DNA from: a bacterium
GTDB taxonomy: Bacteria; Auribacterota; Auribacteria; Auribacterales; Auribacteraceae
Reading direction: 5' to 3'
Length of the DNA: 34,761 bases
Assembly: GCA_021161885.1 (NCBI GenBank)
Contig: JAGGZS010000023.1
Location: 1-34,761 of the forward strand
In this document: positions 1-34,761 of the stretch, in pieces
Position numbering within the stretch: the stretch's first letter is position 1
Layout of the letters: every line of letters begins with the position of its first letter
Position numbers and translations under genes: made by a program
Notes under the pieces: generated by a model
Seen by the model: only the letters and a program-made list of their open reading frames with translations
What the model was told of the DNA's origin: nothing
The model's database searches: none

Positions 1-501
1 AATCCGCATTATAACAAATTTAACACTCTTTTTTATATGATTTTATTTCGCAACACTCCCATCATAATGAGCAATAAAAAACAAGGACACCTATGAAAAA
101 GCTGCCTGTCAATTAACTTTTTTATTTTTTTGTCCATCATTTTGACTTGTTGATCAAAAAAGTTCAGGTTCAGAATTAGATTATCAAGCACTTTTATTGT
201 TTCTTCAGGCAGAACTAAATCCTTGAATAACTCTGCCGAGGATTTGCCGAATACATCGGTTGCGTCAAACCGGTATTATAGTTATCGAGCAGGCAATGAA
301 TTCGAGCTTTTATGCTTGTTTTGATTTTGACGAGATAAAACCTGTGTCTCAACCATTCCCGCTGACCACGGGTTCGCTGTGAAGCGATATATTATTTCGG
401 CAAAAAAATCTACTCTTAGCAATTGAGCCTAAGTTGTCTATGACAGTAACGTGAGAATATTTCTTGTGCAGATAGATTCCGATGTAATATGATTGGTTCA
501 T
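1..501 (-). pseudogene. IS110-family transposase remnant (frameshifted, internally deleted, runs off the window edge)
   Basis: Reverse translation from ATG (499-501, AGGAAG Shine-Dalgarno (SD) sequence just upstream) gives MNQSYYIGIYLHKKYSHVTVIDNLGSI..., the IS110/DEDD N-terminal signature (IGIDLHK-type), and stops at TGA 349-351. Two other reverse frames continue with EWLRHRFYLVKIKTSIKARIHCLLDNY and VFGKSSAELFKDLVLPEETIKVLDNLILNLNFFDQQVKMMDKKIKKLI, which resemble the central part of IS110 transposases. No intact ORF appears in the track. Confidence 0.5.
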
Positions 502-648
502 GGTTGCTTCCTTTTTTTAAGTTTGCAAGACCATTATAACACCAACTGGTCTGTGCCGGGGCGGCCTTTTCATAGGTGTTGTAGATGCTAAGTAATTAGG
601 TAACGCTTTTAGTAAAAAATTATTATACTAAGCTAGGAGGATTACCTA

Positions 649-816
649 ATGAAATATCACGATATAGCAATAGTAAAACGCTGTATCCCTATTTTAAAAA
701 AATATGAACGAACAAAATCAAAAGTAACCCCCCGTCTTTTTAAATTCGTAAAAGACCTCTGTGAAGCTCATCACATATCAAAAAAGGAGATATCAAGGTT
801 GTTATCCGTCAGATAA
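649..816 (+). CDS. Small hypothetical ORF (55 aa), possibly a truncated HTH-type protein
   Basis: ATG 649-651 is preceded by AGGAGG (635-640, 8-nt spacer) and the stop is TAA 814-816. Product: MKYHDIAIVKRCIPILKKYERTKSKVTPRLFKFVKDLCEAHHISKKEISRLLSVR. It ends 11 nt before the IS3 left end, so it may be the stump of a gene disrupted by the insertion. It is below the ORF-track size cut-off. Confidence 0.25.
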   Translation: MKYHDIAIVKRCIPILKKYERTKSKVTPRLFKFVKDLCEAHHISKKEISRLLSVR

Positions 817-942
817 AGTGGGACAGATGGGACAAGTTTATTAGAGGAGACTTTCAACCGGATTATTCATGAATAATCCAGTTGAAATCTTACAGTTTTG
901 GCTCCATAATGGAAAAACATTTTTCCTGAAAGGAGTATCAAA

Positions 943-1278
943 ATGTCTCAATCTGACAAAATCGTAAAACAAATCAAAAAAGCTACCCGAAGAAAGTTTA
1001 CTGCTGAAGACAAAATACGTATTGTCCTTGAAGGTCTTCGAGGAGAAATCAGCATTTCTCAATTATGTAGACGGGAAAGTATTGCTCCATCAGTATATTA
1101 CAAATGGTCTAAATCCTTTCTTGATGCCGGTAAAAACGGTCTTACCAGAGCAACTGTCCGCAATGCTACCAGCGATGAAGTTCATCATCTAAGATCAGTG
1201 AACAACGACTTGAAACAAGCTGTTGCTAAACTCACTTTAGATATCATAAAGTATAAAAAAAGTCTGGGAATGTGGTAA
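943..1278 (+). CDS. IS3-family transposase OrfA (HTH DNA-binding subunit)
   Basis: The 111-aa product contains RRKFTAEDKIRIVLEGLRGEISISQLCRRESIAPSVYYKWSK, the classic IS3/IS911 OrfA helix-turn-helix, followed by a leucine-zipper-like C-terminus. A GGAG lies upstream of the ATG. Confidence 0.85.
   Translation: MSQSDKIVKQIKKATRRKFTAEDKIRIVLEGLRGEISISQLCRRESIAPSVYYKWSKSFLDAGKNGLTRATVRNATSDEVHHLRSVNNDLKQAVAKLTLDIIKYKKSLGMW
1255..1262 (+). promoter_or_regulatory. A7G run: likely -1 frameshift or transcriptional slippage site joining OrfA to OrfB
   Basis: AAAAAAAG lies in the OrfA/OrfB overlap. The -1 frame opens exactly here: it has TAA at 1254-1256 and then reads KKSGNVVRIKRRY. This is analogous to the A AAA AAG motif of IS3-family elements. 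The phase of the heptamer relative to OrfA is not canonical. Confidence 0.45.
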
Positions 1279-2303
1279 GAATCAAAAGAAGGTATCAAAG
1301 AATGAATTCACAAGATAAACTAAAAATTATCCGTCAAGTTGAGTCATCTCATAACATCAGCAGTGCGTTACATAGACTGGGCATAAACCGAAGTACTTAT
1401 TACAGATGGAAACATAAATTCAAATTGCTTGGTTCTGCAGGGTTATCTGACATCAACCCCATGGTTAATAAAAGATGGAACCAGTTAAGACCGAATGAAG
1501 AAGAAAAACTCTATGAACTGGCTTTATTTAAACCGGATTATTCATGCCGATAACTTGCATGGTATATTACGGATTATGAAGGGTTCAGCGTGTTAGAAAG
1601 CACCGTTTACAGGCGACTTAAGGCAAAAGGGCTTATCCCTGAACCTCGTATTAAAACGTTTGCTGCATCGCAGGAGTATAAAATCAAAACCACCGCGATC
1701 AACCAGCAATGGCAGACAGATGCCACCTACTTAAAAGTTAAACGGTGGGGATGGTTTTACTTAATCAGCGTACTTGATGATTTCAGCCGTAAAATACTTG
1801 CATGGGAATTACGATCATCAATGAGACACGAAGATTTCAGTTATGTTATAGAGCAGGCATGTGAATTTACAGGAATAGATAAAAAAGACAGTGAAAAGGA
1901 TACTTTTAACGTTAGATTAGTAACGGACAATGGTCCGGCTCTGATTAGTTCTGATTTCGCTGATTATCTGGAAGCTAAAGGGATAGGACATATATTCGCG
2001 TCACCTTATCATCGGCAAACCAACGGAAAAATTGAACGGTATCATAGGTCAGCTAAAGATAAAATATTATTGCATGTATGGGAATCACCGGACAAATTGA
2101 AAATTGAAATCGATAGGTTCATAAATTGGTATAACGGCTATCGTTATCATGAAGCTTTGGGCAATGTTACACCGGACGATGTCTATTTTGGTCGAAAAAA
2201 TTCTATACAGAATAAAAGAAAAATGCTACAAAAGAAAACTATGATAGCAAGAAAAAGGTTTAACAAAAATTCAACTGTAACAAGGGTCAAAACTCTCTCT
2301 TAA
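1272..2303 (+). pseudogene. IS3-family transposase OrfB (HTH + DDE/rve integrase core) interrupted by an in-frame TAA
   Basis: ORFs 1272-1553 and 1590-2303 share one frame and are separated only by TAA at 1551-1553 (...[30 protein letters not shown]...). The downstream part carries the DDE triad context [18 protein letters not shown] and [10 protein letters not shown]. Confidence 0.8.
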
Positions 2304-2374
2304 AATTTCAGCCGTTTTGTCCCATTCTTTCTGAAAACGTACACCGGACAGCAGTGGTTTTTTCTCAAGCCTTA

Positions 2375-2404
2375 TTGACAATATAAGGATATTTAATGTA
2401 TATT
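2375..2404 (+). promoter_or_regulatory. Candidate sigma70-type promoter for the SDR gene
   Basis: TTGACA (2375-2380), an 18-nt spacer, then TATATT (2399-2404). It lies 35 nt upstream of the ATG at 2439, and GGAG at 2425-2428 serves as the SD sequence. Confidence 0.35.
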
Positions 2405-2438
2405 TATAAAAAATTTTTAAATATGGAGAATTATAGTT

Positions 2439-3344
2439 ATGATAGCGATTACAGGCATATCCGGTTATATAGGTTTTCATCTTGCCCATTATCTTAAACA
2501 AGAAAAACAAAATTTTTTAGGACTCATAAAAAAAAACACCAATCAAGATGACATAAACCTTCTTGAACAAAATAAATTCCAATATAAATTTGTGGATTTC
2601 AACGATGAAGATACAATGGCGCAAGCTCTTAAAGATGTCGACATTATTGTCCATTTAATAGGCAGTATTTATCGTCCGAAACAAATGACTATGGAACAAA
2701 TGCACAAAGATATAACATCTATAATGGTCAGAGCGGCGATAAAAAATAAAGTAAAAAAAATAATCTATATCAGTGCAATAGGCTCAAAAAAGGATGCTGA
2801 AAGTGAATATCATAAAACAAAAGCCCTTGCCGAACAGGAAATCATCAACAGCGGTATCCCTTATGTTGTGCTGCGGCCTTCCTTGATTTTTGGAAAAATG
2901 TACGGCAGGAGAAACAGTAAACTGATAGATAAATTAGCGCAGTCAATATCTAATCTTCCGTTCATTCCTGTAATCGGATCAGGCAAAAACAAACTTCAAC
3001 CCCTTTTCGTTATGGATCTGGCAAGGTGTATTTTCGAATCAATTAACCCGAAAATAACCGGCGTTACCATAGAAATTGGGGGTCCGGAAATATTGCCTTT
3101 TGATGTAATCGCAAAAAAAATAGCCAAATCAATTAATATGGATAAAAAAACTTTAGTGAAAATTCCTAAACCTATTGCGGCTATGCTTGCGTGCGTAATG
3201 GAAAAGATAAGCGCCCAGCCGAAAATCACCAGAGACCAGATTCGCATGACCAAAAACGATAACGTATGCAGCTCAAACTTATCGGGTAAATATTTTTCGT
3301 TTACAAAAAAAAGTATGAACGATATTCTGAAGCATCTTGTTTAA
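2439..3344 (+). CDS. NAD(P)-binding atypical short-chain dehydrogenase/epimerase family protein (NmrA / NDUFA9-like)
   Basis: 301 aa. The N-terminal Rossmann motif is IAITGISGYIGFHL (GxxGxxG) and the catalytic-type motif is YHKTKALAE (YxxxK). The overall layout matches the NAD-dependent epimerase/dehydratase fold. Confidence 0.85.
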   Translation: MIAITGISGYIGFHLAHYLKQEKQNFLGLIKKNTNQDDINLLEQNKFQYKFVDFNDEDTMAQALKDVDIIVHLIGSIYRPKQMTMEQMHKDITSIMVRAAIKNKVKKIIYISAIGSKKDAESEYHKTKALAEQEIINSGIPYVVLRPSLIFGKMYGRRNSKLIDKLAQSISNLPFIPVIGSGKNKLQPLFVMDLARCIFESINPKITGVTIEIGGPEILPFDVIAKKIAKSINMDKKTLVKIPKPIAAMLACVMEKISAQPKITRDQIRMTKNDNVCSSNLSGKYFSFTKKSMNDILKHLV

Positions 3345-3379
3345 TTAAAATTTTATAAAATATTTTTATATTGTAAAAA

Positions 3380-6300
3380 TTAAGCTGCTTCATCGAAATG
3401 AGCGCTTTGGTTAATAGCATCTATAACACTGCTGTTGACCGACCTTGCGTTTGCCTCAATCCGCAGGTATTTAGCAAAATTCTGCGTAACCGACATAATT
3501 CCAAGCGATTCAACACGGTGTATGAAATCGCCTAATTTAGGCGGATTGTCTTTATTGATCGCGCGTAATCTGTCGTATACCTGCTTGATAAAATAAAGAT
3601 CAAGCTGCTCCTTAACTTTTTGTTCCAATAATGTGAATTCTGTTCCAGATACAGCCTGATGTGATATAAAATGCATAAAAACAGATGCGACATCTTGTTT
3701 TTCCACTTCTTTAGCCATAAGTTTTTTGAAAAGCAGGTCGCGAATAACCAAATCTTTTGTCCTGAATTTTTGTTCGACTTTCGCTTTAAGTTCCGTATCA
3801 AGCGAAGGCAGGACTTTGGAATAAAAAATATCCGTTAAACTGCTGTATGTAAAAATTTTTCCTTTAATAGCGTCTGCCTGCCGTATAAAATCGTTAAATA
3901 CAGCCATAATATCGCCTATTTTAGAATTACTATCTTTATCGAGTATAATACGGTCGCTAATATCTATTATTTTTATATCATTAGGAACTTTTTTAGACCC
4001 GAATGACCTTAGAATATCTATCATAAACACAGCTTTGCTATTTTCAAGCATTCCCTGCATAACCAATCCTGAATCGACAATTTGGTAACGCAATCCGTTA
4101 TTCTGTGAATACTCGGCAAGTTTTCCGCCGGGTATATCTATCATCTTAACCCTGCCGGCAATATCTGATTCGGAAAGATCGGGATACTCGGTTTTTATTA
4201 ATCCTATAAGCTCGTCAACCGATTTGACTGTAACGATGAAATCAAACAGATTGTTACTTGAATCACCTTCCCTGCGTTCAGTAGTTTTATCAAGTTCAGT
4301 TTTAAAAATGCCTGTATTTTTATCATTTAATGAAATAGCCACAAAAACAGCCTGACGCCCTTCATTTTTACGGTTTTCCATCTTAAATTTCCTGAATGTT
4401 TCTTTTAGCATAAAATTAGCCGGAGACAATTCGCCTAATATCAATTCCTTCGGGAACAAGAACAAATCGGGTTTAGACATTGTTGCCTTAATAACATTTA
4501 CGGATTTACGCAAAAGGCTTTTTGAGATTTCAAAATCAGCCTTATCAGGAACATAGTCGAAGTCGATATCAAGTTCTAACTCGAAAATTTCCCGGAGCTG
4601 TGAGATGATTTCATTAATCTCAACCGGAGATAGCGGACGGGTTTTCTTTATATTGCCCATTTTAATAATACGGTCTATCAAAGGTTTATATCTTTGGTTC
4701 TCTAACCCGTTTAATGTTAAGGTTTCTATTATGTCAGGCAGTTTATTGCCGAAATAATCTCGTAACCGCGCGGCTTTTATATTTAAGTCCGCATCAGTTA
4801 AAGCAGAATTTTCAGGCAATGATTTCAGGTATTCCCTTGCGCCTATATGGATAAGAACTTCTTCCATACCGCCTCTTAATAATGCATCGAAAAACCCCTG
4901 TCCGAGAAAAATCACTTTTTGCCCGCCAATTACGCGCGCGTCTGTAAAATGGTAACCGTTTAATGTTGTACTGATTCCGTAAGAGCCGTCATTAGAAGGT
5001 ATAACCGCTATCTTAGCTTGTTTAATGTAATCAAGCACATTTTGCAGTAATTCAGCGGTTTTCGGATTGTCTTTGTTCAATGTATTGATACGGGTTTGTA
5101 TAGAATTCATACCTATTTCAAGCATTTTCGCTTTTAATCCGCGAGGCACAAGATTTTCCACTCCGCCCGCTTCATCAATTGCCGTATTTATTATTCTGTC
5201 CGTGAATTCCTGAGCGTCAACCGCTGATTTTACAATTTCCTCTTCAGTTCCGCCTATTTGTTTCTGAACAAATTCGCTTACAAAATCCTGAATTGATAAA
5301 AGCACAGCTTTGCTTACCGGTTTCTTATCAGATAGTTTAAACTTTTCGATCACCTTGCTGTACATGCCATTTACAAATGTATCGAACTTAAGGCTATCCG
5401 CATCAAGGTTATATAATAATTGCGACACAGGTAAATCGGAATAAAGCAAAATATAGCTTCGCAGTTTTTCTATGGTAAATGAACTTACCTCTACAGGTCG
5501 CTCAATGTTTCTGTTTTTATCTATAGATTTATAAGTTGCGTTATCTGCGGGAGTTTCCATATTGTCGTCAGCCTCAAGTTCTGTCTTTGAAGTAACCGGC
5601 GCAATCTGATTGGCTATTGTATGATATTTTGCTTCCAGTTGTTGGGCATCTTCAATATTTCCGGATATCCATTTCCTTAATTCACGGGTTAGTTCAGCTC
5701 GTTTAGCATCGGTTAAATCTTGCCATGATTTATCGATAATACCAGCTATATTTAACGCTTTTTTCTGCCACAGGTGCATTTCGACCACTTCATGCATGGC
5801 TAATGTTTTATCATAGGCTTTTTCGGCGATATAGATGCAATTAAGCTCTATTCCTGCATGGGCGCGTTGTACCCCGGTTAAAACCGAAGCGTTCTTAACG
5901 ATATAAACTCTGACAGGGTTGCCGTCGTAAACTATTTCTCCAGACCGGATAAGATTGCCGGATAATACTGCTTTACGAATAGCCTTGTTCACATTGCTGT
6001 GAGAACCGGCTTTTATGCCCACATCAGCTATATTAATATCGTCTTCGTGTTCTCCCACAACGCCTCTCATGGTATTATCGCTTTTTTCTTCCTGTATATA
6101 TTGAGCATGAAAATGTTTCTGCATAAGATGCACTATCTCCGGGTCGATAAGCGACATAGTTATTGAGCCCGGATAAAATTGTTCAAGAATATTAGCGAAA
6201 TTAGTGAACGTATCGGACAACAATCCTTTACCTCTGAGTTTATCTTTATTTTCCCTTCCAAGTGAAAGGTAATTCAAATGTGTATATTTGAGTTCAGGAT

Positions 6301-9300
6301 AGATTGTAAAATCTATGAGGAATAAACCGTAATCCTGCGATAAATTACCGCGTAAAACATTGTAAAGGTTCTTTTTAATATTACCAGCCGTATCAACAAG
6401 CACGCGGAAATCTATTTTATCTTTTTGTTTTTCACTTGTAATAAGAGTAACAACCTGAGCCTCGGGAACATCTTCAAGCTGCGCCTCAACCATAACTTTA
6501 TTTGTCATAAAAGAACTATGTGTTTGAATAACTAAAGCTGTGTTCCCGTTATTAATTTCTGTTAAGGTATTCCACAAATTAGGGGCAATCCATAAAGAAA
6601 CGGGCAGTTTAGTTATGTTCTCCTGTGTTAATTCCTTATTTGCTTGTTCTATTTGTGATGCCGGTTTTTGCGGTTGTTTGGTTTGCATTTTTTTCTGTAT
6701 TTTTTGAGAGGATTTTAATTCTTCCGCAGATATTCCTTCAAGGGTTATCTCACCTTTTTGTTGATTTGTTCCGTCTTTGATGGTGCCTGTCATTTGATTA
6801 TTAAAATCAGATTCATAGGCAGCGTCAAAATATTTAGCCATTAAATGTTTGCTTGACGGATGAAGTATTTCGGCGGTTATTTTACCCGGATAATAATGTT
6901 CAAGAATATTCACAAACCGCTCAAAAGTATTTATCATCAGTTTATTGCCCTGAAGCTGATCGGTATAAACGCGTCCAATACGCATATTGTTGAAATGAAT
7001 CATATCCTCTTTGAAATATTTTCTAAATGCCAGTAAATATTCGAATTCACCATCATAATCTACTCTGCCGCTTATAATCTGTTTTATATTTTTACGCACA
7101 TAACCCGCCTTATCGGCTATAACCCTATGATCTACGTAATCGGAATTAAAATCGCTCATAATAATGACAACCATTTGATCGTCGTCTATTAATGCTAATT
7201 GGTCTGTCAGGTCTTTTCGATTCGCCGCATTGATGCCATGCGCCTGTATAACTACAGGAGGTTTACCGTTATTAATGGCTGAAAAAGCATTCCATAAATC
7301 ATCTGCAATCCAAGCCGCAGCAGGCAATTGGTCAATAGTTTCATCTTTAATTTCATATTTATCCGTTTGCTTTTGAGATATGTCAGTTTCATCGAAACCC
7401 GATTGTAAATTAATGTATACGTTTTTATTTACAAGAAATTGTTTTAAAGAATCGGCTATGTTCTCAAGTTCAGTTTTATGCCAAGTTCCTATTCTTAATA
7501 TTTTGTCTTTACCTTTATTTTGATCGATTATATCCGTTAAATCTGCGTAAGCGCTGGATAGAAAATCTAAACCGTCTACCTTATCTGATGCGAGAATTCC
7601 CTCAAAAAGCATTTTTACTGTAAAAATGTCGGTATCAAGAGTCGATGACAATTGCGGATAATTATTTTTAACTATGCCGGATACTACATTATTGAAATAC
7701 CGCGCCATAAACATTAATAAATCGGAATATTTATCTGTTGATGATACGTATCCCAAGTCGACAATAGCCGCATTATAACCTGCATCTTTATCACCGGAAA
7801 CCATTATATTGCTGGGGTTTCTGTCATAATAAAGTTTAATGAAATTGAAATTTTTATGTACTTGATACAGTGCTCCGACTCCGACTTTTAAAATATCAGA
7901 TAACCGTTTCATATATTCACTGGCTTTTTCATTTGGTTTCATCATTAACTGTCCTGAAATTATTTTGCCGTCCCTATTTTCAACCAACATAGGTTCGCCT
8001 GGCAAAACAGATTCTGTATACACATCAAAAACAGGTTCAGCAGCAATTTCCCCGGGTTTAAACGCTCGTGAAGCAACCAGCGGCACAAGATCGGTTTTTC
8101 CTTTTCCCCTTTTTTCTCCATAAGCAAGAATAAGGTTAATATTTTCTATATCGAATTTTGAATCCGGACGCCGTTTGGATTTTAAAATAAACTGCATCGG
8201 CTGGTGTTCGCCCTTAACAAAAACAGTTATTTTATGGGCATATTTAAAATAACCTCTGCCTATATAATCGATATGAATGGATTCAATCATATCTTCGGTT
8301 ATATCTTTACGGTCAAACAATACGAATAATGTTCTTCGCAAAAGATTAGTTTCCTTTAAAGACTTTGTTATTTCCTCTGTAATTTTCGGACCGTTATTGA
8401 CAAGTCCGTCCTCATTATAAAAATCGGGAAAGGTACCGTTATATTTTTCAGAATAAGTTACAGTCCACTGCATACGTTGTTTTTGTTTGGTATCCGCCAC
8501 CTTTGGCATAAACTTTTTTATAACCCGCCATCCAGCTGTTGTTTGTTCTATGCCGGCGTTATTATCAAGCATATTGTCTAACATTGTGTAGAGTTTATCG
8601 TTAAAAGATTTTGCCTTTTCCGCGATACGTTTATCTTTAGCATTGTCTATCCACCATGACAACTCCCGTCTTGCTGTTATAAAATCGGTATTGCGAGAAT
8701 ATGGAGTATCAACTAAACTTTCAAACAAATTAATAATCTCTTCAGCGTTTGGAGCGTAATCAAAAGCATATTCATGCCGGAACTGATCTAACTGGAATAA
8801 AATAAGTTTTAAATGTTCCGACTCATCACGCGATCTGAGCAGGCCGCCTATTTCTAATCCCATCGACTTAGCGAGTTTGGAAATCAACTCATCATAAGGC
8901 AATGTAATATCCATATCGTCAAGTATTCCTATCATTTTCGCAGGCAAAGTTCCGTTATCAATAAATGTTAATACATCAATTAAAAAGGCTTTATTGGAAA
9001 ACGCCGGTTTGATTTGTTCAATAAAATTTTCAAGCGGCATTTTCGCTTTCTCCAGCCCGGACAGAAGCTGTTGCAAACTTTCCCTGAACTGTACGCTTTC
9101 CCATACCTTTAATTCTGATTCATCTTTAGGGGACAACCCTGCTTCATGGAGCAGTTCATGACGCAGGAACATTTTGAATAATAACTCGATTACCACCGGA
9201 TTTTTTATTTGAAAAATAGCTTTGTTTATTCCGATAAAATTATCGTCCAGATGATTTTCAGCTATGCGAAACGATTTAGTCAGCATAACAAAATCTATTT

Positions 9301-12300
9301 CACTTCCCTGAAGATTTTTAAGTATTTGTTCCTCGCCTGTTAAAATATCTTTAATCCAAGTTTCTATCATTTCGTTGGTAACAGGCGCTTCATGTTCAGA
9401 ATCGGCAAAATCATCATCGATTTTCATAGTGAATTCATAAGGTGTTCCGTTTTCAGTGATCAAAATAGGTACCTTGGCATAAGAGATATTCGCGAGTATC
9501 TCATTTAAACCTGTATAATTATTTTTGTGGAGCTGAAAATCATCACAATGATACTCAGGCGCCGGTATCCCGCCCATAAAAAAGCCTATTCCTGATAAAA
9601 TTTTAGCTAAAGGACCGTCCAGCTTCTTCACAGCCGCTTCTACATCGGGAGTTAATTCAGGATATAAACCGGCATATAATTTTAAAGTCGGTATATCTTT
9701 CCTGTTACCCAGTTCACCAAGAGCCTTTACTGTTTCCCGTTTAATGGAAATCCGATCCGCATAAAGCAGATGCCTTAAAATAGGAGCTGATTTTTTATCG
9801 CCTTTTTCGAGCATCATCGAAGGTATCTCTATCAGTACGGCCCTGTCATCGGCGGTTAAATCACGGCGGTCAAGTTTTCTTAATATATCTGCGAGAACCC
9901 CGATATAATTATCGCCGGCTATATCAATCATGGCTTTTAGAGCGGCTTGTTTCACATAAAACGAATAAGGGCTGTTTTTATCTACTATTGAATTGCCAAG
10001 TGTATTCATAGCATCGGAATATTTGTTCCTGCCCATAGCCAAAGCGGCTTGTTCTTTTTCGATATTATCGCCGGCTATATATAACCTTAAAAGCTCTTCA
10101 TTAAAAATTTTTTTCTTTAATGTTTCAACAGCTATTGTACTTTGAAAACCTTTATTTTTGTAGACGAGATGAAGTAAATGGCGAACCGCGCTTTTATCGC
10201 CTTTTCTTCCAAGCAAAATTGCCGAAGCGTCAACTATGCCTGCTTCCTGATTATTTAATCCCAGCCTTAAATACGCTATAAGATCATCGCCGTACTGCTC
10301 GAGAATATCTATCAAGTCATTAAATTCCAATGAATTTTCCGCTGTTGCCATTAGGTTCAGACTGTTCCATATATTATCAGACAATTTAAGCTGATTGGAG
10401 CGGTCAATACCGCGGGATTTAAGAAAATCGCCCGCCGCTTTTCTTACATCAGGATTCGGGTGTATAAGCAGATTATCAGCATCAACGTTCAAATCGGCTT
10501 TTAATTTATCCAAAACTTTTATTGCCAATACGACCGAAGTATCATCGGATTGTTGTGAAATGATTTTCCGCATAAACGGGATAACGGATTTATCGGCAAG
10601 TTTAAACACTGTTTTTTGAGCTTGCAGAGCTACTTTCTCGGAGCGGTCATTTATCATAGCGAACACATCCGCCATTGCGTCCGCATTACCGGTTTGGCCA
10701 ATAACATACAAAACTCCTTCACGGATGTTGGGGTTTTCCTTGTTCAGCGCGGTAATCAATAACGGTAACGCCTTGTCTTTAACAGCGGTTAAAGTATCTA
10801 CGGCAACGCTTCTATCTATAAGATTAAAACCAGCGAGACGGTTTATATTTTTTCTTATATCCGATTGCGTAACAGAATTTTTGTCTACAATATTTTCAAG
10901 CGCCCTATTCTCAATGGAGTACCCTATCGCGTTCAGTTTCAGCATTTCGTTGAGTTCCTTGAACACACTGGCTGTAAAATTTTCAGAAAAACCCCTGTTT
11001 GACATTAACGAGACAAACGCTTTCTGGTTAAATGAAGTGCCTGAACGCAAAGCCTGTTTAAGGGCAGGAGCGAAAACAGCGAGAAAATCGGTTACAGGAG
11101 TATAGCTGTATTTACCGTTAATTACGGCAGGAACATTTGTTTTTAGGGTAACTTCCAAATCAGCGGCTATGTGCATAAAGTTCAAGACCGTATCATACGA
11201 TTTTTTCTGGTCAAGAATAAATGTTTGGATTGCTTCCGCTTCTTCATGTGATAACCCCGCAAGATGAAACGCCTCATGTAGAACTACTACGGATTTTTCT
11301 TTATCAGTAAGAAGATTAGCGAATTTACCGCTCATATAAATATTATTCCTATCCTGATAATGTCCGTAATGAGCCGCAGCATATCTATTTCCTACCCAGA
11401 ACAAGATATTATCTGCCGGCAGGGAATAAATTTGCGTATTGTCAAGCGCTGTTGAAATATTGTCGATAAATTTATTAAAATCCGATTCAGAGTTTATTCC
11501 CTTTTCCTCAAACATTTTGTTAAGAAGGGGATTAACTGATAACTCGGCATAATTAAGTTCGGATAATAACGATTTTGCCTGTTTCCTCTCTTCCTTAAAA
11601 GGTAAAGGCTGAGGTTTTTTATCAAATAATTTTTTTATCATCTGGTTAAATGCGTCATGGCGGTGTTTGTCTGTTCCGCAAATATTTCCGAAAGACAGAT
11701 TATCTGCCTGATTTAAAGCCGCTAAGCGAACATCAGGCAGCTCTTTCCTGCGGGACACGGATAATTTTAAGTCTTTATTAGATAAAGCGTCATTAAGCGC
11801 AGTAAGAAACTCTTTAGCGGTCTTATACCGTTCGGTCTTATTTACCGCTAAAGATTGTTTCAAAATTTTTGTTATTTCAGTTCCCAACATAGATTCCATA
11901 AAATCGAAATCAAAATCACCTGATTGTATTAAGTCTGCCGTAAATTTGGTTTCGTCGAAATTGCGTAATTGGTCTGTTGATAAAAGTTGAAGTTTGGCGG
12001 ATACCGGATGGTGTCCTGTTAAAAGTTCGGCGAAAATAATGCCTAAGATAAACACATCGTTCTGCTCACTTAAAATTTCATACATCGTTTGTACTACTTG
12101 CCGATTTATCGTATCACGCAATTTATTGTTAATTTGTGTAGGCACTGATACATCAAACGGTTTAAGCTCATCGGCTATTTGCGGCATAACCACATTTATA
12201 AGAGTATTATAGGACGTGCTATATTTAAGTTCGGATTCCGTAAAGACGGATTCAAAAATAATTTTAATATTTTTTAATTGAGCGATTATATCATCAGCGG

Positions 12301-15300
12301 TTTTTAACGAACTGATTTTTCTTAATAAATCCTGCACCTTATTTTGCGCATTAGCCGCGTCAATCTTTTCAGGTGAAGAATAAAAAATATTTTTAGCGGT
12401 TAGCGATGGTTCTGAAAAAGGGCTGCTCTGACCGATTTTTAACGCTTGCGATAATCCTGTAAGAACTAAGGTATTGTCTGATCCTATAAACATATCAAAC
12501 GGGGTGATATCGTTTAAAACAATTTTTTTATCGTACATACCGATGAGCTGTTCTAAAACAGATTGCGCAAACGATAAAAGCGTTTCCGGCGAACTGATAT
12601 TTTTTGTTTTTTGCTCCATTGTTAGTGGATTATCTAATTTAATTGATAGAAAAGGGTTTTCTTCAAGCAGGTTATCGCCTGTAATTGCAGTTTGCTCGGG
12701 ATACATAGTTTTTGTTAAACTCATTTCCCGCTGCCAATCTTTAAATAAATTTTCAAGCTGTGTTCTTGAGAATCCGTCAAAGAGAGGAAGTTTAATCATT
12801 TTTATAAGAACAGTATTGCCGTTTTTATCCTGTCCTCTAAAAACAATGCTTTTATTATTTTCCCTGACAACATTTTCAATAGAATAATCTCCGGCTTTAC
12901 CGCTTAAACGGATGATATTTTCTTTTACTATGGCAGAAGAATATTTAGCGTAAAAAGTAACATTGTTAATCAATTTCTCTGCGACTTTTTTGTGCATTAA
13001 ATTCAGGTTTGTCGCTTTATCTACTTGTTTTATCATAGATGTTTCATTGCGGATTATTGTTTGGAAATATTTTTCAAGTTTCTGGAAATCTTCTAAAGTT
13101 CGGGCATTGTTAATTCTTGAAATAAAATCGGTCTTGATACGGTCACTGGCTAATCCGGGTTGTCTGTTTCCTGTGCGGTTAAAAACAGATTCAAGGGCAA
13201 GTGACGCCATATGCGGAAGCTCGTAAGCGGATTCGTCAATCTGCGACCTTAACATCTGGGCGAAAACCGTTGTGTTTGATGTTATATATTCAACAGGCAG
13301 GTAAATATGTATTTCACCGTTTCTTTTATTTGCTAATGAATCTACCCCTATATTTTGTAAATCGTTTATGCTTGCCAAATGTAAAATTACTGTGCCTGAA
13401 GCGGCAGTCGGGCTAATCTTTACTGTTTTGATACCCTCAGGCGAATGATTTATCTGTTCAATAATATTGCCAAGCATATCCGCAAGATCGGACATATAGG
13501 TATCTGACAAAATAGTCATCATACTTATTTGTTCGCTTATCTGTTTGCCGTCTTGTTTAATCCATCCGCTTAAAGTTGATATATAACTTTTTAAGCTGTT
13601 CGCCATCTTTGGAGTATATGAATAATTGTCCCAAGAGGTAGTAATAGAATTTAATGTTTCCGGATCAATCAGCGGAGCTTGCGCCGTCCATTGCGGTTCT
13701 TTTTTTAATAAACCTGAAAGAGAAGCCTTAACTTGCACCTCAATTTTATGTTCTTTATCTGTTTGGATATCCGATAAAACAACAGTTTTTTCACCAGAGT
13801 AAGCAGTACCGGTTTTCTGCTGAACTTTTTGCCATCCTTTACCTTCAGTCCACAACCATCCTTTAAGGTAATTTGCTGCGAGAATTTTTCTGACGGCAGC
13901 ACGATTGTAACTAAAAATAGGGTTAGATGAGTACTTCGGAGTATCATCATTGCTTGTAGCGAAGGCTATTATCTCAAGAATATTTGTTAAATAAATGTCT
14001 TCGGTTTTACCGTTTTTAATAAGATTTATCCTGATGTCATCAGGAGTCGAAAAATATATTCCTCCAACAATGAGTGCCCAGAACAACTGCTTATTATTAT
14101 CTATTGCCCATTGCAAAAATTGAAAAGGAATTTTTTCGATCCGGTATCCGTCTTTTGTTTCACCAAGATCGAAAATTTGATAATTTTCAGGCGTTTGTTT
14201 GTTATATTCATTTATTGCGTTTTTAAGTTTTTTTGACGGGTAAAAATTCATATTAACATTTACGGAAAAACGAATCGTACGTAGAGAATCTTTTATAGAA
14301 TAAGTATTACAGCAAGCGAACAGGATTCTCATTATATCGTCTGCCGGCATAATTTTTTCAAGATCGTTTATTTTATCCGGTTCAAGCACTGCCTGCTCCA
14401 TTAAGGTCAATAACGCATGATGACCTATGTACTCATGAATAAAAGTTTTACGCGGGGTTTTATCGGATACGAAAATCTCTCCGTGACGGCGCCATCCTTT
14501 GCGGACTTTATTTATCCCTTTAATCCGGCTTTTAAATATCGGTTTAGCCGATAGCGCTATCTCGTTGCCCCAGTTCGGTAAAGAATTCACTATTTCATCT
14601 GGGATATCCTGCAGTTCGGATAAGATAAGATTAAGATTATTAAGCAGATAAAACCGTTGGTCTTCGGTTTGGAGTTCGTTTGCGTCAAGGAAAATCGATG
14701 CGTTAATTCCTTTTTTATGCAGTTGTTGTATCTGTTTTATGATGCCTTCTTTTTTCAATAAATTGAAATCAAGCGAATGAAGCATACCGTCGGCTTGTTT
14801 TTTATCTTTTGCATCATGTCCTGTGCCGATAGTATCGTTGAACTCGCTGTAAAGCCAAATAAGGGTTTTTATATCTTCGATAATGTCTGTCAAGTCAACA
14901 TCTAAAGTTTCGTTTAATTGCGTTAATTCATCTTTCAGGTTTTCATATTGCAAAGCAGCATCATCTTTAACGCGTCCGATAGCGTCTGTGCGTGAAGTCA
15001 TTGCTTTATATAAATCATAATTAATAAAAATAGCTGACGATATTTTGTCCGCTGATTCCCTAACATAACGTTCTGTTAATGTCCTAATTCGAGCGTTTCT
15101 TTTTTCAATAGGAATATCAGTGTTATTTTTAATATCAGACAGAAGGGTTTTAAGTGATACTGTTTCGTTATTATAATTTATTTTCGCATCACGGCTTTTC
15201 TGCAGATGTTTCCAAAAGGCGTCAACCTTAGCAAAATCAATAATATCTTCCCCAAACTCAACCGGGTCAATAACTCCGATATCTTTTTGGTGGGCAGAAA

Positions 15301-18300
15301 ACATTTCTGGATTTTCAGTTTTATTTACGACAGCGGGAGAGGTTTTATAAAGATCAACCCATGCCCTGAACCACAGGTTTTTGGGGTTTTTAAACAGTTT
15401 CCTTAAAAGGTTATTCCATATGACTGCTTCCTGACTTTTTTTTGCTATAACCCCTCGCGCCCAATCCCTGAATTCATGTTCAAGAACCGTTTTTAATACT
15501 TTCATGCCGAAAACACGGTCGTTACCGCTCATGTTATCTACATATTCCAAGGTAGATGTGTTCAGATAAATTGTTTTTCTGCTCAAACCGGCATGAGCTA
15601 ACGCATCGCCTCGGAAAAAAACACCTTGTTCATCAACAAGCAAAGTCAAGAAAAAATCTTTAAGATAATCTTTATATTCCGAAGACCTTAAAATCAATAA
15701 AGCTGTTTTAAGAGCTTTTTGCAGTTTTACCCTGTATTGCGGGTTATTGAGTTTAGTTTCAAAATTTTTTCTTGCCGTATTAGATATTTTTAGATTAGCT
15801 TGTAACTTAACGGCTAACTGGGCTGTTGATAAATCTTTATCAAACAAAGTATAGACGAGTTCATCTATATTTGAATAATCCAAAGCGATACTTTTAAGGT
15901 CAATACGGATTGCGTCGCCGTTTTCTATGAGTTTAGATATTTCATTATCCACATTTGCCCTAATTTTCCCGCGGGCTAAACTTTGATTATTACGATTGTT
16001 GTCTGTTTCATCCTGTACTTGCGCTGTCTGCGCCATAATTTCAGGCAATATATTCCATAAAGCGGTAATTGCTCCGATTGAGAACCCAGCCATCGTAAAA
16101 ACTAAATTAATTATGGTTGACACAGGTTCAGCAGTGTCAATCATATATTGAGAAGCCATAGTCGAGAGAAAAGCTCCCAAGAAACCGAAAAATGTTCTTT
16201 GAGTTAATAAATCTGGGTTTGATTTTAGTTGCCTTATTACTCCTGCAACTAACAGTCTTGACGGTTCAACGTATTTATTTTTAAATTCTGCCCATAATTG
16301 AGGAAACACAGGCATAGTAATTGGTCTTGCCAATACCGGTTTAAGCGCGTTATAAGGGCGAATAAGAAGGAAATCACCAACTGTAATAAAATATTCAAAA
16401 AATGACGCGATAAGTGAAGAAAATAAAAAATTAACAGCCATAACAGGCGCCATTAATACGGTTTGAACTTTCTCATATCGACTAGCATGCTTGCCGAATA
16501 TAAAAATTGGAAGCGCAAATATCGCATAACCTAAAACTAATGCCCCAGATATCATCAGCAGCATATCAACTAAATGAAATATCGGTATCATTTCAATGGT
16601 CATAAACCCGAACATAGCAAATACAGGCACAAGCGCTGTATACATAATTGTTGTTATAATAGCCGGTATACGCATGTCCTTAGGCATTTTTGCGCCTTTA
16701 CGCATTAGCTGAAACATTCCGCCCGACCATCGTCTAGCCTGAATCCATTTTCCTTTCAATGTTTCGGGCATATCTGTTATAACCCTGAAATCTCTACGTC
16801 CGAAAAACTTAAATTTAGAATTTTTATTTTGCCTCAGCAAACCGGATAATTCGGCATCGTCAGTTTCAAAAATACCCGAATGCTTTTGTAATGCCCTAAC
16901 TAGATAAGGCACCAAATAACCACCGCCTCCCCCTGGAACCGACATAGTAAAAAAGGTATTTAACGACCTTAACCATGCAAGATAAAGAAAATTTATTTTT
17001 TTAAGAAGCGAGGTGCCTTTAGGCAAAGTGCCGAACGAGGTAGATAAAGGCAGTATATTGGCTATGATACGGTTCCCGTCTTTTTCAACATGACCTAACA
17101 TATTGGCGGCGTCTTTGAGCGCGCCTGATATATCTGTGCCTTCAATGTAAGAATCGCCGTCCATAATAAAAAGTTTTTCAGGCAATTTTTTTATTTTTCT
17201 ATGTTCAGCAAGTGAATATAACCCTAACACCGCATCTCGAATAGCGCCTGTTCTATGCCCGTTTTTATCACGTAAAATCATATTAAAATCATAAACCTGT
17301 TCACCGGTTTCCGGATTAATATAGTTTTCCCATGAAGCAAGTTCGTTTCGTGTTATGCTTTCAAGAGCTTGTAACCCTTGGCGTTCATCATCGGTTATAT
17401 CTGCTTTTGCAAGCCGTAAGGCGATATCTTGCAATTTCGCGTTGAGCAGTTTAATATTATATTTCCTGTTAAAGCGTTTGAGTAAATCTTGTGTTCCGTC
17501 GGTTGAGGCGTCATCAACTATAACGAGTTTATCAAGATATTTTCCTTCATACGCTTTTTTGAGAATATTTTCCATAAGGTCAGGATCATCTCGGGACAGA
17601 AGGTTAAATACCGGAGTAACTATAAAAAAATCCGATGCGAATTCTAAATCTTTTAATTGATCGGCATATTGGATTTCGTCAAGAGGAAGCGGCCGGAATT
17701 CTTCCAAACTGCTAACAGGTATTTTTGAGGAAAACCGGCGTAAATCTATATTATATTTTTCGCCGTATTTATCTGTAAAATCGGCAAGATTTTCTATAAC
17801 AACTTGTTGTTCCTTACCAAATATTTTTTTAAGGTTTGTCTTGTTTAAAGCTGCGGCTCTGCTTAATAACGCCAAAACTTTACCTGCAGATAAAACCCCC
17901 ATCTCATCAATTAATTGTGAAGATATAACAAACTCCGGCAACCCTTTAGGCTGTATTTTGAAATATTCTTTTATTTGTCCGTCAACTTTATGCAGTTCCC
18001 TTATTTCTTTCGGACGATTTTGAAGTTCCGCCCAAAATTTTTCTACCTGTTTGAACGATATTGGTTTTCCTTGAAAATAAACAGGCTCAACTTTCCCTAT
18101 ATCCTCCGCGTGTCCGCCCCGCAGATAATCGCGGTACTCGTGTTCGTAAACCGCTTGCAGAATACGTTTTGAGTATGCCTGATCTTCAGGCTCCATTTCG
18201 GCGATATACATCAGGGTAGACAAATTCAGGTAAAAACTTTTATTTTCAGCACCCACATGCGAAAGGGCTTGCGCGTTATAAAATTCACCTTCCCAATCAA

Positions 18301-21300
18301 GCAGAACGGTTAATGAAAAATCGGAAATTTTGTCGATTATTTTTGAAGACCGTAAAACATCAAACCCGAGAACCAACGATTTTCTCAGCCGTTCTTTGCT
18401 CATCGGGTCAGAGAGCTGTTTTTTTAATTCTTCTTGGGCAGCAGCCGGCAAATCCGTAAATAATCGTTGGAGATTAACTGATGTTTCTTCTGGCGATCCC
18501 TCAAAAAGCGGATTTATTATATCTTCCGATACATTATTGTTCAAGCTATCAAGGGGTACTCTTACCGCTTTGCCGGATAAAATATGTTCTCTTATTATTT
18601 TATTAATATCCTCAACAGATTTTCGCTGAAGGCTTTTTTCTGAACGCACAGTTTGGGGACTTTTTAAAAATTTTTGATCGCCATTAACGGCTTTTTGTGC
18701 GCGGGCAAGTTGTTCTGCCATTACAATATCTATTGTTTGCGACGTTAACTGCGCGTAAGACTCAATAAGGTCTAACGGGAACAAAGAAGCAAACGTCGTT
18801 CCAACCGCTTCAGAATCAAATTTATTTATAAAGGAATTGATATTTTTGCCGTAAGAATTTTTAACGGCTTCGTCAAGATAACTGAGCATATCAAGAGCCA
18901 GCTCAGAATGTTTGTTTAATAAATCTGAAATAATATTTAATGAATCTGTTTTGTCTTTTATATCACGTTCGTTACGTATAGTGGAATTCATATAAGTAGA
19001 AGATACAAGCACATCAACAGCCTCAGCGAAACTATCAAAGCCGGCAGGCATTTGCGAACTGAGTTTAAACTGAAGAGCAAGTTCTTTGTTATTATATAGT
19101 TTTACATCGGACTTGACAATTTGAGATAGAGAATATCCTGTTGAATCTTTAAATAACCGATTAAAAGATGTAAGCGTTAAAGGAATATCCATCTGCTGAG
19201 ATGTTTCAGCAACAATTTCCTCAAGAAAGGCTGTCTGAGCCTTACCGGAAACAGGGGTTCTTAGTAAAGAAAACATAAAATCGACTATTTGGCTTGCTGT
19301 AGATTTATCTAAAAGCTGTTTGCCGGTAAATGACTGCGATAACCGCAAAGCCAACATAGATATTCTATCTATTTCAGTCTGATTAATATACTGCTGGTTA
19401 TTTTTTCGTTTAAAAAACTGTTTTGCCTGCGGATTATTACGCAGTAATGTTTGCGGATATAAACCTGTAATATCCATAACAAACTGTTCAAAATCAGAAT
19501 ATGCTTTATTTGATTTTAATAAAATTGTATTAAGCGCAAGACTGCGCGCCTGATTGTCGGGAAGGTTAGAAAATATTTTCATAAAACTGTTTACAAACCT
19601 AATGGGCGTAACATAAATCTGACCGTTTAAAGCATATTCGATTATTTTAATATCTGTATCTATATTAAACGATTTCAATGGGCCATCCAACTGATTTGAA
19701 ACTTTTTCCGTATATAACCCTACAGCCCAAGCGACAGCCTCATCGCCTAATTCACCGTTAATAGTCTTTAGCGTAGCAGGGGTAAATTTTTTATTTTGGT
19801 CTGTAATCCAGCCATTCATTACTGACAACAGGGTATTCCAAGGATTATCTTTATTGTTCTCAACATATTCCAGTTCAGCTTCGCTAAGAGGCAATCCATT
19901 GGCTATTAGATTAAGATTTTTTATGGTTCTGCGCTGTTCTGCGGTTATATCTTCAGATTGAGAGATAAGATCGTTAAGATCGTTTTCGGAGTAAATTGTC
20001 CGGTCGCGTAAAATTGAACGGATAATCTGTTCGAAATCCATTTTCTTCACTATCTGTTTAACATTGCGCTGTGAAAGAGTATCGTTAAGTTTATTCCATA
20101 ACCGCATATCAGCGAACTGCGCATACCGTTCGTCTTGTCCGAGTTTATTCATCAAACTTTTTAACGCTGAGGCGATTGCTTTACCCCGTTCGGTTTTGTT
20201 AGGAAATTTTTCCGTTACAAAATCAATATATTTTTGCCTGAAATTTTCAGTAATATTTTTAAAAGGAACTTTAAGTATTCCGACTGAGAACTCATTGATT
20301 ATTCCGAATACCTCATTTTGAATTTCCTCAAAATCAGAGGTTGTGCTGTCTTTTATTTTAGATTTAAGTTTATCAACCACACTATCGGCAACTTCGGGCG
20401 ATACCAGTTCCGCTACAAGAAGAAGCAGGGGTAACTGATACATCATTTTAGGTGACTTGTGCATCAGGTATTTAAAAAAATTGGTTTTTGCGTACATATG
20501 GTCTATAAGTTCAAGATTAAATATTGAGTCGAGATCATCAAACAAGCTGTTTTTTTCGTCTTCCGTTAAAGTTTCAGTAAGTTCCAACTTAGCGACTATT
20601 GCCATTAAAGGCGCGAAAACAGCTGATGCTTCAGCGGAATAAACATTATATAGAAGCGGACTTTTTAGGGCGTCATCAACAAAAAGTTTCATTTCATGAG
20701 CTTTTGAGATTTGCACAAGTAAAGCGGCAAGTTTTTCTACTGGAATATCTTTTATTTGATTAAGCAGCACATCAGCGACCGGATTTTCCTCTTTATTTAT
20801 GTTAAGAAGTTTAAACATTCTTTTAACGATATTTATTTCTATTTCATTATTTTCTATATAAATAATATGCGCACCTTGCGGATAACCAGGAAAAGGATAT
20901 GTTTTATCGCTCAGGATATACTGGGCGGGAGCAATATTATAAAACGGATCCTTAATTCTTTTCCCTCTTAAGATTAAAACAGTCTCCTGTTTGCCGTTAA
21001 TGGTTACCTTATGTTCTTCAACGTTATCGTTATAGAAATCAAAAATGTATTCGCCGTTATAAACAATACCTATATGAAAAAAGAAATCAGCATTTATTTT
21101 TGTTCGGAACTCCATAAACATTTCGTTTCCTGCTAACCGGTCGTTAGCGTCTCCGCTTCGCATTAACCTGCCTATTTCAAGCGCATTGGCCATGAAATTT
21201 TCAATATGCTCCGCAGCTTTTTTAAATCCTAAACTTTGGATTTTATCAGTTAAATTTTTAAGGTTTTTAATCGCCTCTGGATCAAGTTCCTGTTTGTTTT

Positions 21301-24300
21301 CAACAAGCGCGTCTATAGATTTAGCCAGCTTATCGCCCATAGATATTCTTGTTGTCTCATCAACAATATCTAATACAGGCAGCTCATTTTCTTGCTGAAC
21401 AGGTAAACTGTTCATATGCTTTACAATATTTTCTAACGGATTAGATGAGTTGAGAATATCTTTTAAGGTTTCATTATCGGATTGACGCTGAACCATATTC
21501 AAGCCTCTTAGGATAGCATCTATCGCAAGCCGTTGGTTATTGCGCGCAATACGCGAGGGGACTTGCCCTTTTAAAGGCAAATATCCGACAAGAGCGTTTC
21601 TCATAAAAACAGCGGTTCCTTGAAAAGCTGAATTCACATCAGATTCAGCGGGCAACCGACTGACAACGGTTTTAAAACTTCCTTCAGTATCGCTTTTTAA
21701 AGTTCGGCCTATAACAGCTTCATATTTATCTATATTATTTATAAGAATGCGTTCGCGGGCTAATTCGCTCGGACTCCATTGGTAATCGGAACTGTCTTTT
21801 GTTGTCCTGAATTTAACCGCAAAATCAATAACATCGCCCAATTGTGCCTTTAAATTAGGATATTTTGATGATAATGAAGGATTTTCTATTAAAACACGGG
21901 CGATTTGTACAACCTTGTCCAATCGGGCGCGCTTTATGTTGAATTCAGATATATGCCTGAGCAATGCTTGGGTATCTGTTTCAGCCGGTTTTTTCGATTC
22001 ATCCATAGAAGAAAAAACTATCGGTTTAATTTGCTGAAAACTATTGGACTTTTTTGCCTGAAAAATTTTCAGATAATTATCGTTAGAAACAATTCCTACA
22101 CGATACAGTAAATCAATAATTGAAAAGAAATGTTTATAATTGGATTCATTAATTTCGGTTTGTTTAAAATAATCTCGTATTTTAAATTCAGCTCCTATTT
22201 CCCGATTGAGAAGGGATACCACCCTTAACTCTTTAGTCAGACTTTGAACAGGCACGGAAGATAACCCCGCCATTTGGTATAGCGCGTATTCATTGCGTAT
22301 AAATTCCGATCCCAAACCGCCAACTTGCTGTAACTGCTCGGAAAATGACAAGTTGCTCTGGGATATGCCTTCACGGCTTATGGTTTTCTTAAACGTAAAC
22401 GCCAAGTTCTCAAAGGTAGTTCCATAAGCTATTGCCGGTATGTTAGAGCGTAAATTAGCTAAGGTATCGGCGTTCAATGATATATTAAAAGAGCCGTCGT
22501 CTAAATTTGATACTGTTTTTATAAGGATAATATCTTTATCCGTTAATCCTTGCTGAGAAGCGGCTCGTTCAATAATTAGGTTAATTTTGTCGGCATTTCC
22601 CAAACCGTGCCTGAAATCATATTCAATGTTAATTACAGTATAAGGTTTTTTGTTATTCATTGCTAATAAAGCGTTATTTAATCGTTCGCCTACAAACGAC
22701 TGGGCGGGCAACTGTTGTAAAATATTTTGTGTATCACTTATATCAAACGTAATATTTGTAAAATCGCCGGAAACAAAGCTGGTCAGGTTATCTATCAGTC
22801 GGGATATATCGTTTTTCTCCATTTGGGCAAGATAAGGAACTGCAGCAGGATGAGCCGGATCGTTCACGACGGATTTAAGTATATCCGTAAGAACTGCTAA
22901 TCCCGCTTGATTAGAACTTTGCTCCAGTTTATTAAAATACGCTTCACTAAAAAGAGGCTGTATATTTTTCGGTATAGTTACCCCCTGATTTTTTAACTGT
23001 AAAAATTGAGCCGCAATATCTTTAAAATTATGGACTTCAGCAAACTTGATTTCTGTAGATACTATGCCTTGCGATTGTTCACGGCTAAGATTGATATCAG
23101 CATATAGTTTAGCAAGTTTTTCGGCGGTCTCAACAGGATACGCAGGTTTTTCAGTAGTATTTTCTTGTTGGTTATTTGTTTTATAGCTGTCTATATAATC
23201 GGTAAGTTTTTTTTCAAAAACAATAAGTTCTTCAAGCGTCCTTTGGTAACCGCCTATTTTTTTCACTATCTGATAGCTATGAATTTCTTTACGGGACTGG
23301 ATAAATCGTTGCAGACTGTTTCTGGTTTGCTCAAGAACTTTTATGCCCGTTACCGGATCGGACTGGATAATACCGTCAAAAATAGTTTCCGGCAAATAAG
23401 TCTCTATATAAATATTTTTCATTTCAGGATTTAACGAGTTTAATACACCTGATTTTAAAACCATATCTATATACAAAACAATATCAAAAAAATCTGTGGT
23501 TTTCTCTATGGCGGTAACATTGGCTAACCCAGCTTCATACTTATTATTCTCATTCATTCGAATCATTATGCCCGATGGATTAACAACAGGGATATATTCA
23601 AGCATAGATAGTTCAGCCTGCCTGTATAACACACCTGATGCCAAAGAGATAATATTGCTTAACCTTTCGGAATATTCCTGTTCGGTTTCCGCGCCAAGCA
23701 TATGAACCATATCTTCTGTAGATTCTTGCGAGATAAGCCGTACTAACGGCTGACCCTGTAAATATGATTCTATAAAAAAGTTATAGTCTGCTTGAGTATT
23801 CCCGTCAAATTCATTTACAATACCTGCGAACACAGGGCTTATCGCTTCCTGCCCAGCTTGCTCGCCAAGAACAAAAGGCTCAAGATTTTTTATCAATAAA
23901 CCCATGTCGCCTTTCTTATGCTGATTGAGCACAAACCGGTAAGGCTCAGGCTGTCCTTCTATAATTACGCTGACAAGATGGGCATATTTTAATGCGCCTT
24001 TTTGTAAATAATCAATATGAATATTTTTTATAGATGAAGCCGGCACATCAGTAAGCCCATATATGGCAAAAAGCATTTGCTTAACCAGATTTGTATTTTT
24101 TAGGATATTTTCTATTTCACTTAAAATTTCCGTTGCCGGTTTTTCGGCTGAAACATCCATATCTTTTGATATGGTATTATATATATCAGCATGGGATATG
24201 TGCCAATTTCCCCTAATTTTCGCGTCATTTTTCTGTTCAAGCAAGTTATCCAACTTAGAATATAATCGGGCAAAATTAGACCATGCGGTTTTGCGCAGCT

Positions 24301-27300
24301 TATTGTTTTTTGAGTTGGTTACCCACCACAAAAGCTCTTTTTTTACAGCATTAAATTCATTGGATTGAGAAAATTCAATATCCGTTAATGTCTTTAATAA
24401 TCCGTTAATTGCCATTAAATCGGCAGATGTCAGCTTCTCAAAATTTTTAAAATTATCTAATGACGATACCTTTGACCTGATAACAGGCATAACAGACTGC
24501 GCTTTTGCTTGCGGCGGATAATGATGGATTAGAACTAACGGTATATTTTCCTGTTCAGCCCGTTTTCTGGCTTTATAAAAATTTGAGTTCGGATCGTTAA
24601 ACGGCGATAACGAGTCGCTGATATCAAGATTTGTATTCGGATCGGTTACCATAACAGCTATTCCTTTTATCGCTCCTTCCGCTAAAACTTCATTAACCGG
24701 CATATCTGTAAAAGGGTTAGGCTTAATTTTTATTTCACCGTTATCTACTTTTTTATTAAACTCAATTCTTTTCGCCCGTTTTTCTTTATTCCCTTTCGCC
24801 TCGGCGATATAATCTCTCAACATTCTTAATCTGGCGTTATCTTTTGCCCGTTCGACAGTAAAGCGGTTCATAAAATCGGTTAAATAATTTTTTAATCTTA
24901 TTGGAATTTGCGCGGATATTCGGTCTTCAGCCGACATATACACATAATACTGTTCATATTCCCCGAGCATTTCCAGCACATCTTTATATCCGTGTTTTTC
25001 AAGCAACGGATTTCGTATCTCATTAATTATGCTGTCCATACGAGCCTGATAAGTTAGCGATGACACATCCTCGCTATGCACATTTAATCTCGACGGCTGT
25101 TCCGCTTCTGAAGCAATGCTGAACCGGTCTATGGTTACAGGAAACATTTCGTCGATTAACCAGCTTACCTGTCCGTTTTTAATTGTATCCGTCTTAAAAT
25201 ATCCATGATACCCTGCGGTCTCTAATGACGCGCGAACTGTGCTGTTTTTCGCGTTAAAAACGGAAAACATATTCACGCCCACATCAGATTTATATTCAAG
25301 GCTGAAATACGGATTATTCAATTCAGGATATATGTTGATAACCTGAAAATTTCTATTTATATCAGAAGCAAGAGTATAAATCGGCAAAGCGGAAGTTACG
25401 TTAACATAATTTTTAGCCGCAACATCGTGCCGTTTATCAAAAGACAAATTTATGCCGGCTGCTGCTGCTGTCTCAAACAATTGTTTATCAGCATCTATCC
25501 AATACAATCCTGCTGGATCAGCGTTATCGAGCAAGACGCCGAGCAAAGTATCCAACCGGCGCTGCCGTTCAAATGGGACAGGCAATGCGTTGATAATCGT
25601 TTTACGCTGTTGTGTCGATAATCCGCTTGAAGCAAGAACGGCAGAGATTATAAAATCGAATTTTTTATTATAATCAGCAATATTTCCTTCGGTTTTCAGA
25701 TTGGTTAACTGGTCGGACAACAGCAAGATATATCCTATCAATTCATCAGGCACTTTTATATTTATAGAGCCGATACTTATTACCCCTTTATTATTTTTAA
25801 TTTGTTCAAGGAAAGAATCTATCTGAATATTTACTGCTGTTCCCGCTAATTTTTTGCTGCGTATTTCACGCAGTACAGGCAGTTCAGCGAGTCCCCATTC
25901 ATTTTTAACTAAATTTTCCAATCTCAAATACAGCTCATCAGCCGGCTGCCCGTTTAAATTATCAAAAATACTGCTGTATAATTTATTAAGCAAATGAATA
26001 TCTATATCTGAAATGGAACGGGTAAACTTTTCGGAAACTAATTTTGATATAACAATATTCCTTAATTCGCCCGATTTAGTGCTATTGAGCATATCCGCTA
26101 ACTGTTTTATCTGACCAAAAATATCCTGATTAATAGATTGTTTCTGAATAATAGAATTCATAATAGAATTAACAAGATTATCTGCTTTTGCTTCAAATTT
26201 TGATTGTATAACAGGTAAATTAGTAAAATGTTCACTGGCAAAATCTTTTATTTGATTACGCAAATTTTTATAATCATTGATTTTAAACAGCAGCCCGTCG
26301 GTTTGCACATCTGTTTTCTTGGTACCTGTATCGGAGTCAATTAACAGCGAATCAAGTTCAGATAAAGATTGTTTTATAAAATTCAAACCATCCGCTTCAT
26401 TGATTATGGTATTTAAAATTAAAATTAATGTATTTTCATCGCCAATACTTTTCCTTACATCAATAGGCATCGGGGCGATTACATTATTTTCGACAACCTG
26501 TTGTAATAACAATAAAAGATCAAACGATTTATTAATGTCAGCCCGTTGATTTCCCGCGTTATCAGCATTAATAACAGCAGTTACGCCGCCGGACTCATCT
26601 AATTTTAAAACAATTCCCTGCGGCTCAATATTTTTAAAACTCCATTTATTGTCTATATTTGCAGACATCCTGTATAAAGCGGATACAACCGCAGGCAATA
26701 CTTTACGTACACGAACGCGATAATGCGCTGCAGTCTCATCAGGACGAATGGATACAAACCCCGATTGTCCGTTCACCGCGTTAGAACCAACTAAAGGTAT
26801 TCCTTTTATAACCGATTCCCCAGCGAACTTAAATGCTCCACTGGCTGCGCCTTTATTAATTCCTTCAAAAAATACGCCCTGCACCACTGCGGGTTGGGTT
26901 GCGTTTTTTCCTGCAATATCCATTATTTCTTTATACAAAATAGTTTTCATAGATTCGTTAAAAACCCCTTTTTGGATTCCCTCATCTACGAAAACTTTTA
27001 ATGCCTCTAAGTGATTTAATTTATCCGTTTGCGATAATTGAGTATTTTTAAGGGCTTGAAGATGGTTGCCGATATCCCGTAAAATGTCTAAATTTTTATT
27101 TCTGGATTGTTTTTCGGATTCAGGGATAATTTTGTTCAATCCGATAACGTCGTCATCTAACAAATAAACTAATCTTTGCCCCATAATCAACCCGTTTATT
27201 CCGGGGATATTGGCGATTTGCGCGAAGATTGTTTCACAAGCGGATGGGCTTTGATCTGCTGACAATTCAGGCTGAATCAATCCGGCAAGGTAAGGATAAG

Positions 27301-30300
27301 TTTGAGACGAACCGTAATTATCGGCTACGGCAATAATTTTTCCTATAACTATTGAATCCATAATTTGATTGCGGTCGCTTTTGTTTAATGCGTCTAAAGG
27401 CAGATCGAAATTGTCTGTCAAATAGGTATTTAAAAAAGTTTTATCTGAAGTGGATATTTCAATACCCTCATTAATATTTTTCAATAACCCGTAACTGCGA
27501 TTATCATTTTGCACTTCTGTTTTAAAATCATCCCCGATTTTAAGTTGAGTCTTATTTATAATATATTCTACCGCCTTTTGTTCTAAAGACGATAAAACCG
27601 AAAATCCTGAATCTTCTTGTGTTTTTTCAATAAAAGCGTTAACAAGCTCAATACTCCTTTGTTCGTATCCTAAACTTAACGCAGCACCTTCCGGCGCTGG
27701 TGTGAAGTATCCTAACCCGCTGAAATAAATAGCCGTTCTCATCAAAAGAGATGATCTCGCTTGATTCTTAAATTTAATATTGTCAAAAAGATTTTCAACG
27801 AAAGAAAAAATTTCATTTAAATGATGTTCATTGTGGAAAGTAACATCGCTGCGCCTACTCTTAGGGTTAGCCATATAGTCAATGACAAAATTTCTTACTA
27901 ATTCAAGATTTGGGTCAGCGCTGTATCTTTTAAGAACTTTATCGATGTTTTGTGCGTTTCGCTTACTCAATGAAGATTCTATTGTTTCGGTTTTGTTTTG
28001 GATAACCTCGCCAACAGGACTTGTTAAAGAAGATTTTAATTGGTTTACAAGAGAAACATTTGTTTTTATGATATTCATCAAATTAGTGTCTGCTAAAACT
28101 TTTTTAAACACATTTTTTAATAATTCCCGTTTCTCTTTGCCGGTTCGGTTATCGGAATATTCGCTTATCAATCGGTTTAACAATTTTTTTATTTCAGAAT
28201 CGCTTAACCGCTCCCCTTTACTGAGCAGCTCACCTGCCATAGGGATATCGGTATCCGCCAAATTTATTTTTATATTTAAAAATTGTTTTAATTTATCCGC
28301 AGCAGATGAGGTTTGGGTTACAAGGGATGCAGCAGCGGGAAGCGGTTGCCCGATTACAGTATCAGCGCTAAAAAGAACCTGCCTAACCGTAGATATAAAA
28401 TTATTATTTCCTTCAGCGGATAGAATCGTCTCATAAATATTATTTTTGAATTGAGTGCCGGGCTGTTGAGTTTGTCTTAATACAAAACTAAACGGTTTTT
28501 CGTATCCATCGATATGCACAGTTATTAAATGAGAATACTGGTGTTCATCTTTTCCGAGAAACTCCACTTCAATATTGGATATTGCCTCTGGAGTTATGTC
28601 TATTAAGCCGTGGGCAAGAAAAAGCATTTCCTGAACGATATGGGTGTTTTTCAAAACATTTTCAACACTTTTAAAAATTTCAGGACCACGGTTTGCGCCC
28701 ATTACAGGATGATCAAACTCTTTGCTGTTTGCGTCATAGGCTGTCGACGGGGATATTTTCCAATTCTCTTTATCTATAGAATCAGCGAGTTTAGGGATTA
28801 TTTCAGATATTCTTGCATCCATTTTCTTAAATGCTGATTTCGCAAAATTTACTATCAAGTCATCTTTAGCGTTAAGTATCCACCATACGATTTCTTTACG
28901 AACAGCAAGGAACTCATCGGCATTAGTAAACGGTATTCTTATTAGATCGATAATCAAATCCGTTACTTCATTTTGTTCCTGATAAGATAATTTTTTCTCT
29001 TTATATTTTGATAACGATTCAGACGCTACGGCTATTTTAGAGAATACATTTATGGTTTCGGTAGATTTTTTTTCTTTAACGATTTCAGCTGCTGTAATGC
29101 CCGCTTTTTTATCGAATTGATGTTCAAGCCGTTTGGCCTTTTTTATATCCGATGCTATATGGTCTCTTAAACCGTTGCGAAGTTCAGCTCTTTTAGCTGC
29201 GGTTAAAGTATGCCAGCTGACAGGTTCAAGTCCGGCGAGTTTCATTGCTTCATTCTGCCACATAATAAGTTCCAATGCTTCATGCAGTGCGAGTTCTTCA
29301 GTAAAGGCGTTGCCCGCGATATAAACCGAATTTCGTTCAAGCCCTGCGTGTCCGCGCTGATTGCCGACGAGGATATTTTCACCTTCAATCACATAAACTT
29401 TAATTCGTCGTCCATTTACAACTACATCGTCCATTCGTTTTAGTTTACCGTCGGAATATGCTTTTCTTATCTGGTCGTTGACTTCCTTGTGGGGACCTGC
29501 TTTAAGCCTAATATCCGCAAAATTTATATCTTTTGCCTTTGAAGAGGGTTCGCTGCTGTCATCAATCGCTTTTCGTATTACCGTTCCGTTTACCTCAATC
29601 ATACCGTTAGAAAAAACTCTTGTAGTTGTTCCGTCGTTATGAATTATTCTCAACACGTTGCCTTCGCCGTCTTCAAACCCCCATAATTTGACATTAATAA
29701 ATCCAATAGCGATATCATTATCGGTTTTAAAATTTACTTCGATTTTATCGGTTTCAATTTGTGATATAACTTGAAAAAAAGTGTTTGACTGGGGAACTCT
29801 ATCTGCGTCAGCTATTTGTCTAATCTGTTCAACACCTGATGGTTTAGGTGGCAGTTCGGAAAAATCTGATGATTCCGGCGGGAAAGCATCCAGCACAGGT
29901 CTTTGAAGTTCCTGCATTTTTTTTCTTGTTTGCTCAATTTGTTTGGCGAGGTCTCCTGTTTCTTTAACATGAAGATCAATCTTTAGGGTGTTGCCTCTTC
30001 CTAACTCCCTAATAATGTCAAGTTTATAGGCTTGCTGGTCTACGATAAAAGAAGTTGAAAAATCTCTGGGCAACTTTTGGAAAAAATTAAACCAAAACTG
30101 AGCGGGGACTCCGTTTTCAATATCAATTGAAGTTATTCCTGCTTGTTCAAAATAGTTCCTGATATAATCCGGCAGCGATTCAGCATCTTGTGTGATATTC
30201 CAAACATATCTTGAATCTTTTGTTTTTTCACTTAAATTAGCGATGACTTTAAGTATAGGGCTAACCGCAAATTCGTTTCCGTCAATATTGGTTATTAAAT

Positions 30301-32482
30301 TAAGGCTTGCTAATCTATTAATTATAACCGCCTGATTAATTAACGATAAATCCGAAACGGAGATACCTATTTCTTTAAGGGACTGTTTAACTTTTTGTTC
30401 GTGCGGTGTAAGCTGATCTGACGGTTTTTTAAGTTTATCTATTAAACTTTGTATTGAATCTGGTGAAATAATCTGTCCATTGAGAAGAACAGGAATTATG
30501 GATGCCAAAATTTTGTCTGATTTTTCCCGTATCTCTTCCATTTTCATGCGGTACAGTTCGCCGTCGACTATATCCATATTTTGTCCGTTAATCGTAGCGG
30601 TAAATATGGGATTGAGATTTTCTAATTCCTGAGTTGAAAATTCTACAAACGCAAACGGCTGGTTACCGATAACAAGAGCAACATGCAGCCCGCCTGTGGG
30701 AGAGGGGGTAATATTAATTCTTGTTAATTCAGGGAAAGACCCTTGCGACCAACCCTGCAGGAAAAAATTGTTGACGATATCGGAGAAAGAACGCAAAGCA
30801 TCTTGCGAGGTAAGTATATCTTTATCAATCCCCGCGAATCGATAGACGCCGTAAGCCACCATAAGCGCTTTTAATTCCGCCTTGAAAGATTGAGCTCCGG
30901 CAGCATCTAACAACGGCGGGCTGCCGAGTTTTGAAGCTACCGCAAGAGCGCTCGCCTGTTGGAGAACATTTGTAAGGCGTTCTTCAAAAGGAGATTTTTC
31001 GTTTAACATCATAGATATATAGGCTTTTTTATCGTCGCTTTCGTGGATCAAAGGGGCTACCACATAATAGGAAATACCTTCTTCTTTAAGGAGTTTCATC
31101 ATACCGTCCGTATGAAACCCGCCGGTTATAAGCACTCCTTTTTTAATATTTGCCAAATCCATTTCAGTTAACATATTGTCCACAAGATACCAATCTCGTT
31201 TTTTTGATAATGTGTAAAAATCTTCAAGAAGAGGTAAACTGTTGTCAACCATAGATATATTAGAGTCTATAAAATACATAAATTGAAAGCGGGCCGCAAA
31301 TTTTTCGATAAAATCAATAATATTTTTGGTCTTAAATTTTTCTTTATTCTCAACATAATACTCAAGGTCTCTTGTCGATAATTTAAGGTCAAAAAAGTTT
31401 TCAAGGATATTTACGACTTTATAATATTGGTCAAGCTGTTTTTGTTCATCTTTTATATAGAGTTTATTTTTTATTTCCCGCAAAATGTCTTCCGACTCAT
31501 AAAAAAGTTCTTCCATATTGATTTTTTCGTATAATCGCAGATAAGGCAGGTAATCGTTAAAATTTGGATAGCCGTTTAAATCTATGTTTACGGAATTAGC
31601 TTTTTTAACTATTGCTTCGTGAAAATCAAGAGGTTTGACATATTTTAATTTATATCCGAGATTAAGTTTAAGAAGCTCACTTGCTTCTTCCTTAGGCAGG
31701 GACTTTACAAGTTTTTCGATAATCTCATTGCGTTCAGCGCTTAATTTGTCAAAATCTATTTTTTTTTCAAGTTCGTGTGACTGCATCATCAAACTGTAAT
31801 TTTCATAAAGCCAAAGGTCTATTTCATATTTTTTCACAAACTTATTCAAATAGGCGCTGAATCTATAAAAATTAATATTGCCGGTTTCATAATCCTGATA
31901 TATTTTGTCAATATCTAATAAATCTCCCTGAAAAAGATGAGATTTTATTTTATTTAACGTTTTTTTGAGGCTCACGCAGTACTTTTTGGCATTTTTGCTT
32001 ACTTTCAAAGAATTAACTAATGCCTGATAATTTTTTAGGTAAAGCTGTTTATCTTCAACCCCTACTAAATTCATCTCGGAATTTTGGTTATTCAAAACAA
32101 AACATTCTGAACCTGAGAGAACTCCTCTTTTCATAAAATATTTAGTTACATCGTACAGCACTTCTTTATCGGGAAACGAGCTAATGTCGGGCGACTCGAT
32201 TTTTCCTTCCGCCCCTTCCAGCCCAATTATTTTAAATCCCTTTGCCGACAATGAATTTAAAATTTTATAGGTGTTGCTTTGGGCGTCAAAGTTGCAATGC
32301 GCGTTTTTAATATGGACTATAACGCGTTCGTCATCGCCTTGAAATTTTTCAAGAATTTTGCCGTAAAACCTTGAAATTTTAAGGTCGTTATCTGCGTAAG
32401 CAATATTACTAAAGAGCATTGCCTCCATAAGTATCAATGCGCAAAGGCGCATAAACAACTTACTTTTCGGTTTGAATAACAT
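3380..32482 (-). CDS. Giant multidomain protein, 9,700 aa (signal peptide, GT2 synthase with membrane helices, kinase-like domains, HEAT repeats, zincin-like HE modules)
   Basis: The frame is uninterrupted for 29,103 nt. ATG is at 32480-32482 with AAGGAG at 32492-32497 (9-nt spacer), and the stop is TAA 3380-3382. Every other frame over this span is fragmented (the largest antisense ORF is 184 aa). Ordered catalytic motif sets occur along the whole length (see sub-features). Confidence 0.92.
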   Translation of the reverse strand: MLFKPKSKLFMRLCALILMEAMLFSNIAYADNDLKISRFYGKILEKFQGDDERVIVHIKNAHCNFDAQSNTYKILNSLSAKGFKIIGLEGAEGKIESPDISSFPDKEVLYDVTKYFMKRGVLSGSECFVLNNQNSEMNLVGVEDKQLYLKNYQALVNSLKVSKNAKKYCVSLKKTLNKIKSHLFQGDLLDIDKIYQDYETGNINFYRFSAYLNKFVKKYEIDLWLYENYSLMMQSHELEKKIDFDKLSAERNEIIEKLVKSLPKEEASELLKLNLGYKLKYVKPLDFHEAIVKKANSVNIDLNGYPNFNDYLPYLRLYEKINMEELFYESEDILREIKNKLYIKDEQKQLDQYYKVVNILENFFDLKLSTRDLEYYVENKEKFKTKNIIDFIEKFAARFQFMYFIDSNISMVDNSLPLLEDFYTLSKKRDWYLVDNMLTEMDLANIKKGVLITGGFHTDGMMKLLKEEGISYYVVAPLIHESDDKKAYISMMLNEKSPFEERLTNVLQQASALAVASKLGSPPLLDAAGAQSFKAELKALMVAYGVYRFAGIDKDILTSQDALRSFSDIVNNFFLQGWSQGSFPELTRINITPSPTGGLHVALVIGNQPFAFVEFSTQELENLNPIFTATINGQNMDIVDGELYRMKMEEIREKSDKILASIIPVLLNGQIISPDSIQSLIDKLKKPSDQLTPHEQKVKQSLKEIGISVSDLSLINQAVIINRLASLNLITNIDGNEFAVSPILKVIANLSEKTKDSRYVWNITQDAESLPDYIRNYFEQAGITSIDIENGVPAQFWFNFFQKLPRDFSTSFIVDQQAYKLDIIRELGRGNTLKIDLHVKETGDLAKQIEQTRKKMQELQRPVLDAFPPESSDFSELPPKPSGVEQIRQIADADRVPQSNTFFQVISQIETDKIEVNFKTDNDIAIGFINVKLWGFEDGEGNVLRIIHNDGTTTRVFSNGMIEVNGTVIRKAIDDSSEPSSKAKDINFADIRLKAGPHKEVNDQIRKAYSDGKLKRMDDVVVNGRRIKVYVIEGENILVGNQRGHAGLERNSVYIAGNAFTEELALHEALELIMWQNEAMKLAGLEPVSWHTLTAAKRAELRNGLRDHIASDIKKAKRLEHQFDKKAGITAAEIVKEKKSTETINVFSKIAVASESLSKYKEKKLSYQEQNEVTDLIIDLIRIPFTNADEFLAVRKEIVWWILNAKDDLIVNFAKSAFKKMDARISEIIPKLADSIDKENWKISPSTAYDANSKEFDHPVMGANRGPEIFKSVENVLKNTHIVQEMLFLAHGLIDITPEAISNIEVEFLGKDEHQYSHLITVHIDGYEKPFSFVLRQTQQPGTQFKNNIYETILSAEGNNNFISTVRQVLFSADTVIGQPLPAAASLVTQTSSAADKLKQFLNIKINLADTDIPMAGELLSKGERLSDSEIKKLLNRLISEYSDNRTGKEKRELLKNVFKKVLADTNLMNIIKTNVSLVNQLKSSLTSPVGEVIQNKTETIESSLSKRNAQNIDKVLKRYSADPNLELVRNFVIDYMANPKSRRSDVTFHNEHHLNEIFSFVENLFDNIKFKNQARSSLLMRTAIYFSGLGYFTPAPEGAALSLGYEQRSIELVNAFIEKTQEDSGFSVLSSLEQKAVEYIINKTQLKIGDDFKTEVQNDNRSYGLLKNINEGIEISTSDKTFLNTYLTDNFDLPLDALNKSDRNQIMDSIVIGKIIAVADNYGSSQTYPYLAGLIQPELSADQSPSACETIFAQIANIPGINGLIMGQRLVYLLDDDVIGLNKIIPESEKQSRNKNLDILRDIGNHLQALKNTQLSQTDKLNHLEALKVFVDEGIQKGVFNESMKTILYKEIMDIAGKNATQPAVVQGVFFEGINKGAASGAFKFAGESVIKGIPLVGSNAVNGQSGFVSIRPDETAAHYRVRVRKVLPAVVSALYRMSANIDNKWSFKNIEPQGIVLKLDESGGVTAVINADNAGNQRADINKSFDLLLLLQQVVENNVIAPMPIDVRKSIGDENTLILILNTIINEADGLNFIKQSLSELDSLLIDSDTGTKKTDVQTDGLLFKINDYKNLRNQIKDFASEHFTNLPVIQSKFEAKADNLVNSIMNSIIQKQSINQDIFGQIKQLADMLNSTKSGELRNIVISKLVSEKFTRSISDIDIHLLNKLYSSIFDNLNGQPADELYLRLENLVKNEWGLAELPVLREIRSKKLAGTAVNIQIDSFLEQIKNNKGVISIGSINIKVPDELIGYILLLSDQLTNLKTEGNIADYNKKFDFIISAVLASSGLSTQQRKTIINALPVPFERQRRLDTLLGVLLDNADPAGLYWIDADKQLFETAAAAGINLSFDKRHDVAAKNYVNVTSALPIYTLASDINRNFQVINIYPELNNPYFSLEYKSDVGVNMFSVFNAKNSTVRASLETAGYHGYFKTDTIKNGQVSWLIDEMFPVTIDRFSIASEAEQPSRLNVHSEDVSSLTYQARMDSIINEIRNPLLEKHGYKDVLEMLGEYEQYYVYMSAEDRISAQIPIRLKNYLTDFMNRFTVERAKDNARLRMLRDYIAEAKGNKEKRAKRIEFNKKVDNGEIKIKPNPFTDMPVNEVLAEGAIKGIAVMVTDPNTNLDISDSLSPFNDPNSNFYKARKRAEQENIPLVLIHHYPPQAKAQSVMPVIRSKVSSLDNFKNFEKLTSADLMAINGLLKTLTDIEFSQSNEFNAVKKELLWWVTNSKNNKLRKTAWSNFARLYSKLDNLLEQKNDAKIRGNWHISHADIYNTISKDMDVSAEKPATEILSEIENILKNTNLVKQMLFAIYGLTDVPASSIKNIHIDYLQKGALKYAHLVSVIIEGQPEPYRFVLNQHKKGDMGLLIKNLEPFVLGEQAGQEAISPVFAGIVNEFDGNTQADYNFFIESYLQGQPLVRLISQESTEDMVHMLGAETEQEYSERLSNIISLASGVLYRQAELSMLEYIPVVNPSGIMIRMNENNKYEAGLANVTAIEKTTDFFDIVLYIDMVLKSGVLNSLNPEMKNIYIETYLPETIFDGIIQSDPVTGIKVLEQTRNSLQRFIQSRKEIHSYQIVKKIGGYQRTLEELIVFEKKLTDYIDSYKTNNQQENTTEKPAYPVETAEKLAKLYADINLSREQSQGIVSTEIKFAEVHNFKDIAAQFLQLKNQGVTIPKNIQPLFSEAYFNKLEQSSNQAGLAVLTDILKSVVNDPAHPAAVPYLAQMEKNDISRLIDNLTSFVSGDFTNITFDISDTQNILQQLPAQSFVGERLNNALLAMNNKKPYTVINIEYDFRHGLGNADKINLIIERAASQQGLTDKDIILIKTVSNLDDGSFNISLNADTLANLRSNIPAIAYGTTFENLAFTFKKTISREGISQSNLSFSEQLQQVGGLGSEFIRNEYALYQMAGLSSVPVQSLTKELRVVSLLNREIGAEFKIRDYFKQTEINESNYKHFFSIIDLLYRVGIVSNDNYLKIFQAKKSNSFQQIKPIVFSSMDESKKPAETDTQALLRHISEFNIKRARLDKVVQIARVLIENPSLSSKYPNLKAQLGDVIDFAVKFRTTKDSSDYQWSPSELARERILINNIDKYEAVIGRTLKSDTEGSFKTVVSRLPAESDVNSAFQGTAVFMRNALVGYLPLKGQVPSRIARNNQRLAIDAILRGLNMVQRQSDNETLKDILNSSNPLENIVKHMNSLPVQQENELPVLDIVDETTRISMGDKLAKSIDALVENKQELDPEAIKNLKNLTDKIQSLGFKKAAEHIENFMANALEIGRLMRSGDANDRLAGNEMFMEFRTKINADFFFHIGIVYNGEYIFDFYNDNVEEHKVTINGKQETVLILRGKRIKDPFYNIAPAQYILSDKTYPFPGYPQGAHIIYIENNEIEINIVKRMFKLLNINKEENPVADVLLNQIKDIPVEKLAALLVQISKAHEMKLFVDDALKSPLLYNVYSAEASAVFAPLMAIVAKLELTETLTEDEKNSLFDDLDSIFNLELIDHMYAKTNFFKYLMHKSPKMMYQLPLLLLVAELVSPEVADSVVDKLKSKIKDSTTSDFEEIQNEVFGIINEFSVGILKVPFKNITENFRQKYIDFVTEKFPNKTERGKAIASALKSLMNKLGQDERYAQFADMRLWNKLNDTLSQRNVKQIVKKMDFEQIIRSILRDRTIYSENDLNDLISQSEDITAEQRRTIKNLNLIANGLPLSEAELEYVENNKDNPWNTLLSVMNGWITDQNKKFTPATLKTINGELGDEAVAWAVGLYTEKVSNQLDGPLKSFNIDTDIKIIEYALNGQIYVTPIRFVNSFMKIFSNLPDNQARSLALNTILLKSNKAYSDFEQFVMDITGLYPQTLLRNNPQAKQFFKRKNNQQYINQTEIDRISMLALRLSQSFTGKQLLDKSTASQIVDFMFSLLRTPVSGKAQTAFLEEIVAETSQQMDIPLTLTSFNRLFKDSTGYSLSQIVKSDVKLYNNKELALQFKLSSQMPAGFDSFAEAVDVLVSSTYMNSTIRNERDIKDKTDSLNIISDLLNKHSELALDMLSYLDEAVKNSYGKNINSFINKFDSEAVGTTFASLFPLDLIESYAQLTSQTIDIVMAEQLARAQKAVNGDQKFLKSPQTVRSEKSLQRKSVEDINKIIREHILSGKAVRVPLDSLNNNVSEDIINPLFEGSPEETSVNLQRLFTDLPAAAQEELKKQLSDPMSKERLRKSLVLGFDVLRSSKIIDKISDFSLTVLLDWEGEFYNAQALSHVGAENKSFYLNLSTLMYIAEMEPEDQAYSKRILQAVYEHEYRDYLRGGHAEDIGKVEPVYFQGKPISFKQVEKFWAELQNRPKEIRELHKVDGQIKEYFKIQPKGLPEFVISSQLIDEMGVLSAGKVLALLSRAAALNKTNLKKIFGKEQQVVIENLADFTDKYGEKYNIDLRRFSSKIPVSSLEEFRPLPLDEIQYADQLKDLEFASDFFIVTPVFNLLSRDDPDLMENILKKAYEGKYLDKLVIVDDASTDGTQDLLKRFNRKYNIKLLNAKLQDIALRLAKADITDDERQGLQALESITRNELASWENYINPETGEQVYDFNMILRDKNGHRTGAIRDAVLGLYSLAEHRKIKKLPEKLFIMDGDSYIEGTDISGALKDAANMLGHVEKDGNRIIANILPLSTSFGTLPKGTSLLKKINFLYLAWLRSLNTFFTMSVPGGGGGYLVPYLVRALQKHSGIFETDDAELSGLLRQNKNSKFKFFGRRDFRVITDMPETLKGKWIQARRWSGGMFQLMRKGAKMPKDMRIPAIITTIMYTALVPVFAMFGFMTIEMIPIFHLVDMLLMISGALVLGYAIFALPIFIFGKHASRYEKVQTVLMAPVMAVNFLFSSLIASFFEYFITVGDFLLIRPYNALKPVLARPITMPVFPQLWAEFKNKYVEPSRLLVAGVIRQLKSNPDLLTQRTFFGFLGAFLSTMASQYMIDTAEPVSTIINLVFTMAGFSIGAITALWNILPEIMAQTAQVQDETDNNRNNQSLARGKIRANVDNEISKLIENGDAIRIDLKSIALDYSNIDELVYTLFDKDLSTAQLAVKLQANLKISNTARKNFETKLNNPQYRVKLQKALKTALLILRSSEYKDYLKDFFLTLLVDEQGVFFRGDALAHAGLSRKTIYLNTSTLEYVDNMSGNDRVFGMKVLKTVLEHEFRDWARGVIAKKSQEAVIWNNLLRKLFKNPKNLWFRAWVDLYKTSPAVVNKTENPEMFSAHQKDIGVIDPVEFGEDIIDFAKVDAFWKHLQKSRDAKINYNNETVSLKTLLSDIKNNTDIPIEKRNARIRTLTERYVRESADKISSAIFINYDLYKAMTSRTDAIGRVKDDAALQYENLKDELTQLNETLDVDLTDIIEDIKTLIWLYSEFNDTIGTGHDAKDKKQADGMLHSLDFNLLKKEGIIKQIQQLHKKGINASIFLDANELQTEDQRFYLLNNLNLILSELQDIPDEIVNSLPNWGNEIALSAKPIFKSRIKGINKVRKGWRRHGEIFVSDKTPRKTFIHEYIGHHALLTLMEQAVLEPDKINDLEKIMPADDIMRILFACCNTYSIKDSLRTIRFSVNVNMNFYPSKKLKNAINEYNKQTPENYQIFDLGETKDGYRIEKIPFQFLQWAIDNNKQLFWALIVGGIYFSTPDDIRINLIKNGKTEDIYLTNILEIIAFATSNDDTPKYSSNPIFSYNRAAVRKILAANYLKGWLWTEGKGWQKVQQKTGTAYSGEKTVVLSDIQTDKEHKIEVQVKASLSGLLKKEPQWTAQAPLIDPETLNSITTSWDNYSYTPKMANSLKSYISTLSGWIKQDGKQISEQISMMTILSDTYMSDLADMLGNIIEQINHSPEGIKTVKISPTAASGTVILHLASINDLQNIGVDSLANKRNGEIHIYLPVEYITSNTTVFAQMLRSQIDESAYELPHMASLALESVFNRTGNRQPGLASDRIKTDFISRINNARTLEDFQKLEKYFQTIIRNETSMIKQVDKATNLNLMHKKVAEKLINNVTFYAKYSSAIVKENIIRLSGKAGDYSIENVVRENNKSIVFRGQDKNGNTVLIKMIKLPLFDGFSRTQLENLFKDWQREMSLTKTMYPEQTAITGDNLLEENPFLSIKLDNPLTMEQKTKNISSPETLLSFAQSVLEQLIGMYDKKIVLNDITPFDMFIGSDNTLVLTGLSQALKIGQSSPFSEPSLTAKNIFYSSPEKIDAANAQNKVQDLLRKISSLKTADDIIAQLKNIKIIFESVFTESELKYSTSYNTLINVVMPQIADELKPFDVSVPTQINNKLRDTINRQVVQTMYEILSEQNDVFILGIIFAELLTGHHPVSAKLQLLSTDQLRNFDETKFTADLIQSGDFDFDFMESMLGTEITKILKQSLAVNKTERYKTAKEFLTALNDALSNKDLKLSVSRRKELPDVRLAALNQADNLSFGNICGTDKHRHDAFNQMIKKLFDKKPQPLPFKEERKQAKSLLSELNYAELSVNPLLNKMFEEKGINSESDFNKFIDNISTALDNTQIYSLPADNILFWVGNRYAAAHYGHYQDRNNIYMSGKFANLLTDKEKSVVVLHEAFHLAGLSHEEAEAIQTFILDQKKSYDTVLNFMHIAADLEVTLKTNVPAVINGKYSYTPVTDFLAVFAPALKQALRSGTSFNQKAFVSLMSNRGFSENFTASVFKELNEMLKLNAIGYSIENRALENIVDKNSVTQSDIRKNINRLAGFNLIDRSVAVDTLTAVKDKALPLLITALNKENPNIREGVLYVIGQTGNADAMADVFAMINDRSEKVALQAQKTVFKLADKSVIPFMRKIISQQSDDTSVVLAIKVLDKLKADLNVDADNLLIHPNPDVRKAAGDFLKSRGIDRSNQLKLSDNIWNSLNLMATAENSLEFNDLIDILEQYGDDLIAYLRLGLNNQEAGIVDASAILLGRKGDKSAVRHLLHLVYKNKGFQSTIAVETLKKKIFNEELLRLYIAGDNIEKEQAALAMGRNKYSDAMNTLGNSIVDKNSPYSFYVKQAALKAMIDIAGDNYIGVLADILRKLDRRDLTADDRAVLIEIPSMMLEKGDKKSAPILRHLLYADRISIKRETVKALGELGNRKDIPTLKLYAGLYPELTPDVEAAVKKLDGPLAKILSGIGFFMGGIPAPEYHCDDFQLHKNNYTGLNEILANISYAKVPILITENGTPYEFTMKIDDDFADSEHEAPVTNEMIETWIKDILTGEEQILKNLQGSEIDFVMLTKSFRIAENHLDDNFIGINKAIFQIKNPVVIELLFKMFLRHELLHEAGLSPKDESELKVWESVQFRESLQQLLSGLEKAKMPLENFIEQIKPAFSNKAFLIDVLTFIDNGTLPAKMIGILDDMDITLPYDELISKLAKSMGLEIGGLLRSRDESEHLKLILFQLDQFRHEYAFDYAPNAEEIINLFESLVDTPYSRNTDFITARRELSWWIDNAKDKRIAEKAKSFNDKLYTMLDNMLDNNAGIEQTTAGWRVIKKFMPKVADTKQKQRMQWTVTYSEKYNGTFPDFYNEDGLVNNGPKITEEITKSLKETNLLRRTLFVLFDRKDITEDMIESIHIDYIGRGYFKYAHKITVFVKGEHQPMQFILKSKRRPDSKFDIENINLILAYGEKRGKGKTDLVPLVASRAFKPGEIAAEPVFDVYTESVLPGEPMLVENRDGKIISGQLMMKPNEKASEYMKRLSDILKVGVGALYQVHKNFNFIKLYYDRNPSNIMVSGDKDAGYNAAIVDLGYVSSTDKYSDLLMFMARYFNNVVSGIVKNNYPQLSSTLDTDIFTVKMLFEGILASDKVDGLDFLSSAYADLTDIIDQNKGKDKILRIGTWHKTELENIADSLKQFLVNKNVYINLQSGFDETDISQKQTDKYEIKDETIDQLPAAAWIADDLWNAFSAINNGKPPVVIQAHGINAANRKDLTDQLALIDDDQMVVIIMSDFNSDYVDHRVIADKAGYVRKNIKQIISGRVDYDGEFEYLLAFRKYFKEDMIHFNNMRIGRVYTDQLQGNKLMINTFERFVNILEHYYPGKITAEILHPSSKHLMAKYFDAAYESDFNNQMTGTIKDGTNQQKGEITLEGISAEELKSSQKIQKKMQTKQPQKPASQIEQANKELTQENITKLPVSLWIAPNLWNTLTEINNGNTALVIQTHSSFMTNKVMVEAQLEDVPEAQVVTLITSEKQKDKIDFRVLVDTAGNIKKNLYNVLRGNLSQDYGLFLIDFTIYPELKYTHLNYLSLGRENKDKLRGKGLLSDTFTNFANILEQFYPGSITMSLIDPEIVHLMQKHFHAQYIQEEKSDNTMRGVVGEHEDDINIADVGIKAGSHSNVNKAIRKAVLSGNLIRSGEIVYDGNPVRVYIVKNASVLTGVQRAHAGIELNCIYIAEKAYDKTLAMHEVVEMHLWQKKALNIAGIIDKSWQDLTDAKRAELTRELRKWISGNIEDAQQLEAKYHTIANQIAPVTSKTELEADDNMETPADNATYKSIDKNRNIERPVEVSSFTIEKLRSYILLYSDLPVSQLLYNLDADSLKFDTFVNGMYSKVIEKFKLSDKKPVSKAVLLSIQDFVSEFVQKQIGGTEEEIVKSAVDAQEFTDRIINTAIDEAGGVENLVPRGLKAKMLEIGMNSIQTRINTLNKDNPKTAELLQNVLDYIKQAKIAVIPSNDGSYGISTTLNGYHFTDARVIGGQKVIFLGQGFFDALLRGGMEEVLIHIGAREYLKSLPENSALTDADLNIKAARLRDYFGNKLPDIIETLTLNGLENQRYKPLIDRIIKMGNIKKTRPLSPVEINEIISQLREIFELELDIDFDYVPDKADFEISKSLLRKSVNVIKATMSKPDLFLFPKELILGELSPANFMLKETFRKFKMENRKNEGRQAVFVAISLNDKNTGIFKTELDKTTERREGDSSNNLFDFIVTVKSVDELIGLIKTEYPDLSESDIAGRVKMIDIPGGKLAEYSQNNGLRYQIVDSGLVMQGMLENSKAVFMIDILRSFGSKKVPNDIKIIDISDRIILDKDSNSKIGDIMAVFNDFIRQADAIKGKIFTYSSLTDIFYSKVLPSLDTELKAKVEQKFRTKDLVIRDLLFKKLMAKEVEKQDVASVFMHFISHQAVSGTEFTLLEQKVKEQLDLYFIKQVYDRLRAINKDNPPKLGDFIHRVESLGIMSVTQNFAKYLRIEANARSVNSSVIDAINQSAHFDEAA
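5615..6040 (-). other. Giant protein aa 8815-8956: module X copy 2
   Basis: DINIADVGIKAG...RAHAGIELNCIYIAEKAY...LAMHEVVEMHLWQ, with H8897 at 5792-5794. The first D and the HE histidine are 82 residues apart, exactly as in copy 1. Confidence 0.6.
6086..6622 (-). other. Giant protein aa 8621-8799: module V copy 2 (179 aa, exactly 240 aa after copy 1)
   Basis: ENITKLPVSLWIAPNLWNTLTEINNGNTALVIQTHS...KLRGKGLLSDTFTNFANILEQFYPGSITMSLIDPEIVHLMQKHF, with E8621 at 6620-6622. RGKGL plus the following helix resembles GNAT motif A (R/QxxGxG/A). Confidence 0.5.
6806..7342 (-). other. Giant protein aa 8381-8559: module V copy 1 (179 aa; possible GNAT-like C-terminal half)
   Basis: ETIDQLPAAAWIADDLWNAFSAINNGKPPVVIQAHG...QLQGNKLMINTFERFVNILEHYYPGKITAEILHPSSKHLMAKYF, with E8381 at 7340-7342. 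Confidence 0.5.
7520..8707 (-). other. Giant protein aa 7926-8321: module Y copy 3 (WW motif + protein-kinase-like fold with catalytic residues intact)
   Basis: ARRELSWWIDNAKDK (W7943 at 8654-8656); IESIHIDYIGRGYFKYAHKITVFVKGEHQPMQFILKS (Gly-rich loop and Lys); VYTESVLPGEPM (hinge-like); LYYDRNPSNIMV (D8220 at 7823-7825, N8225); AAIVDLGY (D8242, DFG-like). The pattern resembles the ABC1/RIO/APH-type kinase families. Confidence 0.7.
9098..9280 (-). other. Giant protein aa ~7735-7795: zincin-like module with canonical HExxH (HELLH)
   Basis: NFIGINKAIFQIKNPVVIELLFKMFLRHELLHEAGLSPKDESEL, with H7775 at 9158-9160. It shares the pattern HExxHxAGLSxx[DE]xE with the HEAFH module. Confidence 0.5.
9655..10780 (-). 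other. Giant protein aa ~7235-7610: HEAT (PBS-lyase type) repeat array
   Basis: Helical-pair repeats recur about every 30 aa, for example LLITALNKENPNIREGVLYVIGQTGNADAM, LIHPNPDVRKAAGDFLKSRG, QEAGIVDASAILLGRKGDKSAVRHLL and RISIKRETVKALGELGNRKDIPTL (P7240 at 10763-10765; E7583 at 9734-9736). Confidence 0.7.
11213..11425 (-). other. Giant protein aa ~7020-7090: zincin-like module with canonical HExxH (HEAFH)
   Basis: AAAHYGHYQDRNNIYMSGKFANLLTDKEKSVVVLHEAFHLAGLSHEEAEAIQ, with H7069 at 11276-11278. Confidence 0.5.
11783..12886 (-). other. Giant protein aa 6533-6900: Hanks-type Ser/Thr protein kinase-like domain, probably a pseudokinase, with a large insert in the C-lobe
   Basis: The kinase subdomains are recognisable:
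- VLIKMIK (strand-3 Lys, K6561)
- IVLNDITPFDMFI in place of HRDxKxxN (D6658 at 12509-12511, terminal N replaced by D)
- VLTGLSQ in place of DFG (Asp lost)
- YSSPE (APE-like)
- DVFILGIIFAELLTGHHPV (subdomain IX)
- NKTERYKTAKEFLTAL (subdomain XI Arg)
The glycine-rich loop lacks glycines. Confidence 0.75.
14393..14530 (-). other. Giant protein aa ~5985-6030: HE module variant (HEYIGHH)
   Basis: GWRRHGEIFVSDKTPRKTFIHEYIGHHALLTL, with H6016 at 14435-14437. It has the same order as the other HE modules: a basic/His segment, a hydrophobic strand, then HE. Confidence 0.3.
15200..15940 (-). other. Giant protein aa 5515-5761: module Z copy 2, immediately downstream of the membrane cluster
   Basis: ISKLIENGDAIRIDLKSI...LRSSEYKDYLKDFFLTLLVDEQGVFFRGDALAHAGLSRKTIYLNTSTL...TVLEHEFRDWARG...HQKDIGVIDPVEF...FWKHLQ, with H5669 at 15476-15478. 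It matches Z1 apart from an insertion of about 50 aa after the HE motif. Confidence 0.6.
16028..16669 (-). other. Giant protein aa 5272-5485: cluster of about five transmembrane helices following the GT2 domain
   Basis: The hydrophobic stretches are IPAIITTIMYTALVPVFAMFGFM, IPIFHLVDMLLMISGALVLGYAIFALPIFIF, VQTVLMAPVMAVNFLFSSLIASFFEYFITV, TFFGFLGAFLSTMASQYMI and VSTIINLVFTMAGFSIGAITALWNIL. The helix count is by eye. Confidence 0.7.
16703..17632 (-). other. Giant protein aa 4951-5260: family-2 glycosyltransferase catalytic domain of the processive (cellulose/chitin/hyaluronan/NodC-like) type
   Basis: FFIVTPVFN opens the domain. The motifs are VIVDDASTDGT (D4990/D4991, nt 17498-17515), FIMDGDSY (D5108-x-D5110, nt 17153-17161), FETDDAE (T5207-D5208-D5209, TED-like, about nt 16856-16867) and QARRW (Q5248-W5252, nt 16727-16741). 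Confidence 0.85.
18020..18607 (-). other. Giant protein aa 4626-4821: module Z copy 1 (SHVG...FYLN...EHEYRD module) immediately upstream of the GT2 domain
   Basis: IIREHILSGKAVRVPLDSL...LRSSKIIDKISDFSLTVLLDWEGEFYNAQALSHVGAENKSFYLNLSTL...AVYEHEYRDYLRGGHAEDIGKVEPVYF...FWAELQ, with H4781 at 18140-18142. It is collinear with aa 5515-5761. Confidence 0.6.
23351..24373 (-). other. Giant protein aa 2704-3044: module Y copy 2 (WW motif + protein-kinase-like fold, catalytic residues lost)
   Basis: AVKKELLWWVTNSK (W2719 at 24326-24328) ... IKNIHIDYLQKGALKYAHLVSVIIEGQPEPYRFVLNQ ... EYIPVVNPSGIMI ... GLANVTAIE. The positions matching the D, N and DLG residues of Y3 are V, G and ANV. Confidence 0.6.
28463..28936 (-). 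other. Giant protein aa 1183-1340: module Y copy 1 (WW motif + kinase N-lobe-like part only)
   Basis: FLAVRKEIVWWILNAKDD (W1200 at 28883-28885) ... ISNIEVEFLGKDEHQYSHLITVHIDGYEKPFSFVLRQ aligns with Y2 and Y3 up to the strand-3 region. No catalytic-loop equivalent follows. Confidence 0.5.
29105..29530 (-). other. Giant protein aa 985-1126: module X copy 1 (AHAG...IYIA...HExxE zincin-like module)
   Basis: DINFADIRLKAG...RGHAGLERNSVYIAGNAF...LALHEALELIMWQ, with H1067 at 29282-29284. By hand count it is about 45% identical, ungapped over 139 aa, to aa 8815-8956. Confidence 0.6.
31058..32335 (-). other. Giant protein aa ~50-475: possible ChaN/TraB/Tiki (erythromycin-esterase superfamily)-like domain
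   Basis: VIVHIKNAHCNFDAQ...IIGLEGAEG (H57, H62, E89) resembles the N-terminal GExH..H..Q...lE motif block. VLITGGFHTDGMMKLLKEEG (H457, codon 31112-31114) resembles the C-terminal GxxH..G...L motif. This is motif-level resemblance only. Confidence 0.3.
32393..32482 (-). other. Giant protein aa 1-30: Sec-type signal peptide or N-terminal anchor
   Basis: MLFKPKSKLFMRLCALILMEAMLFSNIAYA|DND has a basic n-region (K4, K6, K8, R12), a hydrophobic core and an AxA-type site (AYA). Confidence 0.55.
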
Positions 32483-32491
32483 AATAAGAGA

Positions 32492-32497
32492 CTCCTT
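32492..32497 (-). promoter_or_regulatory. Shine-Dalgarno sequence of the giant gene
   Basis: The plus-strand CTCCTT is AAGGAG on the coding strand, 9 nt upstream of the ATG. Confidence 0.6.
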
Positions 32498-32617
32498 ATA
32501 TTTTAAATTCTTTTTATATTTATTTATAAAGCTACAAAGCAGTCAAAACTTTAAAACCATGTTTTGGAAATAAAACAACAACTTTTTTTCAGAAAAAATT
32601 TATACAAAACAGCTCTG

Positions 32618-32653
32618 TTTGAAAATATGCCTTTCAAATGCAAAGCATATTTT
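32618..32653. promoter_or_regulatory. Overlapping inverted repeats in the divergent intergenic region (candidate operator)
   Basis: TTTGAAA (32618-32624) pairs with TTTCAAA (32632-38) across a 7-nt spacer. AAAATATGC (32622-32630) pairs with GCATATTTT (32645-32653) across a 14-nt spacer. Both lie between the giant gene and the lpxL-family gene. Confidence 0.3.
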
Positions 32654-32745
32654 TGCTTAAAAATTATTGAATATTACCCCAATTATATTGTACCATTTTT
32701 TAATCATTAATTCAATTATTTACATATATAGCAAAGTTCAATTAG

Positions 32746-33756
32746 ATGGAGAAAAACAAGTTGACCAATAAAAATATATTCGAAAATAAAAAATTAAAAT
32801 ATTTGAGAAGAAAAATCCGCTATTCATTTCTATATTTTTTAGCTGTTGGTGCCGGAAAAGCATCTATTTTATTACCTGAATCGTGGGTTTATGGGGTATG
32901 TGAATATATAGCGTGCTTTGTTTTTTATTTTTCAAAACGTGAACGAAAAAAGACTATTAAACATATTACAATGGCATATAAAAATAGTTTGTCAGACAAA
33001 CAGATAAAAGAAATCGCCAAGAACACTTTTATCAACTTAGGAAGAAACTTAGCGGAACTTATATTATGGGACACATTTACTGCGGAAAAAATAAAAAAAC
33101 GCGTTGAAATTTTAGGTTTAGAACATATAGAAAGAGCCCTTAAAAAAAACAGGGGTGCAATAATTCTTACATGTCACTGCGGTAATTTCGAATTAATCGC
33201 GGCAACTGTTGTTGCATATGGTTACAAGGGCACGGCTATCGCGCGGGCTTTTCATGACAGGCAAATTAATAAGTTATTAAATGATTTAAGGCGGTCTAAA
33301 GGATGCGATGTTATTGACAGATCTGAATCGCCGAGAAAAATATTTAATGTGCTGAAAAAAAATGAATTAATCGGAATGCTGGCAGATCAGGATATCCGTA
33401 AAATAAACGGGGTATTTGTGGATTTTTTCGGGATGCCTGCTTACACCCCGACAGCGCCTGTCCAATTAGCTCTTACGGCAAAATCCCCAATTTTGCCTGT
33501 TTTTATTATCAGGGACAAGAGCTGCAAATATAATCATCATATCATAATCAACCCGCCTTTAAACTTGATTGATGACAGAAAAAATCCGAAAGCTATAATA
33601 GAAAATACACAGAGATGGTCTAAAATTGTAGAAAACCATATCCGAAAATATCCGGACCAATGGGTTTGGATGCATAAAAGATGGAAAACAACACCTGAAA
33701 AACTAAAAAGGAAAAATAATGAAAAAAATGATCGCAGTAACTGCCGTAGGTCTTGA
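32746..33756 (+). CDS. Lipid A biosynthesis lauroyl/myristoyl acyltransferase family protein (LpxL/HtrB/MsbB family)
   Basis: 336 aa with an N-terminal membrane anchor. The H(x)4E active-site block is CHCGNFELIA. LADQD and the C-terminal YPDQWVWMHKRWK are characteristic of this family. No clear SD sequence is present, so the start is somewhat uncertain. Confidence 0.88.
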   Translation: MEKNKLTNKNIFENKKLKYLRRKIRYSFLYFLAVGAGKASILLPESWVYGVCEYIACFVFYFSKRERKKTIKHITMAYKNSLSDKQIKEIAKNTFINLGRNLAELILWDTFTAEKIKKRVEILGLEHIERALKKNRGAIILTCHCGNFELIAATVVAYGYKGTAIARAFHDRQINKLLNDLRRSKGCDVIDRSESPRKIFNVLKKNELIGMLADQDIRKINGVFVDFFGMPAYTPTAPVQLALTAKSPILPVFIIRDKSCKYNHHIIINPPLNLIDDRKNPKAIIENTQRWSKIVENHIRKYPDQWVWMHKRWKTTPEKLKRKNNEKNDRSNCRRS

Positions 33757-34270
33757 CAGACCGGGAATTGCAGCCGGTTTTACCGAAATATTTTTTAAAA
33801 ACGGATGCAATCTTGAAGAATCAAGCATGACTTTGCTCCATAGGGATTTCGCTATGATTATCTTAATCAGCATACCTGATGATTTATCCACAAGCATACT
33901 GAACAATAAACTTAAAAAAACCGCTGATAAATTTAATTTATCTTTTTCTTTACGGGAATTATCCGACGATGAAACAAGCAATGGCGAATACGATCCCGAA
34001 CCAAACTACAGTTTGTCAATATACGGAATCGACAAAGCCGGTATGGTATATGCCTTCACCAATCTTCTTGCGCAAAAAAATATAAATATTATTGATCTGG
34101 AAACACAAATAACGCATACTAAAAAACAACCGCTATACGGTATCGTTATGGATATATTGGTGCCGGACCGCGTTGAGATCGAATCTCTTACAAATGCGAT
34201 AAAAACAAAATCCCGAGAAATGTCAGTTGATTTTTCATTGACTCAAATTATACAGTGTGAAGAGATATAA
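33719..34270 (+). CDS. Tandem ACT-domain protein, GcvR-like (glycine cleavage system regulator family)
   Basis: 183 aa. IAVTAVGLDRPGIAAGFTEIFFKNGCNLEESSMTLLHRDFAMIILI matches the GcvR N-terminal ACT pattern, and a second ACT unit is YSLSIYGIDKAGMVYAFTNLLAQKNINIIDLETQI. The gene overlaps the upstream gene by 38 nt. Confidence 0.8.
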   Translation: MKKMIAVTAVGLDRPGIAAGFTEIFFKNGCNLEESSMTLLHRDFAMIILISIPDDLSTSILNNKLKKTADKFNLSFSLRELSDDETSNGEYDPEPNYSLSIYGIDKAGMVYAFTNLLAQKNINIIDLETQITHTKKQPLYGIVMDILVPDRVEIESLTNAIKTKSREMSVDFSLTQIIQCEEI

Positions 34271-34279
34271 GAGAAAAAA

Positions 34280-34576
34280 ATGCCCGCGCGAAAAATTTTA
34301 GTTTATCCGGATAAAAACCTAAAAAAAATATGCAAACCTGCGGGCCCTGTCTGCAATAACCTGAAAAACATAATTATTGATATGAAAGATACTTTTTTGG
34401 TATCGCCCGGTTGTGTAGGTTTGGCAGCGCCTCAAATAGGGATTAATCTAAGAATTATTTTAGTAGATGTTTCAAACTCCAAACGGGCGCAAAAGAAAAG
34501 TTCCGCTCACGGCTGTATGCTGTGCGTAAACCCTGTTATAATGGGGTTGTTGCAAAAGTATAGGGAAAATTTCTAA
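34280..34576 (+). pseudogene. def: Peptide deformylase, 3'-truncated (motif 1 only)
   Basis: The 98-aa ORF has the PDF N-terminus and motif 1 (GCVGLAAPQIG) and reaches ...LCVNPVI. It then diverges and stops (TAA 34574-34576) before the EGCLS and HExxH motifs. Neither motif is encoded in any frame of the remaining 185 nt. Confidence 0.7.
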
Positions 34577-34651
34577 ATTTCTGAAAAGTTGATTGATTTT
34601 TTGAAAATTATGTTTTTAGGGTATCTATTTTTGTTCTAAACTCGTTTTTAC

Positions 34652-34703
34652 GCAGAAATTTTCTGCAAATAGACAGACCTGTCCGTCGGGGGCTTACGCC
34701 CCC
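34652..34703. repeat. Cluster of three palindromes including a GC-rich hairpin
   Basis: GCAGAAA-T-TTTCTGC (34652-34666); GACAG-AC-CTGTC (34672-34683); GGGGGC-TTAC-GCCCCC (34688-34703). The last element is strikingly GC-rich for this window and no T-run follows it on either strand. Confidence 0.4.
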
Positions 34704-34761
34704 CCCAAACAAAGCGGCGGGGCGTCAAGACGAATCAACCTTTTTACATTAAACACTATTG

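Follow-up and report, generated by a model that had tools for sequence, protein, structure and literature searches.

A 9,700-codon reading frame of an Auribacterota-like bacterium may encode an envelope protein that is exported, tethered to the membrane and built mainly from degenerate modules of enzyme origin

Does the 34,761-nucleotide stretch of DNA analysed here (the window) hold one gene of 9,700 codons and, if so, on which side of the membrane would a protein work that begins like an exported chain and carries a nucleotide-sugar-dependent glycosyltransferase far along its length? The features that bear on this question are collected in Table 1.

Table 1. Features of the giant frame and of its predicted product, in order along the protein.
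Feature	Residues	Window positions	Strand	Basis or remark
Giant ORF		3380..32482	minus	9,700 codons plus stop; ORF scan and coding statistics
Shine-Dalgarno AAGGAG		32492..32497	minus	9 nt before ATG; read directly from the sequence
Signal-peptide-like N-terminus	1-30	32393..32482	minus	KKKR n-region, ~15-aa h-region, AYA followed by D
TIKI-type (ChaN/TraB/erythromycin-esterase-like) N-domain, putative	36-500	30983..32377	minus	alignment, AF2, profile matches
All-helical insert in N-domain	~145-444	31151-32050	minus	~300 aa; AF2 model
Dark region	501-984	29531..30982	minus	common only to Auribacterota-type relatives
Z1 module	985-1123	29114..29530	minus	'AHAG..N.IYIA..HE[AV][LV]E'; Z2 paralogue
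K1, atypical-kinase-like	1156-2062	26297..29017	minus	~500-aa insert at 1358-1855
K2, atypical-kinase-like, catalytic residues lost	2655-3110	23153..24520	minus	paralogy and motif inspection
D1 module	4613-4821	18020..18646	minus	'SHVG..K.[FL]Y[LM]N...EHE[YF]RD'; precedes GT2
GT2 glycosyltransferase	4950-5270	16673..17635	minus	Pfam, NCBIfam, motifs
Hydrophobic helix cluster, ~4-5 helices	5275-5480	16043..16660	minus	Kyte-Doolittle scan only
D2 module	5497-5761	15200..15994	minus	D1 paralogue; after the membrane helices
Hanks-type protein-kinase-like domain	6533-6900	11783..12886	minus	Pkinase, PHROG and PADLOC profiles
Short HExxH module	7025-7085	11228..11410	minus	HEAFH at 7069; motif only
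HEAT repeats	7218-7623	9614..10831	minus	Pfam
Short HExxH module	7730-7790	9113..9295	minus	HELLH at 7775; motif only
K3, atypical-kinase-like	7900-8355	7418..8785	minus	retains FILK, DRNPSNIMV, VDLG
Tandem pair of ~200-aa modules, unknown fold	8369-8809	6056..7378	minus	36.6% mutual identity
Z2 module	8815-8953	5624..6040	minus	44.6% identical to Z1
C-terminal domain	9123-9700	3383..5116	minus	also the C-terminus of ~3,060-aa members P0004, P0005 and P0013

The frame starts with ATG, ends at a single terminal stop within a window that contains zero N, and has an in-frame stop 21 codons 5' of its start. Given the base composition, a stop is expected about once per 14 codons, and the probability that 9,700 codons would stay open by chance is ~10^-317. 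The coding signal is even along the length (purine at codon position 1, 0.60-0.68), GC1 exceeds GC2 and GC3 in each 500-codon block, and the other two frames hold 30-68 stops per block. Codon usage is nearly constant among the thirds of the frame (cosine 0.99) and close to that of the flanking housekeeping genes (cosine 0.958); the sole other ORF of at least 150 aa in the span lies on the plus strand (27882..28436, 184 aa). Scans of the window for nucleotide tandem repeats, Rfam families and tRNAs were empty, and those for promoters and terminators gave no signal above chance. The earlier note had described a single 9,700-codon gene with a good Shine-Dalgarno sequence and no competing frame above 184 aa; each of these points is borne out, the first also by open orthologous frames.

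These orthologues stay open over the 2,215-2,519 codons covered in three Candidatus Auribacterota genomes (L002-L004), where the first ~970-1,000 aa are collinear and 47-52% identical to the window protein; identity of the N-terminal domain (N-domain) to the closest loci, likewise Candidatus Auribacterota, is 58-62%. Divergently oriented lpxL-like/ACT/def neighbours are common to the window and the three loci, and the kinship with Omnitrophota that had been suggested gives way to one with Candidatus Auribacterota. The neighbours in the window include two envelope sugar/lipid genes, lpxL and one that is NAD-epimerase-like, and no secretion genes; one relative adjoins secretin/pilus-type genes. 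Two metagenome scans, with the C-terminal domain and the GT2 as queries, returned zero relatives. The frame is a real gene of an Auribacterota-like bacterium, conserved by vertical descent.

The chain opens with a pattern that, judged from sequence, we infer to be a signal peptide and that recurs across the family, including a conserved E/Q in the h-region; a prepilin-type leader, suggested by that E/Q, was rejected since the G-F cleavage motif is absent. Directly behind it, hmmsearch with the profile of alignment A1 (21 sequences) places the N-domain at residues 32-521 (E 1e-181, the query itself being in the profile). Its motif residues are N60-x-H62, E89, R429 and H457, of which H62, E89, R429 and H457 are invariant in A1, and position 60 is Asp in 176 of 214 relatives and Asn in the window protein; the spacing agrees with that of E3900/H3902/E3930/R4001/H4030 in RRSP (PMC6254334). 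The AF2 model (pLDDT 82.4) has core strands at 54-60, 85-88, 138-142, 448-454 and 471-477, and its best non-bundle Foldseek matches are EreC (6xcq/6xcs) and Bcr135 (3b55), all weak (E 0.04-0.6). Once the helical insert is removed, 6 of 21 members match Pfam PF04187 (best E 2e-4), three DUF5694 and one TraB_PrgY_gumN, all below threshold. The window protein's own core matches no Pfam family, PDB profile searches with and without the insert were negative, and the N-domain family is absent from Pfam. Because the profile hits are sub-threshold and the Foldseek matches weak, we word the assignment with caution: the domain, with its His/Glu/Arg/His motif residues, probably has a TIKI-superfamily core, into which a helical insert of ~300 aa is set.

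This domain is widespread. An exhaustive search with its profile matched 10,258 cluster representatives (7,209 at E<=1e-30), nearly all of them very long proteins with a signal-peptide-like N-terminus before the domain, which begins at residue 10-192 in all of the top 150. The 95 word-index matches, all 2,700-8,000 aa long, resemble the query over its first ~520 aa alone, and in every one of them this part is N-terminal; the tile of residues 1-300 matches 231 of the 232 relatives compared. Members come from Omnitrophota, Elusimicrobiota, Auribacterota, Chlamydiota and other phyla; in some, PGM/PMM domains retain their phosphoserine loops and TM helices are absent, and other sugar-phosphate enzymes, glycosyltransferase and HEAT also belong to the family's content. 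The SecA DEAD domain (PF07517) is present in P0027, P0028 and P0030 and has no match in the window protein at E<=1. What the members have in common is a signal-peptide-like N-terminus directly before a ~490-aa domain; the remaining chain is lineage-specific.

What follows the N-domain in the window protein was earlier called a string of catalytic signatures, among them a GT2. The motifs of the GT2 unit are intact and in order (VDDAS 4989-4993, DGD 5108-5110, TDD 5207-5209, QARRW 5248-5252), and TIGR03937 (PgaC_IcaA) is matched in part; against PF00535 the unaltered sequence reaches 21.3 bits, under the 23.3 cut-off, and 26.3 bits once a 54-aa insert (residues 5014-5067) is excised, close to the 27.5 bits of a natural insert-less copy in the relative P0001, where the unit is triplicated. 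The membrane helices that had been noted with the GT2 follow it and are the sole internal hydrophobic cluster of the giant protein, and a crude hydrophobicity scan finds no hydrophobic segment between residues 28 and 5275. An AF2 prediction of residues 4600-5770 from a four-row alignment reached a pLDDT of 47.6, and both the model and its Foldseek output were discarded.

The three kinase-like paralogues also stand up: the orthologous module in L003 passes the Pfam ABC1 threshold (PF03109, 23.7 bits against a GA of 22.9), and of the 15 best PDB profile matches 13 are to kinases, in each case over the catalytic loop, albeit with weak E values of 0.2-1.1; window K2 and K3 match no Pfam kinase family, and K1 is devoid of the catalytic Asp, the Asn and the DFG Asp. 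PDB sequence searches of both protein halves returned only designed alphaRep/HEAT proteins. Equally recovered are the HEAT repeats (Pfam E 2e-17) and the Hanks-type domain, whose 521-aa tile scores 32.5 bits against Pkinase (GA 31.7), E 2.8e-13 against phrog_2361 (Ser/Thr kinase) and E 2.4e-8 against PADLOC PD-T4-6. This domain keeps LIK and SPE, has LTG in place of DFG and reads 'LNDITPFD' at the catalytic loop, with Asn replaced by Asp; by these motifs it is probably a pseudokinase. Of the HExxH modules that had been listed, just two have a strict motif (Table 1), beside one HExxxH at 6016. Neither homology between the Z and D modules nor a zincin identity is claimed (hhalign probability 1.8%, the shared 'H.G....IY...HE' being merely a motif). 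A weaker copy of the ~200-aa tandem module lies at residues 3255-3385, and a GNAT-like identity considered for the tandem pair was dropped for want of Pfam support.

Full motif sets are kept only by the GT2 and K3. Most enzyme-derived modules lack catalytic residues, and 'multi-enzyme' proves overstated because key ones are missing from K1 and K2, from the Hanks-like domain and from the 'HExx[HE]' modules. The exclusion of adhesin-repeat and NRPS/PKS architectures stands: Pfam finds no Ig, cadherin, RTX or CPD domain in the giant protein, Pfam and NCBIfam no condensation, adenylation, thiolation or ketosynthase domain, and there are no tandem repeats. The best internal pair, Z1 and Z2, shows the identity of about 45% that had been reported. 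Beyond the N-domain the chain is a series of duplicated and shuffled modules around one GT2 synthase-like unit.

Cysteine provides a further, chain-wide clue, with 10 residues in 9,700 aa (0.10%) against 1.47% in the flanking ORFs (P~4e-48). The depletion extends over both halves of the chain, the orthologues are likewise depleted, and the median of the family is 0.34%; as a sign of export this is suggestive, control genes in L005 and L006 being noisy.

Bacterial TIKI relatives, for example ChaN and TraB/PrgY, are extracytoplasmic. Because they are, because cysteine is depleted and because signal-like N-termini are conserved across the family, the data support export, and we assign a probability of roughly 0.5 to the giant protein being an envelope protein that is exported, tethered to the membrane and composed for the most part of degenerate modules of enzyme origin. 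Its chain would start export through the Sec pathway and end outside the cytoplasm, where the helix cluster would tether it to the inner membrane; there it may serve as an envelope or surface scaffold with a few live catalytic centres, like the 'coat'-type giants proposed for Omnitrophota, while the substrate of the N-terminal hydrolase domain may be the protein itself or an envelope or target molecule. A surface 'coat' has been proposed for V. archaeovorus (PMC10066038), and a signal peptide plus TM is predicted for 39% of Omnitrophota giants (10.64898/2026.06.07.730766). This topology has a cost. With no hydrophobic segment between residues 28 and 5275, an exported N-terminus would leave both the GT2, intact motifs included, and the kinase-like modules trans to the membrane, which counts against export because UDP-sugars and ATP are not expected there; on sequence grounds, export would thus conflict with a nucleotide-sugar-dependent GT2. 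The intact PGM/PMM loops of relatives without a TM helix weigh in the same direction, cytoplasmic chemistry being the better fit for them.

[quoted passage not shown] A surface polysaccharide would be polymerised and exported by the GT2 with its helices, and the kinase-like, HEAT and other modules would regulate or scaffold the process. In its favour, the GT2 motifs are intact and helices come right after QxxRW, as in PgaC/BcsA-type synthases; HEAT repeats and kinase-like modules commonly occur in cytoplasmic proteins, family members carry intact PGM/PMM loops and further sugar-phosphate enzymes, the neighbours include the epimerase-like gene and lpxL, and Nielsen & Lui class 46% of Omnitrophota giants as TM-anchored cytoplasmic (10.64898/2026.06.07.730766). 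Against this, the positive n-region, short h-region and AxA site predict an N-in/C-out orientation, the adjoining TIKI-type domain is of a normally extracytoplasmic kind, cysteine is extremely depleted in both halves, no TM helices lie N-terminal to the GT2 as they do in known synthases, and most modules are catalytically degenerate. We consider such an arrangement unlikely, and the earlier picture of a whole polysaccharide machinery fused into one polypeptide likewise conflicts with the signal-peptide-like N-terminus, the TIKI-type domain and the cysteine depletion.

A bolder proposal, which we regard as rather improbable, generalizes export to the family. Exported giant 'poly-enzyme' proteins would form an unrecognised superfamily, with >10,000 clusters in Omnitrophota, Elusimicrobiota, Auribacterota, Chlamydiota and relatives, and the N-domain with its helical insert would be its hallmark; this domain would act as a dedicated processing or export-coupled hydrolase, and cysteine-free chains would be delivered outside, perhaps reaching other cells, which would let cytoplasm-type enzymes such as PGM/PMM, kinases and GT2 operate in a foreign compartment. 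Should the domain prove to be such a hydrolase, the old question of how giants are handled would become directly testable.

Doubtful to a high degree is a delivered multi-effector like MARTX or the large clostridial toxins, exported so that its hydrophobic cluster inserts in a partner or prey membrane and its enzymes work inside the other cell, whose cytoplasm supplies ATP and UDP-sugars, with the TIKI-type hydrolase or the HExxH modules cutting the chain. This would resolve the topology paradox and suits a cysteine-poor chain, as in many secreted toxins, a family whose members come chiefly from phyla that include host-dependent or predatory bacteria, and the relative beside secretin/pilus-type genes; TIKI-fold domains are effectors in MARTX and PMT toxins (PMC6254334), and West-Roberts et al. 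propose that N-terminal peptidases may cleave giants (10.1101/2023.11.21.568195). However, Pfam detects neither RTX repeats nor a CPD autoprotease, and equally little of a T1SS signal or of any translocation domain that is known, a QxxRW-type GT2 with helices resembles a polymer synthase rather than a protein-glycosylating toxin, the window is free of secretion genes, there is no evidence for cleavage sites, and Auribacterota have been inferred to be free-living fermenters (PMC9324843).

Least probable by far, and already close to refuted, is an artefact (chimeric assembly, several neighbouring genes joined through sequencing errors, or a pseudogene in decay whose frame happens to be open): the window is the whole of its source contig, a short-read MAG contig that measures just 34.8 kb and is bounded by an IS element and a truncated def gene, and the exact 9,700-aa protein was not found in a collection of 15 billion proteins, but the odds of ~10^-317, the homogeneous codon usage and periodicity, the long unbroken ORFs of relatives from independent assemblies (for example P0001, 5,394 aa), three relative loci open to the end of the DNA covered (two on contigs of 647 kb and 958 kb), the collinear N-terminal ~1,000 aa with identical synteny and the lack of nucleotide repeats that could mislead an assembler all speak against it.

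Returning to an exported envelope protein, its parts can be set beside known systems. With the TIKI superfamily (Tiki, TraB/PrgY/GumN, ChaN, erythromycin esterases, MARTX RRSP) the N-domain shares a predicted parallel beta-sheet core, an acidic-x-His motif, a Glu ~27 residues on and an Arg that precedes by ~28 residues the second His, placed where a strand ends in GGxH; it differs in the all-helical insert of ~300 aa that splits this core, in its fusion to the N-terminus of multi-thousand-residue proteins and, in the window copy, in an Asn rather than Asp/Glu at the first acidic position. The GT2 unit resembles processive synthases (PgaC/IcaA, BcsA, hyaluronan and chitin synthases) in having D, DxD, TED-like and QxxRW in order and hydrophobic helices straight after QxxRW, and departs from them in its lack of N-terminal TM helices, its location 4,950 residues into a signal-peptide-bearing chain, the insert within the GT-A fold and the D modules of unknown fold on both sides. 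MARTX and large clostridial toxins are comparable by analogy only, as very long secreted chains of unrelated enzyme domains that need host cofactors, in which a TIKI-fold domain (RRSP) and a glycosyltransferase occur together with a hydrophobic region for delivery; unlike them, the window protein is without RTX/CROP repeats, cysteine-protease autoprocessing and a T1SS signal, and its glycosyltransferase is of the QxxRW type.

The closest parallels are other giants and, contrary to the claim that this is no described family, multi-enzyme proteins bearing signal peptides or TM segments are already known from Omnitrophota and neighbouring phyla (10.1101/2023.11.21.568195; 10.64898/2026.06.07.730766; PMC10066038), a gap in knowledge that is acknowledged as such; the window protein belongs to this recently described class of giant multi-domain proteins. 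To the Class 1 'multi-enzyme metabolic cluster' of Nielsen & Lui 2026 (10.64898/2026.06.07.730766) it is likened by the apparent tiling of one polypeptide with many enzyme-type domains, the predicted signal-peptide plus TM architecture, the PGM/PMM, glycosyltransferase and HEAT content of its family, and old, diverged repeats without nucleotide tandems. At 9,700 aa it falls marginally under their threshold of >=10,000 aa (West-Roberts et al. use >30,000 aa or >90 kb), such thresholds being arbitrary; it also belongs to a different phylum, most of its modules are degenerate, and only three Pfam families are detectable (GT2, Pkinase, HEAT), with an ABC1-like kinase seen via an orthologue and the remainder dark.

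'Archaeovorin'-type Omnitrophota giants, such as the 39,678-aa protein of Velamenicoccus archaeovorus (West-Roberts et al. 2023, 10.1101/2023.11.21.568195; Seymour et al. 2023, PMC10066038), likewise consist of one huge ORF with few annotatable domains, have glycosyltransferase, kinase-type, peptidase-like and HEAT_2 content together with a signal peptide and/or TM, are poorly conserved beyond close relatives and pose the same topology-versus-cofactor problem. They exceed 30,000 aa and mostly contain a divergent SecA DEAD domain (West-Roberts, 10.1101/2023.11.21.568195), whereas the window protein has a single TM cluster, comes from an Auribacterota-like genome and yields no Pfam match to SecA-DEAD, C39/S8 peptidase, NUDIX or methyltransferase.

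In summary, the locus extends the giant-gene phenomenon to Auribacterota with a syntenic, conserved gene, whose product is a small and comparatively tractable giant of 9.7 kaa with one TM cluster. Its N-domain and chain-wide cysteine depletion are handles not mentioned in the cited papers: the latter is relevant to the debate on localisation, and the former, a well-folding TIKI-like domain, is expressible, assayable and usable as a profile to catalogue the family. Where those papers call the N-terminal regions of giants 'generally lacking identifiable domains', the N-terminal domain is here defined and, with the caution stated above, assigned.

A single ORF runs on the minus strand from an ATG at 32482 to position 3380 of the window, confirming the 9,700-codon frame that the earlier note had read there and ending in one terminal stop; because the base composition of this DNA predicts a stop about every 14 codons, such a frame would stay open by chance with a probability of ~10^-317. 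Only one other ORF of at least 150 aa (184 aa) lies inside the span, and an in-frame stop is found 21 codons further upstream of the start. Coding periodicity is even across all 19 blocks of 500 codons, and codon usage agrees closely between thirds of the ORF (cosine 0.99) and stays near that of the flanking housekeeping genes (0.958). The window makes up a whole NCBI contig. Scans of it found no tandem repeats, tRNAs or Rfam matches, and the exact 9,700-aa product is absent from a collection of 15 billion proteins.

Scanning genomes with residues 1–520 as query retrieved three loci at 58–62% identity. Two carry the label Candidatus Auribacterota, one of them being Ca. Auribacter fodinae SURF_26, and the third is 'Bacterium R3-B46'; two of the three come from contigs 647 kb and 958 kb long. 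Orthologous genes lie on CAXXKF010000011.1 (near 533–547 kb) and JAHDNF010000002.1 (near 342–356 kb). All three orthologous frames are open throughout the DNA examined (2,215–2,519 codons), and the lpxL-like, ACT-domain and def genes found upstream, divergently transcribed, are common to these loci and the window. The orthologues are collinear with the window protein over the first ~970–1,000 residues, at 47–52% identity; further on, the same module types recur in other number and order, and this argues for module duplication and shuffling as the evolutionary mode, not for assembly error. The closest metagenomic relative, P0001, is 5,394 aa long and was probably truncated at the end of its contig; it aligns with residues 1–1362 (43% identity) and with the GT2 region (36–48%).

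Towards the contig ends, the def product is shorter than its 172-aa orthologues in two of these loci and has no continuation up to the contig end in any frame, so that the gene has either suffered a frameshift or truncation or lies in a contig end of poor quality; the 940 nt preceding the IS3-type element contain no ORF in any frame. In an independent assembly (ENA ERZ23499350, a 1,861-nt contig corresponding to window 32708–34568) the lpxL-like protein is identical, and ACT-domain and partial def-type genes come after it as they do in the window. That contig starts 38 nt before lpxL, within the intergenic region of ~30% GC that adjoins the giant gene, and this break illustrates how short-read assemblies lose such genes.

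Features of the giant protein and its locus
Feature	Residues	Window position	Strand	Remarks
Z modules	985-1123, 8815-8953			44.6% identical
K modules (K1, K2, K3)	1156-2062, 2655-3110, 7900-8355			25-34% identical; first copy with ~500-aa insert
Insert splitting K1	1358-1855	26918-28411		~500 aa, between N- and C-lobe equivalents
D modules	4613-4821, 5497-5761			
GT2 domain	~4950-5270			VDDAS, DGD, TDD, QARRW in order
Hydrophobic helices	5275-5480			directly after GT2
Hanks-type kinase homologue	6533-6900			profile matches
HEAT repeats	~7218-7623			
~200-aa module	8369-8568, 8609-8809			weak copy 3255-3385
Shine-Dalgarno AAGGAG		9 nt upstream of giant ORF's ATG	minus	
IS3-type element		943-2303	+	three ORFs
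HTH_Tnp_1 ORF of IS3-type element		943-1278	+	
Second HTH ORF of IS3-type element		1272-1553	+	
rve integrase ORF of IS3-type element		1590-2303	+	
def (peptide deformylase)		34280-34576	+	toward contig end; ends at 98 aa

A wider set of proteins shares the N-terminus. Homology search with residues 1–4900 found 95 proteins of 2,700–8,000 aa, with Omnitrophota, Elusimicrobiota, Chlamydiota, FCPU426 and Verrucomicrobia among the named sources; all 95 match only the first ~520 residues of the query, always at their own N-terminus. Precomputed annotation gives their bodies highly varied Pfam domains, including PGM/PMM, PFK, transaldolase, enolase, glutamate dehydrogenase, isocitrate lyase, CMP kinase, SecA-DEAD, epimerases, protein kinases and HEAT. 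The shared N-domain (residues ~32–521) has no Pfam or NCBIfam model. An exhaustive HMMER search of 1.84 billion cluster representatives with a profile of 21 N-domain sequences matched 10,258 at E ≤ 1e-3, of which 7,209 reached E ≤ 1e-30; in each of the best 150 of these 10,258 the domain starts at residue 10–192, in proteins of up to 7,055 aa, many obviously truncated. The identity and family placement of the giant ORF are established. Two loci show such genes in context. In Ca. Tantalella remota (JAVCCB010000050.1, 501–19183), a 5,047-aa gene precedes a tandem pair of N-domain giants (3,104 and 3,060 aa); after the pair come a 1,521-aa PGM/PMM protein, which lacks the N-domain, and then sugar ABC permeases and a GH113 mannanase. 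On a Logan DRR321573 contig (1–9840), the 3,073-aa member P0004 adjoins two secretins, a PilM-like gene and Amuc_1100/Amuc_1102-type pilus-associated genes, which echoes published reports linking giant genes to T2SS/T4P-like systems.

AlphaFold2 modelled the N-domain confidently (mean pLDDT 82.4) as a five-stranded α/β core (strands 54–60, 85–88, 138–142, 448–454 and 471–477) interrupted by an all-helical insert at residues ~145–444. Across the 21 aligned sequences H62, E89, R429, G454, G455 and H457 are invariant and D60 nearly so; position 60 is N in the window protein and D in its four closest relatives, D-A-H occupies positions 60–62 in 176 of 214 relatives, and a Cys directly follows the His (DAHC) among the matches listed. 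Foldseek returned no significant PDB match for the model, and N-domain profile searches of the PDB were negative. Besides helical bundles, the best Foldseek matches were the erythromycin esterases EreC (6xcq, 6xcs; E 0.04–0.075) and Bcr135 (3b55), whose structures are TIKI superfamily references. With the helical insert removed, 6 of the 21 cores matched PF04187 ('Haem-binding uptake, Tiki superfamily, ChaN'; best E 2e-4), three DUF5694 and one TraB_PrgY_gumN; the window protein's own core matched no Pfam family. Moreover, D/N60-x-H62, E89, R429 and H457 have nearly the same spacings as the catalytic constellation of RRSP, the TIKI-fold domain of MARTX toxins (E3900-x-H3902, E3930, R4001, H4030; PMC6254334). 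Taken together, the Foldseek matches, the insert-less Pfam matches and this constellation assign the N-domain to the TIKI superfamily with moderate confidence.

Beyond the N-domain, internal paralogues were defined by tile-against-tile BLAST. Judged by sequence, the K modules are atypical-kinase-like: a K-type copy in one orthologous locus exceeds the Pfam ABC1 threshold (23.7 versus 22.9 bits), and of the 15 best matches in a PDB profile search, 13 are protein kinases whose alignment falls on the catalytic loop and DFG, although at E 0.2–1.1. The Lys, the D..N loop and VDLG are kept in K3 and lost in K1 and K2, and the insert that splits K1 has no detectable relatives and no Pfam match. The Hanks-type homologue reaches 32.5 bits for Pkinase (threshold 31.7) and matches PHROG Ser/Thr kinase (E 2.8e-13) and PADLOC PD-T4-6 (E 2.4e-8), with LTG in place of DFG and Asp for the catalytic-loop Asn. 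Two strict HExxH motifs occur, at residues 7069 and 7775 (~0.1 expected by chance, given the amino-acid frequencies). The Z and D modules have in common only a short 'H.G....IY...HE' pattern, their relatedness is not demonstrable (hhalign probability 1.8%), and they are not claimed as metalloproteases. About 36% of the chain carries no domain assignment; the last ~580 residues are similar to the C-terminal ends of three family members of ~3,060 aa.

The GT2 region partially matches PgaC_IcaA (E 1e-4) and exceeds the PF00535 threshold when residues 5014–5067, a 54-aa insert, are removed, as does the naturally insert-less copy of P0001. The latter carries three tandem D-GT2-TM units (~residues 2900–5394) versus one D-GT2-TM-D in the window protein, which indicates that the synthase-like unit itself is a duplicating cassette.

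As for localisation and function, we infer, at a probability of roughly 0.5, a protein of the envelope or surface that is exported, tethered to the inner membrane and of the Omnitrophota/PVC giant kind. Degenerate modules derived from enzymes would form most of its chain and serve as a scaffold, a few centres being live, and the N-terminal TIKI-type hydrolase would act either in cis or on a substrate of the envelope or of a target. Three features point to export: a signal-like N-terminus (KKKR n-region, h-region of ~15 residues, AYA|D) of a design that recurs family-wide; the TIKI-type domain, bacterial examples of which are normally extracytoplasmic; and cysteine depletion. The chain has 10 cysteines, four of them before residue 170, or 0.10% versus 1.47% in seven flanking ORFs (binomial P ~4e-48); orthologues have 0.12–0.41% versus 1.5–2.4% in their flanks, the family median is 0.34%, and controls at two other loci are consistent but noisy. 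Within this N-terminus (residues 1–30, window 32393–32482) and those of the family, one polar position of the h-region is conserved, as E in the Auribacterota group and as Q in many Omnitrophota members; generic Sec signals do not usually have this, and it may reflect specific recognition.

Hydrophobic helices are confined to the N-terminus and residues 5275–5480. Since no hydrophobic segment was found between residues 28 and 5275, export would place the GT2, with its intact nucleotide-sugar motifs, and the kinase-like modules on the trans side. The embedded PGM/PMM enzymes of family proteins keep the 'T[AG]SH[NIL]P...NG' phosphoserine loop (P0002, P0006, P0007, P0010, P0012 and others) and look catalytically intact, including in members whose signal-like N-terminus is accompanied by no further TM helix, which counts against export. 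The same topology paradox has been met for Omnitrophota giants (10.1101/2023.11.21.568195; 10.64898/2026.06.07.730766). A polysaccharide assembly line on the cytoplasmic face, close to the fused machinery proposed in the earlier note, would leave these enzymes on the cytoplasmic side, yet it is unlikely given the features that point to export, and the proposal is not established. A delivered multi-effector chain, working like MARTX or large clostridial toxins, the former being the source of RRSP, seems improbable. The locus is clean and syntenic with its relatives, and an artefact is very improbable.

The domain calls of the earlier note were largely right, but its claim of novelty is not established, since proteins of this kind have been reported in Omnitrophota. 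Omnitrophota encode giant ORFs with few annotatable domains (PMC10066038); in 'Archaeovorins', many TM helices occur alongside glycosyltransferases, peptidases, glycolytic-type enzymes and HEAT_2 (10.1101/2023.11.21.568195); a catalogue of 916 proteins includes a class named 'multi-enzyme metabolic cluster', with signal peptide and TM predicted for 39% (10.64898/2026.06.07.730766); and proteins >5,000 aa are enriched in Elusimicrobiota and other PVC-related phyla (PMC11573180). The TIKI-like N-domain and the cysteine depletion, of which this cited literature makes no mention, are the part of the analysis most worth following up, and the locus exposes a testable, family-wide N-terminal domain. 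The kind of giant protein is thus known, and among the published accounts cited the Auribacterota-type host is new for it. The sole giant reported near Auribacterota, of CASH/adhesin type (PMC12057145), differs in type from the window protein.

Follow-up and report, generated by a model that had tools for sequence, protein, structure and literature searches.

The window analysed here, the whole 34,761-nucleotide stretch of contig JAGGZS010000023.1 from a member of the Auribacterota, contains a giant open reading frame (ORF) of 9,700 aa that houses three modules, each with a WW motif and a kinase-like region (copies 1, 2 and 3; Table 1). The N-terminus of the predicted protein resembles a signal peptide (aa 1-30), and hydropathy analysis found one further hydrophobic cluster (aa 5275-5478). 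Auribacterota MAG loci L002-L006 carry orthologous giant ORFs, each at least 6,300-6,980 aa long, and the orthologue P0001 is 60% identical to the giant ORF across 4,780 aa. Other parts of the protein include a GT2 domain, HEAT repeats, HExxH domains and unannotated duplicated domains, here called 'A' and 'B', and an LpxL-like gene adjoins the ORF; Pfam searches with the insert of copy 1 and the flanking A and B domains returned nothing credible. The same protein also contains a fourth kinase-like domain, degenerate and of the Hanks type (aa ~6533-6900), that was overlooked in a preliminary description of this DNA. An hhalign comparison found no similarity between the module profile and this Hanks-type region, which means that the giant ORF contains two types of kinase-like domain that are not closely related.

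The dipeptide WW occurs exactly three times in the ORF (aa 1200, 2719 and 7943), against ~0.44 occurrences expected from its tryptophan content, and each occurrence heads a paralogous module of ~450 aa. Comparisons between the copies by blastp gave E-values of 2e-33 (copies 1 and 2), 2e-26 (copies 1 and 3) and 5e-43 (copies 2 and 3) at about 25% identity, a similarity far above chance that identifies the three as paralogues, as had been proposed. A neighbour-joining tree of the modules was star-like, with 23% bootstrap support for copies 1 and 2 as sisters and 55% for monophyly of the window copies, so no order of duplication is claimed. The motif that was used to recognise the modules is present at all three WW positions, but its strict form fits only copies 2 and 3, as copy 1 has an isoleucine where glutamate or leucine was specified. 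A second motif follows each WW, as described previously, at offsets of +101 (ISNIEVEFLG), +99 (IKNIHIDYLQ) and +123 (IESIHIDYIG) in copies 1, 2 and 3, respectively, and leads to a strand ending in FVLR1336, FVLN2853 or FILK8101. The N-terminus of the module is a helical extension of ~170 aa that carries WW..N, which is kept in eight of the nine modules (external and window) that include this region, plus a conserved L-x-N-T-N...M-L-F helix pair.

Table 1. Positions of the giant ORF, its three WW modules and their motifs in the window.
Feature	Residues (aa)	Window position	Strand	Remarks
Giant ORF	9,700 aa	3380..32482	(-)	Houses all three WW + kinase-like modules
Copy 1, N-terminal half	1159-1382	28337..29008	(-)	WW extension and N-lobe; FVLR for FILK; HMM 7-208, iE 7e-42
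Copy 1, WW motif KEIVWWILNAK	1196-1206	28865..28897	(-)	Motif
Copy 1, insertion	1383-1841 (~460-480 aa)	26960..28336	(-)	Predicted all-helical; unannotated; conserved in P0001
Copy 1, C-terminal half	1842-2103	26174..26959	(-)	C-lobe; HMM 193-426, iE 1e-18; E 5e-10 to copy 3
Copy 2	2677-3130	23093..24454	(-)	Complete module, predicted pseudokinase; HMM iE 9e-72
Copy 2, WW motif KELLWWVTNSK	2715-2725	24308..24340	(-)	Motif
Copy 3	7900-8353	7424..8785	(-)	Complete module with all catalytic residues; external-only HMM iE 7e-82
Copy 3, WW motif RELSWWIDNAK	7939-7949	8636..8668	(-)	On model helix 38-54, within the helical extension at the N-terminus
Copy 3, glycine-rich loop IGRGYFKYAH	8074-8083	8234..8263	(-)	Turn between model strands 173-183 and 188-196
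Copy 3, strand-3 FILK	K8101	8180..8191	(-)	VAIK-type lysine; model strand 203-211
Copy 3, helix-C FDIENIN	E8113	8135..8155	(-)	Predicted partner of K8101; model helix 215-227
Copy 3, catalytic loop YYDRNPSNIMV	D8220, N8225	7799..7831	(-)	In register with PKA YRDLKPENLLI and twitchin LDLKPENIMF
Copy 3, DFG-equivalent IVDLGY	D8242, G8244	7748..7765	(-)	From alignment and model

Copy 3 has the sequence features expected of a protein-kinase-like (PKL) domain. The catalytic-loop and DFG-equivalent motifs are present as previously reported, and the earlier assignment of a glycine-rich loop and strand-3 lysine agrees with the strands of an AlphaFold2 (AF2) model (pLDDT 74.9, pTM 0.76) that was built on an 11-sequence alignment. 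In a profile-to-PDB search, the glycine-rich loop, catalytic loop and DFG-equivalent of the family were in register with those of twitchin and DCLK1, and IGRGYFKYAH paired with twitchin LGTGAFGVVH, the copy 3 loop being GxG only. In addition, the proposed D/N/D positions superpose in the alignment of the copies and map onto twitchin and PKA, with hhalign placing D8220, N8225 and D8242 on PKA D166, N171 and D184 (E 0.009, probability 4.6%). The kinase matches in the PDB profile search were weak (E 0.016-0.6); its top match (E 0.0015), to the de novo helical protein Syn-F4, lay on the WW helices and was put down to helical composition. A single-sequence phmmer search of PDB with copy 3 gave noise only, and copy 3 alone matched nothing relevant in Pfam at E<=10.

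Structural comparison pointed to the same fold. The AF2 model presents three strands, helix C, hinge strands, helix E, catalytic-loop strands, the DFG-equivalent and a helical C-lobe, in that order. When this model was compared with PDB by Foldseek, the best 50 matches all had the kinase fold (23 of them at E<=1e-3), led by TTBK1 (7jxy_B, E 4.5e-5, probability 1.0) and followed by CK1, EGFR, JAK, CaMKII, PINK1 and Vps34, and the matches in the BFVD viral library were almost all annotated kinases. The preliminary proposal of a kinase-like fold is therefore borne out by both libraries, although with modest TM-scores (TMt no higher than 0.43; RMSD about 11 Å). The same proposal had anticipated ABC1/UbiB, RIO, APH or Fam20-like folds, none of which was matched in Pfam (E<=10) or found among the best 50 Foldseek PDB matches; the nearest folds were instead the CK1/TTBK group, other eukaryotic-type protein kinases and the PI3K Vps34. 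The predicted bilobal fold, the K-E pair, the D-x4-N motif and the DFG aspartate place copy 3 in the PKL superfamily, and among the window copies only copy 3 carries the catalytic-loop and DFG D-N-D residues of this superfamily.

The segment that follows the DFG-equivalent of copy 3 looks very short. In the AF2 model, a short strand (353-355) comes after DLG (residues 349-351) and a long helix begins at residue 359, which leaves ~7-10 residues up to that helix where canonical eukaryotic-type kinases have an activation segment of ~20-35 residues ending in APE, plus a P+1 loop; the family alignment contained no APE-like motif. On this model, the usual peptide-binding activation segment (APE/P+1 loop) seems to be absent from copy 3, so its acceptor may be a small molecule, a glycan, a lipid or an unconventional protein.

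Copies 1 and 2 have lost the residues that copy 3 retains. As predicted earlier, copy 2 appears to be dead: it has FVLN for FILK, IPVVNPSGIMI aligned with the catalytic loop and LANVTA aligned with the DFG-equivalent, so that K, E, D, N and D are all gone (the D/N/D positions read -/G/N), and its orthologue in P0001 is equally dead. Copy 1 had been thought to end after the N-lobe (aa 1340), but its C-terminal half was found beyond an insertion in the loop between helix C and strand 4. An HMM built solely from external homologues matched copy 1 in two complementary halves (aa 1167-1362, HMM positions 7-208, and aa 1842-2081, HMM positions 193-426). This C-lobe is degenerate, with FKNIEPQGIVL (aa 1949-1959) as its catalytic loop and INADNA (aa 1971-1976) in place of the DFG-equivalent, and in copy 1 the K, the E and both the D and the N of the catalytic loop are missing (the D/N/D positions read N/G/D(A)). 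An AF2 model of split copy 1 (aa 1150-2131) was too poor to use (pLDDT 57, pTM 0.33), and Foldseek with it gave no significant match, with helical-repeat proteins foremost and kinases at E about 1-2, so the split rests on sequence evidence, by which copy 1 is a complete module, predicted to be dead and divided by an insertion. With copy 1 whole, though divided, and no less dead than copy 2, the series of graded catalytic decay envisaged in the preliminary description gives way to one intact copy plus two dead ones. Both dead copies fit the definition of a pseudokinase, a kinase-fold homologue without at least one of the strand-3 Lys, the catalytic Asp and the DFG Asp: they are homologous over their full length to copy 3 as well as to external modules that are intact, and the key residues are gone. 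They are 44-63% identical to their P0001 orthologues, compared to 60% for the protein overall. Because their conservation matches that of the whole protein, the most likely reading is that these pseudokinases serve in structure, binding or regulation.

The module is rare. An exhaustive HMMER search of 1.84e9 proteins recovered 11 cluster representatives, mostly Auribacterota giants, and a word-indexed search of 5.8 billion proteins gave no match with either copy 3 or the family alignment. When genomes and metagenomes were scanned with copy 3, nothing closely related turned up, and an alignment-based metagenome scan recovered only P0003, which was already known. The module corresponds to no model in Pfam or NCBIfam, and Pfam Pkinase (PF00069) hit none of the three copies and none of the 11 members of the family, even with E<=1-10 allowed; nor is the module described in the literature on Auribacterota and giant genes. 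We regard it as a rare and new family of the protein-kinase-like fold. All five residues (K, E, D, N and D) are retained in copy 3 and in P0002, P0003, P0004, P0006, P0008 and P0010, seven intact modules that share about 20-30% pairwise identity, while the family alignment shows this pattern to be lost in copies 1 and 2 and their P0001 orthologues. The strand-3 lysine is kept in 7 of the 11 modules that cover the position and in the copy 3 orthologue at L002, which also retains the glutamate. A related giant ORF, L006, contains three modules, two of them intact and one in which K is replaced by N and DFG by DMN.

Comparison with known systems places the module nearest, by fold, to the CK1/TTBK group of eukaryotic-type kinases (PDB 7jxy, 4btj, 1csn, 6pxn), with which it shares the bilobal fold, GxG between strands 1 and 2, the strand-3 Lys, the helix-C Glu, D-x-[KN]-x-x-N and a D-x-G 17 residues after the Asn. 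It differs from them in its low identity (about 10-13%) and low TMt, in the lack of a Pfam Pkinase match in a family of 11 members, in its helical WW..N extension and in having no recognisable APE/P+1 segment. Vps34 structures (PDB 2x6k/2x6h), in which a helical domain precedes and accompanies the kinase domain, perhaps comparably to the extension here, ranked 24 and 36 among the Foldseek matches, with the longest alignments (520-526 columns) and the highest TMq of the list (0.28-0.32). The PI3K catalytic loop has the pattern D-R-H-x-x-N, which DRNPSN of copy 3 resembles; however, the E-values (1e-3) are weaker than those for protein kinases, and there is no Pfam PI3_PI4_kinase match. RIO, Bud32, APH/choline-kinase-like and Kdo/WaaP sugar kinases are kinase-fold enzymes that lack an activation loop, and the very short DFG-to-helix segment of copy 3 is like theirs, making a non-peptide substrate possible. 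The bacterial envelope context, in which the giant protein includes a GT2 domain and the neighbouring gene is LpxL-like, would fit this too, but copy 3 has no Pfam match to these families (E up to 10) and none is among its best 50 fold matches. At the level of architecture, tandem pseudokinase-kinase proteins such as JAK (JH2-JH1) and GCN2 also combine a competent kinase with conserved dead paralogues in one polypeptide, a conservation that hints at regulatory or scaffold functions. Unlike theirs, the copies of the giant ORF are non-adjacent, lying thousands of residues apart (aa ~1160, ~2680 and ~7900), one dead copy bears a ~480-aa insertion, and there is no relationship at the sequence level.

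Taken as a whole, these modules are ancient paralogues of an unannotated PKL-fold family, in which copy 3 is probably an active phosphotransferase and copies 1 and 2 are probably pseudokinases. Copy 3 is, judging from its sequence, most likely an active ATP-dependent enzyme, in which the ATP phosphates would be held by K8101 (strand 3) paired with E8113 (helix C), Mg2+ would be bound by N8225 and D8242, and D8220 would serve as the catalytic base, with copies 1 and 2 presumably in structural, binding or regulatory roles. A point against this reading is that, depending on the membrane topology, copy 3 may lie on a side that has no ATP. A different account, in which all three copies are non-catalytic scaffolds and copy 3 binds nucleotide as a conformational switch or structural cofactor, is unlikely. 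Some pseudokinases do keep canonical residues only to bind nucleotide, two of the three copies are clearly dead yet conserved, the Hanks-type domain of the same protein is degenerate too, and copy 3 has an incomplete glycine-rich loop and apparently lacks the activation segment and substrate platform. However, nucleotide binding alone does not need the catalytic-base Asp, and the fact that seven independent modules have kept K, E, D, N and D together is what would be expected under purifying selection for catalysis.

Several atypical kinase-fold families turned out to use non-canonical chemistry, so it could be asked whether copy 3 is active in AMPylation (as SelO), glutamylation (as SidJ) or another nucleotide-dependent transfer. 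The high divergence of the family, the unique N-terminal extension that packs on the kinase core and the missing activation segment would suit such an enzyme, which we nevertheless regard as improbable: the canonical motifs are altered in the non-canonical enzymes known so far (SelO, for one, lacks the catalytic-loop Asp), whereas the D-x4-N ... D-x-G of copy 3 and its relatives is of textbook form and aligns in register with that of PKA and twitchin, and no SelO, SidJ or Fic-like structure is among the best 50 fold matches. It is very improbable that the modules do not have a kinase fold at all, with D/N/D arising by chance and AF2 drawn to a common fold by a shallow alignment. The absence of a significant sequence match to any kinase family, TM-scores below 0.5 and an alignment of only 11 sequences would allow it, but motif order and spacing are kept family-wide, the marginal profile matches are nearly all kinases and in register from glycine-rich loop to DFG, two structure libraries return kinases almost exclusively at a probability of about 1.0, and the order of secondary structure follows the kinase pattern. 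A broader proposal, which is doubtful, would be that this phylum-restricted family works inside a giant membrane-embedded multi-enzyme machine together with the GT2, HEAT-repeat, HExxH, A and B domains, its active members using a non-protein acceptor (a glycan, lipid or envelope precursor) or non-canonical chemistry, and its dead paralogues, one of which hosts the 480-aa inserted domain, acting as substrate-binding or assembly platforms.

The wider impact of these findings is limited: architectures that combine active kinases and pseudokinases are familiar, and further kinase-like families come to light regularly. Nevertheless, the protein-kinase-like superfamily gains a very rare family that had no annotation, and the module provides a first functional handle on an almost wholly unannotated class of giant proteins in an uncultivated phylum, the Auribacterota. 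In addition, this single polypeptide offers a natural series for the reuse of a kinase fold after loss of catalysis, made up of one intact copy and two dead ones, of which one carries a large insertion. This last copy illustrates that a dead module can tolerate a large domain insertion in the helix-C/strand-4 loop.

A single open reading frame of 9,700 codons (window 3380-32482, minus strand) encloses all of the WW modules. A search with the conserved GT2 region of its product found related giant ORFs only in MAGs assigned to Candidatus Auribacterota, Ca. Auribacter fodinae or UBP3, or in unclassified bacteria. Those loci have uninterrupted frames of at least 6,300-6,980 codons; the giant gene is therefore real, and the phylum is very probably the source of the window. 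The dipeptide WW is present exactly three times in the 9,700 residues (~0.44 expected), with a spacing of 101, 99 and 123 residues to a second motif in copies 1, 2 and 3, respectively, and a strand that ends in FVLR, FVLN or FILK. Within-protein blastp relates copies 1 and 2 (E 2e-33), copies 1 and 3 (E 2e-26), and copies 2 and 3 (E 5e-43 over ~440 residues), so the threefold pattern of WW motif, second motif and strand reported in the preliminary description is borne out at 3/3 sites as paralogy; its WW consensus as written fits copies 2 and 3 and differs from copy 1 by one residue. Within its N-terminal extension, copy 3 carries an insert of about 30 residues (window ~8477-8563, minus strand; aa ~7975-8003; residues 82-110 of the structural model, pLDDT <50) that copies 1 and 2 and most homologs lack; the ortholog from the Auribacterota locus L002 keeps it (GWRVIKKFMP / GWRLIRKIMP).

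Features of the giant protein and its flank (residues a..b of the protein correspond to window positions (32482-3b+1)..(32482-3(a-1)); coordinates were verified by translation)
Feature	Window	Residues (aa)	Strand	Details
Signal-peptide-like N-terminus	32393-32482	1-30	-	MLFKPKSKLFMRLCALILMEAMLFSNIAYA/DN; conserved in relative P0003
Copy 1, N-half		1167-1362		HMM 7-208, iE 7e-42
Copy 1, WW context		1196		KEIVWWILNAK
Insertion in copy 1	26960-28336	1383-1841	-	~480 aa, predicted all-helical
Copy 1, C-half		1842-2081		HMM 193-426, iE 1e-18
Copy 2		2684-3096		HMM 5-426, iE 9e-72
Copy 2, WW context		2715		KELLWWVTNSK
GT2-like glycosyltransferase domain, then TM-like cluster	16049-17629	4952-5478	-	weak Pfam GT2 and PgaC-like matches
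Fourth kinase-like domain, bacterial Hanks type	11783-12886	~6533-6900	-	Pfam Pkinase 31.9 bits (cut-off 31.7)
HExxH motif	11255-11281	7068-7076	-	LHEAFHLAG
HExxH motif	9137-9163	7774-7782	-	RHELLHEAG
Copy 3		7912-8350		HMM 9-427, iE 7e-82
Copy 3, WW context		7939		RELSWWIDNAK
Duplicated domains A and B beside WW modules	5624-7408	8359-8953	-	also aa 985-1123, 3218-3385
IS3 ORFs, usual orfA/orfB layout	943-1278, 1272-1553, 1590-2303		+	

Copy 1 does not stop after its N-lobe, as had been proposed. Blastp within the giant protein pairs residues 1856-2081 with the C-terminal half of copy 3 at E 5e-10 and with that of copy 2 at E 8e-7, and an HMM built from eight modules, all from other proteins and hence non-circular, matches the giant protein at exactly four places. 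Since the two matches in copy 1 are complementary halves, sequence comparison settles that this copy is a split but complete module, not a truncated one. The interruption comes after helix C and before strand 4, in a loop that the copy-3 model puts at the surface with low confidence (model residues 232-257). The intervening insertion is conserved in the orthologous fragment P0001, carries an H-N-E-H-H motif at aa 1550, has one confidently modeled stretch (aa ~1639-1709, pLDDT 73-93), and found no credible match in Pfam. The split is read from the sequence alone because the structural model of the whole of copy 1 (pTM 0.33) is too poor to show how the halves pack, and its fold search was uninformative.

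In a 15-row alignment numbered by copy 3, the columns for the strand-3 Lys, helix-C Glu, catalytic-loop Asp and Asn, and DFG Asp (K8101, E8113, D8220, N8225, D8242) read K, E, D, N, D in copy 3 and in six external relatives (P0002, P0003, P0004, P0006, P0008 and P0010). Thus, the D/N/D triad noted previously in copy 3 is present, together with the Lys and Glu, and the loss noted in copy 2 is also seen (N, K, gap, G, N). The P0001 ortholog of copy 2 has N at all five positions, copy 1 has R, N, N, G and D (the last followed by A, not G), and the relative P0005 has N, R, D, N and D (DMN) with a nearly textbook catalytic loop, SDIKPENIMV. The pattern is therefore not the graded decay once suggested, but one intact copy and two dead ones, both complete. 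The dead copies are being preserved as folded domains: in bins of 100 residues their identity to P0001 is 44-63%, against 60% across the whole alignment. The copy-3 ortholog in L002 keeps the Lys, the Glu and the copy-3-specific insert. A star-like distance tree of the modules gives no order for duplication and loss. The giant protein of the UBP3 MAG locus L006 contains two intact modules plus one that is partly degenerate; arrays of several modules, some of them inactive, are thus a feature that recurs in these giants.

Motifs, PDB profile matches and fold searches combine to make a kinase-like fold for the module very probable. By sequence, the family profile gave only marginal matches to PDB entries (E 0.016-0.6); nine of the 12 matches listed at E <=10 are Ser/Thr kinases, and the twitchin alignment is in register from G-loop through catalytic loop to DFG. 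In hhalign, a single weak local match (E 0.009) to the PKA sequence places D8220/N8225/D8242 exactly on D166/N171/D184. An AF2 model of aa 7894-8400 from an 11-sequence alignment (pLDDT 74.9, pTM 0.76) retrieved kinase folds in all 50 PDB matches listed by Foldseek, led by TTBK1/2 and CK1 (E 4.5e-5, probability 1.0) and followed by EGFR, JAK, CaMKII, PINK1 and PI3K Vps34, and annotated kinases for almost all matches in the viral BFVD library. The TM-scores are modest (TMt <=0.43), in keeping with the divergence of the domain and its N-terminal extension of ~170 residues. In the model, the secondary-structure elements follow the kinase pattern: strands 173-183 and 188-196 flank a GRG turn, K8101 is within strand 203-211, E8113 is within helix 215-227, and the catalytic loop is followed by strands 333-338 and 342-347, with DLG at model residues 349-351.

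On the best-supported reading of these data, copy 3 is predicted to be an ATP-dependent phosphotransferase whose catalytic geometry is canonical; copies 1 and 2, as predicted pseudokinases, would serve as scaffolds or binding modules. An artefactual fold assignment, to which the marginal profile matches and modest TM-scores might be thought to point, ranks lower than an active copy 3, given the uniform kinase folds among the PDB matches listed. The proposals that all copies are non-catalytic, as copies 1 and 2 are predicted to be, or that the module fold performs a non-canonical chemistry, also rank below an active copy 3, whose full catalytic set is shared with six relatives.

The module differs from canonical protein kinases in several respects. 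It has no Pkinase profile match, and it contains two family-specific elements, a helical extension that carries WW..N and, ahead of strand 1, a helix pair (L-K-N-T-N..M-L-F) that is strongly conserved. In addition, since the next long helix begins only ~7-10 residues after DLG in the copy-3 model and alignment, an activation segment with an APE / P+1 loop seems to be missing. A short activation segment is reminiscent of RIO, APH, sugar kinases and lipid kinases. Pfam recovered none of these families, and neither RIO nor APH, both predicted earlier, was among the Foldseek PDB matches listed. Vps34 gave the longest structural alignments among those matches, a length that may reflect its helical domain.

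The family is rare, unannotated and so far found mainly in Auribacterota giant proteins. A word-indexed search of 5.8 billion proteins returned zero matches with copy 3 or the family alignment, and an exhaustive HMMER search of 1.84 billion cluster representatives yielded only 11 proteins, none of which matches a Pfam family. Several of these are giants too (4,788, 5,394 and 6,562 aa); P0001 is an ortholog fragment with 60% identity to the giant protein, P0003 and P0007 are located in loci L004 and L005, and P0004, P0005 and P0006 all belong to a single L006 ORF, which is at least 6,978 aa long. In L005 (Ca. Auribacter fodinae), the P0007 module (aa 5598-5767) is truly truncated past the N-lobe, with WW replaced by SW and Lys by R, and no C-half was detected across the whole 6,562-aa protein. 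Because this module ends after the N-lobe, truncated relics do exist within the family, but copy 1 is not one. No curated model matches the module and no description of it was found in literature on Auribacterota and giant genes; it is a new, divergent family inside a very well known fold. An architecture with an active copy and pseudo-copies within one chain is already familiar from JAKs and GCN2.

The fourth kinase-like domain aligns to S. aureus Stk1 and to StkP and is unrelated to the WW modules. Its motifs are VLIKM, IVLNDITPFD and LVLTGLS; with LND..D and TGL in place of HRD..N and DFG, it looks catalytically degenerate. Of the four kinase-fold domains, copy 3 is therefore the only one that retains every catalytic residue.

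Hydropathy analysis picked out only the signal-like N-terminus and, past the GT2 domain, a cluster at aa 5275-5478, with an ambiguous number of membrane spans. If the N-terminus were cleaved and exported, ~5,200 residues would be extracytoplasmic, among them copies 1 and 2 and the catalytic domain of GT2, a location that fits poorly with enzymes requiring nucleotides.

Pfam and NCBIfam recognized almost nothing in the giant protein beyond weak GT2, HEAT and Pkinase matches. The GT2 unit is flanked on both sides (aa 4613-4789 and 5497-5677) by copies of a ~180-aa domain that carries an HE[YF]RD motif, and P0003 and P0007, two related giants, contain 2-3 repeats of GT2 together with its flanking duplicates. 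Domain A (aa 985-1123 and 8815-8953, 45% identity) carries RGHAG...HE..E...WQ; domain B (aa 8359-8568 and 8599-8809, 35% identity, with a weaker match at aa 3218-3385) carries an L-R-G-K-G-L motif reminiscent of GNAT motif A. Neither matches Pfam, and both are seen by eye in P0006 and P0011, which suggests that A, B and the kinase-like module form a recurring cassette. The two HExxH motifs may mark zinc-metalloprotease-like sites, and HEAT repeats lie between them (aa 7218-7290 onward; Pfam HEAT_2 E 1e-17).

The giant gene seems to be absent from, or fragmented in, indexed sequence collections; a neighboring gene has an exact match only on the 1.8-kb ENA metagenome contig ERZ23499350. The gene neighbors are ordinary for bacteria, and encode an NAD-epimerase-like protein, an LpxL-like lipid A acyltransferase, an ACT-domain protein, a peptide deformylase and an IS3-type transposase, the last (window 943-2303, plus strand) lying near the 3' end of the giant gene.

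Follow-up and report, generated by a model that had tools for sequence, protein, structure and literature searches.

CASK has a CaM-kinase-like domain without the DFG Asp and the catalytic-loop Asn, and its activity is reported to be Mg-independent; its glycine-rich loop remains functional and the Lys of the catalytic loop is present. In bacteria, seven pseudokinase families have been described (CP1, DYD, ActPs1-3, DLHK, and GLW), and the VAIK Lys is substituted in part or all of each of them (bioRxiv 10.1101/2025.01.12.632604). Between APE and helix F, only a small insert is reported, in ActPs2, and the large inserts of that family are disordered (bioRxiv 10.1101/2025.01.12.632604). The pseudokinase of Mycobacterium tuberculosis MviN (MurJ), a member of the ActPs3 family, is a non-catalytic regulatory scaffold on a cell-wall precursor flippase; its domain has no VAIK Lys and a truncated activation loop, and aromatic residues fill its ATP pocket (PMC12599244; bioRxiv 10.1101/2025.01.12.632604). 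EssB/YukC of type VIIb secretion is a pseudokinase with a degraded glycine-rich loop; its role is structural, organising a membrane machine. In EssB, a small monotopic protein, all three catalytic motifs are degraded and the activation loop is reduced (PMC12599244).

Here, we analyze a kinase-like domain in a 34,761-nucleotide stretch of DNA (the window) from an uncultivated bacterium, in which a single giant ORF encodes 9,700 aa. We put the probability that this protein holds a pseudokinase at aa 6500-6900, meaning a Hanks-type domain with a stable fold that has lost phosphate transfer, at roughly 0.8, with the loss of catalysis inferred from the sequence. The features on which this reading draws are collected in Table 1.

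Table 1. Features of the giant ORF and its kinase-fold domain, in window coordinates
Feature	Residues	Coordinates	Strand	Evidence or comparison
Giant ORF, 9,700 aa, holding the kinase domain		3380..32482	-	Sole long ORF across the span
Kinase-fold (probable pseudokinase) domain, including family-conserved N-terminal helix (aa 6500-6527)	6500-6900	11783..12985	-	Pfam, AF2, Foldseek, family HMM
Glycine-loop equivalent, no Gly	R6540-E-N-N-K-S6545	12848..12865	-	Aligned with GGGGMG (ordinary) and GEGTFG/GEGDFG (canonical family)
beta3 (VAIK) Lys, kept	K6561	12800..12802	-	Nearly invariant K column, alignment A3
alphaC Glu, kept	E6586	12725..12727	-	Nearly invariant E column of A3; E in 4/4 degenerate copies
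Catalytic loop	L-N-D6658-I-T6660-P-F-D6663	12494..12517	-	Aligned with HRDIKPAN (ordinary) and [HYF]ND[IV]KPxN (family)
DFG equivalent, no metal-binding Asp	G6676-L6677-S6678	12449..12457	-	Three independent alignments
APE equivalent	S-P-E6705	12368..12376	-	S-P-E invariant in six close relatives in A1
Family-specific insert, APE to helix F, ~94-100 aa, four predicted long helices	~6706-6803	12074..12367	-	Alignments and AF2
Subdomain IX/helix F, NDVFILGIIFAELLTGHHP	D6809	12005..12061	-	Top-scoring stretch in Pfam and PDB matches
Subdomain XI Arg	R6885	11828..11830	-	Invariant R column
HEAFHLAGLSH (HExxHxxGxxH) motif, module after the kinase domain	7069-7079	11246..11278	-	Conserved in G006 and the ortholog
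First HEAT_2 match past the cassette	7218-7287	10622..10831	-	Pfam HEAT_2, 1.6e-13 and 2.9e-07

A Hanks-type kinase fold within a giant protein

The N-terminus of the giant protein (aa 9-29) is hydrophobic, and transmembrane segments cluster at aa 5272-5480. The kinase domain lies where the initial annotation had placed it, after a GT2 module (aa ~4970-5560) and ahead of the HExxHxxGxxH motif and the HEAT block. The HExxHxxGxxH module was modeled at pLDDT 67.9 and gave weak fold matches to minimal zinc peptidases (selecase, E=0.23; BlaR1, ZMPSTE24, and HtpX). In giants from three genera the modules follow one another in the same order (GT2, kinase, HExxH module, HEAT), and no second copy of the kinase domain was found in the 9,700-aa protein.

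The Pfam Pkinase profile (PF00069) matched aa 6533-6900 with 33.8 bits (E=3.1e-08) and aa 6500-6910 with 33.2 bits, against a gathering score of 31.7. Two points might be put for a resemblance by chance or composition, the giant ORF being AT-rich and of low complexity: the margin is about 2 bits, and within the whole protein (scan of a 4,700-aa piece) the score is 27 bits, under the gathering score. We give this explanation almost no weight, and the profile, Pkinase, database-search, and fold results refute it. Profile matches between the window domain and canonical kinases of its family reached E=1e-37 to 1e-178, the family HMM covering aa 6501-6907 at 1.1e-178. Pkinase also matched all six close relatives (best 2.4e-28), and a search of 1.8 billion proteins retrieved 26 ordinary kinases.

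The AlphaFold2 model has the bilobal kinase fold (pLDDT 88.6, pTM 0.88); its input alignment included 27 ordinary kinases, and a kinase-like core was therefore favored by construction. In Foldseek, the best matches of the model were CaMKII, Stk1, and PknB (E ~1e-10, target TM 0.68-0.76, with 0.76 on target for PknB structure 1mru). The closest PDB matches by sequence were Stk1 (4eqm, 9ymt) and StkP. Aligned with the 27 ordinary Hanks kinases, and also with Staphylococcus aureus Stk1 and StkP, the motifs of the window copy fall in the expected kinase columns. Homology and fold thus confirm aa 6500-6900 as a Hanks-type kinase domain. The motifs of subdomains II, VIb, VIII, IX, and XI that had been listed in the initial annotation are all there on the minus strand, and two of the three checks it proposed, a Pkinase search and a structural model, gave a score above threshold and a confident kinase fold. 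The domain it had placed at 11783-12886 is real, but starts about 33 aa earlier, with the conserved N-terminal helix.

A degenerate active site in an insert-bearing family

The domain is a member of a rare, undescribed kinase family, which was found only within proteins of 3,000 to 14,000 aa and is monophyletic relative to ordinary Hanks kinases (support 100). Three features mark its members: the helix at the N-terminus, a catalytic motif without Arg ([HYF]-N-D), and, between APE and helix F, an insert of ~100 aa with four helices. The whole family has a further 12-aa insert after helix F. The window copy carries the N-terminal helix and the large insert, and its catalytic motif is L-N-D. Because [HYF]-N-D stands for H-R-D throughout, this is a non-RD family. 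The large insert is missing from the 27 ordinary kinases (94 gap columns) and found no match in Pfam or the PDB by sequence. Its predicted helices (segment residues 205-226, 230-247, 257-274, and 283-304) have pLDDT >90, in a region covered by only three informative sequences.

Some copies with this architecture retain every catalytic motif. The G006 giant (P0002) has two copies, both canonical (GEG[TD]FG, V-K, YNDI[KR]PxN, IDFG), and most copies in two seven-kinase proteins (P0004 and P0005) are canonical too. In both of the latter, copy 3 is degenerate, with an ITP[FS]D loop like that of the window copy. The span from SPE to SD is 107 aa in six family members, canonical ones among them. Every family member, canonical copies included, has both the insert and "xND," so neither is a sign of decay. 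This changes how two earlier observations are read. LND at the HRD position was the correct sequence, but it is not degeneration, since [HYF]-N-D is normal for the family; the insert of roughly 90 aa is present, at ~94-100 aa, but is a family trait of the same length in canonical relatives.

The losses lie elsewhere. GxGxxG, D-x-K-x-x-N, and the DFG Asp, by which a competent kinase is recognized, are all three absent from the window copy. As had been noted from the sequence, the glycine loop has no glycine (RENNKS in the alignment) and the catalytic-loop Asn is an Asp (D6663), as it is in the ortholog; in the same loop the Asp (D6658) is present and the Lys is replaced by Thr (T6660). The DFG motif had been assigned to LTG. 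There is no Asp either way, but all three alignments place the motif at GLS, and no conventional HRD or DFG was found elsewhere in the segment. By sequence, a pseudokinase is a kinase fold in which one or more of the VAIK-Lys, HRD-Asp, and DFG-Asp are missing (PMC12599244), and in the window copy the DFG Asp is the one that is gone.

The structural anchors are retained. Both hydrophobic spine positions in these motifs are filled, the HRD His column by L6656 and the DFG Phe column by L6677, and the activation segment is of normal length. The D6809 column is invariant among the six close relatives (A1) and holds D in every other family copy aligned there. The APE motif is mostly kept in the other family copies, some of which have P-P-E, A-P-E, T-P-E, or S-P-Q.

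This mixture of kept and lost residues could also describe an atypical but active phosphotransferase, in which the chemistry would fall to K6561, E6586, and D6658. D6663 would then bind the metal in place of the lost DFG Asp, or no metal would be needed, as in CASK, and the substrate might be non-protein, e.g. a glycan from the upstream GT2 module. The three residues named are the most direct in phosphotransfer geometry and all are in the window copy; the Asn-to-Asp change is common to the ortholog, the ITP[FS]D loop recurs in the degenerate third copies of P0004 and P0005, and the fold and both spine positions are intact. CASK, with reported Mg-free phosphorylation and no DFG Asp, counts on this side, as does POMK, which was long classed as a pseudokinase and phosphorylates a sugar. 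Against this, the phosphate-clamping loop RENNKS has no Gly and its residues are charged or bulky, and Thr stands at the catalytic-loop Lys. Together with the variation among relatives and the faster evolution of the domain relative to its flanks, both described below, this makes an active enzyme unlikely.

Retention and constraint of the degenerate copies

The sole ortholog found (L017, whose assembly contains many frame changes) has 46-57% identity to the window kinase. G009 and G010, 14,300-aa giants from another genus, also have neither loop glycines nor the DFG Asp. Listing the window copy, L017, G009, and G010 in that order, the HRD Asp position holds D, S, N, and N, the DFG Asp position G, G, N, and N (within G-L-N in the ortholog and N-L-G in G009 and G010), and the beta3 Lys position K, K, R, and R. 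The glycine loops of the latter three are RENNTD, EEDIIS, and EEDLIS, and none of the four copies has a Gly there. The catalytic Asp is thus kept by the window copy alone; in the ortholog loop, LNSIFALD, the Ser codon is TCT, at least two substitutions away from GAT. Since the catalytic base is Ser in the ortholog and Asn in G009 and G010, which also have Arg at the beta3 Lys, no set of catalytic residues is conserved across the degenerate copies, which argues against the active phosphotransferase.

The four degenerate copies form one clade (SH-aLRT 98). This result depends on long branches and on AU p values for the alternative groupings (0.034 and 0.044) that are marginal. Of all inner branches in the tree, the stem leading to the window copy and its ortholog is the longest (1.4 changes per site). 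The degenerate state is present in at least two genera and in the ortholog's lineage and, based on these four sequences, appears to be evolutionarily retained and not sporadic. In the comparison of giant proteins that the initial annotation proposed, four copies share the degenerate state, but the residues at the dead positions differ among them. The annotation's alternative of a pseudokinase or an atypical metal- or nucleotide-binding mode is supported, and the relatives favor the former branch because canonical family members exist and the window copy sits in a degenerate clade with differing dead-site residues.

Constraint on the domain is weaker than on its surroundings. Between the window and the ortholog, the kinase is the least conserved segment (46-57% identity, 46% in its C-terminal two thirds, vs. 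53-72% in the other aligned segments), and against G006 it has 25% identity compared with 33-41% in the flanks. Its crude dN/dS against the ortholog is 0.30-0.43, the highest among the segments tested, and that between the G009 and G010 kinases is 0.09-0.19; these values are rough because dS is near saturation. The kinase thus appears to be under relaxed constraint relative to its flanks, as expected after a loss of catalysis.

The low conservation, the top dN/dS, and the position on the longest inner branch would also suit a functionless relic, drifting neutrally after catalysis was lost and kept only inside an otherwise selected giant ORF. We consider this more doubtful still than an active enzyme. 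dN/dS is clearly below 1, with dS saturated, and 332 aa align with the ortholog with zero gaps; purifying selection acts on the degenerate kinase domain. The insert has kept its length and is confidently predicted as four helices from only three informative sequences; SPE, D6809, R6885, the spine residues, and the Lys-Glu pair are all kept. The equally degenerate domain of G009 and G010 is as conserved as its flanks (63.6% identity), and the degenerate state has persisted across the lineages listed above.

The best reading is therefore a retained, non-catalytic pseudokinase within a conserved arrangement of GT2, kinase, HExxHxxGxxH module, and HEAT. We propose that it arose from an active, lineage-specific kinase family whose place in the giants is after a membrane GT2 polysaccharide-synthase module and before the HExxHxxGxxH module and HEAT repeats. 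In the window lineage, replacements have removed the loop glycines that clamp the ATP phosphates, both Lys and Asn of the catalytic loop, and the Asp of DFG that binds Mg. Still in place are the fold, the insert, two spine residues, the Lys-Glu pair, APE, and the anchors of subdomains IX and XI. The domain would now be a structural or docking module, possibly still nucleotide-binding, that holds or regulates the neighboring modules of the cassette. As K6561, E6586, and D6658 are present and D6663 replaces the metal-binding Asn, it may have residual or unconventional activity, or bind nucleotide without catalysis.

Comparison with described kinases and pseudokinases

All Hanks subdomains of the PknB/Stk1/StkP type (PF00069) are recognizable in the window domain, and in canonical members of its family the catalytic set is complete. 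The window copy differs from them in having no loop glycines, catalytic-loop Lys and Asn, or DFG Asp, and its family differs in the [HYF]-N-D motif, the ~100-aa and 12-aa inserts, the N-terminal helix, and its occurrence in giant proteins only. Like CASK, the domain has lost both canonical metal ligands and kept the catalytic Asp together with the beta3 Lys and alphaC Glu; unlike CASK, it has no functional glycine-rich loop and no catalytic-loop Lys, and the catalytic Asp varies within its clade.

The seven bacterial families fall under the same operational definition (a Hanks-type fold with at least one triad residue gone) and are likewise conserved, not sporadic. The window copy keeps the Lys and of the triad has lost only the DFG Asp. 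Descriptions of the seven include neither a structured insert between APE and helix F nor a place in giant proteins, and they set the window domain apart. Because the relatives closest to it are canonical kinases within its own lineage-specific family, it probably arose as a pseudokinase separately from all seven.

EssB/YukC is, like the domain studied here, a bacterial pseudokinase with a degraded glycine loop, but in a small monotopic protein instead of a module of a giant polypeptide. For a pseudokinase located after a GT2 synthase, the nearest functional parallel is MviN: both combine a degenerate Hanks-type domain and membrane envelope-glycan machinery on one polypeptide, although MviN has a flippase as the partner and the window protein a GT2 synthase. 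The window copy differs in keeping the Lys, Glu, and catalytic Asp and an activation segment of normal length, and in having gained a large insert. The likeness is one of analogy, with homology at the level of the kinase superfamily, and on the model of MviN the domain may serve as a scaffold.

Kinase fold and catalytic motifs

The segment initially annotated as a Hanks-type kinase is read on the minus strand, within a single giant open reading frame (table of features). It matched the Pfam Pkinase model with E = 3.1e-08 and 33.8 bits, above the gathering score of 31.7 bits; the score was 33.2 bits for aa 6500-6910 and 27 bits inside a 4,700-aa piece. Using phmmer against the PDB, we recovered S. 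aureus Stk1/PknB and S. pneumoniae StkP, with alignments spanning the catalytic loop, DFG region, APE motif and helix F. Searching 1.84 billion representative proteins, we retrieved four members of what we call the family (the insert-bearing Hanks-type kinases of giant proteins) and 26 ordinary kinases. AlphaFold2 modeled aa 6500-6910 at pLDDT 88.6 and pTM 0.88, from an input alignment dominated by ordinary kinases (27 Hanks kinases, beside the window, the ortholog and a single canonical relative), and the top Foldseek matches in the PDB were CaMKII, Stk1 and PknB (TM up to 0.76 on the target). The proposed Pkinase homology is thus upheld by both the Pfam score and a confident kinase fold. A chance resemblance to kinases is refuted by the Pfam, PDB and protein-search matches together with the model and its fold matches, and we consider its probability negligible.

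phmmer with three family queries matched only aa 6500-6907 of the giant and found no second or cryptic canonical kinase copy in it. The "WW + kinase-like" modules were considered as relatives of the window kinase domain and showed no detectable relation to it; module 3 had no Pfam match. Matches of the kinase segment to DUF4197, DDE_1 and ZW10 were weak and were dismissed as noise.

The motif columns agree across three alignments, to Stk1, to the canonical P0002 (a giant protein of genome G006) and to the 27 ordinary kinases. Across all copies, the family consensus is GxGx[FW]G, [AV]-[VI]-K, [HYF]-N-D-[IV]-K-P-x-N, [IL]-D-F-G and S-P-E. The window copy deviates from it in the glycine loop, at both Lys and Asn of the catalytic loop, and at the Asp of DFG. 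The initial annotation was right that the DFG Asp is absent, while its LTG was off by one to two residues, the aligned motif being GLS. Its reading of LND as a degenerate HRD was not borne out, as an Arg-less motif is ordinary for the family in all copies compared. A pseudokinase is usually defined by the loss of at least one of the VAIK Lys, HRD Asp and DFG Asp (PMC12599244); missing the DFG Asp of this triad, the window copy is a pseudokinase by that sequence definition.

Features of the giant protein and its surroundings (positions in the window; residues of the giant protein)
Feature	Window positions	Strand	Residues	Remark
Giant-protein gene	3380..32482	-		9,700 codons
N-terminal hydrophobic stretch			9-29	
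GT2 module and transmembrane cluster			4970-5560	
Transmembrane cluster after the GT2 domain			5272-5480	4-6 possible spans
Kinase segment		-	6533-6900	
GxGxxG			R6540-E-N-N-K-S6545	glycine absent
VAIK Lys			K6561	kept
alphaC Glu			E6586	kept
HRDxKxxN			L-N-D6658-I-T6660-P-F-D6663	Asp kept; Lys to Thr; Asn to Asp
DFG			G6676-L-S6678	Asp absent
APE			S-P-E6705	kept
Insert			~6706-6803	~94 alignment columns
Subdomain IX Asp			D6809	kept
Subdomain XI Arg			R6885	kept
HEAFHLAGLSH module	10838-11770	-	6905-7215	directly after kinase
HEAFHLAGLSH motif	11246-11278	-	7069-7079	
IS3-like element	943-2303	+		two HTH transposase ORFs, rve integrase-core ORF
NAD-dependent epimerase gene	2439-3344			
Upstream divergent genes	32746-34576	+		lipid A biosynthesis acyltransferase, double-ACT-domain protein, peptide deformylase

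An insert-bearing family confined to giant proteins

Aligned with 27 Hanks kinases, the insert of the window domain has no counterpart in ordinary kinases, and a further 12-aa insertion follows helix F. AlphaFold2 predicts the insert as four long helices with pLDDT above 90. Close family members share invariant insert positions (F, L, Y, L, P, Y), and in each of the six, SPE and the helix-F Asp delimit a stretch of exactly 107 aa. No significant Pfam or PDB sequence match to the insert was found. The large C-lobe insert reported by the initial annotation is therefore present; as a sign of degeneration it fails, being a family trait that canonical copies also carry.

Among 79 genomes of the phylum, the family was confined to the window's GTDB family, in which five of the six other genomes carry the domain. 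P0002 (5,875 aa as called, within a 9,876-aa open frame of G006) has a canonical kinase copy at aa 1825-2227 and a second canonical one, the giants of G009 and G010 (~14,330 aa, one per genome) have one each, and proteins of 3,074 and 4,119 aa in G005 and G008 have one or two. P0004 and P0005, of ~6,200 aa on G009 contig 10, have seven each. The window genome (91% complete) contains no second family copy and one ordinary Hanks kinase elsewhere. The only ortholog found lies on a metagenomic contig, L017 (ENA ERZ21878125 contig_19). The family is very rare. A single protein query returned no relatives from genome or metagenome contigs, an alignment of window and ortholog returned none from metagenome contigs, and the 411-aa segment alone had no protein homologues at E<=1e-8. 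When the full giant served as length reference, P0002 was the sole protein match.

In P0004 and P0005 (G009:C10; loci L012 and L014-L016), the seven insert-bearing kinases stand in tandem at a spacing of ~610 aa. Copies 3 and 7 are degenerate (e.g. WLVS / YNHITPFD / ADFS and HTALHPRT / SHLA), and the others look canonical. The window and array copy 3 have the ITP[FS]D loop in common; we considered a special kinship between them and rejected it, and we take the loop to be convergent, because the tree groups the window with G009, G010 and G006 instead.

These observations define a kinase family that is rare, carries a structured insert of four helices where inserts are uncommon, and occurs only in proteins of 3,000 to 14,000 aa, in up to seven copies in a row. 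We see the main interest of the locus in this undescribed family, of which the window copy would be a bacterial Hanks-type pseudokinase. The family also offers an entry point to how domains are organized in the giant multi-enzyme proteins of uncultivated bacteria.

Shared degeneration and constraint on the domain

Four copies lack both the loop glycines and the DFG Asp (table of motifs), and only the window retains the catalytic Asp among them. The Ser at the catalytic-base position of the ortholog is encoded by TCT, a codon that a single base change in GAT would not produce. In a maximum-likelihood tree, the four copies form one clade (SH-aLRT 98) adjoined by the canonical G006 copies. Trees splitting this clade were marginally rejected (AU p=0.034 and 0.044), in a test that involves long branches and groups named after the tree was seen.

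Catalytic motifs of the four degenerate copies
Motif	Window	L017	G009	G010
Glycine loop	RENNKS	RENNTD	EEDIIS	EEDLIS
beta3 Lys	K	K	R	R
Catalytic loop	LNDITPFD	LNSIFALD	YSNIKPAN	YNNIKPAN
DFG	GLS	GLN	NLG	NLG

From the motif table and the clade, with n=4 degenerate sequences, we infer that these copies share an old loss of both glycines and DFG Asp, and that residues at the dead positions drift. The comparison with homologous giants suggested by the initial annotation thus yielded a degenerate state common to four copies with varying residues at dead positions. Such a pattern is expected of a fold that is retained after the loss of catalysis, and it argues against a conserved alternative catalytic set. 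An atypical active kinase, with D6663 standing in for the lost metal ligands, is unlikely given that the catalytic base is not conserved and the glycine loop is missing.

The ortholog's assembly stays in one frame over 9.5 kb, after which nine frame changes fall within its final 3.85 kb (L017:9520-13375). In comparison with this ortholog, no part of the giant is less conserved than the kinase: identity is 46% over the kinase's C-terminal two thirds and 57% over its N-terminal part, while aa 3234-6407 reach 62% and the segments downstream 53-72%. The frame-changing stretch still has 46-72% protein identity to the window, and represents either a local cluster of sequencing errors or a very young pseudogene. 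Over the kinase, 332 residues align gap-free between window and ortholog. The window kinase is 23-27% identical to those of G006, G009 and G010, with flanks at 32-41%; the canonical G006 copies share 39% (flanks 33% and 49%), and the degenerate G009 and G010 copies 64% (flanks 69% and 57%). With dS near saturation, crude dN/dS was 0.30-0.43 for window versus ortholog (flanks 0.10-0.22) and 0.09-0.19 for G009 versus G010 (flank 0.07-0.12). The longest inner branch of the tree, at 1.4 changes per site, is the stem to window and ortholog. These values show relaxed yet continuing purifying selection on a retained fold. That the domain is a neutral relic is very unlikely, with dN/dS below 1, indels absent and anchor residues conserved.

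Our preferred reading, to which we assign a probability of roughly 0.78, is that the window domain is a retained pseudokinase: a kinase fold without catalysis that descends from an active, lineage-specific family. The initial annotation had predicted either a pseudokinase or an atypical metal or nucleotide binding mode; this either-or prediction is supported, and the degenerate relatives favor its pseudokinase branch. Canonical and degenerate copies at the same position of homologous giants are built-in natural controls, and therefore offer a clean system for the role of a kinase fold after catalysis is gone.

The surrounding cassette and known pseudokinases

In the window giant, the kinase domain lies about 1,100 aa beyond the GT2 module. 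The HEAFHLAGLSH sequence of the next module follows the HExxHxxGxxH pattern as in metzincins. This module is 41% identical to its G006 counterpart and better conserved than the kinase; its AlphaFold2 model is moderate (pLDDT 67.9), with weak fold matches to minimal zinc peptidases (selecase, E=0.23; BlaR1; ZMPSTE24; HtpX). HEAT repeats come next. The order GT2, kinase, HEAT recurs in giants of three genera (9,700, 9,876 and ~14,330 aa); in G009:C19, G010:C11 and G006:C1 its parts share one strand and one open frame, and two or three GT2 copies are followed by about 1,000 aa and then the kinase. In both G005 and G008, the protein that bears the kinase is on a different contig from the GT2 giant.

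A hydropathy scan of the giant found only the N-terminal stretch and one cluster, whose 4-6 possible spans are compatible with either membrane side for the cassette. This side matters, as canonical relatives would need ATP. The lipid A acyltransferase gene upstream suggests an organism with an outer membrane. The epimerase gene separates the 3' end of the giant gene from the IS3-like element, ~1 kb away.

For its neighbors in the cassette, the kinase fold would probably have a structural or docking role, or possibly sense nucleotides. A more ambitious reading starts from the cassette of membrane GT2 synthase, insert-bearing Hanks kinase, HExxHxxGxxH module and HEAT repeats, which giants of a single uncultivated bacterial family conserve. 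The cassette would be an undescribed single-polypeptide regulatory system for envelope-polysaccharide synthesis, in which the four-helix insert is a docking surface coupling to neighboring modules, and the window copy either is an allosteric switch that binds nucleotide or acts as a kinase on an unconventional substrate, e.g. the glycan. The window copy would not be inert here, because Lys, Glu and Asp are kept and Asn is swapped for Asp; we consider this reading rather improbable.

Bacterial pseudokinases are few and poorly studied. Papers on the giant proteins of Omnitrophota and papers on Auribacterota are silent about Hanks kinases in such proteins. The seven bacterial pseudokinase families described to date were drawn from RefSeq and UniProt (bioRxiv 10.1101/2025.01.12.632604), and by their descriptions the window copy differs from them in its kept VAIK Lys, its structured insert and its giant-protein setting. 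Judged by sequence, the retained pseudokinase would have an independent origin, because the kinases closest to it are canonical members of its own family, and an unusual pattern, in which Lys, Glu and catalytic Asp are kept and the glycine loop, catalytic-loop Lys and Asn, and DFG Asp are lost. The closest functional analogy is M. tuberculosis MviN, a degenerate Hanks domain fused to envelope-glycan machinery, whose pseudokinase domain is a regulatory scaffold (PMC12599244).

Follow-up and report, generated by a model that had tools for sequence, protein, structure and literature searches.

The locus raises the question of what a membrane-embedded glycosyltransferase of family 2 (GT2), the family of the polysaccharide synthases, is doing at the centre of a giant protein, and whether such an enzyme could still be functional there. 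The window (the whole stretch analysed, 34,761 nt) comes from a member of the uncultivated phylum Auribacterota, and the minus-strand ORF in question is one unbroken reading frame of 9,700 aa, with an AAGGAG Shine-Dalgarno sequence 8 nt upstream of a well-supported ATG. Residues 2-542 are homologous to the N-terminus of a homologue, P0006, and at the other end aa 8959-9700 align with the C-termini of homologous ORFs at two other loci, L005 and L006. Pfam finds very little in this protein beside weak GT2 matches: HEAT_2 is significant, a few matches such as a Pkinase fragment are below threshold, and nothing else appears; the kinase-like fragment and the HEAT repeats both lie in the C-terminal half.

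3380..32482, minus strand: giant gene, complete at both ends (stop-free single frame, Shine-Dalgarno sequence before the ATG)

The preliminary description had placed a GT2 unit between two related modules at 15200-18607 (aa 4626-5761), in the middle of one polypeptide, and both the position and the single frame are confirmed; the centre of the giant carries a membrane-embedded GT2 of polysaccharide-synthase type between two copies of a module here called Z. The catalytic domain and its motifs are as follows.

16700..17695, minus strand: GT2 catalytic domain of GT-A fold, up to and including the QxxRW helix, aa 4930-5261 (weak Pfam and NCBIfam matches, HMMER links, AF2, Foldseek)
17495..17518, minus strand: VDDASTDG, first Asp motif, nucleotide binding, aa 4989-4996 (conservation)
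17285..17446, minus strand: family-specific insertion of about 54 aa, aa ~5013-5066 (alignments and AF2)
17150..17164, minus strand: MDGDS, the DxD motif, aa 5107-5111 (conservation)
16856..16867, minus strand: ETDD, TED-like motif, aa 5206-5209 (conservation)
16727..16741, minus strand: QARRW, the QxxRW motif in an amphipathic helix, aa 5248-5252 (conservation and AF2)

The profile matches of this domain are weak. Those to Pfam Glycos_transf_2 (20.4-21.8 bits, cut-off 23.3) and Glyco_trans_2_3 (15-18.6 bits, cut-off 27) fall short of the gathering thresholds, Chitin_synth_2 and Cellulose_synt give nothing at E<=1, the window domain alone fails the curated NCBIfam cut-offs too, and the family profile finds nothing among PDB sequences at E<=1. 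The GT2 homology is nevertheless secure. A phmmer search of 1.84e9 representative proteins returned 33 matches, including giant homologues at 40-68% identity and, as the best stand-alone GT2 enzyme, one at E=2.9e-10; the stand-alone bridging proteins exceed the Pfam gathering thresholds for Glycos_transf_2, Glyco_trans_2_3 and Glyco_tranf_2_3, and their best NCBIfam match is PgaC_IcaA, with NodC next. Glyco_trans_2_3 recognises eight of nine unit copies, at E=1.3e-8 in the best case, and so does PgaC_IcaA, at E=3.6e-8. AF2 predicts the beta/alpha core of a GT-A fold, where pLDDT is 77-94 in the first 200 residues, and the best Foldseek matches of the model include the Chlorella-virus HAS (E=3.9e-5, probability 1.0), GtrB and ArnC (probability 1.0) and BcsA (0.99), with TM-scores of only 0.33-0.38.

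Each of the four motifs that had been quoted occurs once, at the place given and in the canonical order, and all are strongly conserved. In the nine aligned unit copies, which are 36-68% identical with a mean column identity of 47%, DDAS, DGDS, E.DD.ELS, Q.RRW.G and also GGGG.Y are unchanged. When the stand-alone relatives are included, D62, S64 and D66 of the first motif, D179 of the second and Q319, W323 and G326 of the last remain invariant, and D181 is kept in at least 90%; the relatives have FETGD at the third motif, again with an invariant last Asp, presumably the catalytic base. The QxxRW motif lies in a modelled helix at core residues 313-332, and QxRRW is kept in all 13 copies located by pattern. 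The insertion reported between the first and second Asp motifs is real, at about 55 aa, and includes AKADITDD...GEQ at aa 5025-5062. Alignments to stand-alone GT2 relatives break into two blocks and jump ~54 residues (aa ~5013-5066), one paralogous copy in a homologue is missing the insertion, and AF2 makes of it a confident two-helix hairpin, with helices at core residues 77-95 and 102-124 and pLDDT 92-94 over residues 71-120.

The hydrophobic helices said to follow the GT2 directly were also found. Hydrophobic segments were called over all 9,700 aa by Kyte-Doolittle hydropathy (19-aa window, at least 1.6), and the only ones that pass are aa 9-28 at the N-terminus and a cluster at aa 5272-5374 and 5454-5479; a crude Hessa-scale sum agrees, picking segments a, b, c and e and the N-terminus.

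16484..16669, minus strand: segments a (aa 5272-5296) and b (aa 5307-5333) (Kyte-Doolittle, Hessa scale, homology)
16361..16465, minus strand: segment c, aa 5340-5374, in which a P, two F and an E are invariant (conservation and hydropathy)
16043..16192, minus strand: weak segment d', aa 5431-5449, and segment e, aa 5454-5480, a second TM hairpin that some copies lack (hydropathy)

Segments a and b, probably a TM hairpin, are homologous to TM helices within the Pfam Glyco_trans_2_3 and NCBIfam PgaC_IcaA models; since the Pfam and PgaC matches continue past QARRW into a and b, these helices belong to the ancestral enzyme. Segment c, in whose region E408, P417, F423, F432 and E434 are invariant, we infer to be an interface or re-entrant element rather than a spanning one, because of parity in the tandem copies and the K/R-rich loop that follows it. 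The d'/e hairpin is absent from three internal copies, in the homologues at L002, L003 and L004. The loop before a/b is K/R-rich (+5 to +7), and the loop charges are those that the positive-inside rule predicts if the GT domain is cytoplasmic. GT2 profile matches, a GT-A core and helices after QxxRW are thus all present.

The flanking modules, claimed as paralogues, proved to be so (BLASTP of Z1 against Z2, E=7e-32, 28% identity), with LRSS at aa 4710 and 5598 and EHE[YF]RD at aa 4780 and 5668, and there is no third Z copy elsewhere in the 9,700-aa protein.

17993..18652, minus strand: Z1 module, aa 4611-4830, with motifs ALSHVG, FYLN, EHEYRD and RGGH..DIG (Z HMM envelope)
15173..16000, minus strand: Z2 module, aa 5495-5770 (Z HMM envelope and alignment)

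Z2 begins ~15 aa past the last TM helix and has a ~50-aa insert separating RG and H..DIG. The AF2 model of Z1 is good (pLDDT 90.3, pTM 0.87), there is no significant match to Z in Pfam, the PDB or BFVD, and Z is an orphan domain, previously undescribed. Its conserved motif, H...EHExRD..RGxH..DIG, resembles that of zincins only weakly. Like the minigluzincin selecase, deuterolysin and IrrE/SprT-like proteins, Z has a beta-sheet followed by a long helix with H-E-x-x-[ligand]; its third His lies 10 residues past the first, as in the metzincin HExxHxxGxxH; and zincins recur among its top Foldseek matches, all of them non-significant (E of at least 0.2). Unlike zincins, Z has HExxD instead of HExxH, and in some copies a 50-aa insert precedes the third His; sequence searches of Pfam and the PDB give no match, and hhalign of Z against the giant's own HExxH modules aligns only a strand motif of 16-23 residues, at a probability of 5-11%.

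The bracketing of the GT2 by two modules is there as described, but it is better seen as the simplest case (n=1) of an array. In related giants the layout is (Z-GT2-TM)n-Z with n=1-3, that is, up to three successive repeats, and the array was found in stop-free ORF stretches of at least 6,300 aa at all six loci whose 10-kb flanks are complete (L002-L007, which lie on five contigs of Auribacterota-type MAGs). The cassette is confined to the giant proteins of Candidatus Auribacterota, and is better conserved than its flanks (40-58% vs. 31-37% identity). No paper that we read describes it. The giant proteins of Omnitrophota, the 'Archaeovorins' of more than 30k aa, are reported to have glycosyltransferases chiefly of families GT5 and GT1 (West-Roberts et al. 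2023, bioRxiv 10.1101/2023.11.21.568195). The present giant is like them in being very long, mostly Pfam-dark and membrane-anchored, in coming from uncultivated bacteria and in having glycosyltransferase domains, HEAT_2 repeats, a signal peptide-like segment and TM helices; it differs in phylum, in length (9.7k aa), in its membrane-embedded GT2 and in the lack of any SecA-DEAD, C39 or dockerin domain detected by Pfam.

Of the named families, PgaC/IcaA (the poly-beta-1,6-GlcNAc synthase, TIGR03937) gives the best match to the window, to eight of the nine unit copies and to every stand-alone bridging relative. With PgaC/IcaA and NodC (TIGR04242) the cassette shares an inverting GT2 with D, DxD, a TED-type base and Q(R)xRW(x)xG, followed by C-terminal TM helices; it differs in having ETDD or, in the relatives, ETGD instead of TED, in its 54-aa helical-hairpin insertion and in lacking the N-terminal TM pair, and cassette and relatives score 23-88 bits against those models, whose equivalog cut-offs are 422-550. 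Unlike PgaC/IcaA, it is preceded by 4,950 aa of a 9,700-aa protein and lies between Z modules; genes like pgaABD or ica are missing from its neighbourhood, and the window encodes no partner resembling PgaA/B/D or BcsB. Among solved synthases, the Chlorella-virus HAS (7SP7, 8SNE, 9YQ4; Foldseek probability 1.0), BcsA (9FNN; 0.99) and plant CesA (0.89-0.96) have the same motif order, at TM-scores of 0.3-0.4; the inferred succession of interface helix, TM, TM, interface element, TM, TM is that of the C-terminal half of BcsA and HAS, and Z2, after the last TM helix, occupies the position of the BcsA PilZ domain. The cassette has neither the N-terminal TM helices of these enzymes nor PilZ, the FxVTxK gating loop or the SWGTR motif, and any channel is putative. 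BcsA, HAS and PgaC build their pores using N-terminal helices, and hydropathy of the giant shows no TM helix N-terminal to the GT domain. Of the "complete processive synthase" first proposed, the GT2 with its motifs and TM helices stands, while polymerisation and translocation are putative: that N-terminal helix is lacking, the score against the nearest named family, PgaC/IcaA, is 23 bits, far from its equivalog cut-off of 422, and the TM half of the AF2 model has pLDDT <50, too low to demonstrate a channel.

A rival reading is a non-processive enzyme, whose acceptor for a single sugar would be a lipid (diacylglycerol, ceramide-like or polyprenyl phosphate) or another membrane-proximal molecule, with the helices as anchor and lipid-binding site and no polymer made or exported. 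The helices are C-terminal only; GtrB and ArnC, both non-processive lipid-phosphate transferases, match in Foldseek (E=5e-4 to 2e-3) nearly as well as HAS; and the nearest stand-alone relatives are small unannotated enzymes (370-490 aa, 1-3 C-terminal hydrophobic segments), one of which, in the one genomic context examined, has no polysaccharide-export genes around it. QxxRW itself also occurs in GT2 enzymes that are non-translocating or non-processive, such as the non-exporting NodC and ceramide glucosyltransferase. However, TED and QxxRW, invariant here, are missing in GtrB, ArnC and DPMS-type enzymes, the best named-family likeness is to the processive PgaC/IcaA and to NodC, and the invariant residues of segment c suggest a role beyond that of an anchor. 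We regard this as a serious but rather doubtful reading. That the GT2 is a catalytically dead relic, with its helices alone mattering as the sole internal membrane anchor of a scaffold, appears very improbable: the scores below family thresholds, the unusual ETDD and the large insertion might suggest it, but the catalytic motifs are unchanged even in tandem copies within one protein, ET[GD]D is common to the stand-alone relatives, and the cassette outdoes its flanks in conservation.

The N-terminus of the giant suggests yet another possibility.

32390..32482, minus strand: Sec-signal-like N-terminus, aa 1-31, K/R-rich, hydrophobic at aa 9-28, with AYA|DN (hydropathy and the sequence itself)

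Read literally, this segment would send the first 5,240 aa, with the GT2 among them, out of the cytoplasm, in conflict with the need of a GT2 to be cytoplasmic. By analogy with the giants of predatory or episymbiotic Omnitrophota, the protein might be an exported effector whose cassette enters the membrane of another cell and uses the UDP-sugars of its target. The hydrophobic N-terminus follows a well-supported start and is kept in P0006, the C-terminal half has its kinase-like fragment and HEAT repeats, and architectures with signal peptide and TM helices are common in the giants of Omnitrophota, a related phylum, which have been linked to predation (10.1101/2023.11.21.568195; 10.64898/2026.06.07.730766). 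Against this, there is no evidence for a host-associated lifestyle of the source organism, the window has no secretion-system genes, and the TM helices were inherited from ordinary stand-alone GT2 enzymes. We know of no case in which so large a protein (9,700 aa), with TM hairpins inside it, is exported and then refolded, and consider the idea improbable.

We lean, with some reserve, to the view that the region is a functional, membrane-embedded, inverting GT2 cassette of synthase type, a distant relative of PgaC, BcsA and HAS within a giant Auribacterota protein. In such a cassette the GT domain and both Z modules would lie on the cytoplasmic side, and the chain would run from the QxxRW interface helix through the TM hairpin a/b and the non-spanning c to the optional hairpin d'/e. 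The enzyme would use a UDP-sugar to lengthen a beta-linked glycan (or glycolipid) at the membrane, the growing product probably moving through or along the enzyme's own helices. Z would be an accessory domain close to the membrane, in which H, HExxD, H and D probably form a metal or catalytic site, and, at the position that PilZ holds in BcsA, may regulate, process or modify the synthase or its product.

On its minus strand the window carries a single 29.1-kb open reading frame (3380..32482) for a giant protein of 9,700 amino acids, with AAGGAG, a strong Shine-Dalgarno sequence, at the usual distance upstream of its ATG. The preliminary description had placed a glycosyltransferase cassette at window 15200-18607, which is exactly aa 4626-5761 of this protein, and the four motifs stand in the order and places it claimed: VDDASTDG at aa 4989, MDGDS at 5107, ETDD at 5206 and QARRW at 5248. 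The D, DxD, TED-like base and QxxRW motifs are invariant in the 9 cassette copies aligned. At the TED position the window reads T-D-D and its stand-alone relatives, which are separate GT2 enzymes, read T-G-D, the last Asp being invariant.

Taken singly, the GT2 domain of the window scores just 20.4-21.8 bits against Pfam Glycos_transf_2 (below its GA of 23.3; E=2e-4 to 5e-4) and 15-18.6 bits against Glyco_trans_2_3 (below its GA of 27). Its best NCBIfam match is PgaC_IcaA (E=3e-5), and neither the Chitin_synth_2 nor the Cellulose_synt profile matches the region. The homology to GT2 is nevertheless secure, because an exhaustive phmmer search with aa 4600-5799 against 1.84 billion representatives links the domain to proteins that exceed the GA cut-offs and because other cassette copies score more strongly. 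The 33 phmmer matches are giant homologues and stand-alone proteins of 370-490 aa, the latter from E=2.9e-10; these stand-alone proteins all pass the Pfam thresholds for Glycos_transf_2, Glyco_trans_2_3 and Glyco_tranf_2_3, and their best named family is PgaC/IcaA, with NodC next. Eight of the nine cassette copies are matched by Glyco_trans_2_3 (best E=1.3e-8) and PgaC_IcaA (best E=3.6e-8). The window and the stand-alone relatives also have subfamily signatures in common, namely PVFN, GYLDK..V[DN]DASTD, KKEGAI/HRTGAI, FET[GD]D and QRRRW.xG. We rejected chance co-occurrence of the motifs in view of the HMMER E-values and the invariance across copies.

The AlphaFold2 model, built on a 9-sequence alignment, has a confident GT-A core (pLDDT 77-94 over the first 200 residues) of alternating strands and helices, in which DGD comes after strand 174-177, as in the GT-A fold with its DxD after beta-4. 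Foldseek against the PDB places the hyaluronan synthase of a Chlorella virus first (E=3.9e-5, probability 1.0), then GtrB and ArnC (probability 1.0), BcsA (0.99) and CesA (0.89-0.96). Against PDB sequences, a profile of the GT2-TM family gives no match at E<=1, and the single window sequence matches N-terminal GT2 regions only, at E>=0.22. The insertion that had been noted between the first and second Asp motifs is real: aa ~5013-5066 are skipped in a two-block alignment to the stand-alone relatives, and one paralogous cassette in a homologue does without the segment entirely. It is modelled as a two-helix hairpin (pLDDT of the stretch 92-94) between the helix after the DDAS strand and the next strand, and is a family-specific embellishment. 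Nothing that would have spoken against the preliminary description turned up: the model has a GT-A core, profiles and homologues link the domain to GT2, and hydrophobic helices come after QxxRW.

Those helices were sought in a Kyte-Doolittle scan of all 9,700 residues (19-residue window, threshold 1.6), which finds hydrophobic segments in just two places: aa 9-28 and a cluster (aa 5272-5374 and 5454-5479) that begins right behind QARRW. The same segments come out of a crude sum on the Hessa scale, and aa 5431-5449 form a weaker fifth. The phrase "about five hydrophobic helices" is a fair account of what two scales give between aa 5272 and 5480: a (5272-5296), b (5307-5333), c (5340-5374), the weaker d' (5431-5449) and e (5454-5480). 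Matches to the Glyco_trans_2_3 and PgaC models extend past QARRW into a and b, and the alignments of several stand-alone relatives cover the same helices, so that the membrane part was inherited along with the catalytic domain.

The pattern of charged and hydrophobic stretches is conserved over the 13 cassette copies examined. A K/R-rich stretch of 22 aa containing QxRRW (charge +5 to +7) leads into a hydrophobic block of ~65 aa (a and b), followed by a short loop that keeps KDxx..EK, a hydrophobic block c of 30-45 aa in which P, F, F and E are invariant, a K/R-rich loop of 40-50 aa, and a tight hydrophobic hairpin (d' and e). The hairpin is missing in three internal copies, where c leads straight to the next Z module, Z being the domain of ~200 aa that flanks each cassette. 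Nine tandem GT2 copies retain all catalytic motifs and should therefore all face the nucleotide-sugar pool, which implies an even number of membrane crossings per cassette; for this to hold in both cassette types, d' and e would both have to span, and c would have to not span (or to span twice). The helix order that we infer is thus interface helix, TM, TM, interface or re-entrant element and, optionally, TM, TM. This corresponds to the C-terminal half of BcsA and HAS, which runs interface helix, TM, TM, interface element, TM, TM. The transmembrane part of the nine-sequence model has a pLDDT below 50, with Foldseek TM-scores of 0.33-0.38.

Of the features of membrane-embedded processive GT2 synthases (BcsA/CesA, HAS, chitin synthase, NodC, PgaC), the cassette has the motif order and the TM helices directly after the QxxRW interface helix. 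The TM helices N-terminal to GT2 that contribute to the pore are absent. By Kyte-Doolittle there is no hydrophobic segment between aa 31 and aa 5269, and each GT2 is preceded by a Z module, not a TM helix.

Cellulose, chitin, hyaluronan and the PNAG of biofilms are products of membrane-embedded GT2 synthases, and to our knowledge the synthases characterised so far are ~400 to 2,000 aa long, occasionally with one fused accessory domain. The cassette is distantly homologous to PgaC/IcaA, NodC, BcsA and HAS and would work like them, but is a member of none of these named families. It scores far below the equivalog cut-offs, has neither N-terminal TM helices nor nearby partner genes, reads ETDD rather than TED, and carries the extra hairpin. 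Against the PgaC/IcaA equivalog (TIGR03937) it reaches 23.2-23.5 bits, where the cut-off is 422.3, and the window has no pgaABCD or icaADBC gene context. Omnitrophota are known to have giant proteins that combine glycosyltransferase domains with HEAT repeats and TM helices, the glycosyltransferases described being mainly GT5 and GT1 (10.1101/2023.11.21.568195; 10.64898/2026.06.07.730766). The Omnitrophota 'Archaeovorin' giants have SecA DEAD-like and C39 peptidase domains, numerous TM regions and a length of >30,000 aa, whereas the window protein has 9,700 aa, one internal TM cluster, only HEAT_2 and weak Pkinase and GT2 matches in Pfam, and relatives in Auribacterota. A term search of a paper on Auribacterota genomics (PMC9324843) gave no match for giant proteins or glycosyltransferases.

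The two modules that flank the catalytic unit, Z1 (aa 4611-4830) and Z2 (aa 5495-5770), are indeed paralogues (E=7e-32), and BLAST of the giant protein against itself in 300-aa chunks finds no further copies. Conservation was measured over twenty copies from the window and its homologues. These have in common aLaHxG...ktIYlN, EHE[YF]RD..RGxH..DIG and a C-terminal V..FW; Y142, H172, R175, D185 and I186 are invariant, and H133, E171, E173, D176, R179 and H182 are kept in at least 90% of the copies. Z belongs to no Pfam family, and against PDB sequences gives spurious 26-residue matches only. The Z1 model is good (pLDDT 90.3, pTM 0.87), and no fold in the PDB (best E=2.8) or in BFVD (best E=0.21) is significantly similar to it. 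The non-significant fold matches are repeatedly zincin peptidases (selecase, deuterolysin, IrrE/SprT-like, MMP), and the H-E-x-x-D...H(+10) spacing of Z resembles the metzincin HExxHxxGxxH. Zincins are recognised by HExxH and a third ligand; Z has HE[YF]RD and then RGxH at +10, and selecase/deuterolysin reach a best Foldseek E of 2.8. The apparent zincin likeness of Z is a lead only.

A few other large proteins (P0006, P0007, P0008, P0019 and P0022 of our homologue set) have Z but no GT2; for the last four, Pfam gives no informative partner domains. One of them, P0008 (NCBI MHA1290424.1; 721 aa), comes from a MAG labelled Candidatus Thorarchaeota, which could reflect either bin contamination or a wider distribution of Z.

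Seven loci came out of a pattern scan over GTDB representative genomes, some of them in MAGs that bear the label Candidatus Auribacterota or Ca. Auribacter fodinae; NCBI taxonomy places Auribacterota in the PVC group. The match lies within a stop-free stretch of at least 6,300 aa in six of the seven, the seventh (L008) being a 2.7-kb contig fragment. Colinearity among the giants extends over thousands of residues. The homologous protein P0002 shares 60% identity with aa 1626-6407 of the window protein, whose last ~740 aa match the ends of the ORFs in loci L005 and L006 and whose first 540 aa match the N-terminus of P0006. We rejected an artefact of assembly or ORF calling because five other MAG contigs have colinear homologous stop-free stretches of at least 6,300 aa. 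Identity is 40-58% in the cassette vs. 31-37% in its flanks.

The form of the cassette is always (Z-GT2-TM)n-Z, with n=1 in the window, in P0002 and in each of two separate cassettes in one ORF of JACKPL010000001, n=2 in L002, L003 and L005, and n=3 in L004. The bracketing by two modules seen in the window is accordingly real, and corresponds to n=1 in a repeating array that is conserved. The ORF with two cassettes (L006/L007; JACKPL010000001.1, 1645-35246) has them ~12 kb apart, each as Z-GT2-TM-Z and not in tandem, which shows that the cassettes of one protein can also lie scattered along it. More distant GT2 modules occur inside other metagenomic proteins of 1,000-7,600 aa, most with a hydrophobic segment within ~100 residues after the domain. 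This is, then, a known enzyme class in a new, conserved and repeatable architecture, with a new partner domain.

Over the whole giant protein HEAT_2 is the only significant Pfam match, accompanied by the weak Pkinase and GT2 matches. The protein-kinase C-lobe match, at aa ~6805-6890 (window approx. 11810-12070), is below the Pfam cut-off (E=4e-6), and the HEAT_2 repeats follow it at aa ~7218-7290 (approx. 10610-10830; E=1e-17). Other signals, e.g. THP2 and Linocin_M18, are sub-threshold. The protein has several further sets of internal paralogous modules, at aa 8306-8550 / 8559-8789, 985-1123 / 8815-8953, 1183-1337 / 2702-2854 / 7915-8100 and 2739-2995 / 7963-8249, with E down to 1e-38, identity up to 45% and no Pfam matches; duplicated orphan modules make up the giant protein. 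HExxH sites are present at aa 7069 (HEAFH, window approx. 11275) and 7775 (HELLH, approx. 9160), with looser HE variants at aa ~1068 (HEALE, approx. 29280), ~6130 (HEYIGH, approx. 14090) and ~8897 (HEVVEMH, approx. 5790). Some are preceded by the 'AHxG...IY' strand motif that is also found in Z, and from their sequence they may mark multiple zincin-like modules. A single family of Z and the modules at aa ~1068, 7069 and 7775 was considered and is not supported by hhalign, which aligns only the 16-23-residue 'AHxG..IY' strand, at a probability of 5-11%.

The neighbours of the giant gene and its own start are as follows:

943-2303, plus strand: IS3-family element in three ORFs (HTH_Tnp_1, 943-1278; a second HTH ORF, 1272-1553; rve integrase core, 1590-2303, GTG start)
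2439-3344, plus strand: NAD-dependent epimerase/dehydratase family gene (E=2e-19), convergent with the 3' end of the giant gene
32390-32482, minus strand: Sec-signal-like N-terminus of the giant protein, aa 1-31, MLFKPKSKLFMR-LCALILMEAMLF-SNIAYA|DN, K/R-rich and hydrophobic
32746-33756, plus strand: lipid A acyltransferase, overlapping the next gene by 38 nt
33719-34270, plus strand: two-ACT-domain gene
34280-34576, plus strand: peptide deformylase ORF, stopping after 98 aa

The IS3 element lies ~1 kb from where the giant gene ends and may depend on a frameshift or have decayed. The deformylase may be truncated or frameshifted, since the Pfam model has 156 positions. It is conceivable that the epimerase/dehydratase gene is linked to the supply of nucleotide sugars. 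Scans of the window against Rfam and for tRNAs gave no match, and the genomic context of P0014, a stand-alone GT2 relative, contains no polysaccharide operon.

The reading we favour, and consider somewhat probable, is that the cassette is an active inverting GT2, membrane-embedded and of the synthase type, that it lengthens a beta-linked glycan or glycolipid at the membrane, and that Z acts as a juxtamembrane accessory domain. Its main competitor, doubtful but deserving serious thought, is a non-processive glycosyltransferase acting on a lipid or other acceptor: GtrB and ArnC are nearly as good fold matches, the GT domain lacks preceding helices, and QxxRW is not exclusive to exporting polymerases. 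That the cassette is a dead enzyme or serves only as an anchor is most improbable, given catalytic residues that are invariant.

The start of the protein fits a cytoplasmic GT2 badly. A Sec-like N-terminus with no hydrophobic segment for the next 5,240 residues would put the catalytic domain on the wrong side of the membrane, and the N-terminus of P0006, which is homologous, is likewise hydrophobic. An exported effector would be in keeping with this well-supported signal (K/R-rich, hydrophobic, AYA|DN), and we think such a role improbable; the Sec-like N-terminus is the one observation that nothing explains. Going beyond the synthase reading, we put forward, as a speculation that is rather unlikely, that the Auribacterota giants are 'synthase-array polyproteins' in which one to three complete, active glycan synthase-translocase cassettes would each be paired with a new metal-dependent Z (HExxD...H) that either cleaves the polyprotein where cassettes adjoin or acts on the nascent polymer, by gating or modifying it.

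If true, a synthase-array polyprotein would be an exopolysaccharide or cell-envelope machine without a described counterpart. The catalytic and membrane unit behaves as a mobile cassette within a protein ~10-fold larger, repeated in tandem in relatives, without N-terminal pore helices and always paired with an orphan domain bearing a conserved His/Glu/Asp site, and the tandem copies provide a natural, directly testable constraint on topology. Should the cassette be active, it would define a minimal synthase core, a GT domain with two to four C-terminal helices, together with a new accessory domain, and would open a first biochemical route to the function of giant proteins that are almost wholly unannotated, in an uncultivated phylum of the PVC group.

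What the first reader, a model, noticed from the sequence alone, without database searches (positions are those of the whole stretch)
16028..32482. Topology conflict: a Sec-type N-terminus versus about 5,200 aa of cytoplasmic-type chemistry before the first membrane span
aa 1-30 look like a cleavable signal peptide, with a basic n-region, a hydrophobic core and an AYA|D site. By eye I see no other segment hydrophobic enough to cross a membrane until I5272, which lies after the GT2 catalytic domain. GT2 active sites use nucleotide-sugars and kinase folds use ATP, and both substrates are cytoplasmic.

Three explanations are possible:
- The N-terminal segment is not an export signal, and the protein is cytoplasmic with only aa 5272-5485 in the membrane.
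- The N-terminal half is exported and acts where ATP and UDP-sugars exist, for example inside another cell.
- The polypeptide is processed into pieces, perhaps by its own HExxH modules.

An odd number of helices would additionally place the two halves on opposite sides of the membrane.
Basis: inference. Interest (0 to 1): 0.6.

Follow-up and report, generated by a model that had tools for sequence, protein, structure and literature searches.

The report
Export-signalled giant protein carrying cytoplasmic-type enzymes
A 9,700-residue protein of an uncultured Omnitrophota/Auribacterota-type bacterium starts with a genuine-looking secretion signal yet carries a sugar-polymer synthase that should need the cell interior. 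The contradiction is real, is shared by about 20 sister genes in the genome and hundreds across the phylum, and cannot be settled from sequence.

Summary
Residues 1-30 look like a Sec signal ending AYA|D. No other membrane-grade hydrophobic stretch occurs before I5272. A GT2 synthase with conserved DDAS, DGD, ETDDAELS and QARRW motifs sits directly before that membrane block.

- **Hidden helix:** the only candidate, aa 4861-4879, is a sequence-conserved soluble helix.
- **Signal:** 99 of 99 relatives have the same leader, followed by a conserved ~460-aa head that weakly resembles TIKI/ChaN/erythromycin-esterase hydrolases. "Not a signal" is therefore unlikely.
- **Membrane block:** it reads as helical hairpins, four or six spans, so both halves probably lie on one side.
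- **Family-wide conflict:** sister proteins with the same leader and no other membrane span carry three glutamine synthetases, phosphoglucomutases, GNATs and methyltransferases.
- **Composition:** the family is about 10-fold depleted in cysteine. The giant has 10 Cys in 9,700 aa, and the family shares a C-terminal motif.

My best reading (0.4) is that the whole chain is exported and works outside the producer's cytoplasm. Severing, with only the head exported, is the main rival. Two preprints have flagged the general puzzle, and this scan has found the family in other genomes.

The parts
3380..32482 (-). Single 9,700-codon ORF (the giant protein)
   Evidence: A 14,323-aa ortholog with the same layout lies on a 958-kb contig of a Ca. 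Auribacterota genome.
32492..32496 (-). AGGAG ribosome-binding site, 9 nt before the ATG
32393..32482 (-). Sec-type signal peptide, aa 1-30, predicted signal peptidase I site AYA|D
   Evidence: Conserved as a feature in 99 of 99 relatives. Similar to the BamA and secretin leaders of the same genome. In the AF2 model it is a helix (aa 8-25) followed by a disordered linker (aa 25-32).
30983..32371 (-). Conserved 'head' domain, aa ~38-500. It has a split alpha/beta core with a ~300-aa helical insert. Invariant residues are H62, E89, E126, R429 and H457. It is a candidate TIKI/ChaN/erythromycin-esterase-like hydrolase.
   Evidence: Alignments. AF2 pLDDT 85.7. Weak but convergent hits to PF04187, PF05139, EreC and HopBA1. 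The superfamily signature is taken from PMC6254334.
17636..30982 (-). aa 501-4949: about 4,450 residues with no Pfam match and no membrane-grade hydrophobic segment. Contains two decayed kinase-like modules and 1 Cys in 4,389 residues (aa 561-4949).
17846..17902 (-). aa 4861-4879, MGVLSAGKVLALLSRAAAL. This was the only candidate hidden transmembrane helix, and it is rejected as a conserved soluble helix.
   Evidence: Summed scale 5.5. K and R positions are conserved and one ortholog has Asp there. It lies in a small unit that AF2 models with pLDDT ~67-83.
16697..17635 (-). GT2 glycosyltransferase domain, aa 4950-5262, with VIVDDAS, FIMDGDS, GGGGG, ETDDAELS and QARRW motifs
   Evidence: PF00535 and PF13632 match 8 of 8 orthologous modules. 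The motifs are invariant across orthologs. The giant's own Pfam scores are below the gathering cut-off.
16049..16669 (-). Membrane block, aa 5272-5478. Helices a 5272-5296, c 5307-5330, d 5341-5361, (e 5364-5375), f 5430-5448 and g 5454-5478, arranged as hairpins with short acidic tips.
3548..16048 (-). C-side, aa 5479-9645, with no membrane segment. It contains a Hanks-type kinase-like region (weak Pfam match at aa 6805-6890), HEAT repeats (aa 7218-7287), and a third kinase-like module that keeps D-x4-N and DLG. There are 5 Cys in aa 5481-9700 (4,220 residues).
3383..3547 (-). Loosely conserved C-terminal tail of ~55 aa ending ...HFDEAA-COOH. It carries the family motif [LIFVMY][DE]x[AST][ALMI] at the extreme C-terminus.
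   Evidence: 14 of 20 family members carry the motif, against 7 of 1,812 ordinary ORF ends.

Best explanation
The protein belongs to a large signal-led 'head and tail' family of giant enzyme carriers in Omnitrophota and Auribacterota.

I propose the following sequence of events:
1. The N-terminus is a true cleavable Sec signal, cut after A30. This step is inferred.
2. It takes the TIKI-like head, and behind it the rest of the chain, across the producer's inner membrane.
3. The mid-protein GT2 block consists of helical hairpins, four or six spans. The N-side, the GT2 domain and the C-side therefore end up on the same side of whatever membrane holds the block.
4. That side is outside the producer's cytoplasm.

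The chain's near-absence of cysteine fits a protein that must travel unfolded beyond the periplasm. From my own knowledge, autotransporter passengers, TpsA proteins and type I secretion substrates are cysteine-poor in the same way.

On this reading the cofactor-dependent modules can only work where nucleotides exist. For this giant those modules are the GT2 and the one intact kinase-like module. For its sisters they are glutamine synthetases, phosphoglucomutases, GNATs and methyltransferases. The place would be in or at another cell, or in leaked prey contents.

What is shown here:
- the signal features and their conservation;
- the absence of a hidden transmembrane helix;
- the hairpin layout;
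- the family-wide pairing of this leader with cytoplasmic-type enzymes;
- the cysteine depletion;
- the shared tail.

What is inferred: actual export of the whole chain, the route past the outer membrane, and the place where the enzymes act.
For: **Signal**
- AGGAG start.
- Classic n/h/c regions.
- 21 of 21 complete paralog N-termini in the genome and 79 of 79 loci from other genomes show a K/R n-region and a hydrophobic core 45-110 aa before HIQDAH. Mean net charge before the core is +3.2. By eye, most listed leaders end in small-aromatic-Ala. My automatic site search was too crude to score this.
- BamA and three secretins of the same genome end their leaders in the same way.
- LepB, BamA and secretins are all present.

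**No hidden transmembrane helix**
-.

**One-side layout**
- The a-c tips in orthologs are short and acidic: TDG, MEG, ADVG.
- K+R count is 16-17 on the GT2-side loops against 0 in the tips.
- The ortholog has two GT2+TM modules in tandem.

**Family-wide pairing**
- Paralogs with this leader and no other transmembrane segment carry 3 glutamine synthetase domains, 2 PGM/PMM, hexapeptide transferase, UPRTase, CofD, ARMT1, HAD, 3 GNAT and a SAM methyltransferase.
- Stand-alone GS-like and PGM genes also exist, so the giant copies are extra.

**Cysteine content**

| Protein set | Cys |
|---|---|
| Giant | 0.103% |
| Ordinary ORFs without signal or TM | 1.405% |
| BamA and secretins | 0.13-0.44% |
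| Three GS domains (1,670 aa) | 0 |
| Two PGM domains (1,200 aa) | 0 |
| Non-family giants of the same genome | 0.6-0.9% |

- Binomial P = 2e-45 for the giant.

**Other**
- The tail motif is shared with TM-less paralogs.
- Paralog C326 has one late transmembrane helix with K/R after it, which indicates bulk-outside orientation.
Against: - GT-A/GT2 synthases use nucleotide sugars on the cytoplasmic face. All catalytic motifs are under purifying selection.
- The K/R distribution of the membrane block points the classical way, with GT2 and both flanks cytoplasmic. This is statistically weak, because zero K/R in 17 tip residues has P = 0.11.
- Helices with summed scores of 0.2-1.3 would partition into the producer's own inner membrane during Sec transit. 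Delivery of this particular protein to another cell is therefore hard to picture.
- No secretion genes flank the gene.
- Only one Omp85 protein is present, so there is no TpsB-type partner.
- One exported-looking non-family giant has 0.74% Cys, so cysteine loss is not a general mark of export in this organism.
Confidence: 0.4

Rival explanations
1. Polyprotein severing. Only the signal-led head, or a short N-terminal part, is exported. The chain is cut before the rest is threaded through Sec, either by the TIKI-like head, by one of the zincin-like modules, or by a host protease. The GT2, its membrane block and the C-side then insert in the ordinary way, with both flanks in the producer's cytoplasm where UDP-sugars and ATP are available.
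For: - It satisfies both the signal and the enzyme chemistry.
- The head keeps a 2His/2Glu/Arg set like the active TIKI-family endopeptidases.
- The K/R pattern of the membrane block fits GT2-inside.
- The tandem GT2 modules in the ortholog behave like ordinary synthase units.
- West-Roberts et al. 2023 also raise cleavage of giant proteins into smaller polypeptides, by C39/S8 domains.
Against: - No recurrent cut-site motif was found. The RSExR and GARLA joints noted by this scan in other genomes are absent, and no enriched 5-mer exists.
- A head that folds only after export cannot cut the chain on the cytoplasmic side before Sec pulls it through.
- The enzyme parts are cysteine-free like exported proteins, unlike the stand-alone cytoplasmic GS and PGM.
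- The conserved C-terminal tail would have no obvious role.
Confidence: 0.25
2. The N-terminal segment does not act as an export signal in vivo. The whole protein is cytoplasmic, tethered to the inner membrane only by aa 5272-5478.
For: - It is the simplest way to place GT2, the kinase-like modules and the HEAT repeats.
- The hydrophobic core contains Glu20, as it does in a subclade of relatives.
Against: - The leader is conserved as a feature, not as a sequence, in 99 of 99 relatives. The n-region is positive, and by eye most leaders end in small-aromatic-Ala followed by acidic or polar residues.
- It matches the leaders of bona fide outer-membrane proteins of the genome.
- AF2 detaches it from the head by a disordered linker.
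- Cysteine depletion is left unexplained.
Confidence: 0.12
3. Odd number of spans. The N-side including GT2 is outside, while the C-side (kinase-like modules, HEAT repeats) is cytoplasmic. This would apply if aa 5341-5375 crosses the membrane only once.
For: - Helix e is only 12 residues long.
- The low-confidence AF2 model draws aa 5335-5384 as one long helix.
Against: - The 54-residue e-f loop, with 8 K/R, would then lie outside.
- The ortholog's two tandem GT2 modules would sit on opposite sides.
- Both halves have the same cysteine depletion.
- The C-terminal tail is shared with paralogs that have no transmembrane segment.
- GT2 would still be on the wrong side.
Confidence: 0.05

Closest known systems
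Giant 'SP+TM' and 'SP-only' proteins of Omnitrophota (West-Roberts et al. 2023, bioRxiv 10.1101/2023.11.21.568195; 2026 preprint 10.64898/2026.06.07.730766)
   Same: - Giant ORFs in PVC-group nanobacteria with a predicted signal peptide, a few membrane helices and cytoplasmic-type metabolic or regulatory domains (PGM, GNAT, methyltransferase, HAD).
- Both papers remark that the predicted outside location of such domains is odd.
   Different: - This protein has none of the defining domains of the named classes: no TSP3 repeats, no dockerin, no SecA_DEAD.
- Term searches of the two papers found no mention of the conserved head, the cysteine depletion, or an embedded GT2 synthase with its own hairpins. 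I did not search them for the C-terminal tail.
MARTX toxins (Vibrio RtxA family), including the TIKI-fold effector RRSP (PMC6254334)
   Same: - A very large secreted carrier holding a string of enzymes that act in another cell's cytoplasm.
- Contains a processing protease.
- A TIKI-superfamily endopeptidase occurs in the same molecule.
   Different: - MARTX toxins use type I secretion with no Sec signal.
- They have glycine-rich repeats and a cysteine protease domain.
- Here there is a Sec leader, the TIKI-like domain is the constant N-terminal head, and there are no RTX repeats.
- Delivery into another cell is unproven.
Two-partner secretion passengers (TpsA, e.g. FhaB)
   Same: Sec signal, then a conserved N-terminal domain shared by many paralogs, then a very long, variable, cysteine-poor passenger.
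   Different: - The head is not a TPS beta-helix domain.
- The genome has only one Omp85 protein, BamA, so there is no TpsB partner.
- The cargo is globular enzymes.
Membrane-integrated GT2 synthases (BcsA, hyaluronan synthase, NodC, and GtrB/DPMS-type enzymes with C-terminal helices)
   Same: - The D, DxD, ED and Q(R/Q)xRW motif set followed directly by membrane helices.
- Pfam PF00535 and PF13632 matches.
- GtrB is the highest-probability Foldseek hit, though not significant.
   Different: - The module is embedded at residue ~5,000 of a signal-led 9,700-aa chain.
- It has no helix before the GT domain.
- Sequence similarity is below Pfam's cut-offs for this copy.

Membership tests
Sec-type cleavable signal peptide (signal peptidase I) | Positively charged n-region | tested here: met
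   K4, K6, K8 and R12. The family mean net charge before the core is +3.2, and 97 of 99 members are above 0.
Sec-type cleavable signal peptide (signal peptidase I) | Hydrophobic core of about 7-15 residues, shorter than a membrane anchor | tested here: met
   L13-I27, interrupted by E20. KD19 = 1.74. The family's 10-residue core KD has a minimum of 1.79 and a median of 2.61.
Sec-type cleavable signal peptide (signal peptidase I) | Small residues at -3 and -1, no Pro at +1 | tested here: met
   A28-Y29-A30|D31. By eye, most relatives listed show (S/A/G/T)-(F/W/Y)-A. The same pattern occurs in BamA and the secretins.
Sec-type cleavable signal peptide (signal peptidase I) | Call by a trained predictor, or experimental cleavage or export | not testable with these tools
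   SignalP and DeepTMHMM are not available here, and there are no proteomic data.
Processive-type GT2 glycosyltransferase (PF00535 / PF13632) | The D, DxD, ED and Q(R/Q)xRW motif set | tested here: met
   VIVDDAS, FIMDGDS, ETDDAELS and QARRW, invariant in 8 orthologous modules.
Processive-type GT2 glycosyltransferase (PF00535 / PF13632) | Profile match above Pfam's gathering score | tested here: not met
   The giant scores 20.2 bits against 23.3 for PF00535, and 17.9 against 27 for PF13632. All 8 orthologous modules match both families, with a best E-value of 1.4e-8.
Processive-type GT2 glycosyltransferase (PF00535 / PF13632) | GT-A fold packed on a helix bundle, GT domain cytoplasmic | tested here: inconclusive
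   The AF2 model has pLDDT 60. Foldseek gave only GtrB at probability 0.41, which is not significant.
TIKI / TraB / ChaN / erythromycin-esterase superfamily (head domain) | 2His/2Glu catalytic set plus a conserved basic residue (PMC6254334) | tested here: inconclusive
   H62, E89, E126, R429 and H457 are invariant or nearly so. Their structural equivalence to the family's catalytic residues was not verified.
TIKI / TraB / ChaN / erythromycin-esterase superfamily (head domain) | Significant sequence or fold match | tested here: not met
   - PF04187 matches 1 of 21 full heads (E = 0.004) and 5 of 21 core-only sequences (best E = 0.042).
- PF05139 matches 1 of 21.
- Foldseek gives EreC at probability 0.28 and HopBA1 at 0.20.
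- PDB profile searches were empty.
Archaeovorin / Dockerin-type Omnitrophota giants (West-Roberts 2023) | TSP3 repeats, dockerin or discoidin repeats, SecA_DEAD domain | tested here: not met
   Pfam finds only HEAT_2, a weak Pkinase match and a weak GT2 match.
Head-and-tail enzyme-carrier family noted earlier by this scan in other Omnitrophota genomes | Signal peptide plus conserved TIKI-like head followed by unrelated enzyme modules | tested here: met
Head-and-tail enzyme-carrier family noted earlier by this scan in other Omnitrophota genomes | Repeated joint motif (RSExR or GARLA) between modules | tested here: not met
   There are 0-1 occurrences per protein, and no enriched 5-mer.
Head-and-tail enzyme-carrier family noted earlier by this scan in other Omnitrophota genomes | Conserved C-terminal tail | tested here: inconclusive
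   A tail exists here, but with a different motif: hydrophobic-(D/E)-x-(A/S/T)-(A/L/M/I)-COOH. It is present in 14 of 20 members. I did not compare it with the GGIDL...DPAM tail reported elsewhere.

The most novel reading that the evidence does not exclude
A Sec-led, cysteine-free carrier takes working cytoplasmic-type enzymes out of a nanobacterium and into another cell. In this member the cargo includes a complete glycan synthase with its own membrane hairpins. The synthase then inserts from the target's cytoplasmic side and uses the target's UDP-sugars. This would be a prey- or host-directed metabolic effector system, mechanistically unlike type I, III, IV or VI delivery.
Probability: 0.15. 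Interest if true: 0.85.

Novelty: new variant of a known kind. Interest (0 to 1): 0.55.

Why it matters
Two preprints already describe giant signal-led proteins full of 'cytoplasmic' enzymes as a defining but unexplained trait of Omnitrophota-type nanobacteria. This member sharpens the puzzle into one polypeptide that carries two opposed topology signals: a conserved cleavable leader, and a GT2 synthase with its own hairpins.

That makes it a compact test object for reporter fusions. The result would show whether these bacteria really export enzyme sets, with consequences for how they feed on or manipulate other cells, or whether they make bacterial polyproteins.

The conserved head, the shared C-terminal motif and the family-specific loss of cysteine are concrete handles for experiments.

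Tried and rejected
- **Hidden transmembrane helix at aa 4861-4879.** Rejected. K and R positions are conserved and one ortholog has Asp there. It sits in a small unit modelled with pLDDT ~67-83.
- **Word-indexed homolog search with the GT2+TM piece.** No hits.
- **Metagenome locus scan with the same piece.** No relatives.
- **First genome scan with the 21-member head alignment.** It succeeded with 5 closer members.
- **AF2 of the GT2+TM piece with 8 sequences.** pLDDT 60, unusable for counting spans. Foldseek gave nothing significant.
- **PDB profile searches.** The head, the head core and the kinase-like modules returned nothing meaningful.
- **Foldseek of the confident head model.** No significant match, probably because of the 300-aa helical insert.
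- **Joint motifs RSExR and GARLA from earlier scan notes, and a de novo k-mer search.** Absent in this genome.
- **Natural head/body splits as a test of whether the body needs the leader.** Both apparent splits are lesions: an in-frame TAG in C184, and a repeat-associated frameshift in C96.
- **Secretion genes next to the giant or its ortholog.** None found.
- **TpsB-type partner.** Only one Omp85 protein is present.
- **Size as the cause of cysteine loss.** Rejected. Non-family giants of 2.4-5.0 kaa have 0.6-0.9% Cys.
- **BLASTP self-comparison for internal repeats.** Returned nothing useful.
Full report
**What is in the window.** It holds one 9,700-codon ORF on the minus strand, 3380..32482. 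Its neighbours are:
- a lipid A acyltransferase gene and an ACT-domain gene upstream, transcribed divergently;
- an NAD-dependent epimerase-family gene downstream;
- an IS3-type transposase downstream.

The window is contig C318 of a 2.56-Mb, 345-contig MAG with 37% GC, 91% complete and 0.4% contaminated. The closest relatives of its giant-protein head domain, and the ortholog of the giant itself, lie in Candidatus Auribacterota and Omnitrophota genomes of the PVC group.

**Checking the observation.**
- *Start and leader.* The ATG at 32482 has AGGAG 9 nt upstream. The first 30 residues are MLFKPKSKLFMRLCALILMEAMLFSNIAYA|D. They show a basic n-region, a 15-residue core containing one Glu, and Ala at -3 and -1.
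- *Hydropathy.* A Kyte-Doolittle scan (19-aa window, threshold 1.6) finds only aa 9-27 and a cluster at aa 5275-5478 in all 9,700 residues. A summed Hessa-type scale, with values recalled from memory, gives the same picture. It adds one marginal segment, aa 4861-4879.
- *Coordinates.* The finding's coordinates correspond to aa 1-5485, and I5272 starts the first span.
- *GT2.* The motifs VIVDDAS, FIMDGDS, GGGGG, ETDDAELS and QARRW occupy aa ~4990-5252. They are invariant in eight orthologous modules. All eight match Pfam PF00535 and PF13632, although this copy scores below the gathering cut-offs.

The overstated part is '5,200 aa of cytoplasmic-type chemistry'. Pfam finds nothing in aa 1-4800. 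The two kinase-like modules on the N side have lost the catalytic Asp/Asn and the DxG Asp, which the third module on the C side retains.

**Is there a hidden membrane helix?** The only candidate is MGVLSAGKVLALLSRAAAL, aa 4861-4879, about 70 residues before the GT2 domain. In five orthologs from other metagenomes the segment is conserved as a sequence, including the Lys and Arg positions, and one ortholog has Asp within it. That is the behaviour of a soluble helix, not a membrane span. The otherwise poor AF2 model places it in a small alpha/beta unit with pLDDT about 67-83.

**Is the N-terminus a signal?**
- tblastn of the giant against its own genome shows that aa 1-~540 recur at the start of more than 20 other long ORFs.
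- Each complete copy begins with K/R residues, a hydrophobic core and a small-x-small site. The motif (V/I)IHIQDAHC follows 25-40 residues later.
- A pattern scan of 185,579 species genomes found at least 554 relatives, almost all in Omnitrophota or Auribacterota.
- In all 79 loci fetched, the same leader precedes the domain.
- Over 99 sequences the net charge before the core averages +3.2. Only two have a charge of 0 or below, and the weakest core still has a 10-residue KD of 1.79.
- The core sequence is not conserved but its character is. By eye, most of the leaders listed end in (S/A/G/T)-(F/W/Y)-A, followed by acidic or polar residues. My automatic search for the site was too crude to give a usable count.
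- BamA and the three secretins of the same genome end their leaders ...VYA|Q...VTA|Q...CMA|D and ...SYA|Q.
- The genome encodes signal peptidase I.
- AF2 models aa 8-25 as a helix separated from the domain by a disordered linker.

The second refutation condition, a non-signal, is also not met. I could not run SignalP.

**The head.** The conserved module spans aa ~38-500, after which family members diverge.
- AF2 gives a confident model, with pLDDT 85.7 and pTM 0.75. It has a split alpha/beta core and a ~300-residue helical insert.
- Invariant residues are H62, E89, E126, R429 and H457.
- The TIKI superfamily includes Tiki, TraB/PrgY, ChaN, erythromycin esterases, HopBA1 and RRSP. PMC6254334 defines it by a parallel beta-sheet core, a 2His/2Glu set and a conserved basic residue.
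- Support for membership is convergent but sub-threshold. PF04187 matches 1 of 21 full heads (E = 0.004) and 5 of 21 core-only sequences. PF05139 matches 1. EreC and HopBA1 are the highest-probability Foldseek hits at 0.28 and 0.20.
- PDB profile searches were empty.

I treat the head as a candidate TIKI-like hydrolase, not as a demonstrated member.

**The membrane block.** aa 5272-5478 reads as follows:

| Element | Residues | Feature |
|---|---|---|
| helix a | 5272-5296 | |
| tip a-c | 5297-5306 | acidic, EMIPIFHLVD |
| helix c | 5307-5330 | |
| loop c-d | 5331-5340 | basic, KHASRYEKVQ |
| helices d and short e | 5341-5375 | |
| loop e-f | 5376-5429 | 54 residues, 8 K/R |
| helix f | 5430-5448 | |
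| tip f-g | 5449-5453 | DTAEP |
| helix g | 5454-5478 | |

- In orthologs the a-c tip is TDG, MEG or ADVG. Helices a and c are therefore one hairpin, not three helices.
- K+R is 16-17 on the GT2-side loops and 0 in the 17 tip residues. This is the classical positive-inside direction for GT2-inside. It is weak on its own, because the tips are so short (P = 0.11).
- The Auribacterota ortholog is 14,323 aa and lies on a 958-kb contig. It has the same leader, no hydrophobic segment for 8,900 residues, and then two GT2+TM modules in tandem with QxRRW at 8909 and 9797.
- Both GT2 domains can face the same side only if the first block has an even number of spans.

I conclude that four or six spans are likely, and that the N-side, GT2 and C-side lie on one side. 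The 'opposite sides' variant is unlikely.

**The conflict is family-wide.** Most paralogs (2-4.7 kaa) have no hydrophobic segment other than the leader. Their Pfam content is entirely of the cytoplasmic, cofactor-dependent kind:
- three glutamine synthetase domains, 937 bits in total;
- two PGM/PMM sets plus hexapeptide transferases;
- UPRTase;
- CofD plus an ARMT1 phosphatase;
- HAD;
- three GNATs;
- a SAM methyltransferase;
- a GATase.

Stand-alone GS-like and PGM genes also exist, so the giant-borne copies are additional. Both preprints on Omnitrophota giants report the same oddity in general terms. [quoted passage not shown] The other says SP+TM giants place 'multi-Pfam metabolic content on the periplasmic/extracellular face'. 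Earlier agents of this scan described the same signal-head-enzyme family in other genomes.

**Evidence on the compartment.** Following a lead from those notes, I measured cysteine content.

| Protein set | Cys |
|---|---|
| 977 ordinary ORFs without leader or TM | 1.405% |
| Stand-alone GS and PGM | 0.66-0.74% |
| BamA and secretins | 0.13-0.44% |
| Giant, whole | 10 in 9,700 (0.103%) |
| Giant, aa 561-4949 | 1 in 4,389 |
| Giant, GT2 and membrane block | 0 |
| Giant, C-side (aa 5481-9700) | 5 in 4,220 |
| Three GS domains of the paralog | 0 in 1,670 |
| Two PGM sets | 0 in 1,200 |
| Non-family giants of the same genome | 0.6-0.9% |

- The binomial P for the giant is 2e-45.
- Size is not the cause, since the non-family giants keep normal cysteine. 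One of those also has a leader, so the depletion is not a general mark of export in this organism.
- From my own knowledge, such cysteine paucity is typical of proteins that cross an outer membrane unfolded, such as autotransporter passengers, TpsA proteins and type I substrates.
- 14 of 20 family members with a natural stop end in [LIFVMY][DE]x[AST][ALMI]-COOH. The giant ends ...HFDEAA and the ortholog ...KFDESA. Only 7 of 1,812 ordinary ORFs end this way. A loosely conserved ~55-residue tail precedes the motif.
- The giant's C-terminus therefore probably shares the fate of the C-termini of paralogs without a membrane segment.
- Paralog C326 has one late membrane helix with Arg/Lys after it, the orientation expected if its bulk is outside.

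**Weighing the explanations.**
- *For export of the whole chain:* the conserved cleavable leader, the cysteine depletion of both halves, the shared tail, and the behaviour of the paralogs.
- *For a cytoplasmic location:* the intact GT2 chemistry, the weak K/R pattern of the hairpins, and the strong hydrophobicity of the helices. Summed scores of 0.2-1.3 mean they would lodge in the producer's own inner membrane.
- *Best reading (0.4):* the whole chain is exported and lies on one side, with the enzymes working outside the producer's cytoplasm.
- *Main rival (0.25):* severing, with only the head exported. No cut-site motif supports it here.
- *Not a signal:* 0.12.
- *Odd span count:* 0.05.

None of this can be settled without topology reporters or proteomics.

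**Novelty.** The general kind, signal-led giant multi-enzyme proteins of Omnitrophota, is in the literature as preprints. This scan has met the head-bearing family before in other genomes. Particular to this member are the embedded GT2 synthase with its own hairpins, which puts two opposed topology signals in one chain, the lineage-specific tail motif, and the absence of the joint motifs seen elsewhere.

Noticed in passing
window 3383-3547 (aa 9646-9700); paralogs in L021-L035: The extreme C-terminal motif hydrophobic-(D/E)-x-(A/S/T)-(A/L/M/I)-COOH, with a loosely conserved ~55-aa tail, occurs in 14 of 20 family members against 7 of 1,812 ordinary ORFs. It may be a sorting, tethering or protease-recognition signal.
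   Followed up: partly
genome contig C327 (L030), aa ~1100-2770 of a 2,770-aa paralog: Three tandem, high-scoring glutamine synthetase domains (937 bits in total) sit behind the same signal and head, with no cysteine in 1,670 residues. A separate GS-like gene exists on C91.
   Followed up: partly
genome contig C184, reverse-strand positions 2273-2276: A single in-frame TAG separates a 705-aa head ORF from a 2,599-aa continuation in the same frame. It could be a nonsense lesion, a readthrough site or a real gene boundary.
   Followed up: no
genome contig C96, reverse-strand positions ~2380-2480: The head ORF and a 2,238-aa body ORF overlap in different frames. The peptide SFKISSSKLGQL is encoded twice at the junction. 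This looks like a short duplication or an assembly error that frameshifts one giant gene.
   Followed up: no
G001:C11:539385-582372 (L117-L119), Ca. Auribacterota: The ortholog of the giant is 14,323 aa long and carries the GT2+TM module twice in tandem. The second copy appears to lack the last hairpin.
   Followed up: partly
window 32393-32482 and relatives (P0002, L042, C8, C96, C326, C245): A subclade of the family keeps a Glu in the middle of the signal's hydrophobic core (LILMEAML, LLLIETMI, VILIESLV, LLLVELLF). This is unusual for Sec signals.
   Followed up: no
window 943-2303 (+): An IS3-family transposase (orfA-like helix-turn-helix ORFs plus an rve integrase core) lies about 1 kb beyond the giant gene's 3' end, after the epimerase gene.
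   Followed up: partly
window 27882-28436 (+): A 184-codon ORF lies antisense inside the giant gene. It is probably spurious.
   Followed up: no
window ~18100-18500 and ~15200-15900 (aa ~4660-4800 and ~5500-5640): Two paralogous modules bracket the GT2+TM block. Each begins SL(Q/A)R... and contains an H-x-G...Y-L-N...HE(Y/F)RD motif. The bracket is conserved in orthologs.
   Followed up: partly
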